Positions 1 through 64,000 of a stretch of 64,000 nucleotides of DNA are shown here, one piece after another. The notes under the pieces were generated by a model. It had not been told where the DNA came from. It searched no databases and saw only the letters and a program-made list of their open reading frames with translations. How positions within the stretch are numbered: position 1 is the first letter of the stretch; the number at the start of each line of letters is the position of its first letter. The DNA comes from an uncultured Burkholderiaceae bacterium. Lineage in GTDB: Bacteria > Pseudomonadota > Gammaproteobacteria > Burkholderiales > Burkholderiaceae_F. The position numbers were made by a program, and so were the translations under genes. The stretch is taken from the NCBI GenBank assembly GCA_964608115.1, contig CAZSOI010000040.1, positions 3,818 through 67,817 of the forward strand, written 5' to 3'.

Positions 1-46
1 CCTGAGGCTACAAAGTGGGCGCGGGGGCGGCCGCGCGCGTTAGCAC

Positions 47-262
47 TTACAGTTTGATGAGCTTTCCTTGGACGGCCAAAGCCACCGCCTGAATGCGGGT
101 GACCGCTCCTAGCTTGGCGCGGGCCTCGTCGAGGGAAAAATCAACAGTGCGCTTGGTCAAACCCATTGCCCGTGCGATCTCATCGGAGGTCATTCCCCGC
201 GCCGACCGGGTCAGCATCTCTGTCTGGCGAGGACTTAGCACTGGCTGACGTGCTTTTCTCAT
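47..262 (-). CDS. Stand-alone LuxR/NarL-type helix-turn-helix protein (71 aa, no receiver domain)
   Basis: LSPRQTEML..SARGMTSDEIARAMGLTKRTVDF..DEARAKLG is a LuxR C-terminal HTH. It lies 17 bp downstream of, and co-oriented with, a REC-LuxR gene. Confidence 0.8.
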   Translation of the reverse strand: MRKARQPVLSPRQTEMLTRSARGMTSDEIARAMGLTKRTVDFSLDEARAKLGAVTRIQAVALAVQGKLIKL

Positions 263-279
263 GGCGTGTCCACTGCCAA

Positions 280-885
280 CTATGGCTCAATGAGTCTTCG
301 CGCGGCTGCCTTGACCACTGCCTCCACGCGAGTGACGGCACCCAGTTTTCCGCGCGCCGAATCCAAGTGGGCGTCGACGGTCGCCTTGGTCAAGCCAATT
401 ATCTGTGCGATCTCCGACGAAGTCTTGCCGCGCGCCGACCAAGTAAGTGCCTCGATCTCACGGTCGGTAAGCTTGACCGGTGGTGGCGCTTCCCCCATGT
501 GCTCGACTCGCGCCAAGCGAGCGTTGATGATCTCAGCGAGCAATTCGAAGTCGATCGGTTTCGTCACATAGTCATCGGCGCCCAGCGTTCTGCCCTTGAG
601 TTCGTGTTCGCGATCCGTCAACGCGGTGAGAAAAATAAACGGCATGTTGGCAAAGCGCGGGGCAATGGCCGTCAACGCCTCGAGCACCTGAAAGCCCGAC
701 ATCGTCGGCAAGTTTATGTCGCACAAGACCAGATCCGGTGGTTCCTTGAGCAACGTCGCCATCGCCTCACGGCCATCGTAGGCAAGACGCACGGCAAAGC
801 CCCGCACAATCAGATCCTCGGCCACCAAGGCCGCGACCTCGCGATCGTCCTCGATGCATAAAATGGTCTTCTGAGGATTTGACAT
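280..885 (-). CDS. Two-component response regulator, REC + LuxR HTH
   Basis: ILCIEDD, DLVLCDINLP (phosphoacceptor Asp), GADDYVTKP, then a LuxR HTH. Start trimmed from the ORF call at 972 to the ATG at 885 (MSNPQKTILCIEDD), by comparison with the paralogue at 15305-15910. Confidence 0.9.
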   Translation of the reverse strand: MSNPQKTILCIEDDREVAALVAEDLIVRGFAVRLAYDGREAMATLLKEPPDLVLCDINLPTMSGFQVLEALTAIAPRFANMPFIFLTALTDREHELKGRTLGADDYVTKPIDFELLAEIINARLARVEHMGEAPPPVKLTDREIEALTWSARGKTSSEIAQIIGLTKATVDAHLDSARGKLGAVTRVEAVVKAAARRLIEP

Positions 886-1000
886 GTAGATGAACCGGGA
901 CGTGTCGCGCGGCTGACTGCCGCGGCCTTCTCGCAACGCATGAAGGGCCCATGCTCCTGCATGCTTGGGCAAATTATCAGCAACGTTGCAGCGTCACGCC

Positions 1001-1031
1001 ACTGTGATTAGACATAGGTATTTGTCACAGT
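1001..1031. promoter_or_regulatory. Inverted repeat ACTGTGA-N17-TCACAGT upstream of the response regulator
   Basis: Read directly: ACTGTGA at 1001-1007, TCACAGT at 1025-1031. Same heptamer as the palindrome at 10335-10374. Function is inferred. Confidence 0.4.
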
Positions 1032-1799
1032 AGCCTTGGCGTTTGCCCCGCCGGATCTGCGCGAACGCATCGGCCAGCGTCAAGGCTAAGGCACCTTTCG
1101 CAGTTTGCCTCGGCACTGCCATCTGTGTGCGCCGCATCACGCATGGCGTTTGACATACCCTTTGACGCACGGCCCACGCAACGTTCGCGATAACGTCAAC
1201 GGCCACCTTGGCGCGAGGCCGCGGACCGCTTAGCCGAGGCGATTTGATCGGAAGCTTGCGCTATAGGCATCGGGTCTGCATCCAACGCTGCGCCGAAAAC
1301 CTGGACATTGCAAAGCGTTCAGATCAATGGACTCGCCGCACGCAACAAAACCTTCCTCTGCCCATCCGGGCACATTGTGGCTATCGACGCCCCGCGCGCA
1401 GCGGTATCGATAAGCGATCCGTCGTGTTCGTTTCACCTGAACGGCGACAAGCGCACAGGCCTGCTTTGTTTGGAAACTTGGTCGCGCGCAAGCTCCTGAG
1501 ATTGCATGGGAATCGGAGATCACGGAAGGCGCGACGCGGTATTAGCGAATTTCGACACCCTCGCTACCCTTTTTTGCACAATCTTTAGACTGCCTCGCCT
1601 AACATGTGAAATGAGGGCGGGTGTTCGAGCGCTTGGCAAGGCGCCCGAGGGTGGCGCAGCGCTGCGATTTTTCTCTTTTGTGAGCCCATCTTGCGCTGAA
1701 ATCCGAGTTATGCGCGCGCCCGCTTGACTGCGGGCCCGGCAGCACGGTCTGCGAAAATGGGGATGTTGCGATTTGTTTGTGCCGTCCGCGGTGGCCACA

Positions 1800-1958
1800 A
1801 TGACGACTGTCCTGGTACTTTTGTTATTGATCGCTTCCTTTCTGCTCTTGGGCGGATTGGTTCGCTTTTCCGAAAACATCATCGAACCCGTCGCGCCCGT
1901 CGATAGGATTTACACGACGGTGGGGGCAAAAGGCTCAACAGGCCCGCGCGATTGCTAA
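1800..1958 (+). CDS. Small single-TM membrane protein preceding kdpF
   Basis: MTTVLVLLLLIASFLLLGGLVRFSENII: hydrophobic helix then a short polar tail, directly upstream of kdpF. Small membrane ORFs are often found at this position in kdp operons. Start at ATG 1800 preferred over TTG 1773. Confidence 0.55.
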   Translation: MTTVLVLLLLIASFLLLGGLVRFSENIIEPVAPVDRIYTTVGAKGSTGPRDC

Positions 1959-2014
1959 GGAGTCCCTGCCAAAACGTCCTTGGCGGTTGGTAATTTCACA
2001 ATGGCGGCAGCGTT

Positions 2015-2098
2015 ATGGCTTCCTATGTACTTTTCACGATTGTGGTTGGACTGGTCTTTTATCTGTTTTACGCCGTGATCCACCCCGACAAGTTCTAG
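2015..2098 (+). CDS. kdpF: K+-transporting ATPase subunit F (27 aa, absent from ORF track)
   Basis: Manual translation MASYVLFTIVVGLVFYLFYAVIHPDKF*: the C-terminal YLFYAVIHPDKF matches the KdpF pattern (YL.YAL..PE+F). It ends 9 bp before kdpA. Confidence 0.9.
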   Translation: MASYVLFTIVVGLVFYLFYAVIHPDKF

Positions 2099-2107
2099 TG
2101 CTTTTGC

Positions 2108-3841
2108 ATGTCGCCGCAGTCGTGGTTGCAAATTGCCTTAACGCTGCTCATTGCCCTTGTGATCAGCGTTCCGGTGGGCAGATACCTTTCCCAGGTCGTG
2201 ACGGAGCGCAGAGGCTTAGCCGACCGGCTGTTCGATCCCGTCGATAATCTCCTGTACCGTGTAATCGGGCAGCGGATCTGTCGCTCTCCGATGAATTGGA
2301 AGGCGTACACGGTCCACATGCTGATGACGAATCTGGTGATGGCGGTGCTCATCTACCTGATCCTCGTTTTCCAGCACCGTTTGCCGCTAAATCCGCTGCA
2401 CTTCGCCGGTGTCGATCCGCTTCTGGCGTTTAATACAGCGGTTAGTTTTATCACCAACACGGACTGGCAGGCCTATGGGGGCGAAGTCACACTCTCAAAC
2501 TTTAGCCAGATGGCGGCGATTACCTTTCCGATGTTCACTTCCGCCACCACCGGCTTCGTGGTCGCGATGGCCTTTATTCGCGCATTTACGGTCAAGAACA
2601 GTGGCACCGATATCGGCAATTTCTATCGGGACCTCATCCGCTTTACGACCCGCGTACTTGTGCCGGCGGCATTCGTGCTGGCCATCGTGCTGATCGAGCA
2701 GGGCGAGCCACAAACACTTGCCGCTCGAGTCAGTGCGCACACGATCGAGGGATCCGAACAGCTAATTGCGTTGGGGCCCGTTGCTTCGCTCGAAACGATT
2801 AAGCATCTGGGCACTAACGGCGGGGGTTTTTTCAACGCCAACGCCTCGCATCCCTTTGAAAACCCGACGCCGCTAACCAATCTGGTGCTCACGCTGCTGA
2901 TGATTGTTTTGCCCGCTTCGATCGTCGTTTGCTTCGGCCAGATGATCGGCAACCGCCGGCAGGGATGGGTGCTCTACGGGGTAATGGGCACCATGCTGCT
3001 GATGGTTGTGCCTGTTGCGATCACCTCCGAACAGACCGGTACACCGGCACTGCAGACGGCCGGTGTCCAGATGAAAGCATCGCAAACGCAGTCCGGCGGC
3101 AACATGGAAGGCAAGGAGGTGCGCTTTGGCATCGCCCAGAGCGCTTTGTTTGCAACGGTCACGACCTCCTTCACCACGGGGAGCGTGAACTCGATGCATG
3201 ACAGTTTCACGCCGCTTGGCTCGGTGCCCAGCTTTGTGGGCATGATGTTGCAATGTATTTACGGCGGCAAGGGCGTAGGCTTTCTCAACGCCCTTGTCTA
3301 CGGCATCATCGCTGTCTTCGTTGCCGGCTTGATGGTGGGGCGCACCCCCGAATTTCTTGGCAAGAAGATTGAAAAACCCGAGATCATCCTGGTCTCGCTG
3401 GCGCTGCTGATCCACCCGCTGGTGATCCTTGCGCCGACCGGCTGGTCCGTAATTGCACCGTACGGCTTGTCTTCGATGGCCAACGCTGGCGCCCATGGCT
3501 ACTCGGAAGTGCTGTACGCATTCTCTTCCTCGGCTGCAAACAATGGCTCGGCATTTGCGGGACTGAACGCGGACACTGCCTGGTACAACCTGATGACGGC
3601 GTTCGTCATTTTGATCGGCCGCTATCCGCCGATCATCTTCATGATGGCGGTGGCCGGCTCGGTGGCCGCCAAACCGACGCTAGCGCCTACGGCCGGTACC
3701 TTGCAAACCGATACGGGTTTGTTTGCCGCGTTTTGGTTGGGCGTGATCTTGGTCGTGGGAGCCTTGACGTTCTTGCCCGCGCTCGTCCTCGGCCCCCTGG
3801 CTGAGTACTTCGCCATGCAAGCACGCATGCTATTTGGATGA
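2108..3841 (+). CDS. kdpA: K+-transporting ATPase subunit A
   Basis: FITNTDWQAYGGE, GTNGGGFFNANASHPFENPT, GSVNSMHDS, SSAANNGSAFAG KdpA motifs; overlaps the kdpB start. Confidence 0.98.
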   Translation: MSPQSWLQIALTLLIALVISVPVGRYLSQVVTERRGLADRLFDPVDNLLYRVIGQRICRSPMNWKAYTVHMLMTNLVMAVLIYLILVFQHRLPLNPLHFAGVDPLLAFNTAVSFITNTDWQAYGGEVTLSNFSQMAAITFPMFTSATTGFVVAMAFIRAFTVKNSGTDIGNFYRDLIRFTTRVLVPAAFVLAIVLIEQGEPQTLAARVSAHTIEGSEQLIALGPVASLETIKHLGTNGGGFFNANASHPFENPTPLTNLVLTLLMIVLPASIVVCFGQMIGNRRQGWVLYGVMGTMLLMVVPVAITSEQTGTPALQTAGVQMKASQTQSGGNMEGKEVRFGIAQSALFATVTTSFTTGSVNSMHDSFTPLGSVPSFVGMMLQCIYGGKGVGFLNALVYGIIAVFVAGLMVGRTPEFLGKKIEKPEIILVSLALLIHPLVILAPTGWSVIAPYGLSSMANAGAHGYSEVLYAFSSSAANNGSAFAGLNADTAWYNLMTAFVILIGRYPPIIFMMAVAGSVAAKPTLAPTAGTLQTDTGLFAAFWLGVILVVGALTFLPALVLGPLAEYFAMQARMLFG

Positions 3842-5946
3842 AACCGCCCTCTGAGCCATCAACAAACGGCCAGACGTCACAGCGTAGAGGGGCCGAGCGG
3901 GGCTCGCGCAAACAGCGTCGGGCCGCCGCCTACGACAGCGCGTTGTTGCGCCAGGCCCTTTTTGATTCGCTCAAGAAGCTCGATCCCAGAACACAGATTC
4001 GCAACCCGGTCATGTTCGTCGTCTGGGTCGGCGCGATCGTCACCGCTTGTCTGACGATAAGTCCCGATCTTTTCGGTCCATCAAGCGCCACACGCACGTA
4101 CAACGGCACGGTGACATTCATCTTGCTGTTGACCGTCTGGTTTGCCAATTTTGCGGAATCCCTCGCCGAAGGTCGCGGTAGGGCGCAGGCGGCGTTTTTG
4201 CGGCGAACTAAGGTGGAACTTCGTGCAAAACGCGTGCGCGCAAACGGCAAGATCGAAGATGTGCCGGCCATAGCGCTACGAAAGGGAGACTTGGTCCGAG
4301 TGGAGAAGACCCAAATCATTCCCTGCGACGGCGAGGTTGTTGACGGTGCCGCGTTCGTCGACGAGTCGGCAATCACGGGTGAATCCGCCCCGGTACTGCG
4401 CGAGGCCGGCACGGACACATTCTCCTCGGTGACAACTGGCACGACGGTGATTTCCGACTGGCTGCTCGTTTGCGTAAGCGCCGATCCCGGCCAAAGCTTC
4501 TTGGATCGCATGATCCATCTCGTGGAGAGCGCGAAACGGCAAAAGACACCCAACGAGATTGCGCTCACGGTATTGCTATCCATCCTGACCTTGATCTTCG
4601 TGATTGTCGTGGCGGCGATGGCGCCCGTTGCGTCCTATCTGAACGCGCAGATCAACGTTGCCGATCTGATCGCTCTGGTCGTTGCCTTGATCCCAACAAC
4701 CATTGGCGCACTGCTTTCCGCAATTGGCATCGCTGGAATTGACCGCATGGTGCGCTTTAACGTGCTTGCTATGTCAGGCAAAGCCGTCGAGGCCGCGGGC
4801 GACGCACAACTGCTCATACTCGATAAGACCGGCACGATCACAATGGGGAACCGGCAGGCTAGCCAGTTCATCCCCATGCCCGGTTGTTCGCCGCAACAAC
4901 TGGCGCAGGCAGCGCTGCTCGCGTCTTATTTTGATACCACTCCCGAGGGGCGCTCCGTGGTCTCCTTTGCCAAACGACAAGGTGCGCCGTTGGATCCTTT
5001 GTTGGAGCGGGCGCGCGGCCTCGAATTCTCGGCCAAGTCCCGGATGAGCGGCGTAGACATGCCCGATGGCCGCGTGATTCGCAAGGGAGCCGCTGGTGCC
5101 ATCGTTGAACACACGCGCAACGCTTTCAGCGCCCAAGAACCCAGGGAGCTTGCCGCGGCAGTTGATATGGTGGCCAAAGAGGGAGCAACACCGCTTGCAG
5201 TTTGCGTCGATGGCGAAATACTGGGCGTTATCGCCCTGTCCGACGTCTTAAAGCCAGCGATCCGCGAACGCACCGCGCAGTTACGCACGATGGGTATTGG
5301 CACGGTCATGGTCACGGGCGATAACCCCGTTACGGCCGCAGCCATCGCCGCGCAGGCCGGAGTCGACCGCTTCATCGCGGAGGCCAGGCCCGAAGAAAAA
5401 CTCGATCTCATTCGTCGCGAACAGTCCCAAGGACGTCTTGTTGCGATGACCGGCGACGGAACCAACGATGCTCCTGAGCTCGCGCAGGCCGATGTCGGTC
5501 TGGCCATGCACTCGGGCACGGCGGCCGCCAAGGAAGCGGCCAATTTGATCGATCTGGACTCCGATCCCACAAAGCTGCTCGATGTCGTGAAAATCGGCAA
5601 ACAGATGCTGATCACACGTGGCGCGCTGACGACTTTTTCCATCGCCAATGACGTCGCGAAGTACTTCGCGATCCTCCCCGGAATGTTCATCGTGGCTCTG
5701 CCAGGTCTTGCCGCGCTAAACGTCATGAATCTGGCCACTCCTCAGAGTTCCATCTTGTCGGCGTTGATCTTCAATGCCCTCATCATTCCTGCACTAATCC
5801 CGCTGGCCCTGCGCGGGATCCGTTTCACACCAAAAACCGCCGAGGACATGTTTCGTCGCAATCTTCTGGTCTACGGCGTCGGCGGCCTGATCGCGCCTTT
5901 TATCGGCATCAAGCTCATCGACCTGGCCATTTCTCCATTGCTATGA
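3838..5946 (+). CDS. kdpB: K+-transporting P-type ATPase subunit B
   Basis: TGES, IPTTIG, DKTGT phosphorylation site, TGDN, GDGTND, ANDVAKYF. Confidence 0.98.
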   Translation: MKPPSEPSTNGQTSQRRGAERGSRKQRRAAAYDSALLRQALFDSLKKLDPRTQIRNPVMFVVWVGAIVTACLTISPDLFGPSSATRTYNGTVTFILLLTVWFANFAESLAEGRGRAQAAFLRRTKVELRAKRVRANGKIEDVPAIALRKGDLVRVEKTQIIPCDGEVVDGAAFVDESAITGESAPVLREAGTDTFSSVTTGTTVISDWLLVCVSADPGQSFLDRMIHLVESAKRQKTPNEIALTVLLSILTLIFVIVVAAMAPVASYLNAQINVADLIALVVALIPTTIGALLSAIGIAGIDRMVRFNVLAMSGKAVEAAGDAQLLILDKTGTITMGNRQASQFIPMPGCSPQQLAQAALLASYFDTTPEGRSVVSFAKRQGAPLDPLLERARGLEFSAKSRMSGVDMPDGRVIRKGAAGAIVEHTRNAFSAQEPRELAAAVDMVAKEGATPLAVCVDGEILGVIALSDVLKPAIRERTAQLRTMGIGTVMVTGDNPVTAAAIAAQAGVDRFIAEARPEEKLDLIRREQSQGRLVAMTGDGTNDAPELAQADVGLAMHSGTAAAKEAANLIDLDSDPTKLLDVVKIGKQMLITRGALTTFSIANDVAKYFAILPGMFIVALPGLAALNVMNLATPQSSILSALIFNALIIPALIPLALRGIRFTPKTAEDMFRRNLLVYGVGGLIAPFIGIKLIDLAISPLL

Positions 5947-6623
5947 GGCACCTTACTTCTGAGGCAATGATGAGCGCGGTGCGTGCGGCACTGGCGACCT
6001 TGATTCTTTGCGGAGTGCTCTACCCGCTGGCGTTGACTGCGATCGGTCAGTTGATTTTCCCGTTTGAGGCCAACGGCAGCTTGCTGCGCGCGCCCGAGGG
6101 CACCGTTTTGGGATCAAGACTCATCGGGCAGCAATGGGACGGACCGCAGTGGTTTCACGGCCGCCCATCGGCGACGATCACGACGGACCCCAGCGATCCA
6201 AGCAAAGCGGTGCCGGCGCCTTATAACGCGGCCAATTCCGGCGGCTCGAACCTAGGGCCGACCAATAAAAACCTGATGCAGCGTCTTTTAGCGGATCGAG
6301 CGTCGCTCGAATCGGCGCAGCCGGAGCTTTTGGGAAAAAATCTCCCCGCTGACATGTTGACCACCTCCGCTTCCGGATTGGATCCGGATATCAGTCCCGA
6401 AAACGCTTTGTTGCAGCTCGCTCGCGTGGCTCGTGCGCGCGATGCGGAACCTGCGCGCCTGCAGGCACTCGTGCAGCGGTACACGACCACACGCGTCTTT
6501 GGGGTTTTTGGCGAACCGCGCGTGAACGTTTTGGAATTAAACCTTGCCCTGCAGCGCGCGTGCCCATTAAACGAAACTCACCCGGAGAACCGAGAGTGCG
6601 GATTTCATAGAGCAAACAACTAG
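5943..6623 (+). CDS. kdpC: K+-transporting ATPase subunit C
   Basis: YPLALT..GQ..FPFEANGS, FHGRPSA, SGGSNLGP, TTSASGLDPDIS, GEPRVNVLELNLAL; ATGA overlap with kdpB. Confidence 0.97.
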   Translation: MRHLTSEAMMSAVRAALATLILCGVLYPLALTAIGQLIFPFEANGSLLRAPEGTVLGSRLIGQQWDGPQWFHGRPSATITTDPSDPSKAVPAPYNAANSGGSNLGPTNKNLMQRLLADRASLESAQPELLGKNLPADMLTTSASGLDPDISPENALLQLARVARARDAEPARLQALVQRYTTTRVFGVFGEPRVNVLELNLALQRACPLNETHPENRECGFHRANN

Positions 6624-7319
6624 TCTTTGCCGCAGCCTTATCTACATGCGGCATCCCGAAGATGCGGAGCGCATCAAGCCCTCTCATAGCGCGCGCTAGA
6701 TACTTCGAAGTGCCGTTCAACCCAACGCAAACGCATTGCGGGATCGCGACTGGCTCCAAAGTTCCGAACTGCTGCACGTCCTTTTTTTCGCGGGTCCATA
6801 AGACCATCAAGCTCTGGCGCCTACCGGTAGACCTCTGGCGTGACGACACCCGCCTCGAGGTATGCGCCAACTGCCTGCGGTGTGCGACGCGAGCTCGTCG
6901 TCGCAGGGAAAGAAAATGCTTTCGGGCCCGCAGTGGGCGAAGTTCGCACCATTGAAGTGCAATTGGGCACTCCCGCCGAACATAGGCACCGCAAAAACTT
7001 CCGCGCCTCGACAAACGAAGCGCAGTGCAAAGCGAACGCTTCTGTCGCTAAGGCGCGCTGACTTGTCCAGCGCGAACGATGCGCCTGCGGCATTGGGCAA
7101 GTCATCCGCTATGCCCGCTTGCTGTGCGAAACGCAATGCGTAACGCACCAAGGATGCGCATGGGGCGCGCAGATGCTCATGCGCCAAGGCCCTGCCTGCA
7201 TTTCAGCGAGCAAGCATGCACGCGCTTTAAGTTGCGGTGCACGAGTCTTGGGTGGAAAATACTGACGCTCTTTCAAGGTTTAAGAGGCGAGCTTTATCAA
7301 TACAGAAAAAGGTGGACTT

Positions 7320-7643
7320 ATGAATCGCAATTTGAAGTTGGCAGCGCTCACTGCGGCGCTTTTTTTGGGCGTCGCGGGAACAGGAGTTGCCTTCGGCGCG
7401 GACATGGACAAAGACAAAGAAGCGCAAAAGACGAAGAACGTGGAGGCGGGCTATTGGGAAACGAAGGATCTGCTGCGCCTGATGGATAAGGACAAAAACG
7501 GGAAGGTCTCCAAAAAGGAATTTATGGAGTACATGGAGGCCGAATTCGACCGGCTGGACACCGACCACAATGGCGAGCTGGACGTAAGCGAGTTGTCGCA
7601 AATGAGGGTTAGTAAGCACACGGGTGGTTCAGGCAGCCGGTAG
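7320..7643 (+). CDS. Secreted/periplasmic two-EF-hand calcium-binding protein
   Basis: Sec signal (MNRNLKLAALTAALFLGVAGTGVAFG-A), then two canonical 12-residue EF loops, DKDKNGKVSKKE and DTDHNGELDVSE. GGA RBS-like sequence upstream. Confidence 0.85.
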   Translation: MNRNLKLAALTAALFLGVAGTGVAFGADMDKDKEAQKTKNVEAGYWETKDLLRLMDKDKNGKVSKKEFMEYMEAEFDRLDTDHNGELDVSELSQMRVSKHTGGSGSR

Positions 7644-8028
7644 GCGGCGAAGAAAAGACAGCACAGCGGCAAGCGGAGATCGGCTGCTGGTCGATGGAGC
7701 CTACAGGGTGGGGCTTCCCTACAGGCCTTTTGCGCGGCCAGCAAGCGATGATTGTCGTGCTGCCGAGGAGGGCGGGGAAGCAAATTGACGCGCCAGCGTA
7801 AAGCCCTTGACCTACGGCTGGGCGCGAGGTCAATCATTCTGGCCAACGCGCAGATGTCCGAGGGGTGCTAGGCGCTATTGCGTGCGCTTACGCAGGCATC
7901 TGCCACTTGCTACAAAACGCCCACGAGACTTCCCCGAGATAAGCGCGAAGCGGGGGCCCACAAAATCGTGCCTCGCGCCTCGCAGCCCCCGTAGTGCCCG
8001 CGCAACAGCTGCGGAAAGAGGCAAAGCG

Positions 8029-8367
8029 CTATAGCGCTCCTTTGCCTGTCTCCCCAGTGCGAATTCGCACGACCTGTTCTAGGTCGTAGACGAAAATCTT
8101 GCCATCACCGACCTTCCCGGTAACTGCAGAGTGTTGGATGGCATCAATTGCGCGTGGGGCGAGCTCGGCATCGACCGCCACTTCGAGCATCAGCTTGGGC
8201 AGAAAGTTCACCTCGTACTCCCCGCCGCGGTACATGTGCGCGTGTCCTTTTTGCCGGCCAAAGCCCTTGGATTCCGTAATCGTGACGCCCTGCACGCCGA
8301 CTGCAGCCAGCGCCTCTCGGACCGCGTCCAGCTTAAACGGCTTGATAATGGCAACTATGTATTTCAT
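8029..8367 (-). CDS. glnK: P-II family nitrogen regulatory protein (GlnK/GlnB type, 112 aa)
   Basis: MKYIVAIIKPFKL, KGFGRQKG, Tyr51 in YRGGEY, GKVGDGKIF, RIRTGE. True start is the ATG at 8367; the ORF-track extension to 8547 looks spurious. The glnK versus glnB assignment is not certain. Confidence 0.93.
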   Translation of the reverse strand: MKYIVAIIKPFKLDAVREALAAVGVQGVTITESKGFGRQKGHAHMYRGGEYEVNFLPKLMLEVAVDAELAPRAIDAIQHSAVTGKVGDGKIFVYDLEQVVRIRTGETGKGAL

Positions 8368-8673
8368 GTCTTCGCACCACGAACGCCCGACGAGCCAGAG
8401 CGCAAGACGCCTCCCCCAGCAACAGGCAAATATGGTACTTGGAGCACGGGAGTCCGGAAAGATGGTCGATTTTGCATTGGTGTTCGTGCCAACGCAGGCT
8501 AAGAACCTGGCCGGAGGAGGCGGTGACCGCACCCCCGGTTGCGGCACGCCCTAGGCACTTTCGCCTCTAGGGCGTTTTTCCCGCAAGCTAGCTGCCGCAC
8601 CAGGCAGCGTACCTGCTCACGAGCTTCGATCGGTGAGCCACGATCGAACCCTGCGATGCCGCACTCGGGCCAG

Positions 8674-10242
8674 TTAGTTGGCTTTGGCTTCGCCAGAGGC
8701 CGCCGATGCGTTGGTTTGCTGCTCAGTTAATTCCGTCCGATTCCACCACCCGCCGCCAAGAGCCTGGAACAGGGCGGCGGTGTCCCCATAGCGATTGCTC
8801 TGCGCCTGAACCAAAGTGATCAACGACTGCTCGTACGCCTCTTGTGCCGCAAGCAGAATGAGGAAATTGACGTAGCCCATCTTGTACTGGCGCTCGGTCA
8901 CGTCCATCATGACTTTTGCGGCCCGTTCGGCCTCCTTGCAAGCCGCCAGACTGTCGGCATCGGACTGCACCGCGTGCAAGGTGTCCGCGACGTTCTGGAA
9001 GGCCGTTATTACGGTGCTTCGATATTGCGCTTGGGCCTGCAGCAGACCCTCTTCGGCGGCGCGCTGCCGATGCAAAAGCGTGAAGCCGTCAAAAAGCGGC
9101 TGCGTAACATCGCCGATCACGTTCCAAAACGGCCCTCCGTTGCGAAACAGCCAGGAAGCCTGGTTCGCCGTGCCACCGACTGCTCCGTTGATCGTGAATT
9201 GCGGCAATCGAGCCGCCACCGCCACGCCAACCTGGGCACTAGCCGAATGCAGTTGCTCCTCGGCCGCGCGCACATCGGGGCGTTGATCGACGAGCTTGGA
9301 GGGCAAGGTTACGGGCAGGTCGGTGGGTAACTTCAGCGAAGAAAATTCAAACGTCGTGTCGATATCCGCATTGGGTAGTTCGCCCAGCAAAGCCCGCAGC
9401 AAGTCGTGTGTGAGCTCCAGCTGCTTGAGCAGCGGGGGCAATTGCTCGCGCGCCTGGGCGAGCGCCGACTCCTGCGCAGCCACGTCCAGGCGCATGACGT
9501 AACCCAGATGAAATTGACTGCGCAAAATCTCCAACGCCTTGGCGTTCTGGTCGATAAAGCGCTGCGTCGCTTCAATCTGCGCGCGCAGCGAAGCTTCTTG
9601 TACCGCCGCCGCCACGACGTTGCCGGCGAGCGTGATATAGGTCGCCTCCATTTCGTACCGCAGCGTATCGGCCTGTGCCTGGAGCGACTCGACCTGCCGG
9701 CGGTTGGCACCAAAGACATCCGGCGTGTAGCCCACGGTCAACTGCGCTGTCTGGAAGTTATAGAACAAGGGTTCGGCGGGAGCGCTCGGTGCAATGAACT
9801 GGCCGTTACCCTGTAGACCCGGTGCATTGGTCGTAGCGATGTTGCCCGGCAGTTTTTGTCGCTCAAAGCTGTATTCGGCCGACACCGTTGGATAGAAAAA
9901 GCCGCGCTGCGCCGCCGTGTATTCCTGTGCCTGGCGCAACGCAGCCCGCGCAGCAGTGATGGTCGGGTTGGCTTTGAGTGCCCGCTCGACCAAAGCATTG
10001 AGTTTGGGCGATTCAAACAGCGTCCACCACGCAAACGCTATGTCCCGGCCCATGACAAAGTGCTGTGCATCTCCGCCAACCACGTCCGCGGAGGCCGTCA
10101 TCTCCGCCATAGGCTTGGGCGCATAGCCGTCGACTTTGGGAGACGCAGGCCGTTGAAAGTCCGGTCCCACCGCACAGGCGCAGACCAATAGCGCGGTGGC
10201 TACCGCGGCCCAGACGCACCGCCCCAATGAAATTGTGCGCAT
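8674..10242 (-). CDS. Outer membrane efflux lipoprotein (NodT/OprM/TolC family OMF)
   Basis: Lipobox VCAC followed by AVGPDF, WWTLF..P.LNALV..AL.ANP, RPDVRAAE..L..A.A..GVA, LFQALGGGWW. ATG 10242 preferred over GTG 10275. Confidence 0.95.
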   Translation of the reverse strand: MRTISLGRCVWAAVATALLVCACAVGPDFQRPASPKVDGYAPKPMAEMTASADVVGGDAQHFVMGRDIAFAWWTLFESPKLNALVERALKANPTITAARAALRQAQEYTAAQRGFFYPTVSAEYSFERQKLPGNIATTNAPGLQGNGQFIAPSAPAEPLFYNFQTAQLTVGYTPDVFGANRRQVESLQAQADTLRYEMEATYITLAGNVVAAAVQEASLRAQIEATQRFIDQNAKALEILRSQFHLGYVMRLDVAAQESALAQAREQLPPLLKQLELTHDLLRALLGELPNADIDTTFEFSSLKLPTDLPVTLPSKLVDQRPDVRAAEEQLHSASAQVGVAVAARLPQFTINGAVGGTANQASWLFRNGGPFWNVIGDVTQPLFDGFTLLHRQRAAEEGLLQAQAQYRSTVITAFQNVADTLHAVQSDADSLAACKEAERAAKVMMDVTERQYKMGYVNFLILLAAQEAYEQSLITLVQAQSNRYGDTAALFQALGGGWWNRTELTEQQTNASAASGEAKAN

Positions 10243-10334
10243 TAGCACCTTCAGATGTCCGTGGCCCCGATTCACGCGGGTCCATTAGCTTAACTACAGG
10301 CGTCGATTCTACGGCTCAGGACAGTGTGCACACC

Positions 10335-10374
10335 ACCGTGATAAATCACAGTGCGTACTGTGATTTATCACGGT
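10335..10374. promoter_or_regulatory. Perfect 40-bp palindrome (18-4-18) in the divergent OMF / MFP-RND promoter; each arm is itself a 7-4-7 dyad
   Basis: ACCGTGATAAATCACAGT-gcgt-ACTGTGATTTATCACGGT read directly; the arms are exact reverse complements. Operator function is inferred. Confidence 0.75.
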
Positions 10375-10429
10375 AGACAGTGTCCGGCCCCAACCGGGAA
10401 CATATACGTTCTTTATAAAGAGGCGGGTT

Positions 10430-11653
10430 ATGCGAATTGGACACAAGCTCGGTGGTGCAGCGAGCGCATTGGCCACGTTGGCCGTGGTGATGGGAATTGC
10501 TGGCTGCTCTGGCGGTGCCTCCAAAGATGCATCGGAGGGCGCCAAGGCTGAAGCCGCAAAGCCGGCAGAGGGCAAAGAGGCAGGAGCTCAAGGCGCCCAG
10601 GCCAGCGTGGACCTGAACGACACACAGGTCAAAACCATCCGCTTTGCCCCGGTCGGTGCTCGCACTTTTCCTCGGCAACGCATCGCCGTAGGCAATATCG
10701 ACTTTAACGAAGATCTCGCAGTGCAGGTTTATTCTCCGTACGCGGGCCGCATCATCCAAGCCTTCGCCCAGTTGGGCGATGAGATCGAGAAGGGCAAAGC
10801 GCTTTTCACGATCGATAGTCCGGACCTCGTGCAGGCCGAATCTACCTTAATTGCGGCTGCTGGCGTCTATGAGCTAACCAGCGCGGCCTTAACGCGCGCC
10901 AAAGGACTCTTTGAAACCCAAGGCATCGCCGAGAAGGACTTGCAGCAGGCGATCTCGGATCAGCAGAGCGCAGAAGGAGCACTCAAGGCGGCCCGCGATG
11001 CGGTGCGCGTTTTTGGTAAATCGGAGGCGCAAATCGACGAGATCGTCGCCAAGCGCAAAATCGATCCGGCGCTCGTTGTTCCCTGCCCGATCAGCGGCCG
11101 CGTCACGGCGCGCAACGCCCAGCCTGGTTTGTTCGTGCAACCGGGCAGTCCGCCCGCACCCTATGCCGTCGCCGACCTATCGACCATGTGGATGCTAGCC
11201 GACGTTACCGAAAGCGACATCCCCATGTTCCGTTTGGGACAGTCGGTGCGCGTGAAGGTGTTGGCTTTCCCCGACCGTGACTTCGAGGGAAAGGTGACCA
11301 ACATTGGTGCGACCGTCGATCCCACGACACGTACCGTCGTGGTGCGCTCGGAAATCCGCGATCCGAAACACGAACTGCGCCCGGGTATGTTTGCAACGTA
11401 CGTCATCAACGTCCAGGCTCCGGTAAAGGGTCTCGCCGTGCCGCTGGCGGGCATCGTGCGCGAGGGCGATGGCACGATGACCGCATGGGTCACCACGGAT
11501 GGACACCATTTCACTAGGCGCATCGTCAAAGTGGGCCTGCAGGAAGGCGGGTTCGACCAGATTCTCGAGGGCCTGCAGCCCGGCGAGCAGGTCGTTACCG
11601 ACGGAGCAGTATTTCTGAGCAACATGGTTGCCTCCGCCGGAACCGAAACCTAA
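10430..11653 (+). CDS. RND efflux periplasmic adaptor (MFP, CzcB/CusB-like family)
   Basis: Lipoprotein-like signal (GIAGC), VYSPYAGRI, DSPDLVQAE, CPISGRV, GATVDPTTRT, LRPGMF, GEQVVTDGA; directly upstream of the RND gene. Confidence 0.95.
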   Translation: MRIGHKLGGAASALATLAVVMGIAGCSGGASKDASEGAKAEAAKPAEGKEAGAQGAQASVDLNDTQVKTIRFAPVGARTFPRQRIAVGNIDFNEDLAVQVYSPYAGRIIQAFAQLGDEIEKGKALFTIDSPDLVQAESTLIAAAGVYELTSAALTRAKGLFETQGIAEKDLQQAISDQQSAEGALKAARDAVRVFGKSEAQIDEIVAKRKIDPALVVPCPISGRVTARNAQPGLFVQPGSPPAPYAVADLSTMWMLADVTESDIPMFRLGQSVRVKVLAFPDRDFEGKVTNIGATVDPTTRTVVVRSEIRDPKHELRPGMFATYVINVQAPVKGLAVPLAGIVREGDGTMTAWVTTDGHHFTRRIVKVGLQEGGFDQILEGLQPGEQVVTDGAVFLSNMVASAGTET

Positions 11654-11677
11654 GCCTCCCACGTCAAGGAAGTACCC

Positions 11678-14600
11678 GTGTTCAAAACTGTTCTTGCCTT
11701 TTGCTTGACGCGCCGGGCCGTCGTGATGATGGGCCTGCTGGTGCTGCTCGGTGCCGGGGCCATCGCTGTCAACAAGCTCAACATCGAGGCTTACCCCAAC
11801 CCTGCGCCGGTGATTTTAGAAATCACCGCGCAGGCTCCGGGCCTGTCCGCGGAGGAGATGGAGCGCTATTACACGACCCCCATGGAAATTGGGCTGTACT
11901 CGACGCCGGGAATTTCGAATATCCGCTCGACGTCCTTTTACGGTCTTTCCTTCGTGCGCGTCACCTTCAAATACGGCGTCGACTACTTTTTTGCGTACAC
12001 GCAGGCGGCGTTGAGCCTGCAGCAAAACGTCAACCTGCCCGGGAGTCAGGTTCCGCAAATCCAGCAATCGAGCCTCGTCGGCGAGGTCTACCGCTATCAG
12101 GTCGTCGGCCCCCAGCATTTTGGATTGACCAATCTGCGCACGGTGCAAGACTGGATCATTTTGCGCCGTCTGTCGACAATCCCCGGGGTAGTCGCGATCA
12201 ACAGCTGGGGCGGCACCACCAAGGAATTCGACGTCAAGATCGACCAAGGCAAATTGCAAGCCTATGGGCTCACGGTGCCGCAGATCATTACCGCCCTGGG
12301 CAACGCGAACATCAACGTCGGCGGACGTGAGATCGCAATTGGCCAGCAGTCCATCAACATCCGTGGGGTAGGACTGATCGACAGTGGTGGCAGCGACGAT
12401 CTGACCAAAGGCTACAAGGTCGAGGACATTGAAAACGTCGTCCTGACGCAAAACAACGGTGTGCCGGTGTTGGTGAAACATGTCGCGCAAGTCGACGTGG
12501 GATACGTGCCTCGGCTGGGCATCGCCGGGCGTGATCACGAGGACGACATTGCGGCGGCCATCGTCGTGATGGGCCGCACCCAGCACACCAACGAGATCGT
12601 TCCGCGCATTAAAGAGGTCGTGGAGAAGATGAACCACGACGGAAGCTTACCTCCGGGAGTGAAGATCGTCCCGTATTACGACCGCACTTCGCTGGTCGAC
12701 GTAACCACCCACACCGTATTTCACAATCTGGTTTTCGGGTGCCTGTTGGTGTTTCTGATCCAGTGGATCTTTCTGGGTGACCTGCGCAGCGCGATCATTG
12801 TTGGCGTCAACATTCCGTTTGCGCTGCTCTTTAGCATTATCTTGTTGGTGCTGCAGGGCGAGGACGCCAACTTGCTTTCGATCGGAGCCGTGGACTTTGG
12901 CATCATCGTCGATTCCGCGGTGATCTTGGTCGAGAACATCTTTCGCAACTTTCAGTCGAACAAGGACGTCCGGCGTCGATTGCTTGAGGACCTCGCAGAA
13001 GGCCAGTTGGGTAGTGATCCGACACATTTTCGGGACGTAAATCATCGCCGTACATGGAACAACCGCCTGCGGCTGATTCTGATCAGTGCCTTGCAAGTGG
13101 ATCGCGCCATATTGTTTTCGGTCGCAATTACGGTGGCCGCATTCGTACCCTTGTTCACCATGCAGGGCGTCGAGGGCCAGATCTTCGGTCCCATGGCCAG
13201 AACGTATGCCTATGCACTGACCGGTGCATTGATTGCCACTTTTACCGTCACACCGGTGCTGGCCTCCTTCGTTTTACCAGCGCATGTGGAGGAAGTCGAA
13301 ACCATCGTGGTGCGCGCGATTCGCTCGGTGTACACCCCGCTGCTTCGCTGGTCGCTGTCAAATCGGGGAGTCGTGGTCGGCGCCGGAGTGATCTTTCTCG
13401 TGCTAACCGGGCTGTTGATCGGGCGACTGGGTTCGGAATTTTTGCCGGCCCTTGAGGAAGGTAACTACTGGATACGGGCTTCCATGCCACCGACGATGTC
13501 GCTGGAAGCGGGCACTCGTGCGGCCGGCAAAATGCGCGAGATTCTAATAAGCCACCCGGAAATCCTGACCGTCGTCTCCCAGCACGGGCGTCCCGACAAC
13601 GGCAGCGACGCATCGCCCTTCTCCAATGTCGAGCTGTTTGCTCCCTTAAAGCCCTTTGACGAATGGCCCTCCGGTTTGACCAAGGACAAGCTCACGGAAC
13701 AATTGCAAAAGCAATTCAACGACGAGTTGCCCGGGGTGACCTTTAACTTCTCGCAGTACATTCAGGACAACGTCGAGGAAGCCATCTCGGGAGTCAAAGG
13801 CGCCAATTCGGTCAAGATCATCGGACCTAATCTCGTTGTACTCGAGCAGATTGCTGCGCAGGTGATGGAGCAGATGAGGGCCGTGCGCGGCGTGGAGGAC
13901 CTGGGGCTGTTTAACGTCCTTGGCCAGCCCAATCTGAACGTTAAGGTCGACCGAGCCAAAGCGGCGCGCTATGGCTTAAATAGCGGAGACGTCAACACGG
14001 TGATCCAGGCAGCGATGGGCGGCGTAACCGCCAGCACAGTGCTGGAAAACGAGCGTCAGTTCAACCTGGAGGTACGCTTTTTACCCAAGTACCGCGACAG
14101 CATCGAGAACGTAGGCAACATTCGGGTCGGCTATCAAACGGCTAGCGGCGCCACCGGGTATGTCCCTTTACGCGATGTAGCAAACATCAGCCTGGATACC
14201 GGTGCCTCCTACATCTATCACGAGGCAACCCAGCGGTTCATTCCGATCAAGTTCAGCGTGCGGGGGCGCGATTTGGGCGGCACGGTGGCCGAGGCGCAAA
14301 GTCGCATCGCGAAGAACGTACCCCTGCCCACCGGCTACCGCATCATCTGGGCCGGTGAGTTCGAGGACCTGCAACTAGCGCAAAAACGCCTTGAGGTCAT
14401 TGTGCCAATCAGCCTTGCGCTCATCCTCATGCTGCTGTACGCGCTGTTTAATTCGCTGCGCGACAGCCTGCTCGCGCTGTCCGGGATTCCTTTTGCCATT
14501 GGGGGCGGAGTGTTGGCGCTATACATTGCGGGACTGCCGTTCAGCATTTCGGGGGCAATTGGCTTTATTTCGCTGTTTGGTGTTTCGGTAATGAACGGGA

Positions 14601-14923
14601 TTTTGCTCATTACTTACTACCATCAGACGCGCTCGCACGGTCTTAGCAATATCGATGCGATGTTTCTTGCGGGAGAGCAGCGTATGCGGCCCATGCTCAT
14701 GACGGCACTCTCGGCCTGCATCGGTTTGTTGCCGGCCGCCCTGTCCCATGGCATTGGCAGCCAAGTGCAACGGCCCCTGGCTACTGTCGTCGTCGGCGGA
14801 TTGTTGCTCGGACCGATCATGCTCTTGGTCGTGGTGCCCGCCCTGCAGACGCTGTTCATGGGTCGGGAAGATCAGATGCCACCGGCAGCGCACGAGACTG
14901 CGCGCGGAATTGACGCCGAATGA
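11678..14923 (+). CDS. Heavy-metal-efflux type RND permease (CusA/CzcA family)
   Basis: 1081 aa; IEAYP, GAVDFGIIVDSAVILVEN proton relay, FLPALEEG, RMRPMLMTAL, GSQVQRPLATVVVGG. Confidence 0.95.
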   Translation: MFKTVLAFCLTRRAVVMMGLLVLLGAGAIAVNKLNIEAYPNPAPVILEITAQAPGLSAEEMERYYTTPMEIGLYSTPGISNIRSTSFYGLSFVRVTFKYGVDYFFAYTQAALSLQQNVNLPGSQVPQIQQSSLVGEVYRYQVVGPQHFGLTNLRTVQDWIILRRLSTIPGVVAINSWGGTTKEFDVKIDQGKLQAYGLTVPQIITALGNANINVGGREIAIGQQSINIRGVGLIDSGGSDDLTKGYKVEDIENVVLTQNNGVPVLVKHVAQVDVGYVPRLGIAGRDHEDDIAAAIVVMGRTQHTNEIVPRIKEVVEKMNHDGSLPPGVKIVPYYDRTSLVDVTTHTVFHNLVFGCLLVFLIQWIFLGDLRSAIIVGVNIPFALLFSIILLVLQGEDANLLSIGAVDFGIIVDSAVILVENIFRNFQSNKDVRRRLLEDLAEGQLGSDPTHFRDVNHRRTWNNRLRLILISALQVDRAILFSVAITVAAFVPLFTMQGVEGQIFGPMARTYAYALTGALIATFTVTPVLASFVLPAHVEEVETIVVRAIRSVYTPLLRWSLSNRGVVVGAGVIFLVLTGLLIGRLGSEFLPALEEGNYWIRASMPPTMSLEAGTRAAGKMREILISHPEILTVVSQHGRPDNGSDASPFSNVELFAPLKPFDEWPSGLTKDKLTEQLQKQFNDELPGVTFNFSQYIQDNVEEAISGVKGANSVKIIGPNLVVLEQIAAQVMEQMRAVRGVEDLGLFNVLGQPNLNVKVDRAKAARYGLNSGDVNTVIQAAMGGVTASTVLENERQFNLEVRFLPKYRDSIENVGNIRVGYQTASGATGYVPLRDVANISLDTGASYIYHEATQRFIPIKFSVRGRDLGGTVAEAQSRIAKNVPLPTGYRIIWAGEFEDLQLAQKRLEVIVPISLALILMLLYALFNSLRDSLLALSGIPFAIGGGVLALYIAGLPFSISGAIGFISLFGVSVMNGILLITYYHQTRSHGLSNIDAMFLAGEQRMRPMLMTALSACIGLLPAALSHGIGSQVQRPLATVVVGGLLLGPIMLLVVVPALQTLFMGREDQMPPAAHETARGIDAE

Positions 14924-15300
14924 GCGCGCGGGGAAACAAGGCCAATGGGGCAGCCGCCTTCGTGGCGCTGGTTGTCGTTGCGCTCACGGCGAAGGCTTGC
15001 CTTGCACAGCCGCTGCATCAACCGCTTGAATCCCGCCACGTCCTCACGCCGCATCCTTCGGCGGCGGTAATTGGCGGACCCGCACGGCCCACCGGTGCAA
15101 GGCCAGGCGAGGCGCGCTTTCCCGTTTCGCCAGCTGGTGCCGTGCCTGCTAAGGCACCGCTCGCACCAAGAGAATTTCCGCATGTAGCCGCAAAACAAGT
15201 GACTGCAAGCAGTAAACCCGCCCAATCGTTGCAACTACATAAACGGCAGGAACCAGCGTCCGGGCAAAATCACGCGGCGCCAGTGCACCACGCCAAATGA
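14920..15300 (+). CDS. Hypothetical exported Pro/Ala/His-rich protein
   Basis: ATGA overlap with the RND stop, signal-like N-terminus (AAAFVALVVVALTAKACLA-Q), low-complexity body ending HAAPVHHAK. Confidence 0.5.
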   Translation: MSARGNKANGAAAFVALVVVALTAKACLAQPLHQPLESRHVLTPHPSAAVIGGPARPTGARPGEARFPVSPAGAVPAKAPLAPREFPHVAAKQVTASSKPAQSLQLHKRQEPASGQNHAAPVHHAK

Positions 15301-15304
15301 GCTC

Positions 15305-15910
15305 TTACGGTTCGATCAACCCGCCCGTCGCCGCCTTGACCGCTGCTTGTATTCGAGACGACACACCGAGTTTGCTGCGGGCATTATCGATATGAAAGTC
15401 GACGGTGCGTTTGCTCAGACCCAGTATCGATGCAATCTCGTCGGAGGTCTTCCCGCGCGCCGACCATGTCAGAGTCTCGATTTCGCGCTGGCTCAAGTCG
15501 ACTTGTTTCGACCAAATCTCCAGGCGCGCCACACGCGCCAGGCGCGCGCTGATGATGCTGGCCAGAAGGTCGAAGTCGATCGGCTTGGTGACATAGTCAT
15601 CGGCGCCCAGCCTGCGCCCTTTGAGCTCGCTGTCGCGGTCGGTGAGCGCCGTTAGGAACACAAACGGCATGTTGCGGAAGTTCGGGGCAATCGCAGTTAG
15701 CGCCTCTAATACCTCGAATCCGGACATTCCGGGCAGGTTAATGTCGCACAGTACAAGGTCCGGGCGAATGCGCAAGATCGCGGCAAAACCGTCGTTGCCG
15801 TCGTGCGCCAAGCTCACGTCGTAACCGCGCTCTTCTAGGTCCTCGCGGATCAGCGCAGCGCTTTCTTTATCGTCCTCAATGCAGAGGATTTTCTTACGCT
15901 CTTCTACCAT
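15305..15910 (-). CDS. Two-component response regulator, REC + LuxR HTH (paralogue of 280-885)
   Basis: ILCIEDD, DLVLCDINLPGMSG, GADDYVTKPIDF, WSARGKTSDEIA..LGLSKRTVDFH. Confidence 0.93.
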   Translation of the reverse strand: MVEERKKILCIEDDKESAALIREDLEERGYDVSLAHDGNDGFAAILRIRPDLVLCDINLPGMSGFEVLEALTAIAPNFRNMPFVFLTALTDRDSELKGRRLGADDYVTKPIDFDLLASIISARLARVARLEIWSKQVDLSQREIETLTWSARGKTSDEIASILGLSKRTVDFHIDNARSKLGVSSRIQAAVKAATGGLIEP

Positions 15911-16109
15911 GGCAAGCCAAAACCAACATTTGCTCGGGCGCAGCGCACGCCCAGCACCCCCGGTCTGCGCGCAAGCGACAAGCGCCCGGGTGCCGTATTC
16001 TATTGCCCCCGGCCAGGCGAAGGAACTCGCTGGTCAAAAGGGTTCGGTCGCCGCGACATGGGAAGTCGAGCACGAACACCGGCCGCTCGGCGGAAAGCCA
16101 ACGAAAGTC

Positions 16110-17699
16110 GTGACCCAACGTCATTCCATCCGAATTCGCTTGTCCCTCGCGTTCATCCTCTTGGGGCTGCTGGTTCTCGTGTTGGGCCTGTTTAGCGTCT
16201 GGTGGCTAAGCGACGTCAACGCCGCGTCGGCGGAAATCCGCGATCGTTGGTTGCAAAGCTCCCACTTGCTGGGCGACTTGAACAATTTCACATCCGACTA
16301 TCGCGCCGCCGAGGCCAGCCATTTGCTGGCAACCAGTAAAGTCGAAATGGCGGCAAACGATAAGGAACTTTTGTCCTTGCAAAAGGCGATCAACCAGGCA
16401 TGGCAAAGCTATGAGAAAGTTCCCCATGACGGGGAGGAAACGCGCCTGTGGAAACAGTTCACGGCGGACTGGAACCATTACCGCCAAGTCTCCGACCGGG
16501 TTCTCGCCTTATCGGCGCAGCGCCCCAACGCCCTTGCGATCACGCTCTATGAAGGTGACTCGAAGATGGCGTACGGCGCGGCCAGCGATACGCTAGGCGG
16601 GCTTACTGAGCTGACCGTTACGGGTGCGCGGGCCGCAAGCAATCGTGCGGACCAGGTCTACCGGCATGCGCGCATACTGATTTTTGGCGCTATCGCTCTT
16701 GCCGGAGTGATGATCCTGATCGTCATGAGCCACATCACGCGCTCCGTTTCCCGACCCATACTCGAACTTGCCAGTCGAATGCACACGCTTGCTAAAAGCG
16801 ACACCAATATCGAGATCTCCGGCACTGAACGCAGTGACGAGATCGGGGAAATGGCCCGCGCCGTTGTAGTGTTCCGCAATAACGCGATCGAACTTGCCCA
16901 CAGCCAACGGGGATTGGAGCAACAGGCCTCGATGCTCGCCGAAAAACTCGAACACGAACAGCGGCTGACGACTTTGCAGCGCAATTTTGTGTCGATGGCC
17001 TCGCACGAATTTCGCACCCCCCTTACCATCATCGACGGGCAAGCGCAACGCTTGATCAAAATGGTGGAGCGAATATCACCTGTCGAACTTGGCGAACGTG
17101 CCGGAAAAATTCGAACGGCCGTTCAGCGCCTGACGAATCTTCTGGAGTCCTTGCTCAACTCCTCCCGCCTGATGGAGGCCGACCAGAAGCTGTATTTTCA
17201 TCCGACAGAATTTAACCCCGCAGCACTGCTCCACGAGGTATGCCAGACGCACCGCGAGATCGCAGCGGACGCTTGGGTCATAGAGCACATCAACAATCTG
17301 CCCTCATCCATGCTAGGTGACCCTAAGCTGCTGTACCAGGCCTTTAGCAATCTGGTCTCCAATGCCATCAAATATTCCGCGGTCGGCAAACCGATCCAGC
17401 TCGACGCAGTGTTTGATAAGGATCGGCTGGTAGTTACCGTGCGTGACGAGGGCATCGGGATTCCTCAAGAGGATTTGCCAAGAATGTTCGAACGATACTA
17501 TCGGGGCAGCAACGTTCATGGCATCGTCGGAACCGGAATCGGCCTGTACCTGGTCAAGACCGTTGTCGCCTTGCACGGCGGCGATATCACGGTCGAGAGC
17601 CGCGAGGGCGAGGGATCGAAGTTCACCTTGTGGCTACCGCTTCGTCCTACAGTCGCGTCCACCGAAAGCGCCTTGGCACAGGACGCAGTCAACGCATAA
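16110..17699 (+). CDS. Sensor histidine kinase: TM - four-helix-bundle ligand domain - TM - HAMP - HisKA - HATPase
   Basis: Two TM segments flank a helical periplasmic domain; HAMP ERSDEIGEMARA; H-box SHEFRTPLT; NLVSNAIKYS, DEGIGI, GTGIGL. Start moved to GTG 16110 because the ORF-track start overlaps the divergent regulator. Confidence 0.92.
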   Translation: MTQRHSIRIRLSLAFILLGLLVLVLGLFSVWWLSDVNAASAEIRDRWLQSSHLLGDLNNFTSDYRAAEASHLLATSKVEMAANDKELLSLQKAINQAWQSYEKVPHDGEETRLWKQFTADWNHYRQVSDRVLALSAQRPNALAITLYEGDSKMAYGAASDTLGGLTELTVTGARAASNRADQVYRHARILIFGAIALAGVMILIVMSHITRSVSRPILELASRMHTLAKSDTNIEISGTERSDEIGEMARAVVVFRNNAIELAHSQRGLEQQASMLAEKLEHEQRLTTLQRNFVSMASHEFRTPLTIIDGQAQRLIKMVERISPVELGERAGKIRTAVQRLTNLLESLLNSSRLMEADQKLYFHPTEFNPAALLHEVCQTHREIAADAWVIEHINNLPSSMLGDPKLLYQAFSNLVSNAIKYSAVGKPIQLDAVFDKDRLVVTVRDEGIGIPQEDLPRMFERYYRGSNVHGIVGTGIGLYLVKTVVALHGGDITVESREGEGSKFTLWLPLRPTVASTESALAQDAVNA

Positions 17700-17775
17700 G
17701 CCGACGCCAATCCGGGTGCGCAGCGCGCCAGGGTGATTTCTGGCTCTTATGTGGTGCGCGCCGGGCGGCTAAAAA

Positions 17776-18306
17776 TCAGGGTACTCGAATAAGCAGTCCC
17801 ACGGTAATACCAACGGACTGCTCCCCGGTCTTCGAGACGACGCTCCAATCGGGTTGGACGTACCAACCGAGGTCTTTGTGGGGCCAGAACATGAAATCCA
17901 AATCGACTTCGGCACCATTGGCTGTGCCGCGATCTGGTCCACTGAAGGTTTTTGCGTATTTCGGACCCGCACCGATCATAAATTCCGAGCTCTCTGAAAG
18001 TTCAAACGGCTTCTTAAATATTAGCGAGCCGGAGAGCTCCGTGTGCCCGGATGTGCCAAGCAATGCCCCGGCAAGCTCCATCTCGAGCCAATGTTCAATG
18101 AGCGACACCTCGAAGCCCGCTGCGGCGCCTGCGTTCACCTCGCTGCCGCCGCGCACAACCCATTCACTGGTCGGGCCGATTTCCACCACTGCGCCTTCCC
18201 CCTTTTGCTTTTCCTCGGAATCTTGTGCGTGCGCCGCGACGGGAACAAGAGTGGCCAAAGCGCAAACGGCGGCCAAGTGCACCAAGCGTTGCATCATGAT
18301 GTACAT
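17776..18306 (-). CDS. Hypothetical exported protein, probable small outer-membrane beta-barrel
   Basis: Signal peptide ending AAHA-Q, then alternating hydrophobic/polar Gly- and aromatic-rich strands (WLEMELAG, FKKPFEL, EFMIGAGP, LDFMFWP, GWYVQP). Start at 18306 or 18297. Confidence 0.65.
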   Translation of the reverse strand: MYIMMQRLVHLAAVCALATLVPVAAHAQDSEEKQKGEGAVVEIGPTSEWVVRGGSEVNAGAAAGFEVSLIEHWLEMELAGALLGTSGHTELSGSLIFKKPFELSESSEFMIGAGPKYAKTFSGPDRGTANGAEVDLDFMFWPHKDLGWYVQPDWSVVSKTGEQSVGITVGLLIRVP

Positions 18307-18671
18307 AACAATTCGCCAAATTAGAAAGGTTGGGATCGACGCAAATTCGCCCGATCCTACCGGAGCCTCCCAGAGCGGGCAATGTGTGGCTGGCACTGTG
18401 TGCGCTAGGCAACGCCCTTGCCGTGAGCGGGAAGTTGGGGGGGTCGATTGCGCAGGCATTGCTTCGGAGGAAGTGGAAAAACGACGATCGGCTGCAGCTT
18501 TGCTTGCCCCGCGCCTTGTGTGCCCGTAGTTCGCTGCCGCCAATGTCCGGGCCGCGCTTTAGGCGCTGCAGCACCCTGCGCGAGCGTCGAAAGCAGATCG
18601 ATTTTTGACAGTTTTTTTTCGCGCCTTTCGCCGATTTTTGTCCTCATTGATGCGCTCGCGACTACGATTGC

Positions 18672-19280
18672 TTGTCCATGTCCACTACTGCTTTTGCCGC
18701 CCTCGCAATTGCGGCGCGCCCACGCGGCGCGCCCCCGGTGGGTCTTTCGCCAGGGGCCCAGTATTGGCACGCACAGGCGCAGGATCAAATTTGGGTACGC
18801 CTGCTCTTTGTGCCGGAAAACAAGATCGAGGTTGATATCTGGTGGAATCGACTCGTCCGGCATCCCGATGTTCAACTGGTCTTCGGCCTATATCGAGACT
18901 GGGTCGAATTTGGCAGTCTTACCGGAAACGGCTTTAACGCACCCGGATTTCATCGCCTGGGCTTTGGCACCTTTGCCGTCAATATCGCGATCCAGGCATT
19001 GAAGGTGGGATTTGACCCCTCTTTGCCAGTGCTCGGTGTGCTCTCCAACACGGACGAGGAACATCTTGCGCCCGAGCAGCGTCGGCCACTGGAGGAAAGT
19101 CGACGCGCATTTTGGCGACGCTTCGGTCTGGAAGTAGAAACGCGCGGTGATCCTCCGCTTGACTATCTCCAAGGCCACATCAGCAACCTGCACGTAGTCA
19201 CGGCAGGCATGTTGGCCGGTGAGTTTCCACGCTGCATTTCACTGCGCGACTTCGTCCGCCAAGCGCCGACCGGCTTATAA
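18672..19280 (+). CDS. Hypothetical protein with GNAT-like motifs
   Basis: HRLGFGT resembles acetyl-CoA binding motif A (R..G.G) and RRAFWRRFGL resembles motif B; globular composition. Confidence 0.55.
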   Translation: MSMSTTAFAALAIAARPRGAPPVGLSPGAQYWHAQAQDQIWVRLLFVPENKIEVDIWWNRLVRHPDVQLVFGLYRDWVEFGSLTGNGFNAPGFHRLGFGTFAVNIAIQALKVGFDPSLPVLGVLSNTDEEHLAPEQRRPLEESRRAFWRRFGLEVETRGDPPLDYLQGHISNLHVVTAGMLAGEFPRCISLRDFVRQAPTGL

Positions 19281-19451
19281 GGTTCAACCGTTCCGATGAC
19301 CGTTTTGGTCCTTGCGCGAGCCCATTTCGCGCGGCGTTGCTCGGCGTTGTTCTCTGACAAGCAACAAAGAACAGGCTAAGTTAGCGCGCGGCTCGACGGC
19401 CGGCTCGAGTCGAATCGAGCGGGCAAAATCCGATGACGAGGCGCAAGCGGC

Positions 19452-19790
19452 GTGAAAAAAGCAAGTCGGGGGTTCACCGTCCTCGCCGTTGCATTGGCCG
19501 GATGCGACATGAAGTGGCTGCAAAAGTCGACCGCGCACCTGCCAGCAGGCAATTTTCCACAGCGTGTCGAGGCTGCCGTTACGCAAGTGCCGGGTGTATC
19601 GATTGACCACGCGCATTTGACGCAAAAAAATCTTGTTCTGGCCACAGCGCTGCATTCGGGCAGCCACCGTCCTTTCGCGCACGTCCCATGCGGGGAGGAT
19701 GTCGGGAAATGGTCACGGTGCAGGTGCGTTTTGGGCAGTTCGGTATGCGCGAACCGGAGCGGGAGCGCGAACGCATTGCACCGCTTCTAA
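19452..19790 (+). CDS. Possible small lipoprotein
   Basis: MKKASRGFTVLAVALAGC: basic N-terminus, hydrophobic core and LAGC lipobox. The C-terminal half looks less protein-like. Confidence 0.35.
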   Translation: MKKASRGFTVLAVALAGCDMKWLQKSTAHLPAGNFPQRVEAAVTQVPGVSIDHAHLTQKNLVLATALHSGSHRPFAHVPCGEDVGKWSRCRCVLGSSVCANRSGSANALHRF

Positions 19791-20048
19791 AAGCGATAAC
19801 GAGGAGCCCGGAGCGTAATTGCGAGGTTTGAGAACTCCTGCTGCGCGCGGCGAACCCTGGCGCTTTTTCCGGTAGGCTTGCTGCCGCTGAGCCGACGGCC
19901 GAGCCGTTTCAAACGAACCACGGTTGCCATGCATCAAGGCCAAAGGCCTCTTTGGTGGTCTTTTGCGACCATCCGACTAATATTTGCCGGCACATTAGTG
20001 CGAGACAAGGACAAAGGCGCCGAGAAACGGCGAACGACGGAGGATAAA

Positions 20049-20348
20049 ATGCTTCGCCCCTGGATGCTCACCGCGATCGTGCTGCTGGCTGCAACATTCG
20101 TGGACGCGCTTGCCCAGCCGGTGGAGAGCCCAAGCCGGGGCCAGCTGTTGTACACAACACACTGCATTGCCTGCCATACGGCCCAGGTCCACTGGCGCGC
20201 CAAAAAGCTCGCCACCGACTGGGCCAGTTTGAAAGCGCAGGTTCGCCGCTGGCAGGCAGTGCAAGCGCTGGGTTGGAGCGATGGCGACATCACTGACGTT
20301 GCAAGCTACCTCAATATTCTCTATTACCGTTATGCCACGCCCGATTAA
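20049..20348 (+). CDS. Small periplasmic monoheme cytochrome c
   Basis: Signal peptide, RGQLLYTTHCIACH (CxxCH); AGGA RBS before ATG 20049. Confidence 0.85.
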   Translation: MLRPWMLTAIVLLAATFVDALAQPVESPSRGQLLYTTHCIACHTAQVHWRAKKLATDWASLKAQVRRWQAVQALGWSDGDITDVASYLNILYYRYATPD

Positions 20349-20462
20349 TTAGTTACCCGGCCCTCATAAAGTAGATGCGAATGCGCCCTGTACAGGCAGC
20401 CGCCGCGCATAACGCAAGACCGGTTCCCCCTTTGCTGGAACATTTGCTAGAAGGTAAATCCC

Positions 20463-21602
20463 ATGACAAGCCTGCGGCCCGAGATCGACCCAGACGGACT
20501 GCTCGAATACTCGGTTGTTTTTACCGACCGTGCGTTAAACCACATGTCGCAAAAGTTTCAGCGGGTGATGCGCGACATTTCCCAGATACTTAAACAAACC
20601 TATAACGCACACACAGCAATCATCGTTCCCGGCGGAGGAACGGTCGGCATGGAAGCCGTGGCGCGTCAGTTCGCGACGGACCGCCGGACGCTCGTGGTGC
20701 GCAACGGCTGGTTTAGCTACCGGTGGACGCAAATTTTTGAAATGGGCCGCATCCCGTCTGCGCAAAGCGTGCTCAAGGCGCGCCCAGCGACATCCGGCCG
20801 GCAGGCGCCGTACGCGCCTCCCCCCATCGAGGAGGTCGTGGCGGCGATCGGTGAGCAGCGGCCCGATGCGGTGTTCGCGCCACACGTGGAAACCGCATCG
20901 GGGATCATGTTGCCCGAAGGCTATCTTCGTGCCGTATCCCAGGCCGCGCACAATGTTGGTGCGATCTTTGTGCTCGATTGCATTGCCTCTGGTGCGATCT
21001 GGATCGACATGCAGGAAATTGGAGTCGACGTGCTGATCAGCGCGCCGCAGAAAGGCTGGAGCGGGTCACCTTGCAGCGCGTTTGTCATGTTGAATGAGCG
21101 CGCACGCAACTTGATGGCAAGTACGCGAAGCACAAGTTTTGCGGCGGATCTGAACCGCTGGCAGCAGATCATGCAGGCCTACGAAGGCGGCGCTCACGCG
21201 TATCACTCGACGCTGCCAACCGATGCGCTGGTCAAAACGCACGAAGCAATGGTCGAGACGCACGCCTATGGATTGGAGAAGCTGCGTGCACGACAACTGG
21301 AACTGGGGCAGCGCGTACGCTCGCTGCTCTCTGGCAAGGGACTGCGTGACGTTGCCGCACAGGGCTTTCACGCGCCCGGCGTAGTCGTGAGCTACACGGA
21401 CGACGATGGCCTGCACACCGGCAAGGCTTTTGTCGCCGCGGGTTTGCAGGCCGCCGCGGGTGTACCCTTGCGCTGTGACGAACCCGCGGATTTCAAGACG
21501 TTTCGAATTGGACTGTTTGGTTTGGATAAGCTCTATAACATCGAGCGTACGGTAGCGAATCTTGACGCCGCGCTCGGGCGCGTGCTGGCCAAAGCGTCTT
21601 AG
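20463..21602 (+). CDS. Class V PLP aminotransferase (alanine/serine-glyoxylate aminotransferase-like)
   Basis: PGGGTVGMEA, HVETASG, VLDCIASG, SAPQKGW (PLP lysine). Confidence 0.9.
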   Translation: MTSLRPEIDPDGLLEYSVVFTDRALNHMSQKFQRVMRDISQILKQTYNAHTAIIVPGGGTVGMEAVARQFATDRRTLVVRNGWFSYRWTQIFEMGRIPSAQSVLKARPATSGRQAPYAPPPIEEVVAAIGEQRPDAVFAPHVETASGIMLPEGYLRAVSQAAHNVGAIFVLDCIASGAIWIDMQEIGVDVLISAPQKGWSGSPCSAFVMLNERARNLMASTRSTSFAADLNRWQQIMQAYEGGAHAYHSTLPTDALVKTHEAMVETHAYGLEKLRARQLELGQRVRSLLSGKGLRDVAAQGFHAPGVVVSYTDDDGLHTGKAFVAAGLQAAAGVPLRCDEPADFKTFRIGLFGLDKLYNIERTVANLDAALGRVLAKAS

Positions 21603-21656
21603 TCGCTTGGCTCTTCGCGCGACCACGGCCCCCTCGGCTCCCAACGAAGGTACCCC

Positions 21657-22412
21657 ATGAACATCTCCGGCGTAAAGGATCAAGTCAGTAGCGAGGAATG
21701 GCAACTGCGCTGCGATCTTGCCGCCGCGTACCGGCTGGTGGCGCTGTACGGCTGGAGCGATCTTGTCTTCACGCACATCAGTGCAAGGCTGCCTGGGACA
21801 GGGCATCGGTTTTTGATCAATCCCTACGGGATGTTGTTTGAGGAAATCACGGCGTCCTCGCTGATCCGCGTCGACCAAGATGGCAACAAACTGCAGGACA
21901 GCCCGTTTCCCGTCAATCCGGCGGGCTTTACCATACACAGTGCGGTACACGCGGTGCGCGAGGATGCGCGTTGCGTACTGCACACTCATACGCGCGCTGG
22001 CGTCGCGGTGGCGGCCCAACAATGTGGCGTGCTGCCCATTTCGCAGCAAAGCACCTTTGTACTCGCTTCCCTGGCGTATCACGACTATGAAGGCGTGGCG
22101 CTGCGCGGCGACGAAAAGCCACGCCTGCAGGCGGACCTGGGTGATAAAGACTTCTTGTGCCTGCGCAACCACGGATTATTGACCGTCGGGCCGACCGTCG
22201 CCGATGCCTTTTTGCGAATGTATGTGTTCGAAAGCGCTTGCCAGATTCAGATCAGCGCGCAATCAGGCGGCGCCCTGGTGCCCGTGCAGCCCGCCATCGT
22301 GGAGGGCGTCGCCCATGCCATGAAGGTGCAAACGGGCGGCATGGGCGGGGAATTCGTCTGGCCAGCATTGATACGCAAGCTCGAACGCGAGCAGCCGAAC
22401 TACCGTCTCTGA
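21657..22412 (+). CDS. Class II aldolase/adducin family protein
   Basis: THISARLPG, FLINPYG, GFTIHSAVH, HTHT, LRNHG metal-binding histidines. Confidence 0.93.
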   Translation: MNISGVKDQVSSEEWQLRCDLAAAYRLVALYGWSDLVFTHISARLPGTGHRFLINPYGMLFEEITASSLIRVDQDGNKLQDSPFPVNPAGFTIHSAVHAVREDARCVLHTHTRAGVAVAAQQCGVLPISQQSTFVLASLAYHDYEGVALRGDEKPRLQADLGDKDFLCLRNHGLLTVGPTVADAFLRMYVFESACQIQISAQSGGALVPVQPAIVEGVAHAMKVQTGGMGGEFVWPALIRKLEREQPNYRL

Positions 22413-22664
22413 CGAATTAAGACACAGACTTTGCCGCAGCGCATGCGCCAAATGCAATGTGCCACATTGCTTGCGGCACTGCAGCAGCAGAAGGCGCAAC
22501 ACCGAAGGAAAATATCCATGGGATGATTGCGTCGTGCAAAGGCAGCTGGCCTTTGACACAGGCACAGGACCCCGCTCGAAAGGGTTCACAACGTCCGCCG
22601 AGAAGTGCAAGTATTTGCGAAGGCCGTGGCGGGCCGCAAGGAGAACCTCGTGGCACAGGAGGGT

Positions 22665-24611
22665 ATGGCGCCGACGGCGGCCGATACGTTTCCCAAGCTG
22701 CTGATTTGGCATGCGCGAGTTCGGCCGGACCACCCAGCTTTGCGTGAGAAAGATCTGGGCGTCTGGCAAACCTGGAGTTGGTCGCAGTTGGCGACCGAAG
22801 TGCGCCTGCTCGCCGGCGCACTGCATACGCAAGGGGTAGTGCGCGGCGATCACGTAGCGATCATTGGCGAAAACCGCCCACGCTTGTATGCGGCCATGCT
22901 GGCCAGCCAAGCCTTGGGCGCAGTTGCAGTGCCAATGTACCAGGACGCAACTGCGCCGCAGATGGTGCACGTGTTCCAAGATGCGCAGATCGCCTACGCG
23001 ATCGTCGAAGACCAAGAGCAAGTCGACAAGATGCTCGAAGTGCGCGAGCAGTGTCCGGAGCTGGCGCACATCGTTTTTGATGATCCGCGGGGACTGCGCA
23101 ACTACGACCAGCACGGGCTCGTATCGTATGAGCAGCTGCGCGAGCGCGGCATTGAATTTGCGGCCGCCAATCCGCAGTTCTTCGACGAGCAGCTAGCGTT
23201 GGGAGTTGCGAGCGACACCGCGGCGTTGTTTTATACCTCGGGGACCACGGGGCGGCCCAAAGGCGTCGTTCAAACTTATGCGGCATTGATCGACCGGGTG
23301 CGTGCCGCAACCGAATTCGACCAACTGGGCCCCGATGAGGACGTACTGGCCTACCTGCCACTGGCCTGGATCGGACAGAACATCTTCTCGTATGCGCAGG
23401 CCTTGTATACCGGCTACACGGTGAACTGCCCCGAGTCACCCTCGACCGTTTCCAACGACATGCGCGAGATAGGCCCTACCTATTATTTTGCCCCGCCACG
23501 GGTCTTTGAGGGCATGCTGACGCAAGTGATGATTCGCATGGAAGACGCCGGCCGCGTCAAGCGCAAGCTTTTCGAGCATTTCATGCAATTCGGACGCCGC
23601 ATAGGCGGTCGAATCCTAGATCAGAAGCCCGTCAGCGCGCTTTGGCGCCTGTGGTATGCGCTGGGCGACATACTTATCTACGGACCCATACGAAACCAGC
23701 TCGGTCTGAGCCGCGTGAAGGTCGCGTACACGGCCGGGGAGGCGATCGGACCTGACCTTTTTAGCTTTTACCGCTCGCTGGGGGTGAACCTCAAGCAGCT
23801 GTATGGCTCAACCGAAACCGCAGTGTTCGTTTGCATGCAACCCGACGGGCAGGTTCGTGCTGACTCGGTCGGACCTCCGGCCGCGGGAGTTGAGCTGCGT
23901 ATCGCCGACAACGGTGAGGTGCTGGTACGCAGCCCGGGGCTGCTGAAGGAATACCACCACAACCCTGAAGCTACGGCCGACGTGCTCGACGCCGAGGGCT
24001 GGTTTCATACGGGCGATGCCGGGCTGCTCGATGCCGATGGGCATTTGCGCATCATCGATCGCGCGGCCGACGTCGGCCGCTTGGCCGACGGCACGCTGTT
24101 TGCGCCCAAGTACATCGAGAACAAGCTCAAATTCTTTCCTCAAATCAAGGAAGCGGTCGCATTTGGCGATGGCCGCGCGCAGGTGTGCGCGTTTGTCAAC
24201 ATCGATTTTGAGGCGGTTGGCAACTGGGCGGAGCGCCGCGGATTGCCCTACACGGGTTACGTCGACTTGGCCGGCAAACCCGAGGTGCTGGACCTCGTCG
24301 CCGGCTGCGTGGACAAGGTCAATGCAGACTTGGCGGCCGATCCGCTGCTGGCCAATTCACAGATCCATCGCTTTTTGGTGCTGCACAAGGAGCTCGATCC
24401 TGACGATGACGAACTTACGCGAACTCGCAAAGTGCGCAGGCGCTTTATCGCCCAAAAGTACCAAGTGCTCGTTGATGCCCTGTACGGCGGGCGTGCCTCA
24501 CAGTACGTAGAGACGGAAGTGCGTTTCGAGGACGGCCGCGTCGGCAAAGTTGCCGCAACGTTGCAATTGCGCACAGCCCGGACTTTTTCACCCGTTGCGC
24601 GAGCCGCATGA
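22665..24611 (+). CDS. Long-chain acyl-CoA synthetase (AMP-binding)
   Basis: YTSGTTGRPKG, YGSTE, GWFHTGDAG, ELTRTRKVRR. Start is ATG 22665 (AGGAGG upstream) or GTG 22650. Confidence 0.93.
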   Translation: MAPTAADTFPKLLIWHARVRPDHPALREKDLGVWQTWSWSQLATEVRLLAGALHTQGVVRGDHVAIIGENRPRLYAAMLASQALGAVAVPMYQDATAPQMVHVFQDAQIAYAIVEDQEQVDKMLEVREQCPELAHIVFDDPRGLRNYDQHGLVSYEQLRERGIEFAAANPQFFDEQLALGVASDTAALFYTSGTTGRPKGVVQTYAALIDRVRAATEFDQLGPDEDVLAYLPLAWIGQNIFSYAQALYTGYTVNCPESPSTVSNDMREIGPTYYFAPPRVFEGMLTQVMIRMEDAGRVKRKLFEHFMQFGRRIGGRILDQKPVSALWRLWYALGDILIYGPIRNQLGLSRVKVAYTAGEAIGPDLFSFYRSLGVNLKQLYGSTETAVFVCMQPDGQVRADSVGPPAAGVELRIADNGEVLVRSPGLLKEYHHNPEATADVLDAEGWFHTGDAGLLDADGHLRIIDRAADVGRLADGTLFAPKYIENKLKFFPQIKEAVAFGDGRAQVCAFVNIDFEAVGNWAERRGLPYTGYVDLAGKPEVLDLVAGCVDKVNADLAADPLLANSQIHRFLVLHKELDPDDDELTRTRKVRRRFIAQKYQVLVDALYGGRASQYVETEVRFEDGRVGKVAATLQLRTARTFSPVARAA

Positions 24612-24672
24612 TTGCCTTCTGCGACCGCCGGCACAACGCCCGCGCCCTGTGCGCGGTCGGAGCCTGGGCGCC

Positions 24673-25464
24673 GTGAGCCGCACGCGACATCACAATGAGT
24701 CGGCCTTGCTCAAAGTCGAGCGCGCGTCGCTCACCTTCGGGGGCGTAAAGGCGTTGACCGACATCAGCTTTGACGTGCGCGAGCACGAAATACGGGCAAT
24801 TATTGGCCCCAACGGCGCCGGCAAGAGCTCGTTGCTCAATCTCATCAACGGCGTGTACGCGCCGGTCGCTGGCTCTATCAGCTACCGCGGTCAGGTGCGA
24901 TCGCGGATGCACCCACACGAAGCGGCACGCATGGGTATCGCACGCACCTTTCAGAGCTTGGCGCTCTTTAAGGGCATGAGTGTGCTCGACAACATCATGA
25001 CGGGTCGAACCCTGAAAATGCGCTCCGGACTGTTAGCGCAGGCACTGCGCATCGGTCCTGCGGCACGCGAGGAAATTGCCCACCGCAAAGTGGTCGAACG
25101 CATCATCGATTTTCTCGAAATCCAGGCCTATCGGCGCCAGGCTGTGGGCACACTGTCCTATGGACTACAAAAGCGTGTCGACTTGGGCCGCGCGCTTGCG
25201 CTTGAGCCCGAGCTGCTGCTGCTCGACGAGCCGATGGCGGGGATGAACCTGGAGGAAAAGCAGGACATGTGCAGCTTCATTCTGGATGTGAATGAGGAAT
25301 TTGGCACCACCATCGTGCTAATCGAACATGATATGAGCGTCGTTATGGATATCTCCGACCGGGTTTTGGTGCTCGATTACGGACGCAAGATCGGTGACGG
25401 AACGCCCGACGAAGTGCGTGCCGACCAAAATGTCATCAATGCCTACCTGGGGCTTGCGCACTAA
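24673..25464 (+). CDS. LivG-type ABC transporter ATP-binding protein
   Basis: GPNGAGKS Walker A, LSYGLQKR, LLLDEP, IEHDM. In-frame GTG at 24673 chosen as start. Confidence 0.92.
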   Translation: MSRTRHHNESALLKVERASLTFGGVKALTDISFDVREHEIRAIIGPNGAGKSSLLNLINGVYAPVAGSISYRGQVRSRMHPHEAARMGIARTFQSLALFKGMSVLDNIMTGRTLKMRSGLLAQALRIGPAAREEIAHRKVVERIIDFLEIQAYRRQAVGTLSYGLQKRVDLGRALALEPELLLLDEPMAGMNLEEKQDMCSFILDVNEEFGTTIVLIEHDMSVVMDISDRVLVLDYGRKIGDGTPDEVRADQNVINAYLGLAH

Positions 25465-25489
25465 GTGGCGCAACGCAAACGAGACGACC

Positions 25490-26521
25490 GTGCCAACAAA
25501 ACCGTCCCGACTTCAGCAACTGCGCCACGCTTGGCCCGTCGTGGTGCTCGCAACGCTGCTCGTGGTGGGCCTGGCCGCGCCACTGGTCTTTCACGCGTCG
25601 ACCGTGGGCTTCTTTCTGGAAGTGCTGTTGGGTGGTCTGATGGCCGGCGTGCTGTATTCCCTCGTCGCGCTGGGGTTCGTTTTGATCTACAAGGCCTCGG
25701 GTGTGTTTAATTTCGCGCAAGGCGCGATGGTTTTGTTCGCCGCGCTCGCAACGGCCCGGCTGGCTGAACATATGCCCCTAGTGCTGGCAGCCGTTGTGTC
25801 CTTCGCGCTGATGGTCGCCCTGGCCTGGCTTGTGGAGCGTCTGGTGCTGCGGCCACTGGTAAATCAAAGCGCCGTGGCGCTTCTTCTGGCGACCTTGGGG
25901 ATCAGCTTTTTTCTCGAAGGCTTCGGCCAAGCGATATGGGGCAACGACATATACAGCATCGACCTAGGATTGCCCAAGGAGCCGATGATTCTTGCGGCGC
26001 AGCTCTTTGAGGGCGGTATCTTGGTGAGTCGCGATGACCTCGTCGCTGCAAGCATAGTAGCCGCGCTGGTGCTCCTCCTCGGCTTGTTTTTCCAGAAGAC
26101 GGCAACGGGCCGAGCGTTGCGCGCCGTTGCTGACGACCACCTTGCGGCCCAGTCAATTGGCATCCCGCTAAACCATATCTGGGTCATCGTATGGTCGGTC
26201 GCCGGTTTTGTCGCGCTTGTCGCGGGACTCGTGTGGGGATCGAAGCTGGGAGTGCAGTTTTCGCTGTCGCAAATCGCACTCAAGGCACTACCCGTGGCAA
26301 TCCTCGGCGGACTGACCTCGATACCGGGCGCGATTTTGGGCGGCTTGATCATTGGCGTTGGCGAAAAATTTGCCGAAGTGTTTCTGGGTCAAGCGCTGGC
26401 GCATTGGTTTGCGCTCTCCGGTGGCGGCATTGAGAACTGGTTTGCCTATGTGCTGGTGCTTGCCTTTTTGCTGGTGCGGCCCGAAGGACTATTTGGCGAG
26501 CGCCATATCGACCGTGTCTGA
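25490..26521 (+). CDS. LivH-type ABC transporter permease
   Basis: YSLVALGFVLIYKASGVFNFAQG, GRALRAVADD, GGLTSIPGA. Start uncertain (GTG 25490 or 25604). Confidence 0.92.
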   Translation: MPTKPSRLQQLRHAWPVVVLATLLVVGLAAPLVFHASTVGFFLEVLLGGLMAGVLYSLVALGFVLIYKASGVFNFAQGAMVLFAALATARLAEHMPLVLAAVVSFALMVALAWLVERLVLRPLVNQSAVALLLATLGISFFLEGFGQAIWGNDIYSIDLGLPKEPMILAAQLFEGGILVSRDDLVAASIVAALVLLLGLFFQKTATGRALRAVADDHLAAQSIGIPLNHIWVIVWSVAGFVALVAGLVWGSKLGVQFSLSQIALKALPVAILGGLTSIPGAILGGLIIGVGEKFAEVFLGQALAHWFALSGGGIENWFAYVLVLAFLLVRPEGLFGERHIDRV

Positions 26522-26537
26522 CTAATCTTCCATCCCC

Positions 26538-27602
26538 ATGCTGTACCGCGAAAACGGCCAGTTCAAGACCAGCTACAGCGCCGATCAGCAGCTGCTGCCG
26601 ATTGCGCAGGACCGCTGGTTCATGGTCGGTCTGGTTACGCTTTGCTTTCTGGCGGTGCCGCTGCTTGCCGGTGACTACGCATTGCGCGCCTTGATTATCC
26701 CGTTTTTGATTTTGACCATTGCCGCCATCGGTTTGAACATACTCGTCGGTTACTGCGGGCAGATCTCGCTAGGAAGTGCGGGCTTCATGGGAGTAGGTGC
26801 GTACGTGGCCTATAACCTCACGGTGCGAATGCCGCAGCTCAATATGCTGTTGGTGCTGCTGCTTTCAGGCAGCAGTGCCGCTTTGGTCGGCAGCGCCTTT
26901 GGGATTCCGAGCCTGCGCATCAAGGGGCTGTATCTGGCGGTTGCCACGTTGGCGGCGCAATTTTTTCTCGATTGGGCCTTTGTGCGCATACCCTGGTTTA
27001 CCGTGGGGTCGACCTCAGGATCGGTTTCGACCAAGCCCATCGAACTGTTCGGCTGGATCGTCGAACGTCCGGTCGACAAATACCTGTTTGTGCTGGGCGT
27101 GCTGTTCGTGTTAACACTTGCGGCAAAGAACCTGACGCGCTCGCACATCGGGCGCGCCTGGATGGCCACGCGCGACATGGACGTAGCCGCCGAAGTAATT
27201 GGAATCCGCCCCGTCGTTGCCAAGTTAAGTGCCTTTGCAGTGAGCTCGTTTTACGCCGGTATCGCGGGCGCACTCTGGGGATTTGTGCACCTGGGTTCCT
27301 GGGAGCCCTTGGCCTTTGATGTGGGCATGTCATTTAACGTTTTATTCATGATCATTATCGGCGGCCTGGGCTCCATGCTTGGCAGTTACTTCGGAGCGGG
27401 CTTTTTCGTCCTGCTGCCGGTACTGCTAAATCGCATACCCGAAATGCTCGGAATCGATGTGTCAACGGCGATGAAATCCCACATGGAGGCGATGATTTTC
27501 GGGGGCCTGATCGTATTGTTTCTTGCCATTGAGCCGCGCGGGCTTGCGCGTCTGTGGGCAATCGGCAAAGAAAAACTGCGCATCTGGCCGTTTCCTCATT
27601 AA
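26538..27602 (+). CDS. LivM-type ABC transporter permease
   Basis: GLNILVGYCGQISLG, LRIKGLYLAVATLA, GRAWMATRD, IIGGLGS. Confidence 0.93.
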   Translation: MLYRENGQFKTSYSADQQLLPIAQDRWFMVGLVTLCFLAVPLLAGDYALRALIIPFLILTIAAIGLNILVGYCGQISLGSAGFMGVGAYVAYNLTVRMPQLNMLLVLLLSGSSAALVGSAFGIPSLRIKGLYLAVATLAAQFFLDWAFVRIPWFTVGSTSGSVSTKPIELFGWIVERPVDKYLFVLGVLFVLTLAAKNLTRSHIGRAWMATRDMDVAAEVIGIRPVVAKLSAFAVSSFYAGIAGALWGFVHLGSWEPLAFDVGMSFNVLFMIIIGGLGSMLGSYFGAGFFVLLPVLLNRIPEMLGIDVSTAMKSHMEAMIFGGLIVLFLAIEPRGLARLWAIGKEKLRIWPFPH

Positions 27603-27645
27603 GCTTCGCGCTCTGGCTGGGCGATTTGAAAACAAGGAGACCAAA

Positions 27646-28995
27646 ATGAAAACGACAAAACTAAAGTGGATCGGTACCGTTGTCGCGGGCGCCTGCGCCG
27701 CGGGCTTAACGGTTTGCGCCGCAGCCGCAGATACCGGCGTCGTCAAAGAGCAGTTCATGCCACTGCTGGTCTATCGTACCGGCGCCTACGCGCCCAACGG
27801 CACGCCGTGGGCCAACGCCAAGCAGGACTATTTGAAACTGATCAATGCGCGCGACGGCGGTGTCAACGGCGTCAAGCTTGTCTACGAGGAATGCGAGACC
27901 GCGTACTCTGCCGATCGGGGTGTCGAGTGTTACGAGCGCCTAAAGAGCAAAGGTCCGACGGGAGCTGCGCTGTTTGACCCGCAATCGACCGGAATTACTT
28001 TCGCGCTTACCGAGCGCGCACCGGTGGACAAGATTCCCATGTTGACCGTGGGTTACGGTCGCTCCGAGTCGCAAGACGGTGAAATCTTCAAGTGGAACTT
28101 TCCGCTGCTTGGCACCTACTGGACTGCGTCCGATATTTTGGTGCAGTACATCGCCAAGCGAGAAGGCGGGTTTGACCACCTGAACGGCAAGAAGATCGCA
28201 TTGGTCTTCCATGACTCGCCCTACGGCAAGGAGCCAATTCCCTTGCTCGAAGAGCGCGCACGCATGCATGGCTTTGAACTGCTCAAGATCCCCGTATCGC
28301 CAGCGTCGATGGTGGAACAAAAAGCCGTCTGGTTACAGGTCCGCCAGTTGCGGCCCGATTACGTGCTGCTATGGGGGTGGGGAGTGATGAACTCTGCGGC
28401 CCTGAAAGAAGCCCAGGAAACGGCGTTTCCGCGCGACCACATGCTGGGGGTGTGGTGGTCCGGTGCCGAGCCCGATGTCAAGGATGTGGGCGAGGGCGCG
28501 AAGGGATACAGCGCGCTTACGATCCAATATGGAGCGGGTTTGAGCAAGGTGCAAAACGACATCCTCAAATACGTGCACGACAAGGGTCAGGGTACGGGCC
28601 CGCGCGAGGAGGTCGGCACCGTGCTCTATAACCGGGGGCTGATCATCGCGATGCTCAGCGTCGAGGCGGTACGTCGTGCGCAGGAGCATTTTGGTAAGGG
28701 CAAGCCGATGACCGGGGAGCAGGTTCGCTGGGGACTGGAGAACTTATCGCTCGACCAAAAGAAGCTTGATGCGTTGGGATTTGGCGAGATGCTCAAGCCG
28801 ATCGCCACCTCATGCTCCAACCACGTTGGGGCTTCTTTTGCTCGCATCCAGACCTGGGACGGAACCAAGTGGGTGCCAGGAGATCTGTACGAGGCAGATC
28901 AAAAGATCATCACACCGATGGCACATAAGTTCGCCGACGACTACGGTGCCAAAAATGGCATTACCCGTCGCACACCGCAGGACTGCCAAAGCTAA
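27646..28995 (+). CDS. Periplasmic substrate-binding protein (LivJ/K-like type 1 fold)
   Basis: AAGGAG RBS before ATG 27646, signal peptide, YRTGAYAPNG, EECETAY, HDSPYGKE. Confidence 0.92.
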   Translation: MKTTKLKWIGTVVAGACAAGLTVCAAAADTGVVKEQFMPLLVYRTGAYAPNGTPWANAKQDYLKLINARDGGVNGVKLVYEECETAYSADRGVECYERLKSKGPTGAALFDPQSTGITFALTERAPVDKIPMLTVGYGRSESQDGEIFKWNFPLLGTYWTASDILVQYIAKREGGFDHLNGKKIALVFHDSPYGKEPIPLLEERARMHGFELLKIPVSPASMVEQKAVWLQVRQLRPDYVLLWGWGVMNSAALKEAQETAFPRDHMLGVWWSGAEPDVKDVGEGAKGYSALTIQYGAGLSKVQNDILKYVHDKGQGTGPREEVGTVLYNRGLIIAMLSVEAVRRAQEHFGKGKPMTGEQVRWGLENLSLDQKKLDALGFGEMLKPIATSCSNHVGASFARIQTWDGTKWVPGDLYEADQKIITPMAHKFADDYGAKNGITRRTPQDCQS

Positions 28996-29003
28996 ATAGC
29001 AAT

Positions 29004-29033
29004 GCGGGCGGCAATTGCCGCCCGCTTTTTTTT
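29004..29033 (+). terminator. Intrinsic-terminator-like hairpin between the SBP gene and livF
   Basis: GCGGGCGGCAATTGCCGCCCGC (perfect 22-bp palindrome) followed by T8, 8 bp after the SBP stop and directly abutting the next ATG. Confidence 0.7.
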
Positions 29034-29912
29034 ATGAGCGCGCAGCCTGCCACCGCCATACCATCGACCGATGGTGCATCGACTGCACTGCTCACCGTCA
29101 ACGGCATCGAGGTGATCTATAACCACGTCATATTAGTGCTCAAGGGGGTGTCGCTGACCGTGCCGCGCGGTGGCATCGTTGCCTTGCTGGGTGCCAATGG
29201 AGCAGGCAAGACAACTACGCTGCGTGCCGTCTCCAATTTGTTGCGCGGCGAGCGCGGAGAAGTCACCAAGGGCAGCATCGTCTACGATGGCCAACAGATC
29301 GAGCGGCTGTCGCCCTACGATCTGGTGCGGCGGGGCGTTGTCCAAGTGATGGAAGGTCGGCGCTGCTTTGCGCACCTGACGATCGAAGAGAATATGCTAA
29401 CTGGCGCCTATACGGGTTCGGCCCGCGGCGCCTTCCGTGCAAGCAAGTCTGCGCGGCATGGCGCAAACGAGGATTTGCTCGATCGGGTCTACCGCTACTT
29501 TCCGCGCCTCAAACACCGGCGCACGAGCTTGGCGGGCTACACCTCGGGAGGCGAGCAGCAGATGTGTGCGATTGGCCGCGCGCTCATGGCGCGCCCATCG
29601 ATGATTTTGCTCGACGAACCGTCGATGGGCCTGGCACCTCAGGTTGTTGCGGAGATTTTCGGCATTGTTCGCGATCTCAACGAGAAAGAAGGCGTGTCGT
29701 TCTTACTGGCCGAACAAAACGCACACATTGCACTGCGCTATGCGCGCCACGGCTACATCCTGGAAAATGGACGTGTCGTGATGGACGGTGATGCAGCCTC
29801 ACTGGAGAGCAACGAGGACGTGAAGGAGTTTTACTTGGGTCTGTCGCGCGAGGGCCGCAGAAGCTTTCGCGACGCAAAGTTTTACCGGCGCCGCAAGCGC
29901 TGGCTCGCCTAG
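29034..29912 (+). CDS. LivF-type ABC transporter ATP-binding protein
   Basis: GANGAGKT, VMEGRRCF, TSGGEQQM, LLDEPSMGLAP, EQNA. Confidence 0.93.
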   Translation: MSAQPATAIPSTDGASTALLTVNGIEVIYNHVILVLKGVSLTVPRGGIVALLGANGAGKTTTLRAVSNLLRGERGEVTKGSIVYDGQQIERLSPYDLVRRGVVQVMEGRRCFAHLTIEENMLTGAYTGSARGAFRASKSARHGANEDLLDRVYRYFPRLKHRRTSLAGYTSGGEQQMCAIGRALMARPSMILLDEPSMGLAPQVVAEIFGIVRDLNEKEGVSFLLAEQNAHIALRYARHGYILENGRVVMDGDAASLESNEDVKEFYLGLSREGRRSFRDAKFYRRRKRWLA

Positions 29913-29939
29913 TTCGCCTTTTCTGGAAACAGCGCTTTC

Positions 29940-31175
29940 ATGTCGGACCATTACGATGCGCTCGAGACTCGCGAACCCGCGGCGCGCGAGCGCGATCTGG
30001 CATTACGCCTGCCACTGCTGATTGCTTCGGCGTTGCGTGCGCCAGGTTGGAGCAGACACCTGGGTTCCATAGATCCGATGGGTGTCGATTCGCGCGCTGC
30101 GCTGGCGCGCTTGCCGCTGTTGCGCAAATCCGCGCTGATCGACATGCAGGCGCAGTCGCCGCCGCTCGCGCAACTCGTACCCGATTCCTTGGCCGATTTT
30201 GGGCGGGTTTTCGTCTCGCCCGGCCCAATTCTCGAAGTCGAAGGGCGCCACGAGGATTGCTGGCGCTCGGCGCGCGGCTTGTATGCGGCCGGAGTTCGCG
30301 CCGGCGACCTTGTGCTTAACACGTTTTCCTATCATCTGACGCCCGGCGGATTCATTCTGGATGCTGGCGCGCGCGCGCTGGGCTGCACGGTCATCCCGGC
30401 GGGTCCTGGCAACACCGAGCAGCAGGTCAAGCTGCTCGCGCAACTTAAGCCCAATACCTACTGCGGCACGCCCGACTTCCTGAAAGTCTTGCTCGACGCC
30501 GCCGATCGCGCCGGCGTTGCGAATTCCCTGCGCAAAGCAGCCGTCTCTGGAGCTGCACTTCCCACATCGCTGCAACGGGAGTTCGCATCGCGCGGTGTCG
30601 ACGCCTATCAGATGTACGCGACGGCCGACCTGGGACTGGTGGCCTACGAAACGCCAGCGCGCGAAGCGCTCGTGGTTGCCGAAGACGTGCTTTTGGAGAT
30701 CGTGCGTCCGGGCACGGGTGATCCGGTCGCCGATGGCGAGGTCGGGGAAGTAGTGGTCACGTCCTTTGACTACAACCGACCCTGGATCCGGCTGGCCCTA
30801 GGCGATCTATCGGCGGTCGCCCCGGGCATTTCGCCCTGTGGGCGCACGAATCAGCGTATACGCGGCTGGCTGGGTCGGGCGGACCAAACGACAAAAATCA
30901 AAGGCATGTTCGTTCGCCCCGAGCAAATCGCCGAACTCTTGCGGCAGCATCCGGAAGTCGAGCGTGCGCGCCTTATCGTCACGCGCGCGGACGAAGTCGA
31001 TGTTGCGACTTTGCGCATCGAGGCTGCGGTGTCGCCGGGCCTGCAAACGCGGCTCGCCGATGCTTTTCGCTCGATTACCAAGATTGGCGGAGAAGTCGAG
31101 TTCGTTGGCCGCGGTACGTTGCCAAACGACGGCAAAGTGATCGAGGATGCACGTCCCGTGCAATCCGCAAATTAG
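29940..31175 (+). CDS. Phenylacetate-CoA ligase-like (PaaK family) adenylating enzyme
   Basis: SPGPI, NTFSYHLTPGG, YCGTPDFL, YATADLG, GRADQTTKIKGMFV. Confidence 0.85.
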   Translation: MSDHYDALETREPAARERDLALRLPLLIASALRAPGWSRHLGSIDPMGVDSRAALARLPLLRKSALIDMQAQSPPLAQLVPDSLADFGRVFVSPGPILEVEGRHEDCWRSARGLYAAGVRAGDLVLNTFSYHLTPGGFILDAGARALGCTVIPAGPGNTEQQVKLLAQLKPNTYCGTPDFLKVLLDAADRAGVANSLRKAAVSGAALPTSLQREFASRGVDAYQMYATADLGLVAYETPAREALVVAEDVLLEIVRPGTGDPVADGEVGEVVVTSFDYNRPWIRLALGDLSAVAPGISPCGRTNQRIRGWLGRADQTTKIKGMFVRPEQIAELLRQHPEVERARLIVTRADEVDVATLRIEAAVSPGLQTRLADAFRSITKIGGEVEFVGRGTLPNDGKVIEDARPVQSAN

Positions 31176-31996
31176 CCTGTCAGGGACGCTTTTTCCCCCG
31201 CGTTAAAGTGCATCGGCGCACGCGCCTCGCTTTGGCTGCTTCGCCCAGATGGTGGCCGCCCCAGTCCCAGCGCCTCCTTTAGCGCCCAGATTCTGCTTCT
31301 GCCGACCGGCACGCGCGGCGAATTGTGACCGTCCATCACGACAATGTAGTTCTCACCCTCGCGCTCGATGGTCTTGGCGTGTCGAAGATTGATAAAGTAA
31401 CTGCGGTGCGTGCGCAAAAAAAAGTTTTGATCCAGTCGCCCCTCAAGGTCACCGAGCGATAAATTGCAGAAATACTGCTGATCGCGTGTGTGTACCGTCG
31501 TGTAGTGCGCCTCCGATTGCATCCATACGACCTCATCGAGCGAGAGCAGCAGCACGCGGTTGTGCAGGAGCACGGGCAGCTTTACAAGCTGTCGGGGACG
31601 GCTCGACCGCTCCGGCAGGTCGCCAAAATTTTCCGCTTGCGTCGTGATGTCGGTTAGGTCGTAAAACACCAGGCACGAACCCACCAGCGCGCCGTGCCCC
31701 ATCAGCTTGGTGACCTTGATCAGCAACACCCGGTCGGGTATCGAGATCATCATCGTCATCGGCGGCGGCGAATCCATCGGACAGCGCGCGGCCTTCTCGG
31801 CCGAGTCCAGCAGGAGCTGGATTTTGTCGCGGCTTTTTTCCGGGTGAAACTGCAGTACTTCACGCCCGATCGGATCGCCTTGAATGTCGCCAAGGACACG
31901 ATGGGCGACTGCATTCATCCCGGCGATGCGATTGTCCGCATCTAGCATGACGACGCCGGGATCGAACTTTTGCAGCTTGTAGTAAAAGCTCTCCAT
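31172..31996 (-). CDS. rcoM: Heme-PAS + LytTR CO-sensing transcription factor
   Basis: PAS with HPEKSRDK (heme His), CPMDSPPPMTMMISIPDR (Cys/Met ligands) and a C-terminal LytTR (FLRTHRSYFINL, VPVGRSR); divergent from coxM, as for RcoM of Paraburkholderia xenovorans. Confidence 0.88.
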   Translation of the reverse strand: MESFYYKLQKFDPGVVMLDADNRIAGMNAVAHRVLGDIQGDPIGREVLQFHPEKSRDKIQLLLDSAEKAARCPMDSPPPMTMMISIPDRVLLIKVTKLMGHGALVGSCLVFYDLTDITTQAENFGDLPERSSRPRQLVKLPVLLHNRVLLLSLDEVVWMQSEAHYTTVHTRDQQYFCNLSLGDLEGRLDQNFFLRTHRSYFINLRHAKTIEREGENYIVVMDGHNSPRVPVGRSRIWALKEALGLGRPPSGRSSQSEARAPMHFNAGEKASLTG

Positions 31997-32090
31997 TGGC
32001 TCTCTACTCTATGCCTTTTGCGCCCTCGGGTGTGCCCTCTTTGCGCGCGCGCGTGCAACCATAGCCAAGACGCGCGCTGCAGCTCAGAAC

Positions 32091-32190
32091 TTGTTAAGCC
32101 ACTAGGGTTGTTTTCGCGTCTGCTCCGCTTTTCGTGCAGCAGGCCTGCAGTTCGTGCGCCAAGCGCCTACTTCCGTGAAATTGTGCACGA
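32091..32190 (+). promoter_or_regulatory. Periodic direct repeats upstream of coxM, candidate RcoM operator
   Basis: TTGTTA 32091, TTTTCG 32111, TTCGTG 32131, TTCGTG 32151, TTCCGTG 32171, at exact 20-bp spacing; an inverted TCGTGCA at 32184-32190. Confidence 0.55.
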
Positions 32191-32305
32191 CAGCAAGCTA
32201 GCGGCAAAAGATACTTTGATTGATTTATCTGTCCTATGTAGCAATGCGCCTGTCGCACGCCTGTGCGGTTCGATTCTCTTGCCGTAGCCGACCATAGGAG
32301 GAAGT

Positions 32306-33169
32306 GTGATTCCACGACCCTTTGAATACCACGCGCCGGCCAATTTGCCCGACGCGCTTTCCTTGCTGCAACGCTACGGCGAGCAAGCAAAGTTACTGGC
32401 GGGTGGGCACAGCCTGCTGCCAATGATGAAACTGCGCTTTGCCGCTCCGGGCCACTTGATCGATTTGGGCAAGATCGGAGAGCTCAGGGGAATCCGGCAG
32501 GTAGGCTCGGAAATCCACATTGGTGCCATGACGACCGAAAATGAGTTGATCTGGTCGCCTCTTTTAGCCGAGAAAATTCCCCTGCTCGCGGAAGGCGCGG
32601 GGCTCATATCGGATCCGCAAGTTCGCTACAAAGGCACCATGGGTGGCGACATCGCGCATGGCGACCCAGCTAACGACCACCCGGCGCTGATGCTCGCGTT
32701 GGATGCGAGCTTCGCGCTGCGCAGTCCGATGGGCGAGCGCATCGTCCCGGCGGATGGCTTTTTTGTTGGACCGTTCGCCACGCAGATGGAGCCGGGGGAA
32801 GTGCTCACGCGCATTCAGATTCCGGTTCCCAGTGCAGGCACCGGCTGGTGCTACGCAAAATTAAAGCGCAAGACCGGGGACTATGCCGCCGCGGCAGCTG
32901 CCGCACTGCTTCGCGTCCAAGCCGGGCGCGTCGCGTTTGCTCGTTTGGCCCTTACCAATGTCGGCCCGATCCCCCTGAAGGTGCGCGCGGCTGAGCAATA
33001 TCTGCAGGGCCGAGCGCTGGATGATGCGGCAATCAACGAAGCCGCGCGGCTTGCAATGAGTATTTGCGAACCGACTCAGGACCAGCGCGGGGACGTCGCC
33101 TACAAGACGGCGATGGCCGGGGAGATGACCCAGCGGGCGCTGCGCACGGCGCACTCGCGCAGCCAATAA
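32306..33169 (+). CDS. coxM: Aerobic CO dehydrogenase medium (FAD) subunit
   Basis: AGGAGG RBS; [47 protein letters not shown]. Confidence 0.96.
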
Positions 33170-33201
33170 GCAAAAACGGTCAACACCGTCAGGAGCCCAA
33201 C

Positions 33202-33687
33202 ATGGCAATCTCACAGAACGTATCGTTCACGCTCAACGGCAAAGCCGTGCAAGTAATGGTCGAACCGCGCGAGCTGCTCATCCACACGCTGCGCGAAAAA
33301 CTGCATCACACCGGTCCACACATCGGCTGCGAAACTTCGCACTGCGGGGCCTGCACGGTCGACATCGATGCCATGTCCGTAAAGTCCTGCACCGTGCTCA
33401 CCGTGCAGTGCCAGGGCGCCGACGTTCTGACTATTGAAGGCTTGGAGCGAAACGGCCAACTCCACGCGCTGCAGGAAGCCTTTAGCCAGGACCACGCCCT
33501 GCAGTGTGGCTACTGTACGCCAGGCATGATCACGCGGGCATATCGGCTGCTGCAGGAGAATCCCAACCCCTCGGAGCAGGAGATCCGCTACTGGATGGCG
33601 GGCAACCTGTGCCGATGCACGGGTTATCAAAACATCGTCAAGGCGGTGCAGTCCGCGGCGCAAAAGCTCGCGGCGCAGCCCGCCTAG
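33202..33687 (+). CDS. coxS: Aerobic CO dehydrogenase small (2x[2Fe-2S]) subunit
   Basis: [28 protein letters not shown]; AGGAG RBS before ATG 33202. Confidence 0.96.
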
Positions 33688-33757
33688 GCCACGTTGCGCC
33701 AATTTCATAGCGCGCATTGCCAGCCAGATCAACGTCTCTAACCCGGGAGATTGCCAC

Positions 33758-36166
33758 ATGCCTGATACCAACGTCGTTGCGCGCGAGCGCCAAGACAAGC
33801 TGCAGGGAATGGGGTGCTCGCGCAAGCGCAAGGAGGACGCTCGTTTCATTCGCGGCCAAGGAAGCTTCGTTGACGATATTCAGCTGCCCGGAATGCTCTT
33901 TGGAGCCATGGTGCGCAGCCCCTACGCGCACGCGCGCATCAAATCGATCAACAAGGCCAAGGCGCTCGCGGTGCCGGGTGTTGTTGCCGTGCTGACCGCC
34001 GATGATCTAAAGCCGGTGAACCTCGCGTGGATGCCGACGCTCGGAGGCGACGTTCAGGCGGTACTCGCTGACAAAAAGGTCTGCTTCCAGTACCAGGAAG
34101 TCGCGTTTGTCATCGCAAACGACCGCTATGCCGCGGCCGACGGTGTCGAAGCAGTAGAGGTGGAGTACGAGGAGTTGCCCGCAATCGTCGATCCGCGTCG
34201 GGCGATGGATAGAAATGCCCCGATCATCCGGGAGGACATCGCAGATAAGCCCGAAGTGGGCCACGGTCCGCGCACGCACCCCAATCATATCTTCACCTGG
34301 GAGGCGGGCGACAAGGGCGGTACCGACGCGGCCTTTGACAAGGCCCCCGTAATCGTCCGGCAAGAAATTCTGAATCCTCGCGTACACCCTTGCCCGCTGG
34401 AAACCTGCGGCTGTGTCGCCTCATTTAACAAACCCACGGGGCAGTTGACGGTGTACATGACTTCCCAGGCACCGCACCTCGTACGAACCGTCGCGTCCAT
34501 GCTCTCGGGCGTTGCAGAGAGCAAGATCCGTATCGTAGGTGGCGATATTGGCGGGGGCTTTGGCAACAAGGTGCCGGTCTACCCGGGTTATGTCGCCGCC
34601 ATCGTGGCCAGCATCGTGACGGGAGTACCGATCAAGTGGATCGAGTCGCGCATCGAAAACATCTCGACCACGGGATTTGCCCGCGACTACCACTGCGTGG
34701 GTGAGCTCGCGGCCGATAGGGACGGACGGATACGAGCGCTTCGGTTTCGGGCCCTTGCCGACCACGGCGCCTTTAATGCCCACGTTTCGGCGACAAAATT
34801 TCCCGCGGGCCTTTTTAGCATCTGCACAGGCTCCTACGACATCCCCAAGGCGTATTGCCGGGTCGATGCCGTCTACACGAATAAGGCGCCCGGTGGGGTG
34901 GCCTACCGCTGCTCGCTGCGGGTCACGGAGGCGGTGTACCTCATCGAGCGAATGATCGACGTGCTGGCGCAGAAAGTCGGAGTGGATAAGGCCGAAATTC
35001 GTCGGCGCAACTTCGTCAGGGCCGAACAGTTCCCGTATACCACCGCCTTTGGCTGGACGCTCGACAGCGGCAATTATCAGCGCGCACTCGAGAAGGTTCT
35101 GACGGCAGTGGACTACGATGGTCTACGCCGTGAACAAGCGCAAAAGCGCGCCCGCGGGGAACTGATGGGCATCGGCATATCGACGTTTACGGAAATCGTC
35201 GGCGCCGGACCAACCAAGGCCTGCGACATTCTTGGCATAGGCCTTTTTGACAGCTGCGAGATCCGTGTGCACCCCACGGGCAGCGTCATCGCTCGATTAG
35301 GCACGATGAGCCAGGGTCAGGGTCATGCAACGACGTACGCACAGATCATTGCCACCGAGCTTGGCCTGCCCTCGGAGGACATTCAAATCGAGGAGGGCGA
35401 TACGGACAAGGCACCGTACGGCGCCGGCACCTGGGGCTCGCGCTCCACGCCGGTTGCCGGTGCCGCGGCAGCGCGCGCCACCCGCAAGATCATGGACAAA
35501 GCCAAGAAGATTGCCGCCCACCTATTGGAGGTCGGCGTAGGCGATCTGGAGTGGGAGGTTGACCGCTTCAAGGTCAAGGGCAATCCCAGCGCGACAAAGA
35601 CCATGAAGGAAATATGCATGGCCGCGCACGGTAGCAATCTGCCAGCGGGCATGGAGCAGGGCCTGAACGCCGTAGAGTATTACGACCCGCCCAACCTGAC
35701 CTTTCCTTTTGGCGCTTACGTTTGTGTCGTCGATATCGACCGCTTCACGGGGGAGACCAAGGTACGGCGCTTTTACGCACTGGACGACTGCGGCACGCGC
35801 ATCAACCCGATGATCATCGAAGGTCAGATCCACGGCGGGCTGACGGAAGCCTTCGCGGTAGCAATGGGTCAGTCGGTTCCCTTTGACGAAAGTGGCAATC
35901 ACCTGGGCAACAGCTTCATGGATTATTTCGTGCCCACCGCGATGGAAACACCGAAATGGGAAACGGATTCCACGGTAACTCCGTCGCCGCACCACCCGAT
36001 CGGTGCCAAAGGCGTGGCCGAATCGCCCCATGTGGGTGGCATACCGTGTTTTTCAAACGCTGTCATCGATGCCTTTGCGCATCTGGGGGTCACACACATG
36101 GACATGCCGCATACCTCGTATCGCGTATGGCAGCAATGCAACAGCTCGGGTGTCAACAAGCGCTGA
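33758..36166 (+). CDS. coxL: Aerobic Mo-Cu CO dehydrogenase large subunit, form I-like (AYRCSLR)
   Basis: GGGFGNK, active-site AYRCSLR at 34901-34921 with the Cu-ligating Cys, QGQGHATT, KGVAESP; order coxM-S-L is typical of form I loci. Confidence 0.95.
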   Translation: MPDTNVVARERQDKLQGMGCSRKRKEDARFIRGQGSFVDDIQLPGMLFGAMVRSPYAHARIKSINKAKALAVPGVVAVLTADDLKPVNLAWMPTLGGDVQAVLADKKVCFQYQEVAFVIANDRYAAADGVEAVEVEYEELPAIVDPRRAMDRNAPIIREDIADKPEVGHGPRTHPNHIFTWEAGDKGGTDAAFDKAPVIVRQEILNPRVHPCPLETCGCVASFNKPTGQLTVYMTSQAPHLVRTVASMLSGVAESKIRIVGGDIGGGFGNKVPVYPGYVAAIVASIVTGVPIKWIESRIENISTTGFARDYHCVGELAADRDGRIRALRFRALADHGAFNAHVSATKFPAGLFSICTGSYDIPKAYCRVDAVYTNKAPGGVAYRCSLRVTEAVYLIERMIDVLAQKVGVDKAEIRRRNFVRAEQFPYTTAFGWTLDSGNYQRALEKVLTAVDYDGLRREQAQKRARGELMGIGISTFTEIVGAGPTKACDILGIGLFDSCEIRVHPTGSVIARLGTMSQGQGHATTYAQIIATELGLPSEDIQIEEGDTDKAPYGAGTWGSRSTPVAGAAAARATRKIMDKAKKIAAHLLEVGVGDLEWEVDRFKVKGNPSATKTMKEICMAAHGSNLPAGMEQGLNAVEYYDPPNLTFPFGAYVCVVDIDRFTGETKVRRFYALDDCGTRINPMIIEGQIHGGLTEAFAVAMGQSVPFDESGNHLGNSFMDYFVPTAMETPKWETDSTVTPSPHHPIGAKGVAESPHVGGIPCFSNAVIDAFAHLGVTHMDMPHTSYRVWQQCNSSGVNKR

Positions 36167-36190
36167 GTACCCCGACGCGGGAGCGGCGAC

Positions 36191-36814
36191 ATGAAGGTGC
36201 AACTGGAACGATCTTTTCCAATGCCGGCGGGCAGCGATGTCGTCTGGCGCATGTTGCAGGACGTTGAGGCCGTCGCCGGATGCATGCCTGGAGCGAAGAT
36301 CTCCGAGCGCATCGATGCGCGGCACTTTAAGGGGACCGTGAGCGTACGGGCAGGGCCCGCCACATTGCTGTTCCGGGGTGATATCGAGGTATTGGAGGTG
36401 GACCCGGCGGCCCGAAGCCTGCGCCTGATGGGCAAGGGCACCGACAGCACTGGGACTTCGGGCGCCTCCATGGACTTGACGGCAAGCGTGCAAGGCGATG
36501 GTGCCAGTAGCAATCTTGTGGGCAAAAGCGAGGTCGCCATGAGCGGCAAAGCGGCGGCATTTGGCGGTCGCGTGATGAACTCCGTCGCCGATCAGATTCT
36601 GAAGCAGTTCGCGAGCAACTTCGCCGTGCAAGTGACGGCCCTTGCGGGCGCGGGCGCATCAACACAGGCAGTGGGTGCGGGCAAAGCTGCTGGCGCTGTG
36701 GCCGCGCCCATGGCGTCCAAAGCTTCGACAGGCGGCCACATTAATGCGTTGGCACTGCTTTGGGCGGTCATCAAGGACTGGTTGCGCGGGCTCTTTGGCA
36801 AGAGAGCGGCATGA
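36191..36814 (+). CDS. coxG: CoxG (SRPBCC fold with C-terminal membrane anchor)
   Basis: VAGCMPGA, GKAAAFGGRVM, Ala-rich linker, C-terminal INALALLWAVIKDWLRGLF. Confidence 0.9.
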   Translation: MKVQLERSFPMPAGSDVVWRMLQDVEAVAGCMPGAKISERIDARHFKGTVSVRAGPATLLFRGDIEVLEVDPAARSLRLMGKGTDSTGTSGASMDLTASVQGDGASSNLVGKSEVAMSGKAAAFGGRVMNSVADQILKQFASNFAVQVTALAGAGASTQAVGAGKAAGAVAAPMASKASTGGHINALALLWAVIKDWLRGLFGKRAA

Positions 36815-36902
36815 GTGCGACGAAGTGGCCGCCGCTCAAAGCGGCGCATCCGTTTGGCAACAAGCGCAGGGCCTGACGTGGGCCCTGAGGTAAGTCCCGC
36901 TC

Positions 36903-37790
36903 ATGCGTCCATTTGCCGACACCGAGGATCTGATCGGCAGACTTGAGCACGCCGGCTACATCGCCGAGCGCGGCTTGGCCGTGGCGCTCTTGTTAATGGC
37001 GCAGCTCCGGCGCCCCTTGCTGGTCGAAGGCGATGCGGGTGTGGGCAAGACCGAGATCGCAAAGGCGTTGGCGACCGCGTATGGCTGCGAGCTCATACGG
37101 CTGCAGTGTTACGAAGGCCTAGACGTCAACGCGGCGGTGTATGAGTGGAACTACCAGCGGCAACTGCTGGCTATCAAGATGCGCGAGGCCGAGGAGAGCT
37201 CGCTCGCCGAAAAAGAGCGCCACGTTTTTAGCGACGAGTACCTGTTGCAGCGCCCCTTGCTTCAGGCGATCCGTCGGCCCCAGCCCCCGGTGTTGCTCAT
37301 CGACGAAATCGATCGCGCCGATGAGCAGTTTGAGGCCTACCTACTGGAAGTACTTTCCGACTATCAGGTGAGCATCCCGGAACTTGGCACCGTCCGTGCG
37401 GTCAGTATTCCGCACGTCGTGTTGACCTCCAACGGCACCCGGGAGCTAAGCGATGCCCTGCGTCGGCGTTGTCTGTACCACTACCTGGACTACCCGAGCT
37501 TCGAGAAGGAACTGCGCATTGTCCTGCGGCGCGTACCGCAAATCGAAGAGCAACTTGCCGGTCAGATCGTGACCTTCGTGCAAAAGCTGCGCACCGAAGA
37601 GCTGCAAAAGCGCCCCGGTACGGCCGAGACGCTCGACTGGGCTGCAGCGCTCGTGCAGCTGCGCGTTAGCTCCCTTGATTCGAATCCGGATTTCATCGCC
37701 GACACGCTCGCGTGTTTGCTAAAGACCCGCGAAGACCTGGCCGCTGTGCCGCCGAGCGTCTCCGCACGGCTGTTGGCGCAATCGATATGA
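36903..37790 (+). CDS. coxD: MoxR-type AAA+ ATPase CoxD
   Basis: LLVEGDAGVGKTE, LQCYEGLD, LLIDEIDRAD, DALRRRC. Confidence 0.93.
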   Translation: MRPFADTEDLIGRLEHAGYIAERGLAVALLLMAQLRRPLLVEGDAGVGKTEIAKALATAYGCELIRLQCYEGLDVNAAVYEWNYQRQLLAIKMREAEESSLAEKERHVFSDEYLLQRPLLQAIRRPQPPVLLIDEIDRADEQFEAYLLEVLSDYQVSIPELGTVRAVSIPHVVLTSNGTRELSDALRRRCLYHYLDYPSFEKELRIVLRRVPQIEEQLAGQIVTFVQKLRTEELQKRPGTAETLDWAAALVQLRVSSLDSNPDFIADTLACLLKTREDLAAVPPSVSARLLAQSI

Positions 37791-38974
37791 AGCGGGGGCA
37801 CGCAATGACCACGACCCCAGAGGCTTCAGAGGCGCGAACTGCGCTCGCGAGGCGGCTGCCCGAGCGAATCGTGGAGTTCGTGCGCCTGATGCGAGCCAAC
37901 CATTATCGGGTTGGCATCCAAGAGGCCATCGATGCGCTGCAGGTTGCGCAATGCATCGATATCCTTGACGCGCGCCAGCTGCGCTGCGCGCTACGGTCCC
38001 TGTTGTGCTCCAATCCAGCAGACTGGAAGGGCTTTGATGCGCTTTTTGAGCGCTACTGGCAACACCAGAGCGCGGGCGCAATCGAGCTCACGGTCGGCGG
38101 TCGCATCGAGCGGCTCGAACCTGGAGCAATGCTTGGCCTGCAGATCAAGCCGGTGAGCGCGACCAACAGCCGGCGCGAGGACGCTTGGCGTGAGGCGCTG
38201 CGCGTGGGTGCGAGTCCTCACGAGGCCATGACGCGCAGCGACTTTCGGCTTGCGCAGCTGCACGAGAACACCTGGCCGCTCGAGCAATGGATCGAGGCTC
38301 TGGCGCGGCGCATGCGCAAGCGGTTGCTGCGGCGACACCATGTCAGCAACCTTGGGCACCGAATCCACGTGCGCCGCACCATCCGACGCAGCCTCACCTA
38401 CGGCGGATTGCCGCTGGATCTGATCTACCGAGAACGGCGCCGCGAATTACCGCGCCTGGTTCTTATCATCGATGTAAGTCGATCGATGAACGCATATAGC
38501 TACTTTTTTCTGCGGTTTGCGCGCGGCATTGTCGATGCCTTTCAAAATACCGATGCGTTTGCCTTTCACACGCGCCTGGTTCACATCGTCGATACCCTGC
38601 GAGAGCCCGATCGCCATCGTTTGAAGGAAAAACTCGCCTGGATTGCAGCCGGCTGGGGGGGCGGCACGCGCATCGGCGAGAGTCTGCAGGCATTTAATCG
38701 CGAATACGCGCGCCGCCTCGTGGATTCGCATACCTTCGTTTTTATCCTCAGCGACGGCTACGACACGGGTGCACCCGAGCTGCTGGGCGAGCAGTTGCGC
38801 CGGCTGCAGCAAAGAGCCAAGCGCATCGTGTGGCTCAACCCGCTTATGGGTCGCACCGACTACGCCCCGATTGCAAGCGGCATGCAGGCTGCATTGCCGT
38901 ATCTCGATCTGCTGGCGCCAGCGCACAACCTGGAGAGCCTGATGAAGATCGAGCAGATGCTGCTTCGCCTGTAG
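37787..38974 (+). CDS. coxE: VWA-domain protein CoxE
   Basis: IDVSRSM (MIDAS-like), AFHTRL, WGGGTRIG, ILSDGYDTG, WLNPL; ATGA overlap with coxD. Confidence 0.92.
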   Translation: MKRGHAMTTTPEASEARTALARRLPERIVEFVRLMRANHYRVGIQEAIDALQVAQCIDILDARQLRCALRSLLCSNPADWKGFDALFERYWQHQSAGAIELTVGGRIERLEPGAMLGLQIKPVSATNSRREDAWREALRVGASPHEAMTRSDFRLAQLHENTWPLEQWIEALARRMRKRLLRRHHVSNLGHRIHVRRTIRRSLTYGGLPLDLIYRERRRELPRLVLIIDVSRSMNAYSYFFLRFARGIVDAFQNTDAFAFHTRLVHIVDTLREPDRHRLKEKLAWIAAGWGGGTRIGESLQAFNREYARRLVDSHTFVFILSDGYDTGAPELLGEQLRRLQQRAKRIVWLNPLMGRTDYAPIASGMQAALPYLDLLAPAHNLESLMKIEQMLLRL

Positions 38975-38986
38975 GAAAAAGCCGCC

Positions 38987-39216
38987 ATGGGATCGCTTGC
39001 ACCGGCCCAGCATCGGATGGCGCGCGTCATTATCCGGATCCCGTCTGCGGCATGCCGGTCGATGCGACCAAAGTGTGCTTCGCGTTCGATTTCGAGGAGT
39101 CGCGGCTTTTCTTTTGCTGCGAGGGTCGCCGCTTGGCGTTCGCGCGCGAGCCTGCGTGTTTCGCCGCTGACCGCGCGGCCTTGCCGCATGCGAGTGCATC
39201 GGGGATGCTGATGTGA
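38987..39216 (+). pseudogene. YHS-domain small protein with an apparent 1-nt frameshift
   Basis: DPVCGMPVD...FFCCEG...F..EP is in the frame ending at TGA 39216, which overlaps the next GTG but has no nearby start. The RBS-preceded ATG at 38987 is one base out of frame; adding one G near 39036 gives MARVIIRDPVCGM. Could be a sequencing error. Confidence 0.7.
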
Positions 39217-39860
39217 GCAGCGCTACGACTTGCTTTTCGGCCATCGTGCTGGCAGCCGGCACCTCCGCGCGCATGCGCGGTGCGCACAAACTGTTGTTGC
39301 CCATTGACGATGAGCCGCTCATCCGCCGCACCGTTCGTGCGGTGCTCGCCGCCAAGCCGCAAGAGCTGGTCGTCGTGACCGGTTTTCAGGAAGTTGCGAT
39401 ACGCGCTGCTCTCACCGATCTGCCGATCCGAGTGCAGTTCAACCCCTCGTTCGAACAGGGCCAGATGAGCTCCGTGACGGCCGGCGTGCGCGCGCTGACC
39501 TTGCCCGCCGATGCAGTCATGGTGTGTCTGGGAGACATGGTCCTGCTAACAGGCGAAGATTATCGGGAGTTGGTCGAGGTTTTTGCGCGGCGCGCCGAAC
39601 GCTCCATCGTTGTGCCGCGTTTTGAAGGACAGCGCGGCAATCCCGTGCTCATCGATGGCAGGTACTTACCGCAACTGCTTGCAGAACAACGCAATCTGGG
39701 CTGTCGCAAGCTCGTCGCGGATTATCCGCAAGAGGTGCTTGCGTACGATGCGCCACACGACCGCTTCGTGGTCGACGTTGACACCCCCGAAGACTATGCG
39801 CGAGTTGTGCGCCGAGTCGCATCCCTGCGGCCTCGGACGGCGCAAGGTGGTGCCACATGA
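39213..39860 (+). CDS. mocA: Molybdenum cofactor cytidylyltransferase-like NTP transferase (MocA family)
   Basis: AIVLAAGTSARM...KLLL, GQMSSV..G, LGDMVL, GQRGNPVL, DVDTPEDY; MCD cofactor context of CODH. Confidence 0.82.
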   Translation: MSSATTCFSAIVLAAGTSARMRGAHKLLLPIDDEPLIRRTVRAVLAAKPQELVVVTGFQEVAIRAALTDLPIRVQFNPSFEQGQMSSVTAGVRALTLPADAVMVCLGDMVLLTGEDYRELVEVFARRAERSIVVPRFEGQRGNPVLIDGRYLPQLLAEQRNLGCRKLVADYPQEVLAYDAPHDRFVVDVDTPEDYARVVRRVASLRPRTAQGGAT

Positions 39861-40531
39861 TGCGCACGGGCGCTGCGGCATGGAGCCGCACTGCCTCTGG
39901 CCTGCTCGCCGCCGCGAGCCTGCTAGGTCTGATGGGATGGGCCTGGCGGCTGTCGGCGATAAGCGTTCAGCACGATACGGTGTGGATCGAACTCACGATC
40001 TTCGCCACGATCGGTGGCGTTGTGGCACTAGGTTGGCTGCGATCGCCGCGCGTGGCGATAACGGCGCCACAAATCATGTTGCTGCTGGGCGCTGTCGGGA
40101 TGGTAGCCGGTCTTGCCTACGACGAGCGCTCGGGAGGTTTCACCGCGCTCGTTTCTCTGTGCCAAGCCGGAAGGGGAGACTTTTTTGGCACGATGCGACT
40201 GCACTGGCAGCTGCTGCCCGCAATGCATCTTGGAATGATCGCAGGTGGACTGGCGACGGTTCCGCTCTTGCGCACCTTGCGTCGTGGCTGCCGGCGACAG
40301 TTTTGCGCGCGCCTGGTACAAAACCTCGCGTGCTCGGCTTGGATGATCGTTGGCATGAGCGCCGGAGTGCTCGGCTTCTCAGAGCTGGCGAACTGGGCCG
40401 GGGGACGCAGCCCAACTGCCATGTTAGGTGGCATGTTTGCGGGCATGGTGTGGGGTATGGTCGCTAGCGTCGCTCTGTATCGGCTGTGGTTTGTATTCGT
40501 TGCGCCCCGGCTGGGCCAGGAAAACGCGTAG
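39857..40531 (+). CDS. Hypothetical Met/Cys/His-rich integral membrane protein
   Basis: About 6 hydrophobic segments with GMVAG, SLC, MHLGMIAGG, CRRQFC, CSAWMIVGM, MLGGMFAGMVWGM; ATGA-coupled to mocA. Confidence 0.75.
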   Translation: MMRTGAAAWSRTASGLLAAASLLGLMGWAWRLSAISVQHDTVWIELTIFATIGGVVALGWLRSPRVAITAPQIMLLLGAVGMVAGLAYDERSGGFTALVSLCQAGRGDFFGTMRLHWQLLPAMHLGMIAGGLATVPLLRTLRRGCRRQFCARLVQNLACSAWMIVGMSAGVLGFSELANWAGGRSPTAMLGGMFAGMVWGMVASVALYRLWFVFVAPRLGQENA

Positions 40532-40934
40532 GCGACAGCAGCAACGATGTCGGCTGTTTTTGCACGCATTAGAAGCCTGCAATTTGTCTTACGTTTCCCG
40601 GCAGCACATTGCAATTGCAAGGCAAGGGCGGGCCCAAGACGCGGATGGGGGCGCCGGCCAACCAAGTTGCGGCGCCCGCGCTCTTTTTATGAGCAGCCGA
40701 CAACCATTTGCTGAGCCCATCTTGGCGTTTGCGAGCCTTCTGGCCGCAGCGGTATGAACGCAGCTGGGCAGTGCCCGCTCCGCAGTTGGGCGCACGCATT
40801 GCATCACCCCTACAATTGCGGCCTGCGAGGCGCCGATTGCGGATGGCGGATTTCGCGTTTAAGGGTGCGTACTGCCCAAGCCAGTACGCCGAGCTGGCAA
40901 GGCCCCAGGCGAATCTTGATACGAGGAGAGCGCG

Positions 40935-41975
40935 TTGAGCAGCACCCGAGTTCAATCGCCGTCCTGGCTCTTGGCAGACGTGGGCGGCACGAACGTGCGC
41001 TTTGCCCTGGCGCAGCCCGCCGCCGTTGTGCCGCTATTAAGCGAGAGCATCCGCGCGTATCGGGTTGCGGATTTCCTCTCCTTGGCCGATGCCGCCCGAT
41101 CCTATCTACGAACTCTTGCGAGCCGGCCAGAGCATGCGGTGTTCGCGCTCGCTGGCCGAGTGGAAAACGGTCACGTGAAGATGACCAATCATCCTTGGTC
41201 GGTATCGGCCGCGCAGCTGCAAAGCGACTTGGCACTGCAATCGGTTCAGCTCATTAATGATTTTGCTGCCATCAGCATGGGGTTACCGCTTTTGCAGCGC
41301 GACGATGTAATGGCGCTCGGCCACGGTGCCGATGTGATCTGCCGTCGAGCAAGAGCGCAGACTTTTTGTGTCTTGGGCCCGGGTACCGGTCTGGGAATTT
41401 CGGCATTGACGGTCCGCGACGGACGCATCGAAACACTGCAAACCGAGGGTGGGCATGTCGGGTTTGCACCGACTTCGTCGGAGGAAATTGCCATATTGCG
41501 CCAACTCATGGACCGCTTCGGCCGCGTATCCATCGAACGGGTGCTTTGCGGTAGCGGACTTGTCAATGTCTACCAGGCCATCTGCGCGACCGACACGATC
41601 GAGGCTTCGCCGCTAGCGCCGGAGGAAATCACCGAACGTGCCCGACAGCTGACCGATCCGCCGTGTGTGCGAGCTGTTGAGATGTTCTGCGATATTTTGG
41701 GCTCAGTGGCGGGTGACTGTGTATTGAGCTACGGCGCCTGGGACGGTGTCTACTTGGCCGGCGGCATGCTTGCGCCCTTATCGCCGTGGCTACAGCAAGG
41801 CAGGTTCCGACTGCGTTTTGACAATAAGGGTCGTTTCGCACAGGCCGTAGGCCGGGTACCCGTGGCCCTTATCACCCATTCGCAGCCCGGGCTGCTGGGA
41901 GCGGCCGCATACGCGGTGCTCGCATCCGGAAGATCCCCGTTGCGAAACGTCGATCCCATGCCCAATAAAACATGA
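40935..41975 (+). CDS. glk: Glucokinase
   Basis: LADVGGTNVRF, INDFAA, GPGTGLG, TEGGH, GVYLAGG. Confidence 0.95.
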   Translation: MSSTRVQSPSWLLADVGGTNVRFALAQPAAVVPLLSESIRAYRVADFLSLADAARSYLRTLASRPEHAVFALAGRVENGHVKMTNHPWSVSAAQLQSDLALQSVQLINDFAAISMGLPLLQRDDVMALGHGADVICRRARAQTFCVLGPGTGLGISALTVRDGRIETLQTEGGHVGFAPTSSEEIAILRQLMDRFGRVSIERVLCGSGLVNVYQAICATDTIEASPLAPEEITERARQLTDPPCVRAVEMFCDILGSVAGDCVLSYGAWDGVYLAGGMLAPLSPWLQQGRFRLRFDNKGRFAQAVGRVPVALITHSQPGLLGAAAYAVLASGRSPLRNVDPMPNKT

Positions 41976-42091
41976 GGCAATGACAGGGCTGCTGCGCCAC
42001 CTGTTCGTGTTAGCCCCGATGTGGGATCCGCCGGCTCGCTCGAGGTAGTTCAATACGGCACCTTTTATTTCTTTTGCAATCGAACTTTGTG

Positions 42092-42670
42092 ATGACGGAC
42101 ACGAATAATTCTTCGAGCGCAGTGGAAGTCGCGACGCCGGTGCGCAGGGTCCATCCCATGGTGGCAACGGCGGCAGTGGCTGTTACCGCGGTGTGTGCAA
42201 TTGCCGCGGTCCAGTTTCTTTCACCGCAAAATGCGCGCTCGGCGGCGCAACCCGGAGCCGCGGTGCCGGCCTCACCAAGTGCAACTTCGTCGGCGCCCGC
42301 GCTACCCACGGGTGCCGCATCGCCAACCGCTTCGGTTTGTCCCGACTGCGGCGAGATCGTCAATATCCGCGCCTCGCGTCAGGAGGGCAGCGGCACCGGC
42401 TTGGGGGCCGTTGCCGGGGGTCTGCTGGGCGCCGTGGTGGGACATCAGTTAGGTGCCGGACACGGCAAACAGGCCATGACGGTGGTAGGGGCCGTCGGTG
42501 GCGCCGTGGCCGGCAATGAGGTGGAAAAACAATCCAAGGCGCAAACGCTATACCTTGTCGATGTGCGCATGGCCGACGGCTCGGCGCGAACCGTCACGCA
42601 GAGCTCGGCGCCAAGTCTTGCCATTGGCACAAAGGTGCGGGTGAGCGGCAACACCATCGTGGCGCGATAG
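42092..42670 (+). CDS. Glycine-zipper 2TM outer-envelope protein
   Basis: CPDCGEI, GTGLGAVAGGLLGAVVGHQLGAGHG, GAVGGAVAGNEVEK, VRMADGS; start at 42092 or 42074. Confidence 0.85.
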   Translation: MTDTNNSSSAVEVATPVRRVHPMVATAAVAVTAVCAIAAVQFLSPQNARSAAQPGAAVPASPSATSSAPALPTGAASPTASVCPDCGEIVNIRASRQEGSGTGLGAVAGGLLGAVVGHQLGAGHGKQAMTVVGAVGGAVAGNEVEKQSKAQTLYLVDVRMADGSARTVTQSSAPSLAIGTKVRVSGNTIVAR

Positions 42671-43251
42671 CGCACACCGTAGCATTCAACGATATTGGCG
42701 GCCGGAGCCCCACGCGCGCTCCTGGTGCCTGGTCCTCATGTCAGAGGCTAGTGCACGCATGGTCTTAATGGCTTTGTCCAGCCTTCCCTATTGGACTCCG
42801 TTACCGCGCGCAAGGCCGTGCACCAGGCATTTCGTGTCTTTTCCGATGCAGTTGCGTTGTGCTCGATGCAAGCGCAATTTACGCGAGGCCACAGCTGCGT
42901 CCCAAGCGGTGTAGGCTGGTGAATGGAGCCGCATTTTTTGCCTGGTCGCCCGCTGGCCTAAGCGCAGCACGTAGCGCCCCGGCCGCTAAGGATCGGCGCT
43001 ATCGATCTTGCCGTGGCAGTCGACCGCGGCTTGCGCCAATTAAGGCAATTGCCCGGTACAAGAGACCAATCACGGCGCACCTGCGGGGTCTTGCCGCCGG
43101 ATGGCGCTCCAAAACTCGCCCCGGCGAGCGCCTCGCGCGCTTGCATGGTGGCGAGGTTGTACGCAGCATGTGTTTCCTGCGCTAGATTTGAGGCAACGCG
43201 CCAATCCGACGCAGCGCCGGCGCCTTGTCCAGACCCAGCGGAGGCAAGAAC

Positions 43252-44061
43252 ATGGAGGAGCAATCGCGCAGCATCCTTTGGAAGTCGATCGGCGCGACCG
43301 CCGTCGTCCTTATCGTCCTTGCGGCTGCAGGCTACTACTGGTATCAGCGCAACTCCGGAACCGGGACGGTCGCGCCACCCGAGGCGCCCGCGCCCGCCGC
43401 CTTGGCACCGGCTCCCGCTCCCAAGGCCGAGTCCGAGTACCTATATCCCATCGATGAGGCCGACTCCGATCACACGACAGCGCTGGATCAAAGCGACGCC
43501 AAGCTACTCGATGCGATCGGCCATTTGCAGGGCTGGCCTGCGAGCGCCTTGCGGCTACTGGTGCCAAAGGACCTGGTGCGCCACATCGTGGCGACGGTCG
43601 ATGGTCTGACGCGCGAGAAGCTCTCGCTTCAGGTGCTTCCTACCCGGCCGGTGAACGGACTGATGCAGATAACCGGTTCGGCCAAGAGCGCCACGATTGC
43701 CGCAACTAACGCACAGCGCTATGCGCCCTATATTCAGGCGTTAACCGCGGTGGATACGGCGCAGCTCGGTGCGCTGTATCGGCACTTTTATCCGCTTTTT
43801 CAGCAGGCCTATCGCGAGCTTGGCTACCCTAAGGGATACTTCAATGATCGTCTTGTCGAGGTAATCGACGATATGCTGGAGGCGCCCGAACCTAAACCCC
43901 CGATCCCCGTCGTTGCGCCGCGCGCGATGTTTCACTACGTCGACCCGGATTTGGAAGCGCTCGACTGCGGGCAAAAAATCCTCGTGCGTGTCGGCGCCGC
44001 CAACGAGAGCGCTATCAAGACCAAATTGCGCGAGATTCGCGCGGCCGTCACGGCGCGCTAA
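43252..44061 (+). CDS. DUF3014-like membrane-anchored protein
   Basis: N-terminal TM, Pro/Ala linker, N..RYAPY, LYRHFYPLFQQAYRELGYP..YFNDRL, DPDLEAL..GQKILVR.G..N. Confidence 0.8.
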   Translation: MEEQSRSILWKSIGATAVVLIVLAAAGYYWYQRNSGTGTVAPPEAPAPAALAPAPAPKAESEYLYPIDEADSDHTTALDQSDAKLLDAIGHLQGWPASALRLLVPKDLVRHIVATVDGLTREKLSLQVLPTRPVNGLMQITGSAKSATIAATNAQRYAPYIQALTAVDTAQLGALYRHFYPLFQQAYRELGYPKGYFNDRLVEVIDDMLEAPEPKPPIPVVAPRAMFHYVDPDLEALDCGQKILVRVGAANESAIKTKLREIRAAVTAR

Positions 44062-44079
44062 GACCGCGCGCCATCCGTG

Positions 44080-46329
44080 CTACTCGCGAACGCAATCCAG
44101 ACAGTATTCGATCTGGCCGTTGCGCTCGCGCTTGACCAAACCGTGAATATCGGTTTCAAATCCCGGAAACAGGGCGTTGAACTCGCGCACGAACTTTAAG
44201 TAGTTGACGATCTGCGAATTGACCCGTTCGCCGGGGATCAGCAACGGAATGCCCGGCGGGTAGGGAGTGAGCAACACGCCGCACACGCGTCCTGCGATTT
44301 CGTCAATCGGCACGCGATCGATGTCGTTGTGGGCCATGCGCGCGTACGCCTTGGCCGGGATCATCACCGGCTCCATGTCGGACGTGTACATTTCCGTCGT
44401 CAGTCGCGCAATGTCGCTGGCGCGATAAATCGAGTGGATCGCCTGGCACAGGTCGCGAAGCCCCAGGGTTTCGTAGCGTGGCTGCGCGCGCAAAAATTCG
44501 GGCATGACTCGCCACAACGGGTGATTGTTGTCGTAGTCATCTTTGAACTGTTGCAACTCCGTCACCAGAGTATTCCAGCGACCCTTGGTGATTCCGATCG
44601 TGAACATGATGAAAAACGAGTACAAGCCCGTTTTCTCGACGACAATGCCGTGCTCGGTCAGGTATTTGGTCAATACCGCTGCCGGTATGCCGGTTGCGTC
44701 AAATGATCCGTCCACATCAAGGCCCGGCGTGATAATGGTGGCCTTGATCGGGTCGAGCAGATTAAAGCCCGGCTCGAGTTCACCAAATCCGTGCCAACGC
44801 TCCCCGGCGCGCAGCATCCAGTAATCGCGCTGCGGCTGGCCTTCGGGCAGCGGGGCCTCCGGCCCCCAGACCTGGAACCACCACGAATCGCCGTACTCGG
44901 CATCGATCTTGCGCATCGCGCGGCGAAAATCCAGCGCTTCGGTCAATGACTCTTCCACCAGCGCGGGGCCTCCCGGGGGCTCCATCATTGCCGCTGCCAC
45001 GTCGCACGACGCGATGATCGCGTACTGGGGCGAGGTCGACGTGTGCATCATGTATGCCTCGTTAAAGGTCCATCGATCGAGGCTTTCGCTTTGCGAATTC
45101 TGGATCAGGATCTGCGAGGCCTGCGAAAGGCCTGCGAGCAGCTTGTGCACGGATTGGGTTGAGAAGACCATGGTGTTACGGGGCCGTGTGCGCGGCGAAC
45201 CAACACCGCCAATGGCATGCATGTGGCGGTAAAAATTGTGAAAGGCAGCGTGCGGCAGCCAGGCTTCGTCAAATAGGAAGGAATCGACTTTGCCATCGAG
45301 CAGGGATTTGATCGTCTCGACGTTATAGACAATGCCGTCATAGGTGCTCTGCGTGATGGTCAGCACGCGCGGCTTGCCTTCGTCGCCGCGCACGAGGGGA
45401 TGTTCACGAATTCGGGCCTCGACGGTTTCCCAGCGAAATTCCTCGAGCGGAATCGGCCCGATGATGCCGTAGTGGTTGCGCGTGGGCTTGAGAAATACGG
45501 GTATCGCCCCCGTCACCGTGATTGCATGCAGCACGGACTTGTGGCAATTGCGGTCGACGACCACCACGTCGCCGGGTGCCACGATGTAATTCCAGACGAT
45601 TTTGTTGGATGTCGAAGTGCCGTTGGTGACGAAAAACAGGTGATCGGCGCCAAAGATGCGCGCGGCATTGCGCTCGGCGGCTGCAACCGGACCGGTGTGA
45701 TCGAGCAATTGTCCGAGTTCGTCCACCGCGTTGCATACGTCGGCACGCAGGAGATTTTCGCCAAAGAACTGGTGAAACATGCGGCCCACGGGACTTTTGA
45801 GAAACGCCACGCCCCCCGAGTGACCCGGGCAATGCCAGGAATACGAGCTGTCCTGCGCATACTGGGTCAGCGCGCGGAAAAACGGTGGCGCCAGGCCGTC
45901 AAGATAGGAGCGTGCCTCGCGCGCGATGTAGCGCGCGACAAATTCAGGCGTGTCCTCGTGCATGTGGATGAAGCCGTGCAACTCGCGCAAGATATCGTTG
46001 GGCAGATGGCGCGAGGTGCGCGTCTCGCCGTACAGAAATATCGGAATGTCCGCGTTGCGGAACCGGATTTCCTCGAGAAACGCGCGCAAGTCAGCAACAA
46101 TCGGGCTGCCTTCGGTCGCGGGCAACTCCTCGTCGTCCACCGACAAGATAAACGCCGAGGCGCGGCTGTGCTGCTGAGCAAAACCACTGACATCGCTAAA
46201 GCTCGTTGCGCCGATGATCTCCACGCCTTCCTCCTCGAGCGCGCGCGTTAAGGCGCGGATGCCCACACCGCTGGCATTTTCCGAGCGGAAGTCCTCGTCG
46301 ATTACGACGATGGGGAAGTGAAAGCGCAT
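44080..46329 (-). CDS. Orn/Lys/Arg decarboxylase (AdiA/LdcC-type with wing domain)
   Basis: MRFHFPIVVIDEDFRSEN, WHCPGHSGG, DRNCHKS, FDEAW, STQSVHKLLAG (PLP Lys), PYPPGIP. Substrate cannot be assigned from sequence alone. Confidence 0.93.
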   Translation of the reverse strand: MRFHFPIVVIDEDFRSENASGVGIRALTRALEEEGVEIIGATSFSDVSGFAQQHSRASAFILSVDDEELPATEGSPIVADLRAFLEEIRFRNADIPIFLYGETRTSRHLPNDILRELHGFIHMHEDTPEFVARYIAREARSYLDGLAPPFFRALTQYAQDSSYSWHCPGHSGGVAFLKSPVGRMFHQFFGENLLRADVCNAVDELGQLLDHTGPVAAAERNAARIFGADHLFFVTNGTSTSNKIVWNYIVAPGDVVVVDRNCHKSVLHAITVTGAIPVFLKPTRNHYGIIGPIPLEEFRWETVEARIREHPLVRGDEGKPRVLTITQSTYDGIVYNVETIKSLLDGKVDSFLFDEAWLPHAAFHNFYRHMHAIGGVGSPRTRPRNTMVFSTQSVHKLLAGLSQASQILIQNSQSESLDRWTFNEAYMMHTSTSPQYAIIASCDVAAAMMEPPGGPALVEESLTEALDFRRAMRKIDAEYGDSWWFQVWGPEAPLPEGQPQRDYWMLRAGERWHGFGELEPGFNLLDPIKATIITPGLDVDGSFDATGIPAAVLTKYLTEHGIVVEKTGLYSFFIMFTIGITKGRWNTLVTELQQFKDDYDNNHPLWRVMPEFLRAQPRYETLGLRDLCQAIHSIYRASDIARLTTEMYTSDMEPVMIPAKAYARMAHNDIDRVPIDEIAGRVCGVLLTPYPPGIPLLIPGERVNSQIVNYLKFVREFNALFPGFETDIHGLVKRERNGQIEYCLDCVRE

Positions 46330-46473
46330 GGTCATAGCAGTTCGGAATCTTCTGTGAGGGTGCCACGCTGACACCGTCACGGGATGCAAAGTTCGAGGAC
46401 CCGGACTGTATACGATTGCGGGCACGAGCGTGCGCGATTTTCGGCGCCGCGCCGCTGCATGCGCCCTGCGTGC

Positions 46474-47487
46474 CTACGTCGGGTAGCCCGTCGGATTGGC
46501 CTGCTGCCAGGCCCAGGCGTCGCGGCACATCTCGTCGATCGAGCGCCGCGCATGCCACCCCAGTTCGCGCTGTGCTCGGCCCGGATCGGCCCAGCAGCTG
46601 GCGACGTCTCCTGGCCGTCGTGGCGCCACCACGTAGGGTACGCGCCGGCCCGACGCGCGCTCGAAGGCACGTACCGCCTCCATAACGCTGTGCCCGCGAC
46701 CCGTACCCAAGTTGTAGATACGCGTACCCCTCTGGCCATGGCAGTGGCGCAAGGCCGCAATGTGCCCGTCCGCCAGATCGAGCACGTGGATGAAGTCGCG
46801 TACGCCCGTGCCGTCAGCGGTCGGGTAATCGTTGCCAAAGACGGTCAGATGCTCGCGCAAACCGACGGCAACTTGCGCGATATAGGGCATCAGATTATTT
46901 GGGACACCCTGCGGATCCTCGCCCAACAAGCCGCTGGGATGGCCGCCGACCGGATTGAAGTAGCGCAGCAGCGTCACCGACCAGTCGGGCTCGGCCAATG
47001 CCAAGTCTTGCAGTATCTGTTCGACCATGAGTTTGGTGCGGCCATATGGGTTGGTCGCAGCCGTAGGAGCCAGCTCGGATATCGGCATGCTTTGAGCGTC
47101 GCCGTAGACAGTGGCCGAGGAGCTAAAGACAAAGGTGCGCACTCCCGCAGCGCGCAGCGCACTAACCAGCACCAAGGCTCCATGCACGTTGTTCTCGTAA
47201 TACTGCAGCGGCAGCTGCACCGACTCGCCCACGGCCTTGAGTCCGGCAAAGTGAATGACGGCATCGATGCGGTGGCGCTGCAGCAGCGCCTCAAGGCAGG
47301 CGCGGTCGCGCACGTCACCTCGGACAAACGGTGGGCGCACTCCGGTTACCGCCTCAATGCGCGCAAGCACTGCGGCCTTGCTGTTGACGAGGTTGTCGAG
47401 AATGACGGGGTGCTCGCCCGCCTCGATCAGGCGAACACAAGTCAAGCTGCCGATGTAGCCGGTACCACCGGTGAGCAAAATGTTCAT
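46474..47487 (-). CDS. galE: UDP-glucose 4-epimerase
   Basis: TGGTGYIGS, FSSSATVYG, YGRTK, LRYFNPVG, GVRDFIHV, RRPGD. Confidence 0.96.
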   Translation of the reverse strand: MNILLTGGTGYIGSLTCVRLIEAGEHPVILDNLVNSKAAVLARIEAVTGVRPPFVRGDVRDRACLEALLQRHRIDAVIHFAGLKAVGESVQLPLQYYENNVHGALVLVSALRAAGVRTFVFSSSATVYGDAQSMPISELAPTAATNPYGRTKLMVEQILQDLALAEPDWSVTLLRYFNPVGGHPSGLLGEDPQGVPNNLMPYIAQVAVGLREHLTVFGNDYPTADGTGVRDFIHVLDLADGHIAALRHCHGQRGTRIYNLGTGRGHSVMEAVRAFERASGRRVPYVVAPRRPGDVASCWADPGRAQRELGWHARRSIDEMCRDAWAWQQANPTGYPT

Positions 47488-47745
47488 CTTTGTGTGCTGT
47501 TCGATGATGCAAGGATCGCGCGCCAGGCGCATTGTGCACGCCCAAACCCGAAGGCGTCGCATGCGGGAGAAGATCGCAGGGCTTTGGCGCCGCATTTGAT
47601 TGCATTGCCATTGCTGGCGTGCTCAGAGCTTGCCAATTGCTGGCATAAAAAAAGATGCGCTTTGTCCTCAAGTTCCAGCGTTTGGGGCCGTTGAGCAAGA
47701 AAGTAGCTGCTCAAAACCCTGCCCAAAACCGTCGCAGGCACTGCC

Positions 47746-48027
47746 ATGCCCGATTCTGGCCCGCTGCAAACTCACCAAGGCGCCGCAAATTGCGCCTCTT
47801 TTGAAGAAACTATCGGTGAAATACCGATAGTAAGCGCTAACATATCAGATAGTGTCTCAAACTGCCTTGCTGCCCCGCCGCGTGACGTCGGGCGCATGCT
47901 GGAGCGATACGGCTCGGCGCTTCCGCGTTACCTGGATGCGCAACGCCTGCGTGAAATTCGCAGCTCCCACGAGCGTTGGCCCATGTTGCGGCCCCTGGGC
48001 GCGGCCAACGACAGCCGCGGCTCGTGA
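47746..48027 (+). CDS. bcsR: BcsR / BcsP-N-terminal-like small cellulose biosynthesis protein (start uncertain)
   Basis: DVGRMLERYG....RY....R......ERWPML matches the BcsR-type D..L...F/Y..Y...RWPLL pattern; its stop overlaps the bcsE start. In-frame ATGs at 47746 and 47896. Confidence 0.6.
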   Translation: MPDSGPLQTHQGAANCASFEETIGEIPIVSANISDSVSNCLAAPPRDVGRMLERYGSALPRYLDAQRLREIRSSHERWPMLRPLGAANDSRGS

Positions 48028-49757
48028 TGAACGCCCCGAGCGTGACACAAAGCATGTTTCGACGGCCCCTGCAGTCCTCGCTGGGCGCGTTTTTGGGCCG
48101 TCACTTGACTCTTGCGCCGCTGCGCTCGGGTTGGGCCGCCACAGTGCCGATCGCGGATTTGCCCGGCGGCATTGGCGTGCTGCCCAGCGGCGAGCTGAGC
48201 CTTGTGCTTGCTCAAGACGAAGGCACTCGCGCGAACTTGCTGCGCTTGGTACTTGGCAGCGCATTGCCACGGCGACGCGTGACTTGGATCTGCGCCGCAG
48301 GCAAGGCACCACAGGGCTTAACCAGTGAGGTGCACAGCGCCGCGCTGCGCCGACAGCTCTTAGCCTTTACCTGGACGCAAGAGGCCGCAACCCAGGTGCG
48401 CCAACTCGGGGCCACGCAATTGCTGCGCGAACTGGAGCTGGCGGGCACGCGCCCGCACGATCTGCTGGTGCTTGACGCCCTGGATCCTTGGTTGGGACAA
48501 GTGCCCGAGGACTCGCCTTTGGAGGCCCTCGTCGAAGAGGCAATGGGCTGCCTGCAGCGCCTGGCAAAGGCCCACCGAGGCCCTGTGCTCGCGCTGGCTC
48601 CATCGCATATTCGCGGCCAAAGCCTGTTGCCGCTACTTGCGCACGTAGGCCCTGCCCAAATTAGCGTGCTCGATCTGGCCTCGATGCAACCGCATCTGAG
48701 CGTTCTGCGCTGGCGTTCGGCGCATGGCCTTCGCGCGGGCAAAGACGGCGTCTGCTTTGCGCTGCAGCTTGGCACAGATGGCCACTGGCACTGCCGCGAG
48801 CGAAAAAGCGCCGACATGCAGCCGCTGCTGGTCTCCAGCGACGCGCAAACGACGCATGTTCAGCGCAGTGTGATGCTCGACGCGTCGGCAACGCCCGCAA
48901 CCTGGCGCGTGCACGCCAATCTGGATTCGCTGTTAGAGGCGGCCCGCAACGCGGTGGCCGCCACACTCGTACTGGCGCATGAAACTCCGCAGGACGTCGT
49001 GGCTCTGGCCGACGCGGTGTACCGGTTGCGACGCGAGCACCCGCGTCTGCTCAAAATCGTCGTGCGCGAAACCGGCGCCACGTTGCGCAAAAACGGCGAA
49101 CTGGCGCTTTTGCGTGTCGGTGCCAATGCAGTGGTTGGACGCGAACATGGTTTTGGCCACCTGATGCAGGTCATCGATGAGGTCCGCGATCAGACCTACA
49201 GCAAGAGCTCGGAAGTCGAACCCGGACCGGCGCTGCAGGCCCTGGCACCTGACCCGGTTCAAGGCTACCTTCCGCTGCCGGCCTTTTGCAGCGCAGTCGA
49301 ACGAATGCTCGAGCGCACTGCTGGAACCGCGTTGGAGCACAGCCTCGTACACATACCGCTGCTGCCGCACGTAGCCCATCTTGACGCCCTGCTGGCGTGC
49401 CATTCCCGGCGTGACGGTGATGTTGTGACCGCGGATGCGCAGGGCCTGGTACTGTTTTTGTTTGGCTGCGCGCCCGAGGACGCCATGGCCGCGCTCGATG
49501 CCTTGTTCTCGATTCCTTGTTCGGAGCTCGCGCGCATGGTCCAGATTGAGGCCGACGGCACTTCGCAGCGTCAAGTACTTGCGCGGCTGCAACGCGCCGC
49601 CGATCAGGCGCCGCTGGATTTTTCCACGGTACTGCGCGGCATCTCGCCGACGCGACGACCCACCCCGGTTCAGGCGGTGGTGCTGCCCACGCGCAGCGAG
49701 GAGGCGGCGCGCAGCGTGCATGCGCACGTTCTGCCGCTTCGCGTCGCGACCGCATAA
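48024..49757 (+). CDS. bcsE: c-di-GMP-binding cellulose biosynthesis protein BcsE
   Basis: KIVVRE..ATLR...E..LL..GANAVV, and GIL-domain RDGD (RxGD) followed by LVLFLFGC; position in the bcs cluster. Confidence 0.88.
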   Translation: MMNAPSVTQSMFRRPLQSSLGAFLGRHLTLAPLRSGWAATVPIADLPGGIGVLPSGELSLVLAQDEGTRANLLRLVLGSALPRRRVTWICAAGKAPQGLTSEVHSAALRRQLLAFTWTQEAATQVRQLGATQLLRELELAGTRPHDLLVLDALDPWLGQVPEDSPLEALVEEAMGCLQRLAKAHRGPVLALAPSHIRGQSLLPLLAHVGPAQISVLDLASMQPHLSVLRWRSAHGLRAGKDGVCFALQLGTDGHWHCRERKSADMQPLLVSSDAQTTHVQRSVMLDASATPATWRVHANLDSLLEAARNAVAATLVLAHETPQDVVALADAVYRLRREHPRLLKIVVRETGATLRKNGELALLRVGANAVVGREHGFGHLMQVIDEVRDQTYSKSSEVEPGPALQALAPDPVQGYLPLPAFCSAVERMLERTAGTALEHSLVHIPLLPHVAHLDALLACHSRRDGDVVTADAQGLVLFLFGCAPEDAMAALDALFSIPCSELARMVQIEADGTSQRQVLARLQRAADQAPLDFSTVLRGISPTRRPTPVQAVVLPTRSEEAARSVHAHVLPLRVATA

Positions 49758-49771
49758 GGGGCACCAAAGCG

Positions 49772-49936
49772 ATGCTGCAAAGCTTTCTTCAATCCTTGTT
49801 GATCGGCGCATTGCTGGCCATGGCGCTTTTTACCGCCCGCGCCCTGCTGCGACGGGCAGCGACCCGGCGAGAGCATGTCGTGCGGGTGACAGCAGGGCTT
49901 CGCTGCGTGCGTCCAATGGACCTTGGCGAGCGCTGA
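49772..49936 (+). CDS. bcsF: BcsF-like small membrane protein (54 aa, absent from ORF track)
   Basis: Manual translation MLQSFLQSLLIGALLAMALFTARALLRRAATRREHVVRVTAGLRCVRPMDLGER*: single TM with a basic tail, between bcsE and bcsQ. Confidence 0.7.
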   Translation: MLQSFLQSLLIGALLAMALFTARALLRRAATRREHVVRVTAGLRCVRPMDLGER

Positions 49937-49938
49937 AA

Positions 49939-50709
49939 ATGCCTTGCATCGCCGTCGTTTCGCCGTGCGGAGGAAGCGGCCGTAGCACGCTGACCGCGTC
50001 GCTGGCCACGCTCACCGCGCGTAGCGGCGTCTGGGGCCTGGCGGTTGAATGTGATCCCCAAAACCTACTTGCGCTGCACTTTGGTGCCGAACAAGCCCCC
50101 GTCGAGGGTCTTGCCAGCCGCGCTGCGCGAGGCATGGTCTGGAACACGGCCGCGCTTGCGGCCAGCGACGGAACACTGATCCTGCCGTTTGGGACCATGG
50201 ATGCTCCGGCACTGGTGGACTGGGAACGTCGGCTCATTGTTGAACCCGACTGGTTGAGTGCCCGCCTCGATACGTTGGCGCGGCCCGCCGAGAGCTGGAC
50301 GTTCATAGATACGCCCCGCGCGCCCTCCGTATTAACGCGCCAAGCAGTGCGCGCGGCCAATGCGGTTCTCCTGGTGCTGCGTGCCGACGGAGCCTCGATG
50401 TCCCTGCTCGAATCGGCGCTCACAATGCTGGACGACAAGCCCGTACTGGCGGTGGTCAACGCCTTCGACCCGGGCCGCGCGTTACAAAAGGACGTATTGG
50501 CGGTGTTCTATGAACGACTCGGCGAACGGCTCTCGCCCTACCCCGTGCACCGCGACGAGGTCATACCCGAAGCTTTTGCACGCCGCATGTCTCCCGAAGA
50601 CCACTCGGCCCATGCCCAGGTGATACACGACCTGCATGGGCTTTTGGGCTGGATTCAGCGACAATGCCGGCTTATGACGGAACCGCGAACCGGCAGTAAT
50701 GTTCTCTAA
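49939..50709 (+). CDS. bcsQ: MinD/ParA-like ATPase BcsQ
   Basis: AVVSPCGGSGRST, VECDPQNLLALHFG, LILPFG, HRDEVIPEA. True start is ATG 49939, not 49435. Confidence 0.9.
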   Translation: MPCIAVVSPCGGSGRSTLTASLATLTARSGVWGLAVECDPQNLLALHFGAEQAPVEGLASRAARGMVWNTAALAASDGTLILPFGTMDAPALVDWERRLIVEPDWLSARLDTLARPAESWTFIDTPRAPSVLTRQAVRAANAVLLVLRADGASMSLLESALTMLDDKPVLAVVNAFDPGRALQKDVLAVFYERLGERLSPYPVHRDEVIPEAFARRMSPEDHSAHAQVIHDLHGLLGWIQRQCRLMTEPRTGSNVL

Positions 50710-53122
50710 GCTGCTCGCTGCCGGCGCGCGGGCGCTGGAGGTCGAGCATCCAAAGCGCTGGCGCAGTTGGCTCTGGCGCCTGTTCATTCGACCGAAAACC
50801 ACGACGAGCTCGCGCACCGCGCGCGCCTTTGACGCCACCCTAGCATGGCTCGCACGAGCTTTGGAGGTGCGCCGGGCCCAGCCCGCCGATCGCTTGCGCG
50901 CAGCTCTGATCGCGACCGCGCGCTGGGCGTATGCGCACATCCCTTCCATCGACCACGACCGTTTTGGCAGGTGGTTGGAGGCAGCCGCCGATGCGCCGTG
51001 GCTGCAGCGTCTGCCCGTACGCCTGCTCGGAATCGCCATTTGTACAGCAGCGTTTTGGTTGGCGGTCACCACGCCGTTTAACTGGATCTCCCAGCTCGTT
51101 TTTGGCATGGCGCTGTGCCTGCTCGCGATCCAGATCCGCAACACCCCCGGCACGGTGCCAACGCTGATCCTAATGACGCTCGCGCTCGTTGCGTCCTGCC
51201 GCTACGGCTGGTGGCGCATCACCCAGTCGATGGACCTGGATCCCGGCTGGGAAAGTGTGCTGGGCTCGTGCCTGCTGGCCGCCGAGGTCTACGCCTGGCT
51301 GATCATGTTGCTTGGATTTTTGCAATGTGCCTGGCCGCTTAAGCGCCAGACCACGTCGCTACCCGAGCGTGTGGAGCGTTGGCCTCACGTCGACATTTTC
51401 ATTCCCACCTACAACGAACCCTTGGCCGTTATCCGGCCCACGGTGCTTGCGGCCAAAGGAATTGATTGGCCACCCGAGAAATTGCGCATCTACGTTCTCG
51501 ATGACGGGCGACGCGAACCGGTGCGGCAGTTTGCACTCGAAGCCGGGGTGGAGTACCTCACGCGACCCGACAACAAGTTTGCCAAGGCCGGCAATCTCAA
51601 TCACGCGCTAACCCAGACCAAAGGCGAATTTATCGCGATCTTCGACTGCGACCACCTGCCCGTGCGCTCGTTCTTGCAGACCTGCATGGGCTGGATGCTG
51701 CGCGATAAGCGATGCGCCATGATCCAGACGCCACACCATTTTTTCTCCCCCGACCCCTTTGAGCGCAACCTGGAGACGTTTCGCCGCATTCCCAACGAGG
51801 GCTCGCTTTTTTACGGACTCGTGCAAGATGGCAACGACTTTTGGAATGCGACGTTTTTCTGCGGCTCCTGCGCTGTGCTGCGACGCGCTCCGCTGCTTGA
51901 GGTCGGTGGCATTGCCGTGGAGAGCGTAACCGAAGATGCGCACACGGCCTTGAAGCTGCACCGGCATGGCTATACCACCGCCTACCTGAACATGACGCAG
52001 GCCGCGGGTCTGGCTACCGAAAGTCTGGCAGCGCACGTCGGGCAGCGCATCCGTTGGGCCCGGGGAATGGCACAGATTTTTCGGCTCGATAACCCGCTTT
52101 TGGGTCGCGGACTGAGCTGGATGCAGCGCCTTTGCTACAGCAACTCGATGCTGCATTTTTTTTACGGCATTCCGCGCCTCGTCTTTTTGACCGCACCACT
52201 TGCCTACCTGTACTTTCAGCTGCACATCATCCGTTCCTCAGCCACGATCTTCGCGCTGTATTTGCTGCCGCACTTGGTGCTCCCGCACATCACGACCGCA
52301 CGCATGCAAGGGGCCTACCGCCATTCGTTCTGGGCCGAAGTCTACGAAACGGTGCTGGCCTGGTACATCACGCTGCCGACAACGATCGCCTTTGTGAACC
52401 CGCACAAGGGCAAATTCAATGTCACGGCCAAGGGCGAATTGGTGCAACGCACGCACTTTGACTGGCGCATCTCGCGGCCGTACTTTGGCTTGGTGCTGCT
52501 CAATGGCATCGGCCTTCTCATTGGGCTAATACGGCTTGTGTCCTGGAACCGGTTCGAAGCCGGCACCGTCGTGCTCAACCTGCTGTGGACCACGTTTAAC
52601 CTGCTCATGCTCGGTGCGGCCATCGGCGTAGCACATGAACGACGCCAAGTGCGCGTCTTTCATCGCGTTGTCGCACGTCTGCCCGTGAGCCTGTTGCTGC
52701 CAAACGGACATACGCAACGCTGTTACACCAACGACTACTCGCTCAATGGCTTGGGACTGGAGCTTGCCGAGGAGCTTGCGCTGGAGCGCGGAACGACGCT
52801 GCAGGTAACGATGGAGTCGGGTAACGTCGAGCATGCGTTTACCGCGCGCGTCACAGCCCAGCGGGGCAATTACATGGGTGTGCAGTTCGTTAACATGACG
52901 CTGCGACAGCAAGAGCAGCTCATCCAGTGCACATTTGGCCGCGCCGATGCCTGGTCGCGCTGGCAAGAACAATATGCAAGTGACCTGCCATTGCGAGGGC
53001 TCTGGGAGATTGCCACCCTTGGCCTGCGTGGCTACGCCCAACTAGTGCGTTGGGCGCTGCTCGAAGCCCGCCGCTATCTCGCCCCCTGGGGACCGCGCGC
53101 CGCGGCACCTGTGGAATCTTAA
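50699..53122 (+). CDS. bcsA: Cellulose synthase catalytic subunit
   Basis: PTYNE, DDG, KAGNLN, FDCDH, QTPH, TEDAHT, QRIRW, FNVTAKG; PilZ RVFHR and DYSLNG intact. Confidence 0.98.
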   Translation: MFSKLLAAGARALEVEHPKRWRSWLWRLFIRPKTTTSSRTARAFDATLAWLARALEVRRAQPADRLRAALIATARWAYAHIPSIDHDRFGRWLEAAADAPWLQRLPVRLLGIAICTAAFWLAVTTPFNWISQLVFGMALCLLAIQIRNTPGTVPTLILMTLALVASCRYGWWRITQSMDLDPGWESVLGSCLLAAEVYAWLIMLLGFLQCAWPLKRQTTSLPERVERWPHVDIFIPTYNEPLAVIRPTVLAAKGIDWPPEKLRIYVLDDGRREPVRQFALEAGVEYLTRPDNKFAKAGNLNHALTQTKGEFIAIFDCDHLPVRSFLQTCMGWMLRDKRCAMIQTPHHFFSPDPFERNLETFRRIPNEGSLFYGLVQDGNDFWNATFFCGSCAVLRRAPLLEVGGIAVESVTEDAHTALKLHRHGYTTAYLNMTQAAGLATESLAAHVGQRIRWARGMAQIFRLDNPLLGRGLSWMQRLCYSNSMLHFFYGIPRLVFLTAPLAYLYFQLHIIRSSATIFALYLLPHLVLPHITTARMQGAYRHSFWAEVYETVLAWYITLPTTIAFVNPHKGKFNVTAKGELVQRTHFDWRISRPYFGLVLLNGIGLLIGLIRLVSWNRFEAGTVVLNLLWTTFNLLMLGAAIGVAHERRQVRVFHRVVARLPVSLLLPNGHTQRCYTNDYSLNGLGLELAEELALERGTTLQVTMESGNVEHAFTARVTAQRGNYMGVQFVNMTLRQQEQLIQCTFGRADAWSRWQEQYASDLPLRGLWEIATLGLRGYAQLVRWALLEARRYLAPWGPRAAAPVES

Positions 53123-53236
53123 TCTCGAGCAAGAGTACGATCCGCACCGCGCCGATCGTTGCGGCGCCGCTTCACCACAGCCGGTATTGCGCGTAACGCT
53201 TATCGCGGCTCAAACAAGGGCCGCAGCACCGTCACA

Positions 53237-54811
53237 ATGGGCGCCTGGAGCCTTTATTTTCTTGCCAAGCTGGGCCTGTACTACGCGCACCGCATCGAGC
53301 TGCAGTGGCTGGCCAATTTCGCTTTCGCCGTGGCGCTGGCCCTGCCGCTGCAGCGCACCGCTGCCAGGCGCATACGCACGCTGCTGGCGATCCCGGCCGC
53401 AATCGCGCTGCTATACGACGAGCTGCACCTTCCGCCCTGGACACGGCTCATTGAAGATGCGGCCGCACTTGCCAACTTCCGCGCAGACTACCTGCTCGAG
53501 CTAGCCTCGCGGGCCCATTTGCCGCTATTTCTCGCGGCCCTGGCGTTGATGGCGCTTGCCTATGTGCTGCTTCGCCATCGTTTGCGATTTGCGACGTTCG
53601 TCTTTATTGGTCTCGTAATTGCGACCGTCGTTCCGCCTTCGGCACCCGCGCCGGCCGCGGTGCCCGCCCGGCCTTTCATACGTGCTGGCGAGCCGCAGGA
53701 GGCGCAAGCGCCACTTTCGCCCTTCGCGCTCGAGGAGGTGCTGCGAACCTTCTACGGCAGCGAACACGGTAAGAGCGTCAACTTTGCCCGCGTCGGCAGC
53801 GCGCGTTTTGACCTGGTTCTGCTGTCCGTGTGCTCGCTGTCCTTCGACGACCTAACCTACACCCATATGCGCGATGATCCGTTCTTATCGCGCTTTGATA
53901 TCGTCTTTGAGCAGTTCAACACGGCAGCCACCTATAGCGGCCCGGCGCTGCTGCGACTGCTGCATGGGACCTGTGGACAAACACCGCAGGGCGAGCTCTA
54001 CAGCGGCACAGCGGCCGAGGGCTGTTACTTGTTTCACAGCCTGGCCGCTGTGGGCTACCAGCCCGCCTTGCTGCTCAACCACGACGGGCAATACGACCAC
54101 TTCGCCCAACAGCTGCGCGAGCAAGGCGGCATGGGGATCGACCCGGAGGACAATCGTTCCTCTGCGGTCTTCATGACCGCTTTCGATGGCACGCCGTTGC
54201 GGCCCGACTTTGATGTGCTCTCGCGCTGGTGGTCGCGCCACCAGCACGACGAAGGCTACAACGCCCTGCTCTATAACACGATCAGTTTGCACGATGGCAA
54301 TCGCGTGGGCGGTCAGCTCATGCGCAGTAGCATCGATTCGTACACACCGCGCCTGCGGCACCTCTTTATCGATCTGGGTCGGTTCATGGACCTTATCGAG
54401 GCAAGCGGGAGGCCCACTGCGATTGTCCTCATTCCAGAGCATGGTGCCGCGCTGCGCGCCGACGCGAACCAAATCGCAGGAGTGCGCGAGCTGCCAACGC
54501 GTGCCATCACAAATGTTCCCGTAGCGGTCAAATTGGTCGGATTTCCGCATTTGCGGCATGCGGCCTCGCAACCGCTGGTGGTCCAAAGGCCGTCGAGCTA
54601 CCTTGCTCTTACGGCGCTTATCGCCGGACTCACCCAACTTGGCCCGAACGAGGCAACTCCCTCGGCTGTGCAAGCATTGCTGGCCGCCTTACCTTCCACC
54701 CAGTGGGTGGCCGAAAACGAGGGTACGGTATTGCTGCAGCGTGCCAGCCGAAGCTACCTGCGCTCACCCGGCGGGGAGTGGACCGATTTTTACCCTATGA
54801 GCGCACCGTGA
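53237..54811 (+). CDS. bcsG: Cellulose phosphoethanolamine transferase
   Basis: MGAWSLYFLAKLGL, VCSLSFDDL, TYSGPA, LYNTISLHDGNR, IPEHGAAL, NVPVAVK. Confidence 0.93.
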   Translation: MGAWSLYFLAKLGLYYAHRIELQWLANFAFAVALALPLQRTAARRIRTLLAIPAAIALLYDELHLPPWTRLIEDAAALANFRADYLLELASRAHLPLFLAALALMALAYVLLRHRLRFATFVFIGLVIATVVPPSAPAPAAVPARPFIRAGEPQEAQAPLSPFALEEVLRTFYGSEHGKSVNFARVGSARFDLVLLSVCSLSFDDLTYTHMRDDPFLSRFDIVFEQFNTAATYSGPALLRLLHGTCGQTPQGELYSGTAAEGCYLFHSLAAVGYQPALLLNHDGQYDHFAQQLREQGGMGIDPEDNRSSAVFMTAFDGTPLRPDFDVLSRWWSRHQHDEGYNALLYNTISLHDGNRVGGQLMRSSIDSYTPRLRHLFIDLGRFMDLIEASGRPTAIVLIPEHGAALRADANQIAGVRELPTRAITNVPVAVKLVGFPHLRHAASQPLVVQRPSSYLALTALIAGLTQLGPNEATPSAVQALLAALPSTQWVAENEGTVLLQRASRSYLRSPGGEWTDFYPMSAP

Positions 54812-54926
54812 GTGCAGTTTTGCTGCAGTTGCTTTTTTCTAGGTGTCGTGACAGATTGCGACCGGCCGCGCCGCAGAAGGCGTCTCCGACCAGTGTCCAC
54901 TCGTCTTTTCTTTTTATGGTAGCCCC

Positions 54927-55853
54927 ATGACTGTTTCTGCTGCACGACTTAACGACCGCTACGGCCTGCTGGGCCAGGTCGAATTCCGCGATGCACCCGA
55001 TGGGCTGATTTTTGCCGATGTGCAAAACGATTTGGCGCAGGCCACGCTATGTCTGCAAGGGGCGCACCTTACGACCTGGCGGCCGCGCTCGCAGCAAGTC
55101 CCTGTGATCTGGATCTCCGCGGCGGCACAGTACGCAGCGCGCAAATCCATCCGCGGCGGCATTCCACTGTGCTGGCCCTGGTTCGGGCCGCACGGTTCCC
55201 ACAGCCATTTACCGAGCCACGGCTTTGTACGCACCATGATTTGGGAGATGCGAAATTGTCAGCGCATGGGTGGTGGCGAGACGCAGCTCACGCTGGAGCT
55301 AAGCGACAACGAGCACACGCGCGCCCTGTGGCCACATCATTTTCACCTCCAATTGCAGCTCACGATCGGCGTATCGCTCAGCGTGGAGCTGATTACCTCC
55401 AACACCGGCATCGCGGATTTTGAGGTCGGGGAGGCGCTACACACGTATTTTCAGGTTAGCGACATCGAGGCAGTTCGCATACTCGGGCTCGATGGCGCCG
55501 AATTCCTCGACAAGGTCAATGGCGGCCGCAGGGCGCGGCAAGAAGGCGCCGTGCGGTTTCGGGGCGAGGTCGACCGGGTCTACGTCAATAGCGTGGCCGA
55601 CTGCGCGATCGAGGATGCGGAGCTGCGCCGGCGCATACACATTTCCAAGTCCGGCAGTCGCTCCACCGTCATCTGGACTCCATGGGAACAAAAAGCCAGG
55701 CAAATGGGGGACCTGGGACAAGGCTCCAAGGACCAGGGCGGATGGCGAGAGATGGTTTGCGTGGAAAGTGGCAACGCGCTTGAAAACGCGGTCCGCGTGG
55801 CACCAGGCGCGGAGCATCGCCTAAACGCTTTGTATCGAGTCGAGGACTTCTGA
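54927..55853 (+). CDS. D-hexose-6-phosphate mutarotase (YeaD / aldose 1-epimerase family)
   Basis: QGAH, IRGGIPLCWPWFG, HGFVR, ALHTYF, EVDRVY, MVCVESGN. Confidence 0.92.
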   Translation: MTVSAARLNDRYGLLGQVEFRDAPDGLIFADVQNDLAQATLCLQGAHLTTWRPRSQQVPVIWISAAAQYAARKSIRGGIPLCWPWFGPHGSHSHLPSHGFVRTMIWEMRNCQRMGGGETQLTLELSDNEHTRALWPHHFHLQLQLTIGVSLSVELITSNTGIADFEVGEALHTYFQVSDIEAVRILGLDGAEFLDKVNGGRRARQEGAVRFRGEVDRVYVNSVADCAIEDAELRRRIHISKSGSRSTVIWTPWEQKARQMGDLGQGSKDQGGWREMVCVESGNALENAVRVAPGAEHRLNALYRVEDF

Positions 55854-56165
55854 GCTCGTCGCTTTCACGTTTTGGCGCCAATTCGCGCTCGCGTTAGCGC
55901 AGTGCCGGCAAGAAGCAACGCGCGTTTGGCGCAAGGCTTTGTGCGAGCCGTCCTTTCGCGGTCGATCCGTCCGTTCGATGCTGCCAAAGCCGCCTGTGGC
56001 GCCATGCCGCAGCGAGCGCATCAGCTGCCGTCGGCAAACGCGACAATTACGGGCCTTTTTCGCTTTTTTCCACAAATCGCGTAGGCGCACTCTTGGCCAA
56101 ACTTCTTTGATGCGAAAACGCTACATCGCGATTGCCGGCGCCGATCCCACCGAAGAAATCGTGCC

Positions 56166-57497
56166 ATGAATTCTTTGCCCCGCCCCTCCGACTTCACCAA
56201 GCAGCGCAGCCTTGCTTCAGGCAACGACGATATCGCCCAGGCACTCCTAAAAAGCGATCTGATCGCCTTCGCACTGGTCGACTGCGGCAACATCGTTGCG
56301 GCCTCGCCCCTATTGCGCGAATTGCTTGGCGGCACAGCGCCCGGTCAACACATCGATGGTCGCAGCCTGCTTTCCATCGTTGCCGACGTCGATGCAGCCG
56401 GTGTGGCCGAATTTTGCCGCACCACGCTTGCCTCGAGCTCGCGCGCCGAACTTCGCTGTCATCTCCAACGCGCCGATGCGACGCACCTGCCCGTGCTGCT
56501 CAGTGCCGTAGCCGTCGGGCCACAAGACACGCGCAAGTTACTCATCTTGGTGACCGATATCTCGCCTTGGGTCGGGGATATGGCGGCCAACGACTCGGTT
56601 GCAAGTTTTGCGGCCTTTGACCGGATCACGAATTTTCCCACGCGCGCACTGCTTCTTGATCGCATGAAGATCGCCCTTGCAGCCGCGAGGCGATACCGCC
56701 GCCGCGCGGCAATCTTGCGCATCGAATTAGACCGGTTCAAAGCGCTACTGCAATCGCTCTCGAGTGAGGCCGCTGATGAAGTTCAGTCTACTGTGGCCGA
56801 GACCCTGCGAAACTGCGTGCGCGACTGCGACACGACCGCGCGTCTAGGAATTAGCGAGTTCGTTGTACTGCTGCCCGAATTCGGGCAGCGCGAGGACGCG
56901 GGCATTACCGCGGCGCGTATCGTTGAGGCGGTCGAAGCTCTTTTTGCGCACAACGAGCTGCGCTTTCGGGTGACGGCCCACATCGGCGTGGCGCTTTATC
57001 CGACCGACGGCACGAACTCCGAGCGCCTGCTGCAGGTCAGCGAGTCGGCGATGCACAAGGCACAATGCAGCCGCGACGGCGGATTTTCGCTCGCGCAAGC
57101 AACGAGCGCCGAGCTCACTGCGATCAAGCCGATTGAATTTGAGCAAAAATTCCAACTCGGAATCCCCGAGATTGATGCCGAGCATCGCGATCTTGTCGGG
57201 CGCATGAACGCACTTGCGGACGATCTGGCAGGCGGCGGCGATCCGAAGACCTTGGAATACGACCTGCGGGCGATGATTGAGATGCTGCGCGCACACTTTA
57301 CGACCGAGGTCAGTTTGCTGGGACAAGGAAGGCAAGAGGGAGGCAGCGAGCTCAGAATGCGCAACTTGCGCTTTCTCGAAGAGCTGCACTGCATCTTGTT
57401 ACACGTGAATTCGCAAAGTATCGCTGTGGCCATACGGCACCTGTACGACTGGCTCATACCCCATCTGCAGCAGGTCGATCAGACGAAGATCTCTTAG
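56166..57497 (+). CDS. PAS - degenerate GGDEF - degenerate hemerythrin protein
   Basis: PAS/PAC ending VTDIS; GGDEF scaffold with GISEF at 56847-56861 and RDCD I-site; C-terminal GIPEIDAEH...HFTTE...HLQQVD hemerythrin pattern. Confidence 0.85.
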   Translation: MNSLPRPSDFTKQRSLASGNDDIAQALLKSDLIAFALVDCGNIVAASPLLRELLGGTAPGQHIDGRSLLSIVADVDAAGVAEFCRTTLASSSRAELRCHLQRADATHLPVLLSAVAVGPQDTRKLLILVTDISPWVGDMAANDSVASFAAFDRITNFPTRALLLDRMKIALAAARRYRRRAAILRIELDRFKALLQSLSSEAADEVQSTVAETLRNCVRDCDTTARLGISEFVVLLPEFGQREDAGITAARIVEAVEALFAHNELRFRVTAHIGVALYPTDGTNSERLLQVSESAMHKAQCSRDGGFSLAQATSAELTAIKPIEFEQKFQLGIPEIDAEHRDLVGRMNALADDLAGGGDPKTLEYDLRAMIEMLRAHFTTEVSLLGQGRQEGGSELRMRNLRFLEELHCILLHVNSQSIAVAIRHLYDWLIPHLQQVDQTKIS

Positions 57498-57553
57498 CGC
57501 GGCTGCGCGGCCTTCCCATTGGCCGGTCCCGGCGAGCACTTCGGCCCAAGCAC

Positions 57554-60500
57554 TCAGAACAAGGAGATGGGAACCACCGGGTGCGGCGGGAACGCCGGCG
57601 CGCCGCTTTGCGGCTCTAACCAATAGCGCAGGTAGATCATCAGCTGATTAGGCGCGTAATAGGCCGAGCGGTCGATGTTAAGCCAAGCTCCGAGACTCCA
57701 GTGGGCCGTGGGACGGTACTCGATGTCGCCACGAATGCTGCCCGCCGGACCGCCGCCGGTTCCGGTCCCGGCGGTATATACGGGGTTACCTGCCTGAGCC
57801 TGCAGGCTCGCATCGGTCGGGTAGTACGGCGCGGTTTGCACGTACGTCCAGGCCCACGACGGCACAGCGCGCAGGTCGTAGGAAAGCGCTCCTCGCCGAC
57901 CTTGTATCTCGAGAGGAACGCCCAGGGACACGAAACGCTGCGGGCTGTAGTAGCCACCTTGTCCGAAGGTGTAGAAGTCCTGATCGTACTGGTAGTGCCA
58001 GATGCTGAGCACCCCGCCTGCGCTGAACCGAAAATCGGAGCGGTGAATCCAGTCACGATCGATAACGCTGCGCCACTCCACATTGGGATTGGAGAGCACA
58101 TTGCGTCCCGTGACCACACCCATCGACAGGCTGCTCGAAAAGCTCCAGCCGCGCGCCAAATCCCGACCAACGCGAAGCGTCAGCGCGGTGTCTGTCACAC
58201 CACCCCAAAGCGCTCCGGTTACCGGATCAGCGGCTCCCGCGTAAGAGAGCAAACTGGCGGTTACAACGCGCCGCGATAGCTCCGCGCTCACGTCCGAGTC
58301 GTTCCAGGTTGCGCTTTCGCGCCAAGCCCCGACGAGGTTGGGAACCTTAAAGCCGGCGCCAACGACGCCCACGTCAAACCGCCGTTCATCAGCGCGCCAG
58401 CCAACCTCGGCGGAAATGCCCTTGGCCTGCTCGGAAACCGGTTCGGCCAGGCCCGCCGGTGCCAGCGCCAGGACCTTGCCAAACTGCGACGAGTACGCGA
58501 ATTGCGCTGGCAAAGTGCCCGCGCTGGCACGCACCGCGTCGACCTGTCCGAACCAGTGCCCGTCGTAACCGCCCGGCCAAAGTACCAGTAGCGGGATCTC
58601 CGTGCCACGCAAGGTCGAAAGGCCGTCGGTTGCAGTGCGCGAGTACTGCAACCAAGCCGTATCAACTTGAGGTTGACGCCGCGCCTGAATCACCGCGAGC
58701 TCGCGCTGCGCCTTGGCTTGCACGCTGTCTTCCGGGAGATTTTGTACAACCGGTGCCGATGGGGTGTTGGCCAGCAGCGACGGGCTCGGCCCCAACAGGG
58801 GAATGGGCGACTCGGCAGCAGCCTCGGAGGCTGCGCCGGCCACCACGCCCAGGTATCCGACTGCGGCCGCGTACTGGCGGTCACGCTCGGCCTGGCGTGC
58901 GGCTTCGAGCAGCACTTGCTGGTCCTGCGGGTGCGCTCTGAGCAGTTCGGCCATCCACTCATGCGCGGTGCTGCGATCGTTGCCCATAAGGCCCAGCGCC
59001 TCGATATGCAGCTCGACGTCTTCGCGCGGCAGCAAATCGTGCATTCGCTGCAAATCCTCGTGCAGTGCCGCCGCATTGTGCTGAGCGTGATGCATGCGCG
59101 CACGCAGCAGCGCCAACTGCGCCTGGGTTTGCGCATCGAGCGGCTCCTTGCCCGCCATCTGCTCAATGAGCGCCTGAGCAAGGTCCATGCGTCCCGCATC
59201 GATCATTGCCTCGGCAAGGCCGCGTTGCTCCTCGGGGCCAAGGGATCCTTGCTCGATCGCGAGCCGGTCGATAAGCGCGCGCGCTCCACTTAAGTCATCG
59301 GCCGACAAATCCGCTCGAGCCACACGCAACAAGCGCGCCGGATCGTTGCCGGCCTGGGCCAGCGCTTCGCCGCGCCAGAAGGCATCTTGCTGTGTATCGG
59401 AGGTGGCGCGCGCGCTGCGCGCTCGTCGCAACGCGCCCTCAAAACGCAAATGTTGAACCAGCGCGCGCATGCCAGCCGACTGCTGTGCGGGGGCAATTGC
59501 CTCGACCGTCGCAAGGGCCACATCATCGCGGCCACTGGCCGCCGCAACCAGCGCCGCCGCGTAGTGCATCTCGGCATCTTGCGGGGCCAAGGCCTCGCCC
59601 TGCTGCATCACCTGTTGCGCTAAGCCTGGCAGCTGCAGACGCAAGTACACACGTGCCAAGTCATAGCGCAGCCAGGGATCGCGCGGCAGGAGCTCAACGC
59701 CGTGCTCCAAAAGGCGAAGCTGCACATCCGGGTGTTCGGCGGCCGCAAGGCTGATCGCGTCGCGCAGGGCCGTAGGCTCCAGAACCTGCACGGGTTCGAG
59801 ATTTGCCGTTAACGGCAACCGCTGCGCCTGATCGAGTGCTTCTTCTACGCGCCCTTGTTCTAGCCGCAGCGACAGTAAGCCGCGCCAGGCACGTGCATCG
59901 GCTGCGTCGCGGCGCAACAGTTCCCGGTACAGTGCCTCGGCCTCCTTCTCGCGCTTTTGCGCCACGCGCAAGGCGGCGAGCAGATGAATCGCCTCCACCT
60001 GATCGGGCTGGGTATCGCGCACCGACTCCACCAGATGCGCGGCCCCTTCCAAATCGCCGGCGTCGCGCAAAGCGCGCGCCTTGGCAAGCGCGCTCCAGTA
60101 GCGCGCCGTCTTGGTCAGATCCAGCCAGCGCACACGCAGATCCGGCTGCGCTTTTTCCAACTCACTGGCCTGCTCAAAGTACGCGAGCGCTTCTTCGTTG
60201 CGCCCCTGGCGCAAGCGCAGCAGCCCTAAAGTCCCGATTGTTTCTGCATCCTCCGGGCGCAATTGCAAGCTGCGCAACAACTCGCTTTCTGCCTCGGCCA
60301 TCTCGCCGGTTTCGAGCGAGCGTTCGGCTGCAAGACGAAGCTGCACTGCGGGATCGTTTTCCAACTGCTGCGCGGCTATCCTCTGAGCCTCAACACGCGC
60401 AACCTCCTCACGCATCTCGCTGTCGCTGGGATATCGTGCCAGGAATAGTCGCCGCTGAGTTTGCGCCTGCTCGTCGTTGCCAAGCGCCAAGAGGGCATGG

Positions 60501-61258
60501 CGCCAAGCGCTGGCGATTCGTTGCGGATCCACATCGTGGCCAAGCGCCAAGTCGGCAAAGCCACGCAACGCCTCTTCGCGTGTATCGGCGTGCAACGCCA
60601 GCAGCTCATACAGCGTCAGTCGGTCGCGCGGATTTGGGTCTTCTTCGATGCGCTCTTGCAGCAGCTCGCGCATCGTCTGCCAGCCGCCCGGTGTGCTGCC
60701 AAGCACCAGCGCAAATTCATTGGCCAAGTCTCCCGGAGGGCGGCCGTCAGGAAACAGCGAGCGCGCCAAGCTCAGCGCACGCGGCTGGTTGCCGCCGCGC
60801 ACAAAGACTCGCAGTTGTGCCAGGCGCGTGCGCTCCCGTGTGTAGACACGCACCAAGTCCGCAAACTCTCGCACCAAGGCTCCAGCCTCGGGGCTGCGAG
60901 CAAGTTGCGCCGCCAGTTTACGGGCCTGCTCGATGTGCCCGGCACGCAGCTCGAGCTCACCCAGCAAAAACAGTGCGCGCGGCTGCTCGGGCTGCACCGC
61001 CAGAAGCTTTCGTAGTACTTCGCGTTCGGCATCGGGGTGTTCGAGCGCCTGCCAAAGCCGTGCGCTGCGCAGCAATTCGGCAATTGCTTCCTGCTGCGGC
61101 AAGGACGTCGGGCTCCGCGCAGCTTCCGCCTGCGCCAAGACCGTCAACAGTGGCGCGGTAAGCGTCGCCGCCAATAAGGCCGTCCAGGGGCGCAAGCGCG
61201 CGAGCGCGCGGCACGCCGCGCCCGGCTTCAGCGCGAAGGCGCGGAGCACTGCTGCCAT
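57554..61258 (-). CDS. bcsC: Cellulose export outer-membrane TPR/porin protein
   Basis: Signal peptide, many TPR-like repeats, DPWLRYDLAR, C-terminal barrel with YTFGQGGYYSPQ and SLLSYAG. Confidence 0.95.
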   Translation of the reverse strand: MAAVLRAFALKPGAACRALARLRPWTALLAATLTAPLLTVLAQAEAARSPTSLPQQEAIAELLRSARLWQALEHPDAEREVLRKLLAVQPEQPRALFLLGELELRAGHIEQARKLAAQLARSPEAGALVREFADLVRVYTRERTRLAQLRVFVRGGNQPRALSLARSLFPDGRPPGDLANEFALVLGSTPGGWQTMRELLQERIEEDPNPRDRLTLYELLALHADTREEALRGFADLALGHDVDPQRIASAWRHALLALGNDEQAQTQRRLFLARYPSDSEMREEVARVEAQRIAAQQLENDPAVQLRLAAERSLETGEMAEAESELLRSLQLRPEDAETIGTLGLLRLRQGRNEEALAYFEQASELEKAQPDLRVRWLDLTKTARYWSALAKARALRDAGDLEGAAHLVESVRDTQPDQVEAIHLLAALRVAQKREKEAEALYRELLRRDAADARAWRGLLSLRLEQGRVEEALDQAQRLPLTANLEPVQVLEPTALRDAISLAAAEHPDVQLRLLEHGVELLPRDPWLRYDLARVYLRLQLPGLAQQVMQQGEALAPQDAEMHYAAALVAAASGRDDVALATVEAIAPAQQSAGMRALVQHLRFEGALRRARSARATSDTQQDAFWRGEALAQAGNDPARLLRVARADLSADDLSGARALIDRLAIEQGSLGPEEQRGLAEAMIDAGRMDLAQALIEQMAGKEPLDAQTQAQLALLRARMHHAQHNAAALHEDLQRMHDLLPREDVELHIEALGLMGNDRSTAHEWMAELLRAHPQDQQVLLEAARQAERDRQYAAAVGYLGVVAGAASEAAAESPIPLLGPSPSLLANTPSAPVVQNLPEDSVQAKAQRELAVIQARRQPQVDTAWLQYSRTATDGLSTLRGTEIPLLVLWPGGYDGHWFGQVDAVRASAGTLPAQFAYSSQFGKVLALAPAGLAEPVSEQAKGISAEVGWRADERRFDVGVVGAGFKVPNLVGAWRESATWNDSDVSAELSRRVVTASLLSYAGAADPVTGALWGGVTDTALTLRVGRDLARGWSFSSSLSMGVVTGRNVLSNPNVEWRSVIDRDWIHRSDFRFSAGGVLSIWHYQYDQDFYTFGQGGYYSPQRFVSLGVPLEIQGRRGALSYDLRAVPSWAWTYVQTAPYYPTDASLQAQAGNPVYTAGTGTGGGPAGSIRGDIEYRPTAHWSLGAWLNIDRSAYYAPNQLMIYLRYWLEPQSGAPAFPPHPVVPISLF

Positions 61259-62454
61259 GCAGGCACCAAGCTGCCGTCAGCAGCAAAGGCAAAGCGTAGT
61301 TCATGCCAGCCAGTGGCAAATAACCGAAGCACCTGCTCGTAGTACGCGTCGGGTCGCACCGGATGGTTGCGCAGCCGCAGCTCCTGTGCGCGCAACGCCG
61401 AGGCGCGGTCAAGCGCGGTCAAAAACGGCAGCAGCGCCGCCGAAAATCCCGCGGGCCCTTCACCTTGGGCATTTCCATCCAACGCATCGATGGTCTCGGG
61501 CGGCGCCGCTTCGCGCTCTATGCGATCGGCCATGGGGGAAAAGTGCTCGAGCAGCGGTCCGCGCGCCGGGTCAAGTGCTGCGGTTAGACCTACCCAGAGG
61601 TACACGCGAATTGCGTCGTAGCCGCCGACTCGCTGCGCGGACCCAAGCTGCGCAGCTTCAAAGTGGCCGTGGCCGGATTCGGCTCCCGCGGCTTCGGGAT
61701 CAGCACGATAAAACGCCCAGTCGGGAGCAAAACCGCGGGGCGAGGATTCACGTAAAACTACGTGCGAGGTTTGCAGTAACTCCTGCCAGCGCACATCGCC
61801 ACTGCGCGTGGCAAACCAGCGCATCAGAAACGGCGGCATGTAGCTTGGGTTTAAGCGCCAGCGTCCGGGCTCCGGGGTAAAACCGCGCCGACCCGGCAGC
61901 AGCGTTCGACCCAGGCCCGGCAGTTGCGCTGTCTCCTCGCGCACGATGCGCTCGGCAAGCACAGAGGACAAGGCGAGGTAGCGCCGCTGCTGCCACAATC
62001 GACCGGCCTCCCCCAGGGTGTATGCGATCCACAGATCGGCGTCGGCCGCGGAATTCTCGTCGATCACACCCCAGCTACCGTCGTCGCGTCGCCCCCAAAG
62101 CCATGCGGGCAAGCGCATCGTCAGATCGCCCCCGGCCAGATTGTCCTCGGTCCAACGCAACAGCTGTTCAAAGCGCACCGCGTCGTTTGCCACCAAGGAA
62201 AAGAACAGGGCGTAGGCTTGCGCCTCTGAAACCGAGTGCGCACGCGCCGAAGCTGGATCGATCACGCGCGCACCCCTGCCCAGAAACTGGTCGGCAAATT
62301 CCGCCCACGCGGCCCAGGAGGTGCAGGGCGGGGCCGGCGCGTCAGGCAGCGTCGCCGCGGCGCTTGCCCATCGCGCCTGGCCGGCAGCTAAGGCCACAAG
62401 CGCCCCCGCACGCAGCAGCTGGCGCCGCATTTGCGCCTGCTGCCAAGCGCTCAC
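61228..62454 (-). CDS. bcsZ: GH8 endo-1,4-beta-glucanase
   Basis: SVSEAQAYALFF, LPAWLWG, NSAADADLW, YNP-like LNPSYMP, YDAIRVYLW, YYEQVL.LF. Start is GTG 62454 (overlaps the bcsB stop) or ATG 62430. Confidence 0.93.
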   Translation of the reverse strand: MSAWQQAQMRRQLLRAGALVALAAGQARWASAAATLPDAPAPPCTSWAAWAEFADQFLGRGARVIDPASARAHSVSEAQAYALFFSLVANDAVRFEQLLRWTEDNLAGGDLTMRLPAWLWGRRDDGSWGVIDENSAADADLWIAYTLGEAGRLWQQRRYLALSSVLAERIVREETAQLPGLGRTLLPGRRGFTPEPGRWRLNPSYMPPFLMRWFATRSGDVRWQELLQTSHVVLRESSPRGFAPDWAFYRADPEAAGAESGHGHFEAAQLGSAQRVGGYDAIRVYLWVGLTAALDPARGPLLEHFSPMADRIEREAAPPETIDALDGNAQGEGPAGFSAALLPFLTALDRASALRAQELRLRNHPVRPDAYYEQVLRLFATGWHELRFAFAADGSLVPAWQQCSAPSR

Positions 62455-64000
62455 GAACCGGCGGCCAGCCGCCGTGCCGCCATCCGTCGCAACGCGCCGA
62501 AGATTACGAGCGCAATAAACACGCCCAGCGCCAAGCCCAGCGCCACGAGCAAGATGGGGTGCGAGTGCAGCTGAAACCATAACCATCGCCACCAACTCAG
62601 GTGCCCGACGTAGTAGGTATCGCCGACACGAAAGGATTGCACTTGCTCATCGCGCAACAAAACGAGGTCGCCGCGCACATCGCGGACCTTGGACGCATCG
62701 ATCAAGGCCGTAGCAGCGCGCGGTAGCGTCGCCTCGTCCGTAGCGTTGAGCACAATGGCCGACCGGCCACTTGCCAAGGGCGACTCAAATCCTAAGATCG
62801 CCGCCAGCGGCCCCTTACTGGCGATCTCTGTCCAACCGTCTTTGGGCACCGCGTGCGGCAACGCACCGCTAAACCATTCCGCGCCCGCATCAGCGAGTTT
62901 GCCCAGCATCGAGCTCGCCCGCTGACCTGCATCGATGCGTGCAGGCAGTGTGTCCTTCCAAGTCTGCAGCAGCGGGGCATCCAATCCGCTTGCGATCAGC
63001 AGCACATCACGGTCGCCGGCCTGCTGCACATTGCTTGCCTTGAGCAATTCAAAGCGCGTTGCTGGCACACCGGTGGCCGCACCGAAGCTGCCCAGCACGG
63101 TGAGCATCGTTTCGACTTCCGCGGGTTTGGGCGTATCAGGAAGTATTACCGCCGTCTGGCCAAGGTCGGCGTACTTGGTAAACGGAAAACCGCTGTTGGC
63201 AAAAAACGCAAGGTTGGGCATCGCCGCGTAGTGCTCGATATGTGTGAGATCGAGCGTCGAATCCGGGTCGATCGCGGCCTGTGCCGCACCCAAGGTCGTG
63301 CGACAGTGTCCTTCATCCTGCGGTGGAATATCAAAGACGAACTGAAGCTGGTTGTTGGCGCCCAGCTGAAACGCCGGCACCGTCAGGCCCTGCGTGACCA
63401 AGGTGCCAGTGTCCTCAAGAAACGGCAGGTCCAGGTGACGCGAGGTGCCAACCTGGTCGGCGGCGCGCAGTGGAAAGGACTGGACGAACTCGTCATTGAT
63501 GCGAACCGACAAGTTGCCCTGACCGTTCTCGCGCGGGACGGTGTAGCGAAAGCGCAGCTCTACGGGCATTCCGCGCGCTTCCCAGGTGAAAATGTCGGCC
63601 GGCAAGCGCAAGTTAACGCGGATCGGATCGAGCGAGTGGCCCGTAACCTGCAGATCGCCCGAGCGCTCGACGAGCTCGCCGATGCGCACTCGTTGCCCCG
63701 TGCGCACCATGTTCGGAGCCTGGTAAGCGATGGATGCTTCGGGCAGGCGAACGGAACGTACCGTAACGCGCTCTCCGCTCAAGATCGCTTGACCCAACAC
63801 GAGAGCCTGTGCCGCCGTACGCAGCTGCTCGGCGTCGCGCCCGAGCACCAAGAGCAGCTTTACTGTCGGCTCGTCTGGACGCGTGATGACGGCCAGCGTG
63901 GGCTCCTGGACCTGTGGCAGCGCCAGGTTCGAGGGGCGCTCCTCGTTCGTCGCAAGTACCACCGCGTGCTGCGCGGGCAGGGTGTCGAAATACGAAGGGA
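62451..64000 (-). CDS. bcsB: Cellulose synthase regulatory subunit BcsB (5-prime end outside window)
   Basis: LRLPADIFTW, YRYT-like FRYT, AIDPDSTLD, MPNLAFFANSGFPFTKYADLGQT, YYVGHLSWW..LW and C-terminal TM. Confidence 0.95.
   Translation of the reverse strand, partial: PSYFDTLPAQHAVVLATNEERPSNLALPQVQEPTLAVITRPDEPTVKLLLVLGRDAEQLRTAAQALVLGQAILSGERVTVRSVRLPEASIAYQAPNMVRTGQRVRIGELVERSGDLQVTGHSLDPIRVNLRLPADIFTWEARGMPVELRFRYTVPRENGQGNLSVRINDEFVQSFPLRAADQVGTSRHLDLPFLEDTGTLVTQGLTVPAFQLGANNQLQFVFDIPPQDEGHCRTTLGAAQAAIDPDSTLDLTHIEHYAAMPNLAFFANSGFPFTKYADLGQTAVILPDTPKPAEVETMLTVLGSFGAATGVPATRFELLKASNVQQAGDRDVLLIASGLDAPLLQTWKDTLPARIDAGQRASSMLGKLADAGAEWFSGALPHAVPKDGWTEIASKGPLAAILGFESPLASGRSAIVLNATDEATLPRAATALIDASKVRDVRGDLVLLRDEQVQSFRVGDTYYVGHLSWWRWLWFQLHSHPILLVALGLALGVFIALVIFGALRRMAARRLAAGS

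Follow-up and report, generated by a model that had tools for sequence, protein, structure and literature searches.

A probable Zni-type RND efflux determinant with proposed P-II and EF-hand accessories and a facultative Kdp neighbour in a Burkholderiaceae genome

An 18-kb block at the start of the window (the whole stretch of 64,000 nucleotides that was analysed) raises the question whether genes for potassium uptake, cation efflux, P-II signalling and a secreted EF-hand protein work as one co-regulated cation-balance system, as proposed in an initial annotation. The genes named in that proposal (kdpFABC, EF-hand protein, P-II, OMF-MFP-RND, His/Pro-rich ORF, kinase, barrel-like protein and regulators) are all present and were confirmed by Pfam and NCBIfam at or near the positions first assigned. 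The block is several units rather than one, and the conserved unit consists of the EF-hand protein, the P-II protein, the OMF divergent from MFP-RND-small ORF, and the REC-LuxR regulator divergent from the 4HB kinase. The host is a peat-soil Burkholderiaceae genome. The features are as follows.

47–262, minus strand: receiver-less LuxR/GerE HTH protein, 71 aa (Pfam GerE, 1.9e-12)
280–885, minus strand: RR1, REC-LuxR response regulator, paralogue of RR2 (Pfam Response_reg and GerE)
998–1034, no strand: operator-like dyad upstream of RR1, ACTGTGA-N17-TCACAGT
about 2015–2098, plus strand: kdpF, 27 aa (translation of 1881–2120)
2108–6623, plus strand: kdpA, kdpB and kdpC, together Kdp2, a second divergent copy (KdpA 2108–3841, KdpB 3838–5946, KdpC 5943–6623; Pfam KdpA 742 bits, E1-E2 ATPase, KdpC 227 bits)
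7144–7275, plus strand: upstream elements of the EF-hand gene, CGCACCAAGnnnGCGCA and a promoter-like TTGCGG-N17-GAAAAT (five-congener alignment)
7320–7643, plus strand: Sec-exported two-EF-hand protein, 107 aa (Pfam EF-hand_6/1/5/7)
8029–8367, minus strand: pump-linked P-II protein, 112 aa (Pfam P-II, 102 bits)
8674–10275, minus strand: outer-membrane factor (OMF), NodT type (TIGR01845, 394 bits)
10335–10374, no strand: ZniR-type putative operator in the OMF-MFP spacer, a perfect 40-bp palindrome of two GTGATwwATCAC dyads
10430–11653, plus strand: membrane fusion protein (MFP), CzcB/CusB-like adaptor (Pfam HlyD_D23 172 bits; TIGR01730 149 bits)
11678–14923, plus strand: CusA/CzcA-family RND permease, HME3a-like, ZniA/ZneA-like (TIGR00914, 830 bits against a cut-off of 701)
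14920–15300, plus strand: exported His/Pro-rich ORF, 126 aa, its start overlapping the RND stop
15305–15910, minus strand: RR2, REC-LuxR response regulator, ZniR-like (Pfam)
16110–17699, plus strand: sensor kinase, 4HB_MCP-HAMP-HisKA-HATPase, ZniS-like (Pfam; start analysis)
17776–18306, minus strand: exported 176-aa protein, candidate small outer-membrane beta-barrel (signal peptide; language-model features)

The nearest solved structure to the RND permease is ZneA (PDB 4k0e), with a score of 645 bits. The TM4 motif of the RND reads DFGx3DSAx3VEN, where ZniA has DSS and ZneA has DGA at that place, and the proximal-site positions read E/D/E/D/E, with the ZneA-like carboxylates kept. As read from the sequence, the RND bears a proton-relay motif and an all-carboxylate proximal site; such carboxylate sites do not discriminate between Zn2+ and further hard cations. 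The pump and its two-component system have the same parts, in divergent layouts, as zniABCSR of Cupriavidus metallidurans CH34 (OMF facing MFP-RND, LuxR-type regulator facing 4HB kinase), for which the published layout is zniAB divergent from zniC and zniS divergent from zniR (PMC11647585, PMC2864759). The identity to the CH34 chromid zni proteins is 67% for the RND, 67% for the regulator beside zniS and 44% for the kinase. Both loci share the TM4 motif DFGx3DS(A/S)x3VEN and the all-carboxylate site, and the CH34 spacer between zniC and zniB contains a dyad with one mismatch. The CH34 zni locus, with its HME3a RND, neighbours zneSRBAC but is without P-II, EF-hand protein, small exported ORF, barrel or Kdp, and the regulator pair is placed otherwise relative to the pump. 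The core of the block is thereby assigned, on sequence grounds, as a probable Zni-type (HME3a) tripartite RND cation-efflux determinant under its own ZniS/ZniR-like two-component system, where Zni-type denotes a class by layout, motif, site and operator rather than by substrate. The earlier statement that no characterised system has this composition holds for the full set, but not for the pump with its two-component system, which is of Zni type, nor for the linkage of P-II with czc-type pumps, which is in the literature.

A second, paralogous pump (pump 2) sits just beyond the left edge of the window and likewise has a P-II gene behind its OMF. It is downstream of this pump that the receiver-less LuxR HTH protein and RR1 stand, so the description of the block as bounded by paralogous REC-LuxR regulators had to be given up: the left pair is no bracket. 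RR1, whose ORF runs to 972 with a likely start at ATG 885, is 68–70% identical to RR2, and the HTH-RR1 pair is kept in genome G006 and on contig L016. The kinase ORF opens at 15879, overlapping the start of RR2, and its likely start is GTG 16110. The search for ZniR-type operator sites gave hits at both pump promoters and ahead of RR1 only. The 40-bp palindrome is kept in orthologous OMF-MFP spacers and in Nevskia, while the dyad upstream of RR1, kept in L010 and L016, has the same outer half-sites as the pump operators. Neither kdpF nor P-II nor the EF-hand gene showed such an operator; the latter two genes each have their own, different conserved upstream elements, and those of the EF-hand gene align in five congeners, two of which have a different gene upstream. 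As the pump-type operator is missing from the EF-hand gene and the P-II start, co-regulation of these two genes with the pump is no more than a hypothesis.

Co-inheritance is evident from the gene neighbourhoods, one of the checks suggested with the first proposal. The EF-hand protein, P-II, an RND orthologue of at least 91% identity, RR2 and the kinase occur together in the same four of 13 genus genomes, the whole set being absent from most of the genus. The same set, with altered gene order and orientation, recurs in Nevskia (Gammaproteobacteria; L064) and on metagenome contigs (L027). Genome G006 has the full block, as do contigs L016 and L017; on contig L018, P-II and the EF-hand gene stay paired although there is no pump in the vicinity. 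Around the 75% RND paralogue clade, no EF-hand, P-II, RR2 or kinase accessories were found nearby. The His/Pro-rich ORF evolves fast (61% identity to its G006 counterpart, versus 96% for the RND), and a family match was not found for it in Pfam or NCBIfam.

Kdp2 is distributed differently. Its KdpB has the motifs DKTGT, TGES, TGD and GDGTND, and its KdpA is 38–48% identical to the housekeeping KdpA. The operon was found only in G000 and G006, in the same sublineage that has a second KdpD (KdpD2) elsewhere in the genome, and kdpFABC is missing next to the module in two of the four module-bearing congeners (G012 and G013). Together with the operator distribution, this leaves the notion of one co-regulated block unsupported. 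Kdp2 is an orphan, as first described, only in the local sense that no KdpD adjoins it; the genome carries two KdpD genes outside the block, one of them in the housekeeping kdpD-RR-kdpABC locus. A BBP2-GlnK-Amt-KdpD2-RR-RR unit occurs only in genomes with Kdp2, and on contig L112 a BBP2-GlnK-Amt-KdpD unit directly abuts an EF/P-II/pump module. Because this contig joins both units and kdp genes lie within 10 kb of the EF-hand gene in 13 of 80 family loci, the link with Kdp may exceed chance.

The P-II protein scores below the NCBIfam equivalog cut-offs for GlnK and GlnB. It is near-canonical, with Tyr51 and the B-loop kept and a variant T-loop (GHAHMYRGGEY), and shares 66–68% identity with two further P-II genes in this genome, one or both of which are pump-linked. 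Linkage of P-II with czc-type pumps was published as "PII-NG" (Sant'Anna et al. 2009, as cited in PMC7726332), an example being Geobacter GSU2134-2137. The likeness lies in a P-II domain protein in or beside an HME-RND operon, here for both paralogous pumps; the present protein differs in being near-canonical, and the comparison is by pump linkage, not by clade placement.

The EF-hand protein has two canonical EF loops and is a member of a tightly conserved family, restricted to acid-soil bacteria and newly described here. The family alignment has 21 invariant columns, and the AF2 model has a core pLDDT of 76–88. By description, it resembles EfhP (PA4107), the two-EF-hand Ca2+ sensor of Pseudomonas aeruginosa, in being small with two canonical loops, but the abstracts on EfhP report no pump, porin or kdp context (PMC9132961, PMC11559002), and the present family is confined to acid-soil taxa with its own invariant core. 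Lanmodulin (LanM), also a secreted EF-hand protein, gave the best, though weak, match by sequence in the PDB (E 4e-11); nevertheless, the NCBIfam LanM score is 26.7 bits against a cut-off of 135, and the protein has two loops rather than four, without Pro at loop position 2. Like CusF of CusCBA, it is small and periplasmic and its gene stands next to an HME-RND pump, but it is not homologous to CusF because it has an EF-hand fold with oxygen ligands, and its family is also found without pumps.

How these parts relate can be weighed from their neighbourhoods. That Kdp, EF-hand protein, P-II, pump and barrel form one integrated cation-balance system under the local regulators, with the EF-hand protein handing metal to the pump as CusF does, seems quite unlikely. 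It would account for the conservation of the full block in one genome and two contigs, and for the fact that, besides the 13 loci with kdp, pump genes lie within 10 kb in 31 of the 80 EF-hand loci, some Acidobacteriota having the EF-hand gene just ahead of MFP-RND or placed between BBP2 and OMF. It is at odds with the absence of Kdp beside the module in G012 and G013 and of the pump-type operator from kdp, the EF-hand gene and P-II. Moreover, the commonest and tightest neighbour of the family is not the pump but a BBP2 porin (within 1 kb in 46 of 80), the family is also met with kdp where there is no pump, and the RND-coupled His-rich ORF is a candidate more CusF-like than the EF-hand protein. 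An EF-hand/MFP interface was not predicted, the score being 0.00, as for the kinase sensor, and uninformative in both cases. The chaperone role finds no support, nor does the single regulon; what survives of the cation-balance reading is gene co-occurrence and a link with cation transport that is real at the family level, since the family adjoins kdp genes repeatedly in Acidobacteriota.

The opposite view, an accessory island in which pump 1 (together with its two-component system), pump 2, Kdp2, P-II and the EF-hand gene are functionally independent units joined only by shared history and shared selection in acid peat, is unlikely as well. Three different sets of conserved upstream elements, the differing gene content among congeners and the absence of the whole set from most of the genus speak for it; yet EF-hand protein, P-II, pump, kinase and regulator recur together, reordered and reoriented, in Beta- and Gammaproteobacteria, P-II follows the OMF in both paralogous pumps, and P-II/czc linkage has been published as a recurrent pattern (PMC7726332). 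Very unlikely is an economy module for monovalent cations (K+/NH4+), with P-II, Kdp, KdpD-type kinases, Amt and BBP2 at its centre and the RND and EF-hand protein serving K+/NH4+ balance rather than metal detoxification. The restriction of the BBP2-GlnK-Amt-KdpD2-RR-RR unit to Kdp2 genomes and its abutting counterpart on L112 would fit, as would the fact that 22 of the 80 loci have KdpD-like DUF4118 kinases flanking the EF-hand gene, and the BBP2 porin of Kuenenia, which is induced under ammonium limitation (PMC7438415). However, the TM4 motif of the RND is of the divalent type and not the HME3b one, which is predicted to go with monovalent cations; its carboxylate site is ZneA-like, and its nearest relatives are zni and zne pumps. 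In addition, G012 and G013 have the module although they lack both Kdp2 and KdpD2.

A Zni-type pump determinant with P-II and EF-hand accessories and Kdp2 as a facultative neighbour is the explanation that we favour and consider fairly probable as a whole. The kinase would sense a periplasmic divalent 'hard' cation (Zn2+-like, perhaps Mn2+, Ca2+ or Al3+), RR2 would then bind the 40-bp operator, and the pump would expel the periplasmic cation against proton influx. Within a small group of Proteobacteria from acid peat, this pump with its sensor system would have gained two accessories. The P-II, cytoplasmic and near-canonical, whose gene follows either the OMF or the RND, most likely makes the activity or the expression of the pump depend on ATP/ADP/2-oxoglutarate status. 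The secreted Ca2+-binding protein with two EF-hands, which has a promoter of its own, is most likely a periplasmic Ca2+/cation buffer or sensor for general envelope cation traffic, not a pump-specific chaperone. The kdpFABC operon would be an accessory second K+ pump that joined the neighbourhood in one sublineage only; its control probably falls to the second KdpD with its OmpR-type regulators, whose genes lie elsewhere in the genome.

In a peat RNA library, whose contigs are without strand information and may include DNA carry-over, near-identical contigs cover the EF-hand gene (7284–8083, depth 11.4), P-II, OMF, RND, RR2, the barrel gene and the kdpF leader (1793–2110). As for the 176-aa exported protein, its language-model (atlas) features and the models of neighbouring clusters resemble OMP_b-brl barrels, which offers a lead towards a small outer-membrane beta-barrel; it is 50–64% identical in G012 and G013.

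The reading that fits the block best is a Zni-type efflux determinant to which two conserved companions, a P-II protein and a secreted EF-hand protein, have been added; the accessory neighbourhood around it also includes, in one sublineage, a second Kdp pump as well as a second, paralogous efflux pump. The window derives from a peat MAG with the label Burkholderiaceae in public records. Pfam, NCBIfam and the translations recovered in the window every gene that the initial annotation had named. We refer to the EF-hand gene, P-II, the pump, the regulator RR2 and the kinase collectively as the module.

Genes of the block (window coordinates, strand, product, basis of assignment)
47-262, minus: LuxR-only HTH protein (Pfam)
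280-885/972, minus: RR1, REC-LuxR regulator (Pfam)
about 2015-2098, plus: kdpF (translation)
2108-6623, plus: KdpA, KdpB and KdpC (Pfam, translation)
7320-7643, plus: EF-hand protein, Sec-exported, 107 aa, two canonical EF loops (Pfam, translation)
8029-8367, minus: P-II (PF00543, 102 bits)
8674-10275, minus: OMF (Pfam, NCBIfam)
10430-11653, plus: MFP (Pfam, NCBIfam)
11678-14923, plus: RND of the CusA/CzcA family (TIGR00914)
14920-15300, plus: exported His/Pro-rich ORF coupled to the RND gene (translation)
15305-15910, minus: RR2, REC-LuxR regulator (Pfam)
ORF opening at 15879, likely start GTG at 16110, plus: 4HB-HAMP-HisKA kinase (Pfam, start analysis)
17776-18306, minus: exported 176-aa protein with features like those of small outer-membrane barrels (language-model features)

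The RND protein matches TIGR00914 over its full length (830.2 bits; cut-off, 701.45), which places it among the HME-RND proteins, and its closest solved structure is ZneA (645 bits; CusA, 462). TM4 reads DFGiivDSAvilVEN, in agreement with the HME3a signature D-F-G-x3-D-(G/S)-(A/S)-x3-(V/M)-E-N, and retains the D/D/E proton relay (DFGx3DSAx3VEN). The HME3a TM4 patterns tabulated in the supplement of PMC7060636 are DSS for ZniA and DGA for ZneA, with AVGx3DAA for CusA. At the ZneA proximal-site positions the protein carries E, D, E, D and E, as the HME3a carboxylate pattern (E, D, E, D, D/E) prescribes: the E of GEVYRY is aligned to a CusA W, and the D and E of DASPFSNVE and the D and E of DNVEE align with ZneA D602, E610, D654 and D658. 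The closest homologue in a cultured organism is encoded on the chromid of C. metallidurans CH34 (67% identical). In its locus, as in the window, the genes for a LuxR-type regulator (67%) and a 4HB kinase (44%) are divergently oriented, and so are the OMF and MFP-RND genes; this is the layout of the Zni type, published as zniAB↔zniC and zniS↔zniR (PMC11647585; PMC2864759). In CH34 exposed to a metal mix, zniA and zniB go up (PMC11647585). By sequence and gene layout, the pump is of the Zni type. The CH34 zni locus is devoid of P-II, EF-hand protein and Kdp, whereas the window has all three.

An orthologue of the EF-hand gene was found in four of the 13 genomes of the genus (the window's own, G000, and the congeners G006, G012 and G013; 75-94% identical), and an RND orthologue at 91% identity or more was found in exactly the same four. 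All four share the order EF-hand, P-II, OMF, MFP, RND and then RR2; the kinase and barrel genes follow RR2 in the window, G012 and G013, and the G006 contig stops inside RR2. The 75%-identical RND paralogue clade of other congeners is a plain MFP-RND-OMF arrangement with the accessory genes absent nearby. None of the module's carriers is a cultured organism. Outside the genus the module genes were also found reshuffled, on the metagenome contig L027 (EF-hand, kinase, regulator, OMF, MFP, RND, P-II) and in a Nevskia locus, L064 (kinase, regulator, P-II, RND, MFP, OMF, EF-hand; RND 84% identical), and the P-II/EF-hand pair alone is retained on one contig. Co-occurrence of the block's genes in other genomes, as the initial annotation had envisaged, was borne out for the core of EF-hand protein, P-II, pump, RR2 and kinase (the four genomes, Nevskia and L027) but not for kdpFABC, which is not beside the module in G012 and G013.

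A further congener, G005, holds an 84%-identical RND orthologue broken into two frames at about 2412 (contig C4, locus L116, 55-3167), with RR2 and the kinase downstream of it; the split may reflect decay of this copy or a fault in the assembly.

The kdpF, KdpA, KdpB and KdpC genes of the window form one operon, and KdpB has the canonical P-type motifs DKTGT, TGES, TGD and GDGxND. This operon (Kdp2) is a second copy, its KdpA being 38-48% identical to the housekeeping KdpA. Housekeeping KdpD and KdpA are present in every congener examined, in G000 as a kdpD-RR-kdpABC locus with KdpD1 on contig C47. Among the congeners examined, Kdp2 was confined to G000 and G006, as was a second KdpD. Adjacency of kdpFABC to the module was seen only in these two genomes and two metagenome contigs; upstream of the module in G012 are unrelated housekeeping genes. 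The window contains no KdpD, nor does its kdpFABC have the canonical kdpDE-adjacent layout. The description of the operon as an orphan Kdp accordingly holds for the window but not for the genome, which possesses KdpD1 and, on C408, KdpD2.

KdpD2 belongs to a unit of a BBP2 porin, GlnK, Amt, KdpD2 and two OmpR-type regulators (G006 contig C73, L111, 1-7700; G000 contigs C70 and C408, L114 and L109), which joins ammonium-sensing with potassium-sensing genes. Within the genus the BBP2-GlnK-Amt-KdpD unit is restricted to genomes having Kdp2. On the metagenome contig L112 (1300-11700) it directly abuts an OMF-RND-MFP / P-II / EF-hand-BBP2 module.

The spacer between the divergent OMF and MFP genes contains a perfect 40-bp palindrome of two GTGATwwATCAC dyads, which is kept in orthologous spacers and in Nevskia; the zniC-zniB spacer of CH34 has a dyad of this type with one mismatch. 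Dyads with the same outer half-sites were found in the spacer of a paralogous pump (pump 2) and 113-149 bp upstream of RR1. The pump-type operator was sought at kdpF, the EF-hand gene and the P-II start and was not found there. RR1 and RR2 look like regulators of the pumps, because the dyads are located at the pump spacers and RR1 and are absent from the surroundings of kdpF, the EF-hand gene and the P-II start. Upstream of the EF-hand gene there are conserved elements particular to it, retained where the upstream gene differs. P-II is preceded, at a distance of about 75 nt from its start, by a different conserved element, AAGTACCATATTTG (minus strand, window about 8430-8450; five of five congener loci), not attributable to a known class of binding sites. 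With pump-type dyads missing at kdpF, the EF-hand gene and P-II, and with the latter two under different elements of their own, the proposal that the whole block is one regulon is not supported. Nor do the paralogous regulators delimit a single unit, as had been assumed: RR1 and the LuxR-only HTH protein belong to pump 2 and are not one bracket of a common regulon. An Rfam scan of 1-19500 for riboswitches and other RNAs gave no element, the sole match being to a microRNA, below threshold and located on the palindrome, and a scan for consensus promoters and terminators gave a number of sites not above that in shuffled sequence.

Close to the window on its upstream side is pump 2 (G000 contig C549, L022, 1-1719; contig C341, L120; L013, 1-1629). 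It consists of OMF2 divergent from MFP2-RND2, is about 66-68% identical to the pump of the module, and has a related operator in its spacer and a P-II gene directly behind OMF2.

The P-II protein of the module is near-canonical, with Tyr51 and the B-loop retained and a genus-specific T-loop, GHAHMYRGGEY. It is 66-68% identical to two further P-II proteins of the same genome, at least one of them pump-linked, and falls below the NCBIfam equivalog cut-offs for GlnK (158.4 vs 181, NF007946) and GlnB (148.3 vs 202, NF008111). Its gene follows the OMF gene in the window, as on C549, and the RND gene in L027 and L064. The linkage of P-II to czc-type pumps has been published under the name PII-NG (PMC7726332); the P-II protein of the window, encoded with such a pump, conforms to PII-NG as judged by gene linkage. 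P-II genes next to czc-type pumps have been known since 2009. Together with its duplicate in the genome and the shuffled copies in other classes, the window locus provides a compact conserved set for testing possible P-II control of an RND pump. An insertion of ~28 aa on the cytoplasmic side after TM4 of the RND protein was considered as a P-II-specific dock and rejected, since paralogues without a neighbouring P-II have it too.

The loops of the EF-hand protein, DKDKNGKVSKKE and DTDHNGELDVSE, have ligands at positions 1, 3, 5, 9 and 12 and Gly at 6, as expected of EF-hands, and Pfam EF-hand_1/5/6/7 score above cut-off. Lanmodulin has four loops with Pro at position 2, whereas this protein has two, with K and T at that position, and its score of 26.7 bits against 135 in NCBIfam rules out a lanmodulin identity for the family. 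When 24 homologues are aligned, 21 columns are invariant, and a Met/Phe-rich core lies between the loops. In the AF2 model the core of the EF-hand pair is confident (pLDDT 76-88), the last helix is short and the tail disordered; a fold search with it returned generic EF-hand pieces and nothing significant further. A scan of one genome per species gave at least 288 relatives, nearly all from peat or acid-soil MAGs, in Acidobacteriota, Methylocella, Nevskia, Steroidobacteraceae and the window's genus. No homologue was found on PLSDB plasmids, and outside the genus an order-wide search gave no more than weak matches.

All ORFs adjacent to the EF-hand gene were clustered without a preset list for the best 80 of at least 288 loci. 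A BBP2 porin lies within 1 kb of the EF-hand gene in 46 of these 80 loci; within 10 kb there is a pump gene of any kind in 31, an OmpR-type regulator in 27, a DUF4118 (KdpD-like) kinase in 22, kdpA/B/C in 13 and, in Proteobacteria only, P-II in five. What is new is this recurrent association of the EF-hand family with cation-transport genes in acid-soil bacteria. The kdp neighbours come in at least six different arrangements, and by a rough calculation, in which the loci are not phylogenetically independent, kdp would be so close to a random gene in ~1% of cases. Proximity beyond chance is thus a strong lead rather than a test, because of that non-independence. Within the genus, BBP2 presence did not track that of the EF-hand gene. 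A BBP2 porin of Kuenenia is induced under ammonium limitation (PMC7438415).

These neighbourhoods do not favour the CusF-like chaperone role suggested for the EF-hand protein, as the closest neighbour of the family is the BBP2 porin and not the pump, and the family also occurs with kdp where there is no pump. For the mature EF-hand protein, complex predictions with MFP and with the dimeric kinase sensor both came out at 0.00, a score which is no evidence against binding. A broader, tentative and on balance rather unlikely reading is that the family would be a periplasmic Ca2+-dependent partner of envelope cation transport (BBP2 porins, HME-RND pumps, Kdp and solo KdpA), marking a hitherto undescribed set of cation-homeostasis genes that spans several phyla of bacteria from acid peat and soil, and that in Proteobacteria the P-II trimer would couple the RND protein directly to energy/nitrogen status, as GlnK gates AmtB. 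Such direct coupling, if true, would supply the PII-NG mechanism. The EF-hand family is the second lead, its core being nearly invariant and its position near porin, pump and potassium-uptake genes non-random; were it to sense or buffer Ca2+ or some other hard cation in the periplasm, the family would be a part of the envelope peculiar to habitats that have a low pH, are poor in cations or mobilise metals. Should both leads fail, the locus would be an ordinary metal-efflux determinant with passengers.

A recurrent Acidobacteriota operon (L025, L033-L054 type; e.g., L025 5648-16991) comprises DUF4118 kinase, OmpR regulator, BBP2, EF-hand, OMF, MFP, RND and aldolase, the last, of KDPG/KHG type, ending this metal-pump operon. 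KdpA standing alone is unusual. Acidobacteriota have full-length KdpA paralogues (573 aa; Pfam KdpA about 690 bits) without KdpB or KdpC, at L086 14431-17856, L096 2952-6038, L104 1417-4487, L081 7062-8786 and 18340-19827, and L106 1949-3679. An EF-hand gene is near the stand-alone KdpA in all of these loci; a DUF2254 membrane protein gene comes next after the KdpA gene in L086, L096 and L104, and L096 also has an outer-membrane barrel gene nearby.

Contigs of a peat metatranscriptome, which is unstranded and may include DNA carry-over, are near-identical to the window (0-2 differences) over several genes. With the same reservations, the EF-hand gene is covered over 7284-8083 at a depth of 11.4, and the family is well represented in the library, DNA carry-over being possible. 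P-II, the OMF 5′ end, the RND 3′ end, RR2, the barrel gene and the kdpF leader have depths of 2-4. The EF-hand contig is covered 3-4 times as deeply as the other block genes and runs on for ~440 nt after the EF-hand stop, entering the convergently oriented P-II gene at its 3′ end.

Follow-up and report, generated by a model that had tools for sequence, protein, structure and literature searches.

The nearest described relative of the locus reported here is the zni system of C. metallidurans CH34 (Rmet_5319-5323), whose operons are arranged as zniAB divergent from zniC and zniS divergent from zniR (PMC11647585 Table 1). The zni genes are transcribed at a sizeable basal level in unchallenged CH34 cells (PMC9045368 Table 4), they respond in a complex way to metal excess and to EDTA, and their function in this strain is described as minor or unclear (PMC11647595). 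Two transcription starts have been published, 2029923(-) for zniBA and 2030010(+) for zniC (PMC9045368 Table 4); in a later data set zniCp was found again, the old zniBp (2029923) was not, and a zniB start at 2030059 was given instead (PMC11647595, section 15). A binding site of ZniR is absent from the CH34 papers PMC9045368, PMC10127602 and PMC13492112, in which neither 'palindrom' nor 'inverted repeat' occurs. A literature search was also done, and neither a ZniR box nor a LuxR-type regulator of HME-RND pumps was found described in it.

Several known types of operator come close to the one found here. Lux-type boxes fit the pattern CTG-N10-CAG, the site of CRP is TGTGA-N6-TCACA and that of FNR is TTGAT-N4-ATCAA. 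The tra boxes of TraR are 18-bp inverted repeats: at class II-type promoters they are found about 45 nt before the start and partly overlap the -35, at class I-type promoters about 65 nt before it, and the divergent operons traA and traC are driven from a single tra box (PMC3907764). TraR and the tra boxes, and also LuxR with the lux box and the boxes of LasR/RhlR and CviR, share with our locus an 18-bp inverted-repeat operator and a LuxR-type HTH that is predicted to sit on it as a dimer; those regulators have an AHL-binding domain and a pheromone signal, whereas the regulator in the window has a phospho-receiver and would take its signal from a membrane kinase, and the box sequences differ. 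By analogy, the zni-type promoters look like a two-component version of the TraR design. The operators of the NarL/FixJ group (NarL 7-2-7, DosR box, ComA box) have in common with the locus a regulator made of receiver and GerE-type HTH, as well as short paired-heptad dyads that are often paired at activated promoters, but the HTH in the window is nearer to AHL-type LuxR proteins (E ~1e-12), the kinase is of HisKA and not HisKA_3 type and the half-site is unrelated to those of NarL and DosR. The CRP site shares the cores TGTGA / TCACA with the box; the box has a spacer of 4 nt and not 6, and it is locus-specific, with no genome-wide regulon. The original prediction had likewise stated that the element is no canonical CRP (N6) or FNR site, and this is confirmed by the 4-nt spacer, the GTGA/TCAC cores and the lack of genome-wide enrichment.

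The module and its paired boxes

The window, by which the whole analysed stretch of 64,000 nucleotides is meant, comes from a 3.99-Mb, 94%-complete MAG of an uncultured Burkholderiaceae member, which is labelled G000 here. Judged by its genes, the locus is a ZniRS/ZniCBA-type module, that is a two-component system together with an HME-RND pump (Table 1). The orthologues in CH34 were obtained by tblastn against NC_007974.2 with identities between 44% and 67%, and the match of the regulator on the CH34 chromid coincides with zniR (Rmet_5323) as given in the published transcription-start table. The window and the zni locus of CH34 are alike in their orthologous parts, in the divergent MFP-RND and OMF genes, in the divergent kinase and regulator genes and in the 18-bp box; they differ in the gene order around the regulator pair and in the number of boxes, since CH34 has one box common to both promoters and the window has two boxes 22 bp apart. 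By its family assignment (TIGR00914), the pump of the window is a putative exporter of divalent metal cations. The longest ORF of the kinase extends into the regulator gene, and its start is therefore probably downstream of 15879. Elsewhere in the window, the region 6623-8029 between kdpC and the P-II-like gene has short ORFs only, with no Pfam matches.

Table 1. Features of the locus with their positions in the window; promoter elements are predicted
Feature	Position	Strand	Remarks
71-aa HTH-only LuxR-type gene	47..262	-	After the paralogous regulator gene; keeps KRTVDFSLD
Paralogous REC-LuxR regulator gene	280..885	-	68% identity; KATVDAHLD as recognition helix, which differs from that of all other family members examined
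N17 site ACTGTGA-N17-TCACAGT	1001..1031		22 nt from minus-strand GATAAT; precedes the paralogous regulator gene; identical in G006
OMF gene, NodT-type, ZniC-like	8674..10242	-	Pfam OEP, TIGR01845; 52% identity to CH34 ZniC
Predicted -10 TAGAAT, OMF promoter	10306..10311	-	23 nt from left box; CGATTCTA invariant in four genomes
Left 18-bp box ACCGTGA-TAAA-TCACAGT	10335..10352		OMF-promoter proximal; kept in G006, G012 and G013
Inter-box spacer GCGT	10353..10356		Unconstrained: GTGC in G006, 16-17 nt instead in G012/G013
Right 18-bp box ACTGTGA-TTTA-TCACGGT	10357..10374		MFP-RND-promoter proximal; best conserved block of all four orthologous intergenic regions
Candidate -35-like TAGACA, MFP-RND promoter	10374..10379	+	Starts on the final base of the right box
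Predicted -10 GAACAT, MFP-RND promoter	10398..10403	+	23 nt from right box; GAACATAT invariant in four genomes; weak hexamer
MFP gene, ZniB-like	10430..11653	+	Pfam HlyD_D23, TIGR01730; 56% identity to CH34 ZniB
CusA/CzcA-family heavy-metal RND pump gene, ZniA-like	11678..14923	+	TIGR00914, 830 bits; 67% identity to CH34 ZniA
Response regulator gene, ZniR orthologue, proposed box binder	15305..15910	-	REC (PF00072) + LuxR/GerE HTH (PF00196); 67% identity to CH34 zniR
Sensor histidine kinase gene, ZniS-like	15879..17699	+	4HB_MCP-HAMP-HisKA-HATPase (Pfam); 44% identity to the CH34 kinase; syntenic with the regulator in most loci

The element at 10335-10374 is an 18-4-18 inverted repeat whose two arms of 18 nt each are 100% complementary. 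Each arm is in turn a 7-4-7 dyad whose heptads (ACCGTGA / TCACAGT) are complementary at 6/7 positions, with one mismatch; it is of the type ACYGTGA-N4-TCACRGT and has only A/T in its inner 4-nt spacer. The dyad centres are at 10343.5 and 10365.5, which is 22 bp apart, and the four heptads follow with an 11-bp pitch. The original prediction had described this architecture, an 18-4-18 inverted repeat with near-perfect dyads as arms and centres 22 bp apart, and the sequence bears it out. Its term of a perfect 40-bp palindrome is right for the fully complementary arms, but the central GCGT is not self-complementary, so the 40-bp element is an inverted repeat and no strict palindrome. It had also been called AT-rich against its background and placed between divergent OMF and MFP genes, and both statements stand: its GC content is 42.5% as compared to 59.4% for the genome, and it is situated between the OMF gene (ATG at 10242; longest ORF start at 10275) and the MFP gene (ATG at 10430). 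The stretch GACAGTGT is found on either side of the element (10320 and 10376) in a non-symmetrical way.

Searches of the genome for further copies were done at several levels of stringency. When up to 3 mismatches were allowed, the arm sequence occurred nowhere in the 3.99 Mb other than in the two arms themselves; for the window, 0.03 occurrences are expected by chance at this threshold and 2 are seen, both being the arms. A weight matrix derived from the orthologous sites scored both boxes at 29.4 bits and the runner-up genomic site at 16.2 bits. The bare GTGA-N4-TCAC core is not enriched, with 30 genomic cases against 25-43 at other spacings. As the genome holds no further strong sites and the core is unenriched, the boxes are considered part of a local circuit and not of a global regulon or a mobile repeat. 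The paired-box pattern had zero matches beyond G000 in 400 other genomes of the order. The single-box pattern gave five matches outside the genus in 80 genomes of the family, which is the level of the reversed control and with none adjoining a pump, and therefore the box is not a lineage-wide motif and tracks the regulator module. A pattern scan of metagenomes was also made, and among the matches listed there were only unrelated tandem repeats, none of them linked to a pump.

Occurrence of the box in related genomes

Conservation in orthologous loci had been proposed as a check of the element, and both boxes are indeed kept in the three genomes G006, G012 and G013, which have with G000 a common synteny of P-II, OMF, MFP-RND and then response regulator (minus) and kinase (plus). 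Between G000 and G006 the boxes are identical at 36/36 positions, the remaining intergenic region at 113/151 (75%), and the central 4 nt differ; if the boxes had drifted like their surroundings, the chance of 36/36 would be ~3e-5. The distance between the two boxes is 22 bp in G000, 22 bp in G006, 34 bp in G012 and 35 bp in G013, and in all four syntenic loci each box is 22-23 nt from a conserved -10-like hexamer. In G004, G010, G003 and G001 the MFP-RND operon is without a divergent OMF gene and has exactly one box, which is 22 nt from CAGAAT or GAGAAT. The box-bearing pump is unlinked to the regulator gene in four members of the genus. No box was found between the regulator and kinase genes with up to 3 mismatches, in G000 and in the genus loci checked.

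On these comparisons, what is conserved is one 18-bp box per promoter and not the 40-bp palindrome, whose perfect symmetry is limited to the lineage of G000 and G006. The original prediction of a dimer-of-dimers operator is accordingly kept in part: an operator for a protein, placed in the promoter region between the divergent OMF and MFP genes, is supported on sequence grounds, but the obligate pairing of dimers is not established, because of the spacings of 34-35 bp, the single-box loci and the fixed distance from each box to its own -10-like hexamer.

The search was extended to 80 loci (1.04 Mb) which were fetched by the response-regulator protein. Through this selection by the regulator gene the co-occurrence of box and regulator is partly built in; the placement within the loci, the zero count of the control and the unlinked one-box cases are unaffected by it. 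The module was found in many Alphaproteobacteria, in Cupriavidus, in Curvibacter and in Steroidobacteraceae, with regulators that are 60-77% identical, kinase and regulator genes lying back to back and RND-MFP divergent from OMF, and it looks horizontally spread. There were 49 sites within 2 mismatches of the family consensus ACTGTGA-N4-TCACAGT, whereas the reversed, non-complemented control pattern had 0 matches in the same 80 loci. Nearly all of these sites (45/49) have an MFP, OMF or regulator gene starting at most 400 bp downstream of them, and 0 are inside these genes; about ten of the 49 precede the regulator gene. When head-to-head pairs of the heptad were counted by spacing in the 80 loci, N4 had 25 and the next class, N26, had 4, the latter being the spacing that two boxes at 22 bp from each other give. 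The commonest start-to-start distance in double-box loci is likewise 22 bp (G000, G006 and at least 4 distant loci), the further distances being 18-21, 26, 28, 35 and 39 bp, and the two boxes of distant loci are often in direct orientation.

Some sites were observed in other surroundings. In two Cupriavidus spp. (L082:7628 and L100:7670) a perfect box ACTGTGATCAATCACAGT is found 25-67 bp past the end of the regulator gene, with no Zni-like pump adjoining. In an alphaproteobacterial MAG (L099:3288-3331) a second and more distant MFP-RND operon is preceded by two boxes of the type CCTGTGACAAATCACAGG with 26 bp between them from one to the next.

In CH34 a single box with up to 3 mismatches is present in 20.6 kb, at chromid positions 2029958-2029975 between zniB and zniC, and no box was found at this threshold at the zne pump, which is a neighbour in the same 20.6 kb with its own different regulators. 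The centre of the CH34 box is at -43.5 for both published starts, and the layout on both sides is box, 22 nt, -10 (TAGAAT for zniCp and CATCAT on the other side), 6 nt and start; only the geometry of the zniC side is robust, because the start at 2029923 was not found again. As no ZniR site is mentioned in the CH34 papers, the box is a prediction for CH34 also.

The candidate regulator and the promoter geometry

The boxes are very probably the docking sites of the neighbouring ZniR-orthologue response regulator, as we infer from its recognition helix and from the company that box and regulator keep. A phosphorylatable response regulator had been named as the binder in the original prediction, and it is supported here as the most probable one. 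The regulator has the NarL/FixJ architecture of a receiver and a GerE-type HTH (PF00072 + PF00196). Its N-terminus is a Response_reg receiver with no autoinducer-binding domain, which places it outside the AHL quorum-sensing LuxR family. In structure matches the receiver is closest to OmpR-type receivers, which is consistent with a partner kinase that carries HisKA and not HisKA_3. The HTH (C-terminal 67 residues) has its best PDB matches in RhlR (8e-13), SdiA, LasR, QscR, CviR and TraR, and it is much further from VraR, ComA and DosR (1e-6 to 1e-2). The recognition helix KRTVDFHIDNAR is practically invariant from G000 to the ZniR of CH34, and this matches the conserved box. Both boxes read A-CYG-N10-CRG-T and thus fall within the definition of lux/tra boxes, which are dyads of 18-20 bp with outer CTG...CAG 10 nt apart, and the regulator has the HTH of the LuxR/GerE type of AHL regulators that belongs to such boxes. 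By analogy, this regulator is predicted to work like a LuxR-type activator yet to stand outside the AHL LuxR family.

The promoters were located through their distance from the boxes. The scan with consensus promoters gave no canonical sigma-70 promoter at the element. On the 112 box sides, hexamers were scored as -10-like when they had A in position 2, T in position 6 and at least 3/6 matches; their distance from the edge of the box was 22 nt in 24 cases and 23 nt in 17, with ~3 cases for each other offset. The predicted starts in the window are ~10297-10299 (-) for OMF and ~10410 (+) for MFP-RND, and the box centres are accordingly predicted at about -44.5 from the near start and about -66.5 from the opposite one. 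Lux/tra boxes are centred ~42-45 bp upstream of the start and abut or overlap the -35; in the window such a position is predicted from the -10-like hexamers 23 nt off the boxes. On the MFP side T+AGAC is found after the box in many loci including CH34, and the promoters of the OMF side are without a usable -35. Readings of the conserved GGAAC / GAACATAT block as a sigma-54 or an ECF promoter were tried by eye and rejected, as the conserved downstream elements do not fit.

We consider it probable that the divergent promoters are each activated from about -44.5 through a ZniR-type box, with the binding, the activation and the positions of the starts all deduced by comparison of sequences. The ZniS-like kinase would phosphorylate the ZniR-type regulator, which is encoded 5 kb away from the element (15305-15910), and one dimer of the regulator would occupy each 18-bp lux/tra-box-like operator of the consensus ACTGTGA-N4-TCACAGT. 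Each box would abut the -35 region of one of the back-to-back sigma-70 promoters, the left box that of OMF and the right box that of MFP-RND, and the dimers on both boxes would recruit RNA polymerase in a class-II-like manner, by which OMF and MFP-RND would be switched together. As the boxes are 22 bp apart, each of them would also stand at about -66.5 with respect to the opposite start, in a class-I-like position for the far promoter, and this could couple both promoters. Activation is the favoured mode, as the -35/-10 hexamers are not covered by the box and the promoters of the OMF side have no usable -35. The two dimers may cooperate, since the 22-bp spacing is about two helical turns, would be compatible with both dimers on the same helical face and is recurrent in several distant lineages, but cooperation would not be required, because there are relatives with a spacing of 34-35 bp or with one box.

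Related sites, alternative readings and significance

A second pair of sites was found by looking for head-to-head ACYGTGA...TCACRGT within 40 nt in the whole genome, which gave four pairs, the two N4 boxes and two N17 sites; the difference between the two spacings is 13 bp. One N17 site is in the window (Table 1), and the second ACTGTGA-N17-TCACAGT site is on contig C341 (C341:489-519), 22 nt from CATGAT, where it precedes a second MFP-RND operon. The -10-like hexamers at both N17 sites are followed by TTGCCC or TTGCGC and an A. No N17 pairs were seen in the regulator-fetched loci. Contig C341 stops within an RND gene, of which it has the N-terminal half (model positions 2-560), and contig C40 opens with the C-terminal half of one (507-1020); for this reason the two contigs probably abut, with a second Zni-like pump just upstream of the window. 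The product of the 71-aa HTH-only gene may be a competitor or a partner. It is a tentative and rather doubtful idea that these sites form two insulated sister circuits, in which the ZniR-type regulator would act on N4 at pump 1 and the paralogue, perhaps with the 71-aa HTH protein, on N17 at its own promoter and at the second MFP-RND operon; the boxes of pump 1 would be class-II-type for the near and class-I-type for the far promoter and would lock the expression of OMF and MFP-RND together.

Some LuxR-type proteins are repressors, and the same boxes with the same regulator might serve as the site of a repressor or a dual regulator which, bound beside or over the -35 regions, keeps RNA polymerase off both promoters until it is released by the signal. 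This is unlikely in our view. The overlap of the right box with the first base of the good -35-like TAGACA would suit repression, and so would the sizeable basal transcription of zni in CH34 (PMC9045368 Table 4) together with its complex response to metal excess and EDTA (PMC11647595). However, the box extends from about -53 to -36 with the -35/-10 free, which is the class-II-type position of activation by LuxR and TraR (PMC3907764), and the lack of a usable -35 in the promoters of the OMF side is typical of activator-dependent promoters, whereas repressing sites of the LuxR type usually cover the -10 or the start.

Activation by the neighbouring ZniR-type regulator has next to be weighed against other proteins that could bind the boxes, namely the 71-aa HTH-only protein, the paralogous regulator or an unlinked global factor, e.g. 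of the CRP family. The solo HTH keeps the recognition residues of the family (KRTVDFSLD), the box-bearing pump and the regulator are unlinked in four genus members as given above, and the cores TGTGA / TCACA resemble CRP half-sites. A global factor is opposed by the N4 spacing in place of the N6 of CRP, by the unenriched core and by the absence of any other strong site. Against the two proteins of the window, G000 and G006 are the only ones of the loci examined that have the solo HTH and the paralogue, and the recognition helix of the paralogue is altered, while the box tracks the ZniR-type regulator across classes of Proteobacteria, including sites that precede the regulator gene itself. A binder other than the ZniR orthologue is thus improbable.

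The long inverted repeat could also be thought to act through its own structure, as a cruciform or as a hairpin in DNA or RNA. Its single strand folds at -20 kcal/mol with z = -7.8, a trivial consequence of the palindromy. But the 18-4-18 arrangement is not conserved, as the boxes of G012 and G013 are 16-17 nt apart and their arms are no longer fully paired, the distant two-box loci often have direct orientation and the single-box loci work without a long repeat; the element is moreover upstream of both predicted starts, and hence would not be transcribed. Extrusion of a cruciform, which the original prediction had offered as a further idea, therefore finds no comparative support, and we regard a structural role as very improbable. 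A dispersed REP/MITE-type copy, of which the original prediction had warned, or a neutral remnant of an inverted duplication is hardly credible: the element is a perfect, intergenic inverted repeat with GACAGTGT on both sides, though asymmetric, but its single copy per 3.99 Mb led us to reject a REP/MITE identity, which is defined by copy number, and the 0 matches of the paired-box pattern across 400 further genomes of the order, the strong purifying selection on the boxes and their fixed placement relative to promoter elements speak against both.

The 18-bp ZniR-type box appears undescribed, and it would be an ordinary kind of switch. The mechanism, a response-regulator dimer on a dyad beside the -35, is familiar, and the annotation is thereby refined with no new question opened. 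What the locus offers is a concrete operator sequence and a promoter geometry for the ZniRS-type two-component systems, which go together with one class of heavy-metal RND pumps in numerous soil Proteobacteria, the model C. metallidurans CH34 among them. In these systems one regulatory design would be re-used, either as one box common to two back-to-back promoters or as a box that is duplicated 22 bp apart.

Follow-up and report, generated by a model that had tools for sequence, protein, structure and literature searches.

A form-I CO dehydrogenase operon carrying a coxF relic encodes a putative copper-supply membrane protein of an undescribed family

Results

The window, that is, the whole stretch of 64,000 nucleotides of DNA from an uncultured Burkholderiaceae bacterium that was analyzed, contains a form-I aerobic (Mo-Cu) CO dehydrogenase (CODH) operon. 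Its genes follow the order coxM-S-L-G-D-E, a coxF relic, mocA, and a gene for a 224-aa membrane protein, hereafter called X, with rcoM transcribed divergently:

31172..31996, - strand: RcoM-like CO-responsive regulator (PAS plus LytTR), divergent from coxM (Pfam LytTR 78.5 bits, PAS 26.4 bits)
32306..33169, + strand: coxM, FAD subunit (Pfam FAD_binding_5 169.5 bits, CO_deh_flav_C 80.7 bits)
33202..33687, + strand: coxS, 2x[2Fe-2S] subunit (Pfam Fer2_2 115.6 bits, plus Fer2; AGGAG precedes the ATG at 33202)
33758..36166, + strand: coxL, form-I Mo-Cu CODH large subunit (TIGR02416 1383.6 bits; loop AYRCSLR)
36191..36814, + strand: coxG, SRPBCC protein (Pfam COXG 69.7 bits)
36903..37790, + strand: coxD, MoxR-type AAA+ ATPase (Pfam AAA_5 and AAA; 91% identity to the protein of the related locus L012, dN/dS 0.08)
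37787..38974, + strand: coxE, VWA protein (Pfam VWA_CoxE 197.6 bits; start overlaps the coxD stop, ATGA)
38987..39216, + strand: coxF relic (colinearity with L012 apart from an 818-bp gap; YHS tail out of frame)
39213..39860, + strand: mocA-like Moco cytidylyltransferase (Pfam NTP_transf_3, PF12804, 122.7 bits, passes)
39857..40531, + strand: X, 224-aa membrane protein (unassigned in Pfam and NCBIfam; 4-nt ATGA overlap between the mocA stop and the X start)

The coxM-S-L order is accompanied by the maturation genes coxD and coxE, and the CoxL score lies above the curated equivalog cut-off of TIGR02416 (991.15 bits). At residue 382, the active-site loop of CoxL reads AYRCSLR instead of the canonical AYXCSFR, with the Cu-binding Cys kept and Phe replaced by Leu. 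Since the CSLR variant is common to the window's CoxL clade wherever the motif is readable, including in Ramlibacter isolates, the substitution points to a lineage trait and not a lesion. The mocA-like protein matches the MobA-like NTP transferase model PF12804 but scored 141.6 bits against TIGR03310, below the cut-off of 186.45; its cox-adjacent position is conserved. Compared with L012, the closest relative, the other cox genes, mocA, and X are all intact and show dN/dS values of 0.04 to 0.16 (0.04 for coxL and 0.12 for X). A sequence-only reading of this DNA had listed coxG, coxD, coxE, a MocA-like gene, and a gene for a membrane protein, mostly coupled by overlapping stop and start codons. 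We confirmed these genes, which all lie downstream of coxMSL on the + strand, the last encoding a hydrophobic protein of 224 aa, and found ATGA overlaps at coxD/coxE and at mocA/X.

We then compared the operon with known cox clusters. The coxBCMSLDEFGHIK cluster of plasmid pHCG3 from Oligotropha (Afipia) carboxidovorans shares with the window the form-I coxMSL genes, coxD (AAA+), coxE (VWA), and coxG, whereas the window lacks an intact coxF and MHYT genes and adds rcoM, mocA, and X. CoxF of pHCG3 is an XdhC-type factor needed for Cu insertion, with a length of 280 aa and no YHS tail. The pHCG3 membrane proteins CoxB, CoxC, CoxH, and CoxK are transporter-like, MHYT, and DMT proteins, none of which is homologous to X, and no X homologue was detected when the X-family HMM (--max) was run against the six-frame translation of the 20-kb cox region (best E = 0.43, noise). 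Burkholderiales-type cox clusters match the window in order and content, including rcoM, mocA, and an unnamed gene. Those of Cupriavidus ulmosensis CV2 and Paraburkholderia terrae COX are described as rcoM-coxMSLGDEF-mocA-"hypothetical," rcoM being given as a partner gene for Cupriavidus and Paraburkholderia cox clusters alike (PMC11771112); that paper does no more than mark a hypothetical gene by an asterisk in its Fig. 2, and its place after mocA in the two strains is presumed. Neither that paper nor the other literature searched contains an analysis of this gene. On pBN2 of Paraburkholderia aromaticivorans, mocA is followed by a gene for a 228-aa X homologue and then by a second XdhC gene (coxI). 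In contrast to the CV2, COX, and pBN2 clusters, in which coxF-YHS is intact, the window retains no more of coxF than the relic, and its cluster does not include coxI.

The relic was recognized by alignment with L012, which encodes an intact 343-aa CoxF (L012 positions 6021 to 7052) composed of XdhC and a C-terminal YHS domain. The two loci are colinear except for L012 positions 6036 to 6853 (∼818 bp), which are absent from the window. The remaining segment consists of the retained start and first codons (38987 to ∼39001), a deletion junction (39002 to 39017), and a YHS tail (39018 to 39216) homologous to the CoxF YHS tails of the L012, pBN2, Caballeronia, Thermomicrobium, and Deinococcus cox clusters. 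The tail is in the frame of position 38830, out of frame with the old coxF ATG, while the ORF that begins at this ATG (38987 to 39211) runs in the other frame and encodes an Arg-rich nonsense peptide. The XdhC_CoxI domain (PF02625) and the XdhC Rossmann domain (PF13478) were both missing from positions 28000 to 46000 of the window in searches by tblastn and with an XdhC HMM, in line with the earlier claim that the cluster contains no XdhC/CoxF gene. The tail itself scored 19.5 bits against Pfam YHS (PF04945; cut-off, 30.3; E = 0.00096), shows 56% amino acid identity to L012 with a dN/dS of 0.44, compared with 0.04 to 0.16 for its neighbors, and has FCCEGR where 24 of 24 other CoxF tails have FCCxGC, a change of the third TRASH/YHS Cys to Arg that is unique among the 25. 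Together, these comparisons show that the window's lineage encodes a CoxF in which XdhC is joined to a C-terminal, Cys-rich, metal-binding YHS domain, that ∼0.82 kb of the body of the window's coxF was deleted along the terminal branch, and that the remainder is a start codon and a decaying, out-of-frame YHS tail under relaxed selection.

We considered whether the deletion could be an artefact of assembly, as the source genome is a fragmented short-read metagenome-assembled genome (MAG) of 550 contigs. This seems extremely improbable, since a JGI metagenome contig from an independent assembly (L097, 5.6 kb) has the exact same junction and aligns to the window without gaps and with 7 mismatches (99.875% identity), and an assembly collapse would not produce a tail that has diverged far beyond its neighbors. 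The sequence-only reading had proposed a coxF-less module with a small free YHS protein as the Cu(I) shuttle between the membrane protein and CoxL. A YHS-like reading does exist at 39018 to 39216, its frame is open back to a GTG at 38830 inside coxE, and both possible stops abut the mocA start, so that translational coupling to mocA is kept. However, the segment corresponds to the 3' end of a deleted XdhC-YHS fusion, no ATG, GTG, or TTG downstream of the coxE stop precedes the first ligand Cys (that of DPVCGM), and the sole upstream start for this frame lies 145 nt inside coxE and lacks an obvious ribosome-binding site. The loss of the third Cys, the subthreshold Pfam score, and the elevated dN/dS also speak against a functional protein. 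Furthermore, a free YHS gene was found in no other X-only cluster, and the one other free YHS ORF (64 aa, in L048) belongs to a decayed remnant locus in a genome without CoxL. We thus consider the shuttle model very improbable and abandon both the free-standing YHS gene and its transport role.

A search of the genome for coxF/xdhC, as that reading had suggested, gave a mixed answer: no CoxF-type gene was found in the 550-contig MAG, which is 94% complete, such that one could be unassembled, but CoxI-type XdhC fragments exist at the end of contig C68 and the start of contig C523. The XdhC genes that X-only genomes carry elsewhere belong to the CoxI type or to a third, distant group of XdhC; not one is nearest to CoxF, and not one has a YHS tail.

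Searches with X retrieved 379 homologues (word-indexed search) and 210 representative clusters in 1.8 billion proteins (exhaustive search), none of them named. X matched no family in Pfam or NCBIfam; against the PDB, a profile search gave nothing below E = 0.98, and the best Foldseek match had an E of 0.47 and a TM score of about 0.2 to 0.3. Sequence or fold similarity to known copper transporters (Ctr, CopD, CcoA/MFS, P1B-ATPase, CopB/PcoB) was not detectable. These results mark X as a member of an undescribed membrane-protein family. The AF2 model shows six long helices (pLDDT 84), and the distribution of charge in the loops agrees with six helices and both termini inside (N-in/C-in); across the family, six helices are predicted for the long form and four for the core.

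Met represents 6.2% of X, compared with ∼1.9% for the genome. Among 104 family representatives, C102 (in SLC) is conserved in 99%, H116 in 96%, M163 in 93%, C159 in 83%, and H124 (in MH) in 77%, while M82, M127, M167, M193, and M197 are kept in 93 to 99%; D89 and P121 are also conserved. The resulting core signature, with four transmembrane (TM) helices, reads GM(82), D89, C102, H116, P121, GM(127), C159-x3-M163-x3-M167, M193-x3-M197; all of its residues are present in P0001 and conserved in 83 to 99% of the 104 representatives. The family retains a Met ladder, GMxxGMxxGM, on Gly-rich helices, together with one Asp, two His, and two Cys whose predicted positions step from the outer face of the membrane to the inner face. 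All the motifs previously pointed out in the membrane protein exist, and SLC, MH, and CxxxM are conserved, but the CxxxxC pair (C145/C150) is confined to the window's X subfamily, in a strongly basic loop predicted to be cytoplasmic. This loop is not family-wide and does not track with the absence of coxF. In one family member, P0162, the N-terminal half of CoxE is fused to the X core.

X homologues stand beside form-I cox genes in 61 of 68 genomic loci, in at least five gene orders, and distant members of 160 to 183 aa are also located within cox clusters. The CoxL adjoining X has an AYRCS[F/L]R motif in every readable case. In a sample of 301 genomes, X was present in 6 of 13 form-I-positive genomes and in none of the 288 form-I-negative genomes (P = 2e-9 by Fisher test, without correction for kinship), and it is absent from the form-II-like cluster of the source genome. 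L048 was the only full-flank X locus without cox genes; its mocA and X are truncated and the genome has no CoxL. One distant X-like gene lies just downstream of a gene for a tyrosinase-domain protein, another copper enzyme, and two weak outlying members (P0297 and P0298) are in loci unrelated to cox. Within the clusters, X is usually coupled to maturation genes (mocA, coxD, or coxF), often to coxD, and not to structural genes. Some clusters of the X-D-E-M-S-L type contain an extra MFS gene between coxD and coxE. X is thus found essentially only next to form-I cox genes, which supports the sequence-only reading on the test that it had proposed, whether homologues are restricted to loci for CODH or other cuproenzymes.

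The distribution of X was then related to that of coxF. In an unbiased sample of the order, X alone occurred in 4 clusters, both genes in 2, coxF alone in 9, and neither in 0 (P = 0.011), this sample being small (15 informative clusters) and its relatives not independent. When this sample was extended by loci chosen for their X gene and by outgroups from plasmids, 36 of 47 clusters with X had no XdhC within 10 kb, while an adjacent XdhC was present in all 16 informative clusters without X (P = 4e-8). No informative cluster lacked both genes, a point on which the X-selected loci cannot inform. In the CoxL tree, X and coxF states are interleaved, with at least 11 changes, and in the clade with the D-E-M-S-L order the slot before coxD holds either X or coxF-YHS. 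X-only clusters occur in cultured Ramlibacter, both genes in P. aromaticivorans BN5 and P. eburnea, and coxF alone in the sequenced strain Caballeronia sp. SBC2; our literature search found no cultured strain with X and without coxF that is documented as a CO oxidizer. This complementarity is as expected if X and CoxF both act at the copper step. X is, however, not strictly a replacement, because it co-occurs with coxF-YHS in 13 rows of the tree, including the window's sister L012. The earlier definition of the module by the absence of coxF did not hold, as X homologues also reside in clusters with coxF-YHS and coxI (for example, Paraburkholderia pBN2, L012, and L098).

Discussion

Much of the biological removal of atmospheric CO is due to aerobic CODH. 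To our knowledge, it is among the very few cytoplasmic copper enzymes of bacteria, and the only model that we know of for how Cu reaches the buried Mo-S-Cu site is that of CoxD/E/F in one organism, which is largely speculative. In O. carboxidovorans, coxF is essential for CO utilization and Cu insertion, and coxF and coxE mutants contain CODH without Cu that can be reconstituted with Cu(I) (PMC4240915). We infer a role of X in Cu(I) supply. On balance, we lean toward the view that, in this form-I operon with its coxF relic, X belongs to a family acting at the copper step of CODH maturation and making CoxF dispensable. This would explain the repeated loss of coxF, and the window would represent one such loss caught just after the event. 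X would use its Met/His/Cys relay to import Cu(I) or to keep it at the membrane and would pass it to the cytoplasmic machinery, either to the YHS domain of CoxF, if present, or directly to CoxE/CoxD-CoxL. Moco sulfuration and insertion would still be served by a CoxI-type XdhC encoded elsewhere. Our more specific proposal, that X is a hitherto unrecognized protein for Cu(I) entry or hand-off that serves the cytoplasmic Mo-Cu CODH alone and is able to replace the CoxF-YHS copper chaperone, is a serious possibility that we regard as more tentative; if true, this functional replacement would explain the many losses of coxF in X-bearing operons.

X could instead be a cox accessory with a role unrelated to copper, either a docking platform for the CoxD/CoxE complex or for CODH or a thiol, redox, or sulfur relay for the Mo-S-Cu bridge, an alternative that we regard as rather unlikely, together with its corollary that the complementarity reflects a scaffold role shared by X and CoxF and not metal supply. 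Docking would suit CoxD and CoxE, which are membrane-bound in O. carboxidovorans though they have no TM helices (PMC4240915), and would fit the frequent coupling of X to coxD and the P0162 fusion; a conserved Cys could carry a persulfide. Yet a platform would not need a Met ladder with His, Cys, and Asp spread across the bilayer, and CoxG already supplies a link to the membrane and to quinone (PMC12202499). X does not vary with coxG either, as clusters of the D-E-M-S-L type lack coxG whether they contain X or coxF. The restriction of X to the Cu-containing form I, with none in the form-II-like cluster of the same genome, further disfavors a role without copper. Alternatively, the loss of coxF may have inactivated CODH, and X would be a passenger of a cluster heading to pseudogenization. 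The essentiality of coxF in O. carboxidovorans (PMC4240915) and the decayed remnants in L048 and G364 are consistent with such a fate, but the other cox genes, mocA, and X are intact and show low dN/dS. In addition, the 36 X clusters without adjacent XdhC, including those of cultured Ramlibacter, have full-length M, S, L, (G), D, and E, and the presence of the deletion in two assemblies differing at 7 sites argues for a population in which it persists. We therefore judge this outcome to be improbable.

The mode of action that we propose for X, a copper-step protein at the membrane, may resemble that of known small metal transporters. Ctr1 and MerT/MerC are small uptake proteins for thiophilic metals. 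A TM helix of Ctr1 combines MxxxM with a GxxxG packing motif, and MerT/MerC use TM Cys and a cytoplasmic Cys pair to hand Hg to MerA. X is likewise a small helical membrane protein; its Gly-rich helices place Met or Cys at i, i+4 spacing, and its Cys pair is predicted to be cytoplasmic. As with MerT/MerC, the operon of X also encodes a cytoplasmic enzyme that needs the metal. X showed no detectable similarity to these proteins in sequence or fold, and the analogy concerns a possible working mode and not family membership. CcoA-type MFS and CopD-type importers have the same job as that proposed for X, namely, supplying Cu to the cytoplasm or membrane on behalf of a single cuproenzyme, but they are unrelated in fold and family, and no MFS or CopD model matched X.

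Our analysis corrects the annotation of this locus, where the YHS reading is a gene relic, and shows that "coxF-less" operons are common among Burkholderiales. Incomplete copper loading limits the activity of heterologously produced Mo-Cu CODH, and X may be relevant to the production of active enzyme. The X family provides a concrete, genetically testable candidate for copper delivery to CODH, with cultured strains covering the X-only and both-gene states and a sequenced strain covering the coxF-only state.

The cox operon and its CoxL

ORF listing and profile searches of the window delineated one plus-strand cox operon behind a divergent minus-strand regulator.

Features of the cox region (window coordinates, strand, feature)
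31172-31996, minus, RcoM-like PAS-LytTR regulator, divergent from the operon
32306-33169, plus, coxM
33202-33687, plus, coxS
33758-36166, plus, coxL (form-I model TIGR02416)
36191-36814, plus, coxG
36903-37790, plus, coxD
37787-38974, plus, coxE
238-bp interval between coxE and mocA
39213-39860, plus, MocA-like cytidylyltransferase
39857-40531, plus, 224-aa hydrophobic protein, called X here
40935-41975, glucokinase, farther downstream of X

This is a form-I CODH operon: CoxL scored 1383.6 bits against the TIGR02416 equivalog, passing the cut-off of 991. Its active-site loop, AYRCSLR (34901-34921), keeps the Cu-ligand Cys and has Leu in place of Phe. The same loop was present throughout the window's CoxL clade wherever the motif was readable, including in cultured Ramlibacter species, so that, as judged from the sequences, it is a lineage trait and no lesion. 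Scanning the operon for promoters and terminators gave nothing above shuffled controls, and tblastn found no coxI remnant 3' of X in the window. Between X and the glucokinase gene lies a 167-aa ORF (40754-41257) with no Pfam or NCBIfam match; it overlaps the long open frame of the glucokinase and may be no gene.

A coxF deletion between coxE and mocA

The sequence-only reading had placed a free YHS protein between coxE and mocA and had it shuttle Cu(I) from X to CoxL. We found no support for such a protein. Translation of ORF 38987-39211 yields an Arg-rich nonsense peptide, and DPVCGM...FFCCEGRRLAFAREP, the YHS-like stretch, is read in a different frame, open from 38830 to 39216, where no ATG, GTG or TTG separates the coxE stop from the first ligand Cys. 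The Paraburkholderia aromaticivorans replicon pBN2 has, between coxE and mocA, a gene for a 351-aa XdhC-family CoxF whose final ~55 residues form a YHS domain (39.3 bits with Pfam YHS). The same architecture was found in the window's nearest relative, a Burkholderiaceae MAG with a 94% identical CoxL (L012), which carries a 343-aa coxF at 6021-7052. The window and L012 are colinear to the left of the junction (38000-39001 and 5035-6035, respectively) and to its right (39018-40000 and 6854-7836), and ~818 bp of the L012 coxF body is absent from the window. The coxF start, ATG GGA TCG CTT, is kept at 38987, now out of frame with the YHS tail. This tail scored 19.5 bits against a Pfam YHS cut-off of 30.3, the lowest among 25 CoxF tails, and no other of them has FCCEGR in place of FCCxGC. 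Its identity to the L012 tail is 56%, at a dN/dS of 0.44; the genes flanking it are 80-94% identical to those of L012, with dN/dS values of 0.04-0.16. In an exact-match scan of metagenome contigs, an independently assembled 5.6-kb JGI contig (L097) carried the identical junction (99.875% identity to the window, 7 mismatches, 0 gaps); thus, the deletion is real and present in a population. Together, these alignments establish at the sequence level that the YHS reading is the out-of-frame relic of a dead coxF, which was recently deleted.

The source MAG of the window (4.0 Mb, 550 contigs, 94% complete) contains XdhC-family fragments at the end of contig C68 (L004:10780-11676) and at the start of contig C523. 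On C523 (L005:359-6987), the fragment lies divergently to a form-II-like coxS-L-M-D-E cluster, whose 837-aa large subunit reached 656 bits with TIGR02416, short of the cut-off. Both fragments share 58-63% identity with pBN2 CoxI and ~24% with CoxF; by this comparison they are CoxI-type. Neither carries a YHS tail, and no CoxF-type gene was found in this 94%-complete MAG. We rejected the idea that the fragments are halves of one split XdhC gene. Since their overlap is only 95% identical over 63 aa, with no exact match, they are strain variants or paralogues.

X is a membrane protein family tied to form-I cox clusters

Neither X nor eight distant members matched any model in Pfam or NCBIfam. A word-indexed search with X returned 379 homologues, all annotated "hypothetical" and mainly from Burkholderiales MAGs, and a profile search run exhaustively over 1.84 billion representatives gave just 210 clusters at E <= 1e-3. 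Neither Foldseek (best E, 0.47) nor a sequence profile search turned up anything useful in the PDB. A relationship to CoxB, CoxC, CoxH or CoxK of Oligotropha carboxidovorans was rejected, as no homology was detected. Clusters of the type rcoM-coxMSLGDEF-mocA are known in Cupriavidus and Paraburkholderia, with "a hypothetical gene" marked in Fig. 2 of that work (PMC11771112); our literature search found no analysis of that gene.

We recovered 68 X loci, taking one genome per species, and cox genes adjoin X in 61 of them; the idea about the membrane protein thus stands up to the check suggested with it, whether its homologues are restricted to cox or other cuproenzyme loci. Six of the other seven loci meet a contig end on at least one side: coxF or mocA still adjoins X in four (L024, L026, L034 and L051), and X alone is readable in two (L078 and L079). 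The seventh (L048, 8960-10465) holds a 64-aa free YHS ORF followed by truncated copies of mocA and X; CoxL is absent from its genome, a complete 3.2-Mb Burkholderiaceae chromosome, and the locus looks like a decayed leftover of a former cox operon. Among 301 genomes sampled evenly across the order, 6 of the 13 that are form-I-positive carry X, against 0 of the 288 others. All readable CoxL proteins adjoining X contain AYRCSFR or AYRCSLR. The 47 loci that hold coxL, coxD and coxE show at least five gene orders.

Gene orders around X (M, S, L, G, D, E, F and I, coxM to coxI; A, mocA; <>, divergent)
MSLGDE-F(YHS)-A-X, with or without I: 8 loci
MSLGDE-A-X: 8 loci
(A)-X-D-E-M-S-L: 14 loci
X-MSLGDE-(A): 3 loci
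AEDGLSM<>X, divergent: 9 loci

A Ramlibacter isolate has coxMSLGDE-mocA-X, and P. aromaticivorans BN5 carries both X and coxF. Some X-D-E-M-S-L clusters have, between coxD and coxE, an added gene for a 440-aa MFS transporter (Sugar_tr/MFS_1), a candidate CcoA-like copper importer (L114:15124-16446, minus strand; likewise L025, L027, L029, L032 and L115). Distant members of 160-183 aa likewise lie inside cox clusters. In L081 the order is coxC-MSL-D-E-F-X, with a CoxL that falls beside the O. carboxidovorans one in the CoxL tree; L098 and L101 have rcoM-MSLGDE-F(YHS)-A-X-I. No X was found in the 20-kb cox region of the O. carboxidovorans plasmid pHCG3, and two weakly matching outliers lie in loci that have nothing to do with cox. 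We conclude that X represents an undescribed family tied to form-I cox.

The AF2 model of X predicts six long helices (pLDDT 84, pTM 0.82), and the loop charges (11 K/R inside, 3 outside) fit an N-in/C-in protein with six helices. Met makes up 6.2% of X versus ~1.9% genome-wide. Among 104 representatives, M82, C102, H116, M127, C159, M163, M167, M193 and M197 are kept in 83-99% and H124 in 77%; D89 and P121 are invariant or almost so in curated alignments. Secondary structure and the positive-inside rule would place D89, C102, H116 and M193 on the outer side of the membrane, M127, M163, M167 and M197 within it, and C159 close to the inner face. The CxxxxC pair (C145 and C150), confined to the long Burkholderiales form of X, would be cytoplasmic, in a loop with six Arg. 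X has a dN/dS of 0.12, indicating purifying selection. It is a conserved, cox-specific membrane protein, and it is usually translationally coupled to maturation genes. One 373-aa representative (P0162) couples the X core to the N-terminal half of CoxE, which precedes the VWA domain (29% identity across 184 residues); this is either a true fusion or another deletion, one that took out the VWA domain together with coxF.

X and coxF are distributed complementarily

We scanned the CoxL surroundings in all 20 form-I-positive genomes of a 401-genome sample, 15 of which were informative. The others comprised three clusters cut by contig ends, a decayed one and that of G253, which carries X on a contig too short to show the presence or absence of coxF. 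In one form-I cluster (L124; G364:C1:891000-910999), coxL is 5'-truncated and coxM, coxS and coxE were not detectable beside coxG and coxD; it is probably decaying.

X and coxF in the 15 informative genomes
X only: G000 (source MAG of the window, coxF deleted), G012, G018, G127
Both X and coxF: G056, G383
coxF-YHS only: G262, G276, G181, G088, G236, G256, G388, G352, G369
Neither: none

X and coxF are thus distributed complementarily (Fisher p = 0.011 over the 15 clusters, kinship ignored). In the D-E-M-S-L clade, the slot before coxD is filled by either X or coxF-YHS. XdhC adjoins all six further X-less clusters (Caballeronia, Bradyrhizobium, Aestuarium, Shinella, Thermomicrobium and Deinococcus), with a YHS tail in three of them, and pHCG3, also X-less, has XdhC adjoining its cox genes. 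XdhC-YHS genes lie by form-I coxMSL in Thermomicrobium roseum (L129:11246-12421), Deinococcus sp. AJ005 (L130:12574-13692) and Caballeronia (L125:13971-15218), so the fusion is widespread across phyla; a literature search found no paper analysing it. Among the 47 loci, which were selected for X, 36 have no XdhC within 10 kb. Five X-only genomes encode XdhC proteins at other sites; these belong to the CoxI type or to a third, distant type, and none is nearest to CoxF or has a YHS tail. Our literature search found no cultured CO-oxidising strain with X and without coxF.

X-only, coxF-only and two-gene clusters are intermixed in three of the four clades of a 61-row CoxL tree. At least 11 state changes are required, and supported branches force at least 7 for the X-only state. 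L012, the window's sister on this tree, has both genes. As regards the membrane protein, the idea of a coxF-less metallation module is strengthened by the complementarity with coxF and has to be corrected in that X also co-occurs with coxF.

Possible role of X

We propose that X would work at the copper step of CODH maturation, a role that we regard as plausible and put slightly short of an even chance. A Met ladder on Gly-rich helices, together with bilayer-spanning His, Cys and Asp, would fit a Cu(I) relay, for which Ctr1 or MerT serves as an analogy; homology of X to either was not found. In O. carboxidovorans, the CODH of coxE and coxF mutants lacks Cu and can be reconstituted with Cu(I), and CoxD and CoxE are located at the membrane (PMC4240915).

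Two narrower ideas were rejected. The CxxxxC loop does not stand in for the Cys cluster of YHS where coxF is missing, because the loop is not found in X-only clusters of the Oxalobacteraceae type and is present in some clusters with both genes. Nor is X a CoxG substitute, since D-E-M-S-L clusters lack coxG under X or coxF alike and most other clusters carry coxG and X together. Another accessory role, for example docking, redox or sulfur transfer, would share the link of X to the maturation genes and its complementarity with coxF; next to the Met, Cys and His pattern we consider it rather unlikely. That the window's operon is inactive might be suspected from the loss of coxF; it seems to us quite improbable, with X under purifying selection.

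A distant member of 154 aa (P0242; L099:4100-9465) is encoded 39 nt behind a 1620-aa protein with subtilase, peptidoglycan-binding, OmpA-like and tyrosinase (type-3 copper) domains, which gives the family a second link to a copper enzyme, outside cox loci.

Follow-up and report, generated by a model that had tools for sequence, protein, structure and literature searches.

A catalytically degenerate PAS-GGDEF-hemerythrin protein in a bacterial cellulose locus as a putative c-di-GMP receptor

P0001 is a soluble protein of 443 amino acid chain length that is encoded between two blocks of cellulose (bcs) genes in an uncultured Burkholderiaceae bacterium. It is composed of three domains: a PAS-like domain, a GGDEF domain and a hemerythrin-type four-helix bundle. 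The GGDEF domain has lost its catalytic site and has kept the residues of the inhibitory site (I-site), and because of this combination P0001 is, as judged from its sequence, most likely a receptor of the c-di-GMP signal rather than an enzyme. A fuller proposal, whose chances we put at about even, is that P0001 descends from a PAS-GGDEF-hemerythrin diguanylate cyclase, has lost catalysis, and has been kept as a putative receptor or adaptor for c-di-GMP that is connected with the pEtN-cellulose system.

The P0001 protein and its gene locus

The window, i.e. the whole stretch of DNA analysed, is 64,000 nt long. Table 1 lists the features of the P0001 locus.

Table 1. Features of the P0001 gene, its protein and the neighbouring genes. 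Coordinates are nt positions in the window; residue numbers are those of P0001.
Feature	Position	Strand	Evidence
bcsE, true start possibly downstream; RDGD I-site-like motif	47976..49757	+	Pfam PF10995, E 5e-88; translation
54-aa open reading frame, N-terminal hydrophobic helix and basic tail	49772..49936	+	sequence; same gene called in L027-L029
bcsQ	49939..50709	+	Pfam PF06564
bcsA (GT2 and PilZ)	50699..53122	+	Pfam
bcsG, pEtN transferase family	53159..54811	+	Pfam PF11658, E 8e-166
aldose 1-epimerase family gene, usual upstream neighbour	54927..55853	+	Pfam PF01263, E 3e-43
conserved upstream element CTTGGCCAAACTT	56092..56104	+	alignment of upstream regions; ~73 nt before ATG
CDS of P0001 (443 aa), PAS, degenerate GGDEF and degenerate hemerythrin domains	56166..57497	+	open reading frame list and translation; start conserved in orthologues
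PAS-like N-terminal domain, ~residues 24-135	56235..56570	+	AF2, Foldseek, PAS_9 in orthologues
degenerate GGDEF domain, ~residues 149-305	56610..57080	+	Pfam PF00990; PDB GGDEF matches by phmmer
RRYRRR arginine cluster, end of helix alpha1	56688..56705	+	alignment A1; R175/R176 invariant
degenerate metal/guanine-binding segment ELDRFKALLQSLSSEAAD	56724..56777	+	translation; orthologue alignment
I-site RxxD (R219-D-C-D222)	56820..56831	+	invariant in 36/36 orthologues and both paralogues; contacted by modelled c-di-GMP dimer
degenerate signature GISEF, residues 228-232	56847..56861	+	translation; orthologue alignment
R251, candidate third I-site arginine	56916..56918	+	36/36 conserved; within modelled c-di-GMP interface
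hemerythrin-type four-helix bundle, ~residues 326-438	57141..57479	+	Pfam, NCBIfam, AF2, phmmer, DcrH-Hr alignment
LRMRN in place of HxxxH	57351..57365	+	translation; DcrH-Hr alignment; orthologue alignment
clade-specific conserved patch, residues 406-425	57381..57440	+	orthologue alignment; comparison with active paralogues
bcsC, convergent	57554..61258	-	Pfam BCSC_C and TPR
bcsZ (GH8)	61228..62595	-	Pfam
bcsB, runs past the window end	62451..64000	-	Pfam PF03170

A sequence-only reading of this DNA had described a three-domain PAS-GGDEF-hemerythrin protein at this position, and the open reading frame, Pfam, AF2 and Foldseek all agree with that description. The motifs it quoted (ELDRFKALLQSLSSEAAD, RDCD, GISEF and LRMRN) are exact translations of the DNA.

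The AF2 model displays a PAS fold at residues 35–131, with a five-stranded sheet and helices (pLDDT ~85). Precomputed PAS_9 matches are present in orthologues of P0001; the P0001 copy itself gave no Pfam PAS match at E ≤ 0.1. The top Foldseek matches are PAS-GGDEF proteins, two of which (5xgb and 8c05) are aligned through both the PAS and the GGDEF domains over more than 300 columns. Residues 149–302 match PF00990 with an E-value of 4e-28, covering profile positions 1–157 of 161, and GGDEF domains in the PDB match P0001 with E-values down to 6e-26 (phmmer). The GGDEF fold is complete, with a TM by target of 0.8–0.86 relative to isolated GGDEF domains (Foldseek). The linker between the GGDEF domain and the bundle is highly conserved in the orthologue alignment.

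The proposed location of the gene within a bcs locus is confirmed by Pfam. It is situated between bcsG with the aldose-epimerase gene on one side and the convergent bcsC on the other, and the stop codons of the P0001 gene and bcsC are 57 nt apart. BcsE and a PilZ domain had also been placed alongside P0001, and both are encoded in the locus: its BcsE has an RDGD motif, and the PilZ domain is part of BcsA. The 54-aa open reading frame has no Pfam match; by its shape and position it is BcsF-like, or it could be BcsR. An open reading frame at positions 46384–47694 (+) was rejected as a gene, as it is an antisense artefact of a minus-strand NAD-epimerase gene.

Loss of the catalytic site

Residue conservation was counted in an alignment (A1) of 36 orthologues that are 46%–85% identical. 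Active diguanylate cyclases carry the signature GG(D/E)EF, and P0001 reads GISEF at this site. Only 22 of the 36 orthologues have G at position 228, and positions 229 and 230 are hypervariable; what remains of the signature is E231 (30/36) and F232 (36/36). The metal/guanine-binding segment, canonically DxDxFKxxNDxxGHxxGD, reads ELDRFKALLQSLSSEAAD in P0001. Among the 36 orthologues the guanine-binding Asn position is Leu in 34, the Lys of FK varies and GH..GD has disappeared. A conserved active site could not accommodate such variability of the signature and of the ELDRFKALLQSLSSEAAD segment. The catalytic site is destroyed throughout the clade. The question raised by the sequence-only reading, whether orthologues keep RxxD while losing GGDEF, can be answered in the affirmative for all 36 aligned. 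Orthologues with an intact GGDEF and intact His ligands, which that reading took as a sign of decay in this copy, were also looked for; both the signature and HxxxH are gone in 36/36.

About 50 clusters make up the P0001 clade; they come from uncultured Burkholderiales and are 38%–85% identical. The clade is monophyletic, with a support of 100/100, in a tree that includes active outgroups of the same architecture, and the chain length is 441–448 aa in nearly all members. The PAS, GGDEF and hemerythrin domains are all under purifying selection, the omega (dN/dS) of the closer pairs being ~0.06–0.3.

Both GGDEF and HxxxH are intact in the closest outgroups that share this architecture. In the database, GGDEF proteins of ~440 aa that carry a hemerythrin domain at the C-terminus form dozens of clusters at 50% identity, and about 24 of the 30 such clusters checked outside the clade have intact motifs. 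These active C-terminal-hemerythrin GGDEF proteins are the source of the P0001 family. Only enzymes with an N-terminal hemerythrin domain have been characterised (PMC9388753). The earlier statement that known hemerythrin-diguanylate cyclases are active and typically have the domain at the N-terminus should be softened: it holds for the characterised enzymes, but dozens of clusters have a C-terminal domain. The host genome itself has about 23 GGDEF matches and a canonical hemerythrin-GGDEF cyclase.

Two readings other than that of a receptor bear directly on these data. The complete GGDEF fold, together with the conservation of E231-F232 and R226, might indicate that P0001 is still an enzyme, be it a diguanylate cyclase of non-canonical type, a different nucleotide cyclase or a GTPase. 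This is very improbable in view of the signature, where the second Gly and catalytic Asp/Glu have given way to many different residues among orthologues, and of the Asn to Leu change, the variable FK Lys and the missing GH..GD. The loss of catalytic and metal ligands, and hemerythrin HMM scores that are under the curated cut-offs, might on the other hand be signs of a decaying, pseudogene-like copy without function. We find this hardly credible and have rejected it: about 50 clusters have an uninterrupted reading frame, and the dN/dS values cited above (closer pairs) apply to every domain. The conserved chain length and the gain of clade-specific invariant residues also argue against decay.

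The inhibitory site

The RDCD motif is separated from the signature by five residues (between D222 and G228), which is the spacing given in the sequence-only reading. R219, D222, R226 and R251 are each present in 36/36 of the aligned orthologues. R251 may be equivalent to R390 of PleD, an equation made by our own alignment. In our alignment to PleD and WspR, R175/R176 fall where we place the secondary I-site Arg, R313 of PleD. The published I-site consists of RxxD and R390, plus R313 contributed by the partner domain (PMC7288161).

An ESMFold2 model of P0001 containing two molecules of c-di-GMP scored 0.60 compared with 0.29 for the best control (+0.31), a difference to be read with the method giving small molecules no verdict. 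The modelled contacts are at residues 215–220, 222, 236–241, 244, 247–248 and 251, which is the I-site.

As the active ancestors also carry RxxD, the presence of this motif alone is an inherited trait. Five or six lineages of the same architecture that have degenerated independently keep RxxD as well, and most of them have the equivalent of R251.

The hemerythrin-type bundle

The helices of the bundle are at residues 334–355, 360–385, 392–410 and 416–435 in the AF2 model. Residues 332–439 give a weak match to the Pfam hemerythrin family (PF01814), 23.3 bits with a cut-off of 25.3, and the match to NCBIfam TIGR02481 is 47.5 with a cut-off of 51.75. With residues 306–443 as query, phmmer found 505 representatives (E ≤ 1e-3), and these include many single-domain bacteriohemerythrins of ~135 aa.

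The HxxxH pair had been said to read LRMRN. The translation bears this out, as does the alignment with DcrH-Hr, where HKEIH is found opposite LRMRN. The two His are replaced by L396 and N400; the orthologues vary at position 396, and 34/36 have N400. We take the two missing His to be the Fe1 ligands of the textbook site. The remaining ligands had been described as a His, HxxxE and HxxxxD, and all are present (H340, HFTTE at positions 377–381 and HLQQVD at positions 433–438). Their conservation is high: H340 in 35/36, H377 in 36/36, E381 in 35/36, H433 in 36/36 and D/E438 in 32/36. A complete di-iron set has seven ligands, H-HxxxE-HxxxH-HxxxxD (PMC9388753), and five of the seven are present in P0001. 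Of these five, H340, H377, E381 and D438 are taken to be of the Fe2 type, with H433 retained in addition. Judging from this pattern of ligands, the remodelled metal site may keep only the Fe2 position.

The bundle also contains a clade-specific conserved patch. E406, C409, I410 and L411 are found in 36/36 orthologues, S418 is invariant, Q417 is present in at least 90%, and H425 in 35/36. The active paralogues do not have E406, C409, I410, L411 or H425; S418 and Q417 are common to both groups.

It is conceivable, although improbable in our estimate, that a bundle with Fe2-type ligands, without the Fe1 histidines and with the gained E406, C409 and H425 is a new working sensor, either of the mononuclear/labile iron type or redox/Cys-based, which gates c-di-GMP binding or output at the receptor. 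Secretion of cellulose or pEtN-cellulose would then require, besides a high level of c-di-GMP, a certain O2, iron or redox status. If true, the bundle-gated receptor would be a coincidence detector that is located at the effector, and not at the cyclase or phosphodiesterase.

Linkage to the cellulose genes

The gene order bcsE-(54 aa)-bcsQ-bcsA-bcsG precedes the P0001-family gene in 11 of 15 distinct loci, and this persists down to 47% identity. With bcsE and bcsG among their genes, these are cellulose loci of the E. coli type. An aldose-epimerase gene usually intervenes between bcsG and the P0001-family gene, and the convergent bcsC-Z-B block is found downstream in seven of the 11 bcs-linked loci. 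In locus L028 the epimerase gene is missing and the P0001-family gene is directly after bcsG. The four other loci (L024, L019, L030 and L032) have no bcs genes nearby, and a search of the L019 genome gave no BcsG match. These four members mean either that the protein works without Bcs or that those copies are orphaned.

In a census of 14 genomes of the genus, BcsA and the orthologue are present together in seven and both are absent from the other seven. RpoB, which was recovered from only six of the 14 genomes, shows the co-occurrence to be largely a single split, and the RpoB identities suggest that no more than one or two evolutionary events lie behind it.

Hitch-hiking with the aldose-epimerase gene was considered and rejected as the sole cause of linkage, since L028 keeps the adjacency of bcsG and the P0001-family gene without the epimerase, and since congeners without bcs have the epimerase and not the P0001-family gene. 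A modelled complex of P0001 residues 20–443 with BcsQ and the C-terminal half of BcsE (279–593) gave a median score of 0.01, which is neither support for a contact nor contrary evidence.

Proposed role and alternative readings

In the proposed mechanism, intercalated dimeric c-di-GMP would bind the I-site, and the bound ligand may cross-link two degenerate GGDEF domains by way of the Arg-rich end of helix alpha1. Binding would change the conformation or the oligomeric state of P0001, and the PAS domain and remodelled hemerythrin bundle would modulate this response. As its output, P0001 would affect, by way of protein-protein contacts, the assembly, activity or pEtN modification in the BcsEFQAG/BZC machine, and it would be a third module for sensing c-di-GMP, next to BcsA-PilZ and BcsE. 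In the usual view, E. coli-type cellulose secretion systems sense c-di-GMP with two modules, namely these. If the proposal is true, a third module in the form of a conserved I-site protein with a PAS domain and a modified metal-binding bundle would imply that signals can be integrated at the receptor itself.

The target of a c-di-GMP-binding P0001 may be other than the cellulose machine. P0001 could then be a general regulator or adaptor, and its position between the bcs blocks would have arisen by historical accident within a conserved chromosomal neighbourhood (decarboxylase / NAD-epimerase / aldose-epimerase / P0001-family gene / 400-aa gene / PGDH). Parts of this neighbourhood can be recognised in other loci: in L024 the two bcs blocks are missing, yet the decarboxylase, aldose-epimerase, P0001-family gene, a 399-aa gene and PGDH are kept; in L027 the counterpart of that 399-aa gene (401 aa) and PGDH come after bcsB; and in L032 the P0001-family gene adjoins the NAD-epimerase without bcs. 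The L019 genome without a BcsG match, the lack of a modelled contact with BcsQ or BcsE, and a conserved upstream element of the gene's own that is present in L024 too, point in the same direction. However, bcsG is immediately upstream or one gene upstream in 11/15 loci, with proteins 47%–85% identical, despite insertions and the loss of the epimerase; in bcs-less congeners it is the epimerase that is kept and the P0001-family gene that is absent; and bcs-less members tend to have long branches (1.04 for P0122 and 1.45 for P0126, the median being 0.14). We regard a target outside the cellulose system as rather unlikely.

A protein that does not bind c-di-GMP, with its I-site residues kept for structural reasons, is also an unlikely reading. 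Such a sensor or partner protein could, for example, form heterodimers that modulate active PAS-GGDEF(-hemerythrin) cyclases, or could resemble CsrD and GdpS, which are degenerate GGDEF proteins that act without c-di-GMP binding. The CsrD and GdpS models are among the weak NCBIfam matches of P0001, possible partners are present in the genome (the GGDEF matches and the canonical hemerythrin-GGDEF cyclase), and the clade has an invariant, surface-like patch of its own at residues 406–425 as well as a highly conserved GGDEF-hemerythrin linker. On the other side, the three primary I-site positions and R175/R176 are invariant while neighbouring catalytic positions drift, which is the pattern expected of a ligand-binding site. 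The retention of RxxD in the other degenerated lineages, with the R251 equivalent in most, and the ligand docked at the I-site (+0.31 over controls, by a method that gives no verdict) also favour binding.

Comparison with known systems

Degenerate GGDEF domains that act as I-site receptors in exopolysaccharide systems have a precedent in PelD and BcsE (PMC7439463). PelD, of the P. aeruginosa Pel system, has a degenerate GGDEF domain with a conserved RxxD I-site as does P0001; PelD binds c-di-GMP (PMC7439463), whereas binding by P0001 is predicted. PelD is encoded within a synthase-dependent exopolysaccharide locus and activates secretion (PMC7439463). It is however membrane-anchored, has a GAF domain, and its GGDEF domain is without the P-loop and helix alpha1, whereas P0001 is soluble with a complete GGDEF fold, a PAS domain and a hemerythrin-type bundle. 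A phmmer search of the PDB with P0001 yielded no PelD match.

BcsE (GIL, with degenerate REC and GGDEF domains) also has an I-site-type RxxD, is bcs-encoded, and is the second c-di-GMP module beside BcsA-PilZ (PMC7439463). Its architecture is unlike that of P0001, P0001 has no BcsE family match, and the modelled contact between the two is unsupported. As BcsE itself is present in the locus, P0001 would be an addition and not a replacement.

In PopA of Caulobacter (REC-REC-GGDEF, with a degenerate GGDEF) the GGDEF fold is complete, the A-site is dead and the I-site is functional, and PopA acts as a c-di-GMP-dependent adaptor. It differs from P0001 in its receiver-domain input and its output in cell-cycle proteolysis, and has neither a metal-type domain nor an exopolysaccharide context.

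The hemerythrin sensors Bhr-DGC of Vibrio cholerae, DcrH and Bhr-HD-GYP provide another comparison, as a four-helix bundle is fused to a c-di-GMP domain as in P0001 (PMC9388753). The characterised sensors have seven ligands and a redox-active di-iron site, and in the two c-di-GMP enzymes the bundle is N-terminal and the output active. In P0001 the bundle is C-terminal, five of the seven ligands are present and the GGDEF domain is, from its motifs, predicted to be inactive. Closest in form are uncharacterised ~440-aa PAS/X-GGDEF-hemerythrin (C-terminal) proteins (for example P0054, P0140, P0129, P0138 and P0142), an outgroup of the clade with the same domain order and length and 28%–33% identity; these differ in that GGDEF, DxDxFKxxND and HxxxH are kept. 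The locus of P0054, the one outgroup context examined, is outside a bcs locus.

With catalytic positions that drift, an allosteric pocket that is frozen and closest outgroups that have intact motifs, P0001 appears to be a clean example of a change from enzyme to receptor. If the proposal is true, it would be a tractable soluble system for the reuse of a GGDEF I-site as an output switch, and would bear on the fate of the hemerythrin fold after the loss of one iron site. It would also bear on how cues from the environment, for example oxygen or iron in peat soils, reach exopolysaccharide production. The carrier organism is known only from peat metagenomes; the P0001 sequence was found in only two peat DNA metagenomes, and no RNA runs containing it were found.

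DNA upstream of the gene

A 313-nt gap separates the P0001 gene from the gene upstream. A scan for sigma-70 promoters and terminators at positions 54700–57700 showed nothing that exceeds the shuffled expectation, and a search of the gap and the rest of the locus for riboswitches or other known RNAs gave one sub-threshold chance match only. The length of the gap and the conserved element CTTGGCCAAACTT within it suggest, at the level of sequence, that the gene is a transcription unit of its own rather than a member of an operon. As CTTGGCCAAACTT has a single occurrence in the window, it was rejected as the site of a shared regulator. The match in L027 is poorer and is at −166. Within 3 mismatches, the element is found at −66 to −114 in 10 of the 15 loci, including the bcs-less L024, and a T-rich ...TTTTCC box is located ~25–30 nt upstream of it.

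Domains and fold of the PGH protein

The open reading frame for the PAS-GGDEF-hemerythrin protein (termed the PGH protein) is present in the window and gives a translated product of 443 aa. Pfam shows a GGDEF domain at residues 149–302 (E = 4e-28) and a weak hemerythrin match at residues 332–439 (23.3 bits, cut-off 25.3); the NCBIfam hemerythrin-domain model gives E = 1.7e-12, slightly below its cut-off. An AlphaFold2 model from 38 input sequences (mean pLDDT 83, pTM 0.71) displays a PAS-type domain (35–131), a complete GGDEF fold (~150–310) and a four-helix bundle (334–435), and its top PDB matches using Foldseek are PAS-GGDEF proteins. Residues 1–23 are disordered, and no signal peptide or membrane helix was found in the protein. 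The motifs that the sequence-only reading had reported all translate at the residues in the table. In an alignment with the hemerythrin domain of DcrH, for which a structure is solved, LRMRN is opposite HKEIH.

Features of the bcs locus in the window, of the PGH protein and of related loci
Feature	Position	Strand	Remark
NAD-dependent epimerase/dehydratase gene	46474-47595	-	PF01370, E 4e-57
bcsE	47976-49757	+	carries RDGD motif
54-aa ORF	49772-49936	+	between bcsE and bcsQ; N-terminal hydrophobic helix, basic tail
bcsQ	49939-50709	+	
bcsA	50699-53122	+	with PilZ
bcsG	53159-54811	+	
aldose-1-epimerase-family gene	54927-55853	+	followed by 313-nt gap, then PGH gene
upstream element CTTGGCCAAACTT	56092-56104		at -73
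PGH gene	56166-57497	+	
bcsC	57554-61258	-	convergent to PGH gene
bcsZ, bcsB		-	with bcsC, convergent to PGH gene
ELDRFKALLQSLSSEAAD	residues 187-204		PGH protein; degenerate metal/guanine segment
RDCD	residues 219-222		PGH protein
GISEF	residues 228-232		PGH protein; exactly five residues from RDCD
H340	residue 340		PGH protein, hemerythrin bundle
HFTTE	residues 377-381		PGH protein, hemerythrin bundle
LRMRN	residues 396-400		PGH protein, hemerythrin bundle
HLQQVD	residues 433-438		PGH protein, hemerythrin bundle
small gene, L022	5728-6174		
small gene, L027	11356-11802		
small gene, L028	11361-11810	-	
small gene, L029	11526-11957		
918-aa protein gene, L029	14876-17632	-	between PGH orthologue and bcsC
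G000:C178, L051	911-2242	-	hemerythrin-GGDEF protein

Catalytic site and I-site in the orthologues

A word-indexed search yields ~50 full-length clusters of the PGH clade (441–456 aa, 46%–85% identical); two further, more divergent members, P0122 and P0126, were found by exhaustive search. Residues were counted over 36 aligned orthologues. The former signature varies freely at positions 228–230, i.e. G228 is present in 22 of the 36 and at least six residue types occur at each of positions 229 and 230, while its end is kept (E231 in 30/36, F232 in 36/36). Leucine occupies the guanine-binding Asn position in 34/36; neither the FK lysine nor the GH..GD segment is retained. R219, D222, R226 and R251 are found in all 36, and R175/R176 are invariant. 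By our own alignment, we take R251 and R175/R176 to be the positions of PleD R390 and R313. The I-site, the c-di-GMP-binding inhibitory site of GGDEF domains, is defined in PleD by RxxD, R390 and R313 of a partner domain (PMC7288161).

That the window copy is merely decaying is ruled out by the number of full-length clusters, the conserved I-site residues, and pairwise dN/dS values of 0.06–0.3 in each of the three domains (closer pairs, dS 0.5–0.9). Variable catalytic residues, invariant I-site residues and low dN/dS thus indicate a relaxed catalytic pocket and a frozen allosteric pocket, the pattern, judged from the alignment, of an enzyme that has become a receptor. The earlier proposal of a c-di-GMP receptor or scaffold for the cellulose machine holds at the one decisive sequence-level point: the orthologues also have no intact catalytic signature and have kept RxxD.

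An ESMFold2 model of the PGH protein with two c-di-GMP gives 0.60 in three concordant runs, versus 0.29 for the best control, with a tool that issues no small-molecule verdict. The modelled ligand contacts (residues 215–220, 222, 236–241, 244, 247–248 and 251) are the I-site. A model of three chains, the PGH protein, BcsQ and the degenerate REC-GGDEF half of BcsE, gives 0.01, which is neither support nor counter-evidence.

The best-supported mechanism is that the PGH protein is a putative non-catalytic I-site c-di-GMP receptor or adaptor, which would have derived from a PAS-GGDEF-hemerythrin cyclase. PelD, BcsE and PopA are closest in principle (PMC7439463), but the PGH protein is outside these families by architecture or sequence. 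A literature search found no publication describing the PGH family.

The hemerythrin bundle

Five of the seven canonical hemerythrin ligands are left in the clade (H340, H377, E381, H433 and D/E438). The HxxxH pair consists of Fe1 ligands; its loss thus leaves the bundle with the Fe2 set, two bridging carboxylates and one Fe1 histidine. In the canonical motif the histidines are split three on Fe1 and two on Fe2, and O2 binds Fe2 (PMC9388753). An O2-binding di-iron site of canonical type is excluded as judged from these ligands; a mononuclear or weaker binuclear metal site is possible.

Loss of HxxxH is accompanied by gain of E406, C409, I410 and L411 (36/36) and H425 (35/36), none of which is present in active paralogues. 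S418 (invariant) and Q417 (nearly invariant) are common to the active paralogues. By helical periodicity, C409 should point away from the former metal site, and the 406–425 patch is therefore read as a putative surface or interface, not as a new set of ligands.

Origin of the clade

The bundle alone (residues 306–443), searched against 1.8 billion representatives, gives 505 matches at E ≤ 1e-3. Among them are many bacteriohemerythrins of ~135 aa with a single domain, as well as dozens of ~440-aa GGDEF proteins with a C-terminal bundle. GGDEF, DxDxFKxxND and HxxxH are intact in ~24 of 30 aligned proteins of the latter type outside the PGH clade. In a maximum-likelihood tree the degenerate PGH proteins form one clade (100/100) against active outgroups. 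Five or six further lineages with this architecture have lost GGDEF independently, and RxxD is kept in all of them. Enzyme-to-receptor conversion appears, from these sequences, to be recurrent in the GGDEF/C-terminal-hemerythrin architecture. The proteins concerned are P0135, P0166, P0172, P0183, P0192 and P0202, and HxxxH is intact in all except P0192.

The source genome, an uncultured Burkholderiales MAG from peat, has ten hemerythrin-domain matches, the PGH protein's own excluded. G000:C178 of this genome (443 aa) displays the canonical order of N-terminal hemerythrin, coiled coil and GGDEF; its signature reads GGEEL and its DVDHFKHFNDTYGH segment is intact.

Gene neighbourhood

The PGH gene is usually, but not always, within a cellulose locus of the E. 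coli type, in which BcsA-PilZ and BcsE are already present. Among 15 distinct loci with the gene, bcsG is one gene upstream in 11, or directly upstream in L028, which has no epimerase gene. Wherever the contig is long enough, bcsE-(54 aa)-Q-A precedes bcsG in bcs-linked loci. Convergent bcsC-Z-B is downstream in seven of the 11, in some with inserted genes between; of the remaining four, L022 lacks bcsC within 10 kb and three contigs end too early to judge.

The other four loci have no bcs genes nearby. L024 (decarboxylase, epimerase, PGH gene, 399-aa gene, PGDH) is the L027 arrangement minus both bcs blocks; in L032 the PGH gene adjoins the NAD-epimerase that borders bcsE elsewhere; the 6-kb contig of L030 is free of bcs genes; and BcsG was not found in the genome of L019.

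BcsA and a PGH orthologue are both present in seven of 14 genomes of the genus, and neither was found in the other seven (completeness 96% or more in three of these). RpoB identities show this to be mostly one split, and the co-occurrence is thus weak as independent evidence. In both groups most genomes carry the epimerase. The bcs locus in other genera of the family differs: it is bcsA-B-Z-G, with no PGH gene. One example is G019 (L034; grouped with G016 and G018), 99% complete, where no PF00990 GGDEF match was found genome-wide, which prompts the question of what activates its cellulose synthase.

At 47976–64000 of the window, bcsA with bcsE, Q and G, and bcsB-Z-C, form two convergent units and not a single bcsAB operon, a split kept throughout the clade wherever the locus is complete. 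The 54-aa ORF, also called in L027–L029, has no Pfam match; by shape and position it resembles BcsF, or it could be BcsR. In most of the clade's loci the NAD-dependent epimerase/dehydratase gene adjoins bcsE; a 436-aa ORF at 46384–47694 (+) is an antisense artefact, the true gene being on the minus strand. A small gene of 143–149 aa, with only a weak DUF4431 match, is often just 3′ of the PGH orthologue but is not in the window. The 918-aa PAS-GAF-GGDEF-EAL protein of L029 may act locally as a source or sink of c-di-GMP.

Upstream region

The gap 5′ of the PGH gene is 146–575 nt among orthologues and includes a conserved element that occurs once in the window. Allowing up to three mismatches, it is present at -66 to -114 of the start codon in 10 of 15 loci, including the bcs-less L024. 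Its form is (C)TTGGCCAAACT(T/C) in L013–L018, L024, L028, L029 and the window. No prominent Rfam family, sigma-70 consensus or terminator was found in this region. Within the element, AAACTT is similar to the -35 box of promoters of the ECF/RpoE type, with no -10 counterpart identified, and a T-rich ...TTTTCC box is ~25–30 nt further 5′. The PGH gene is probably served by a promoter or regulator site of its own.
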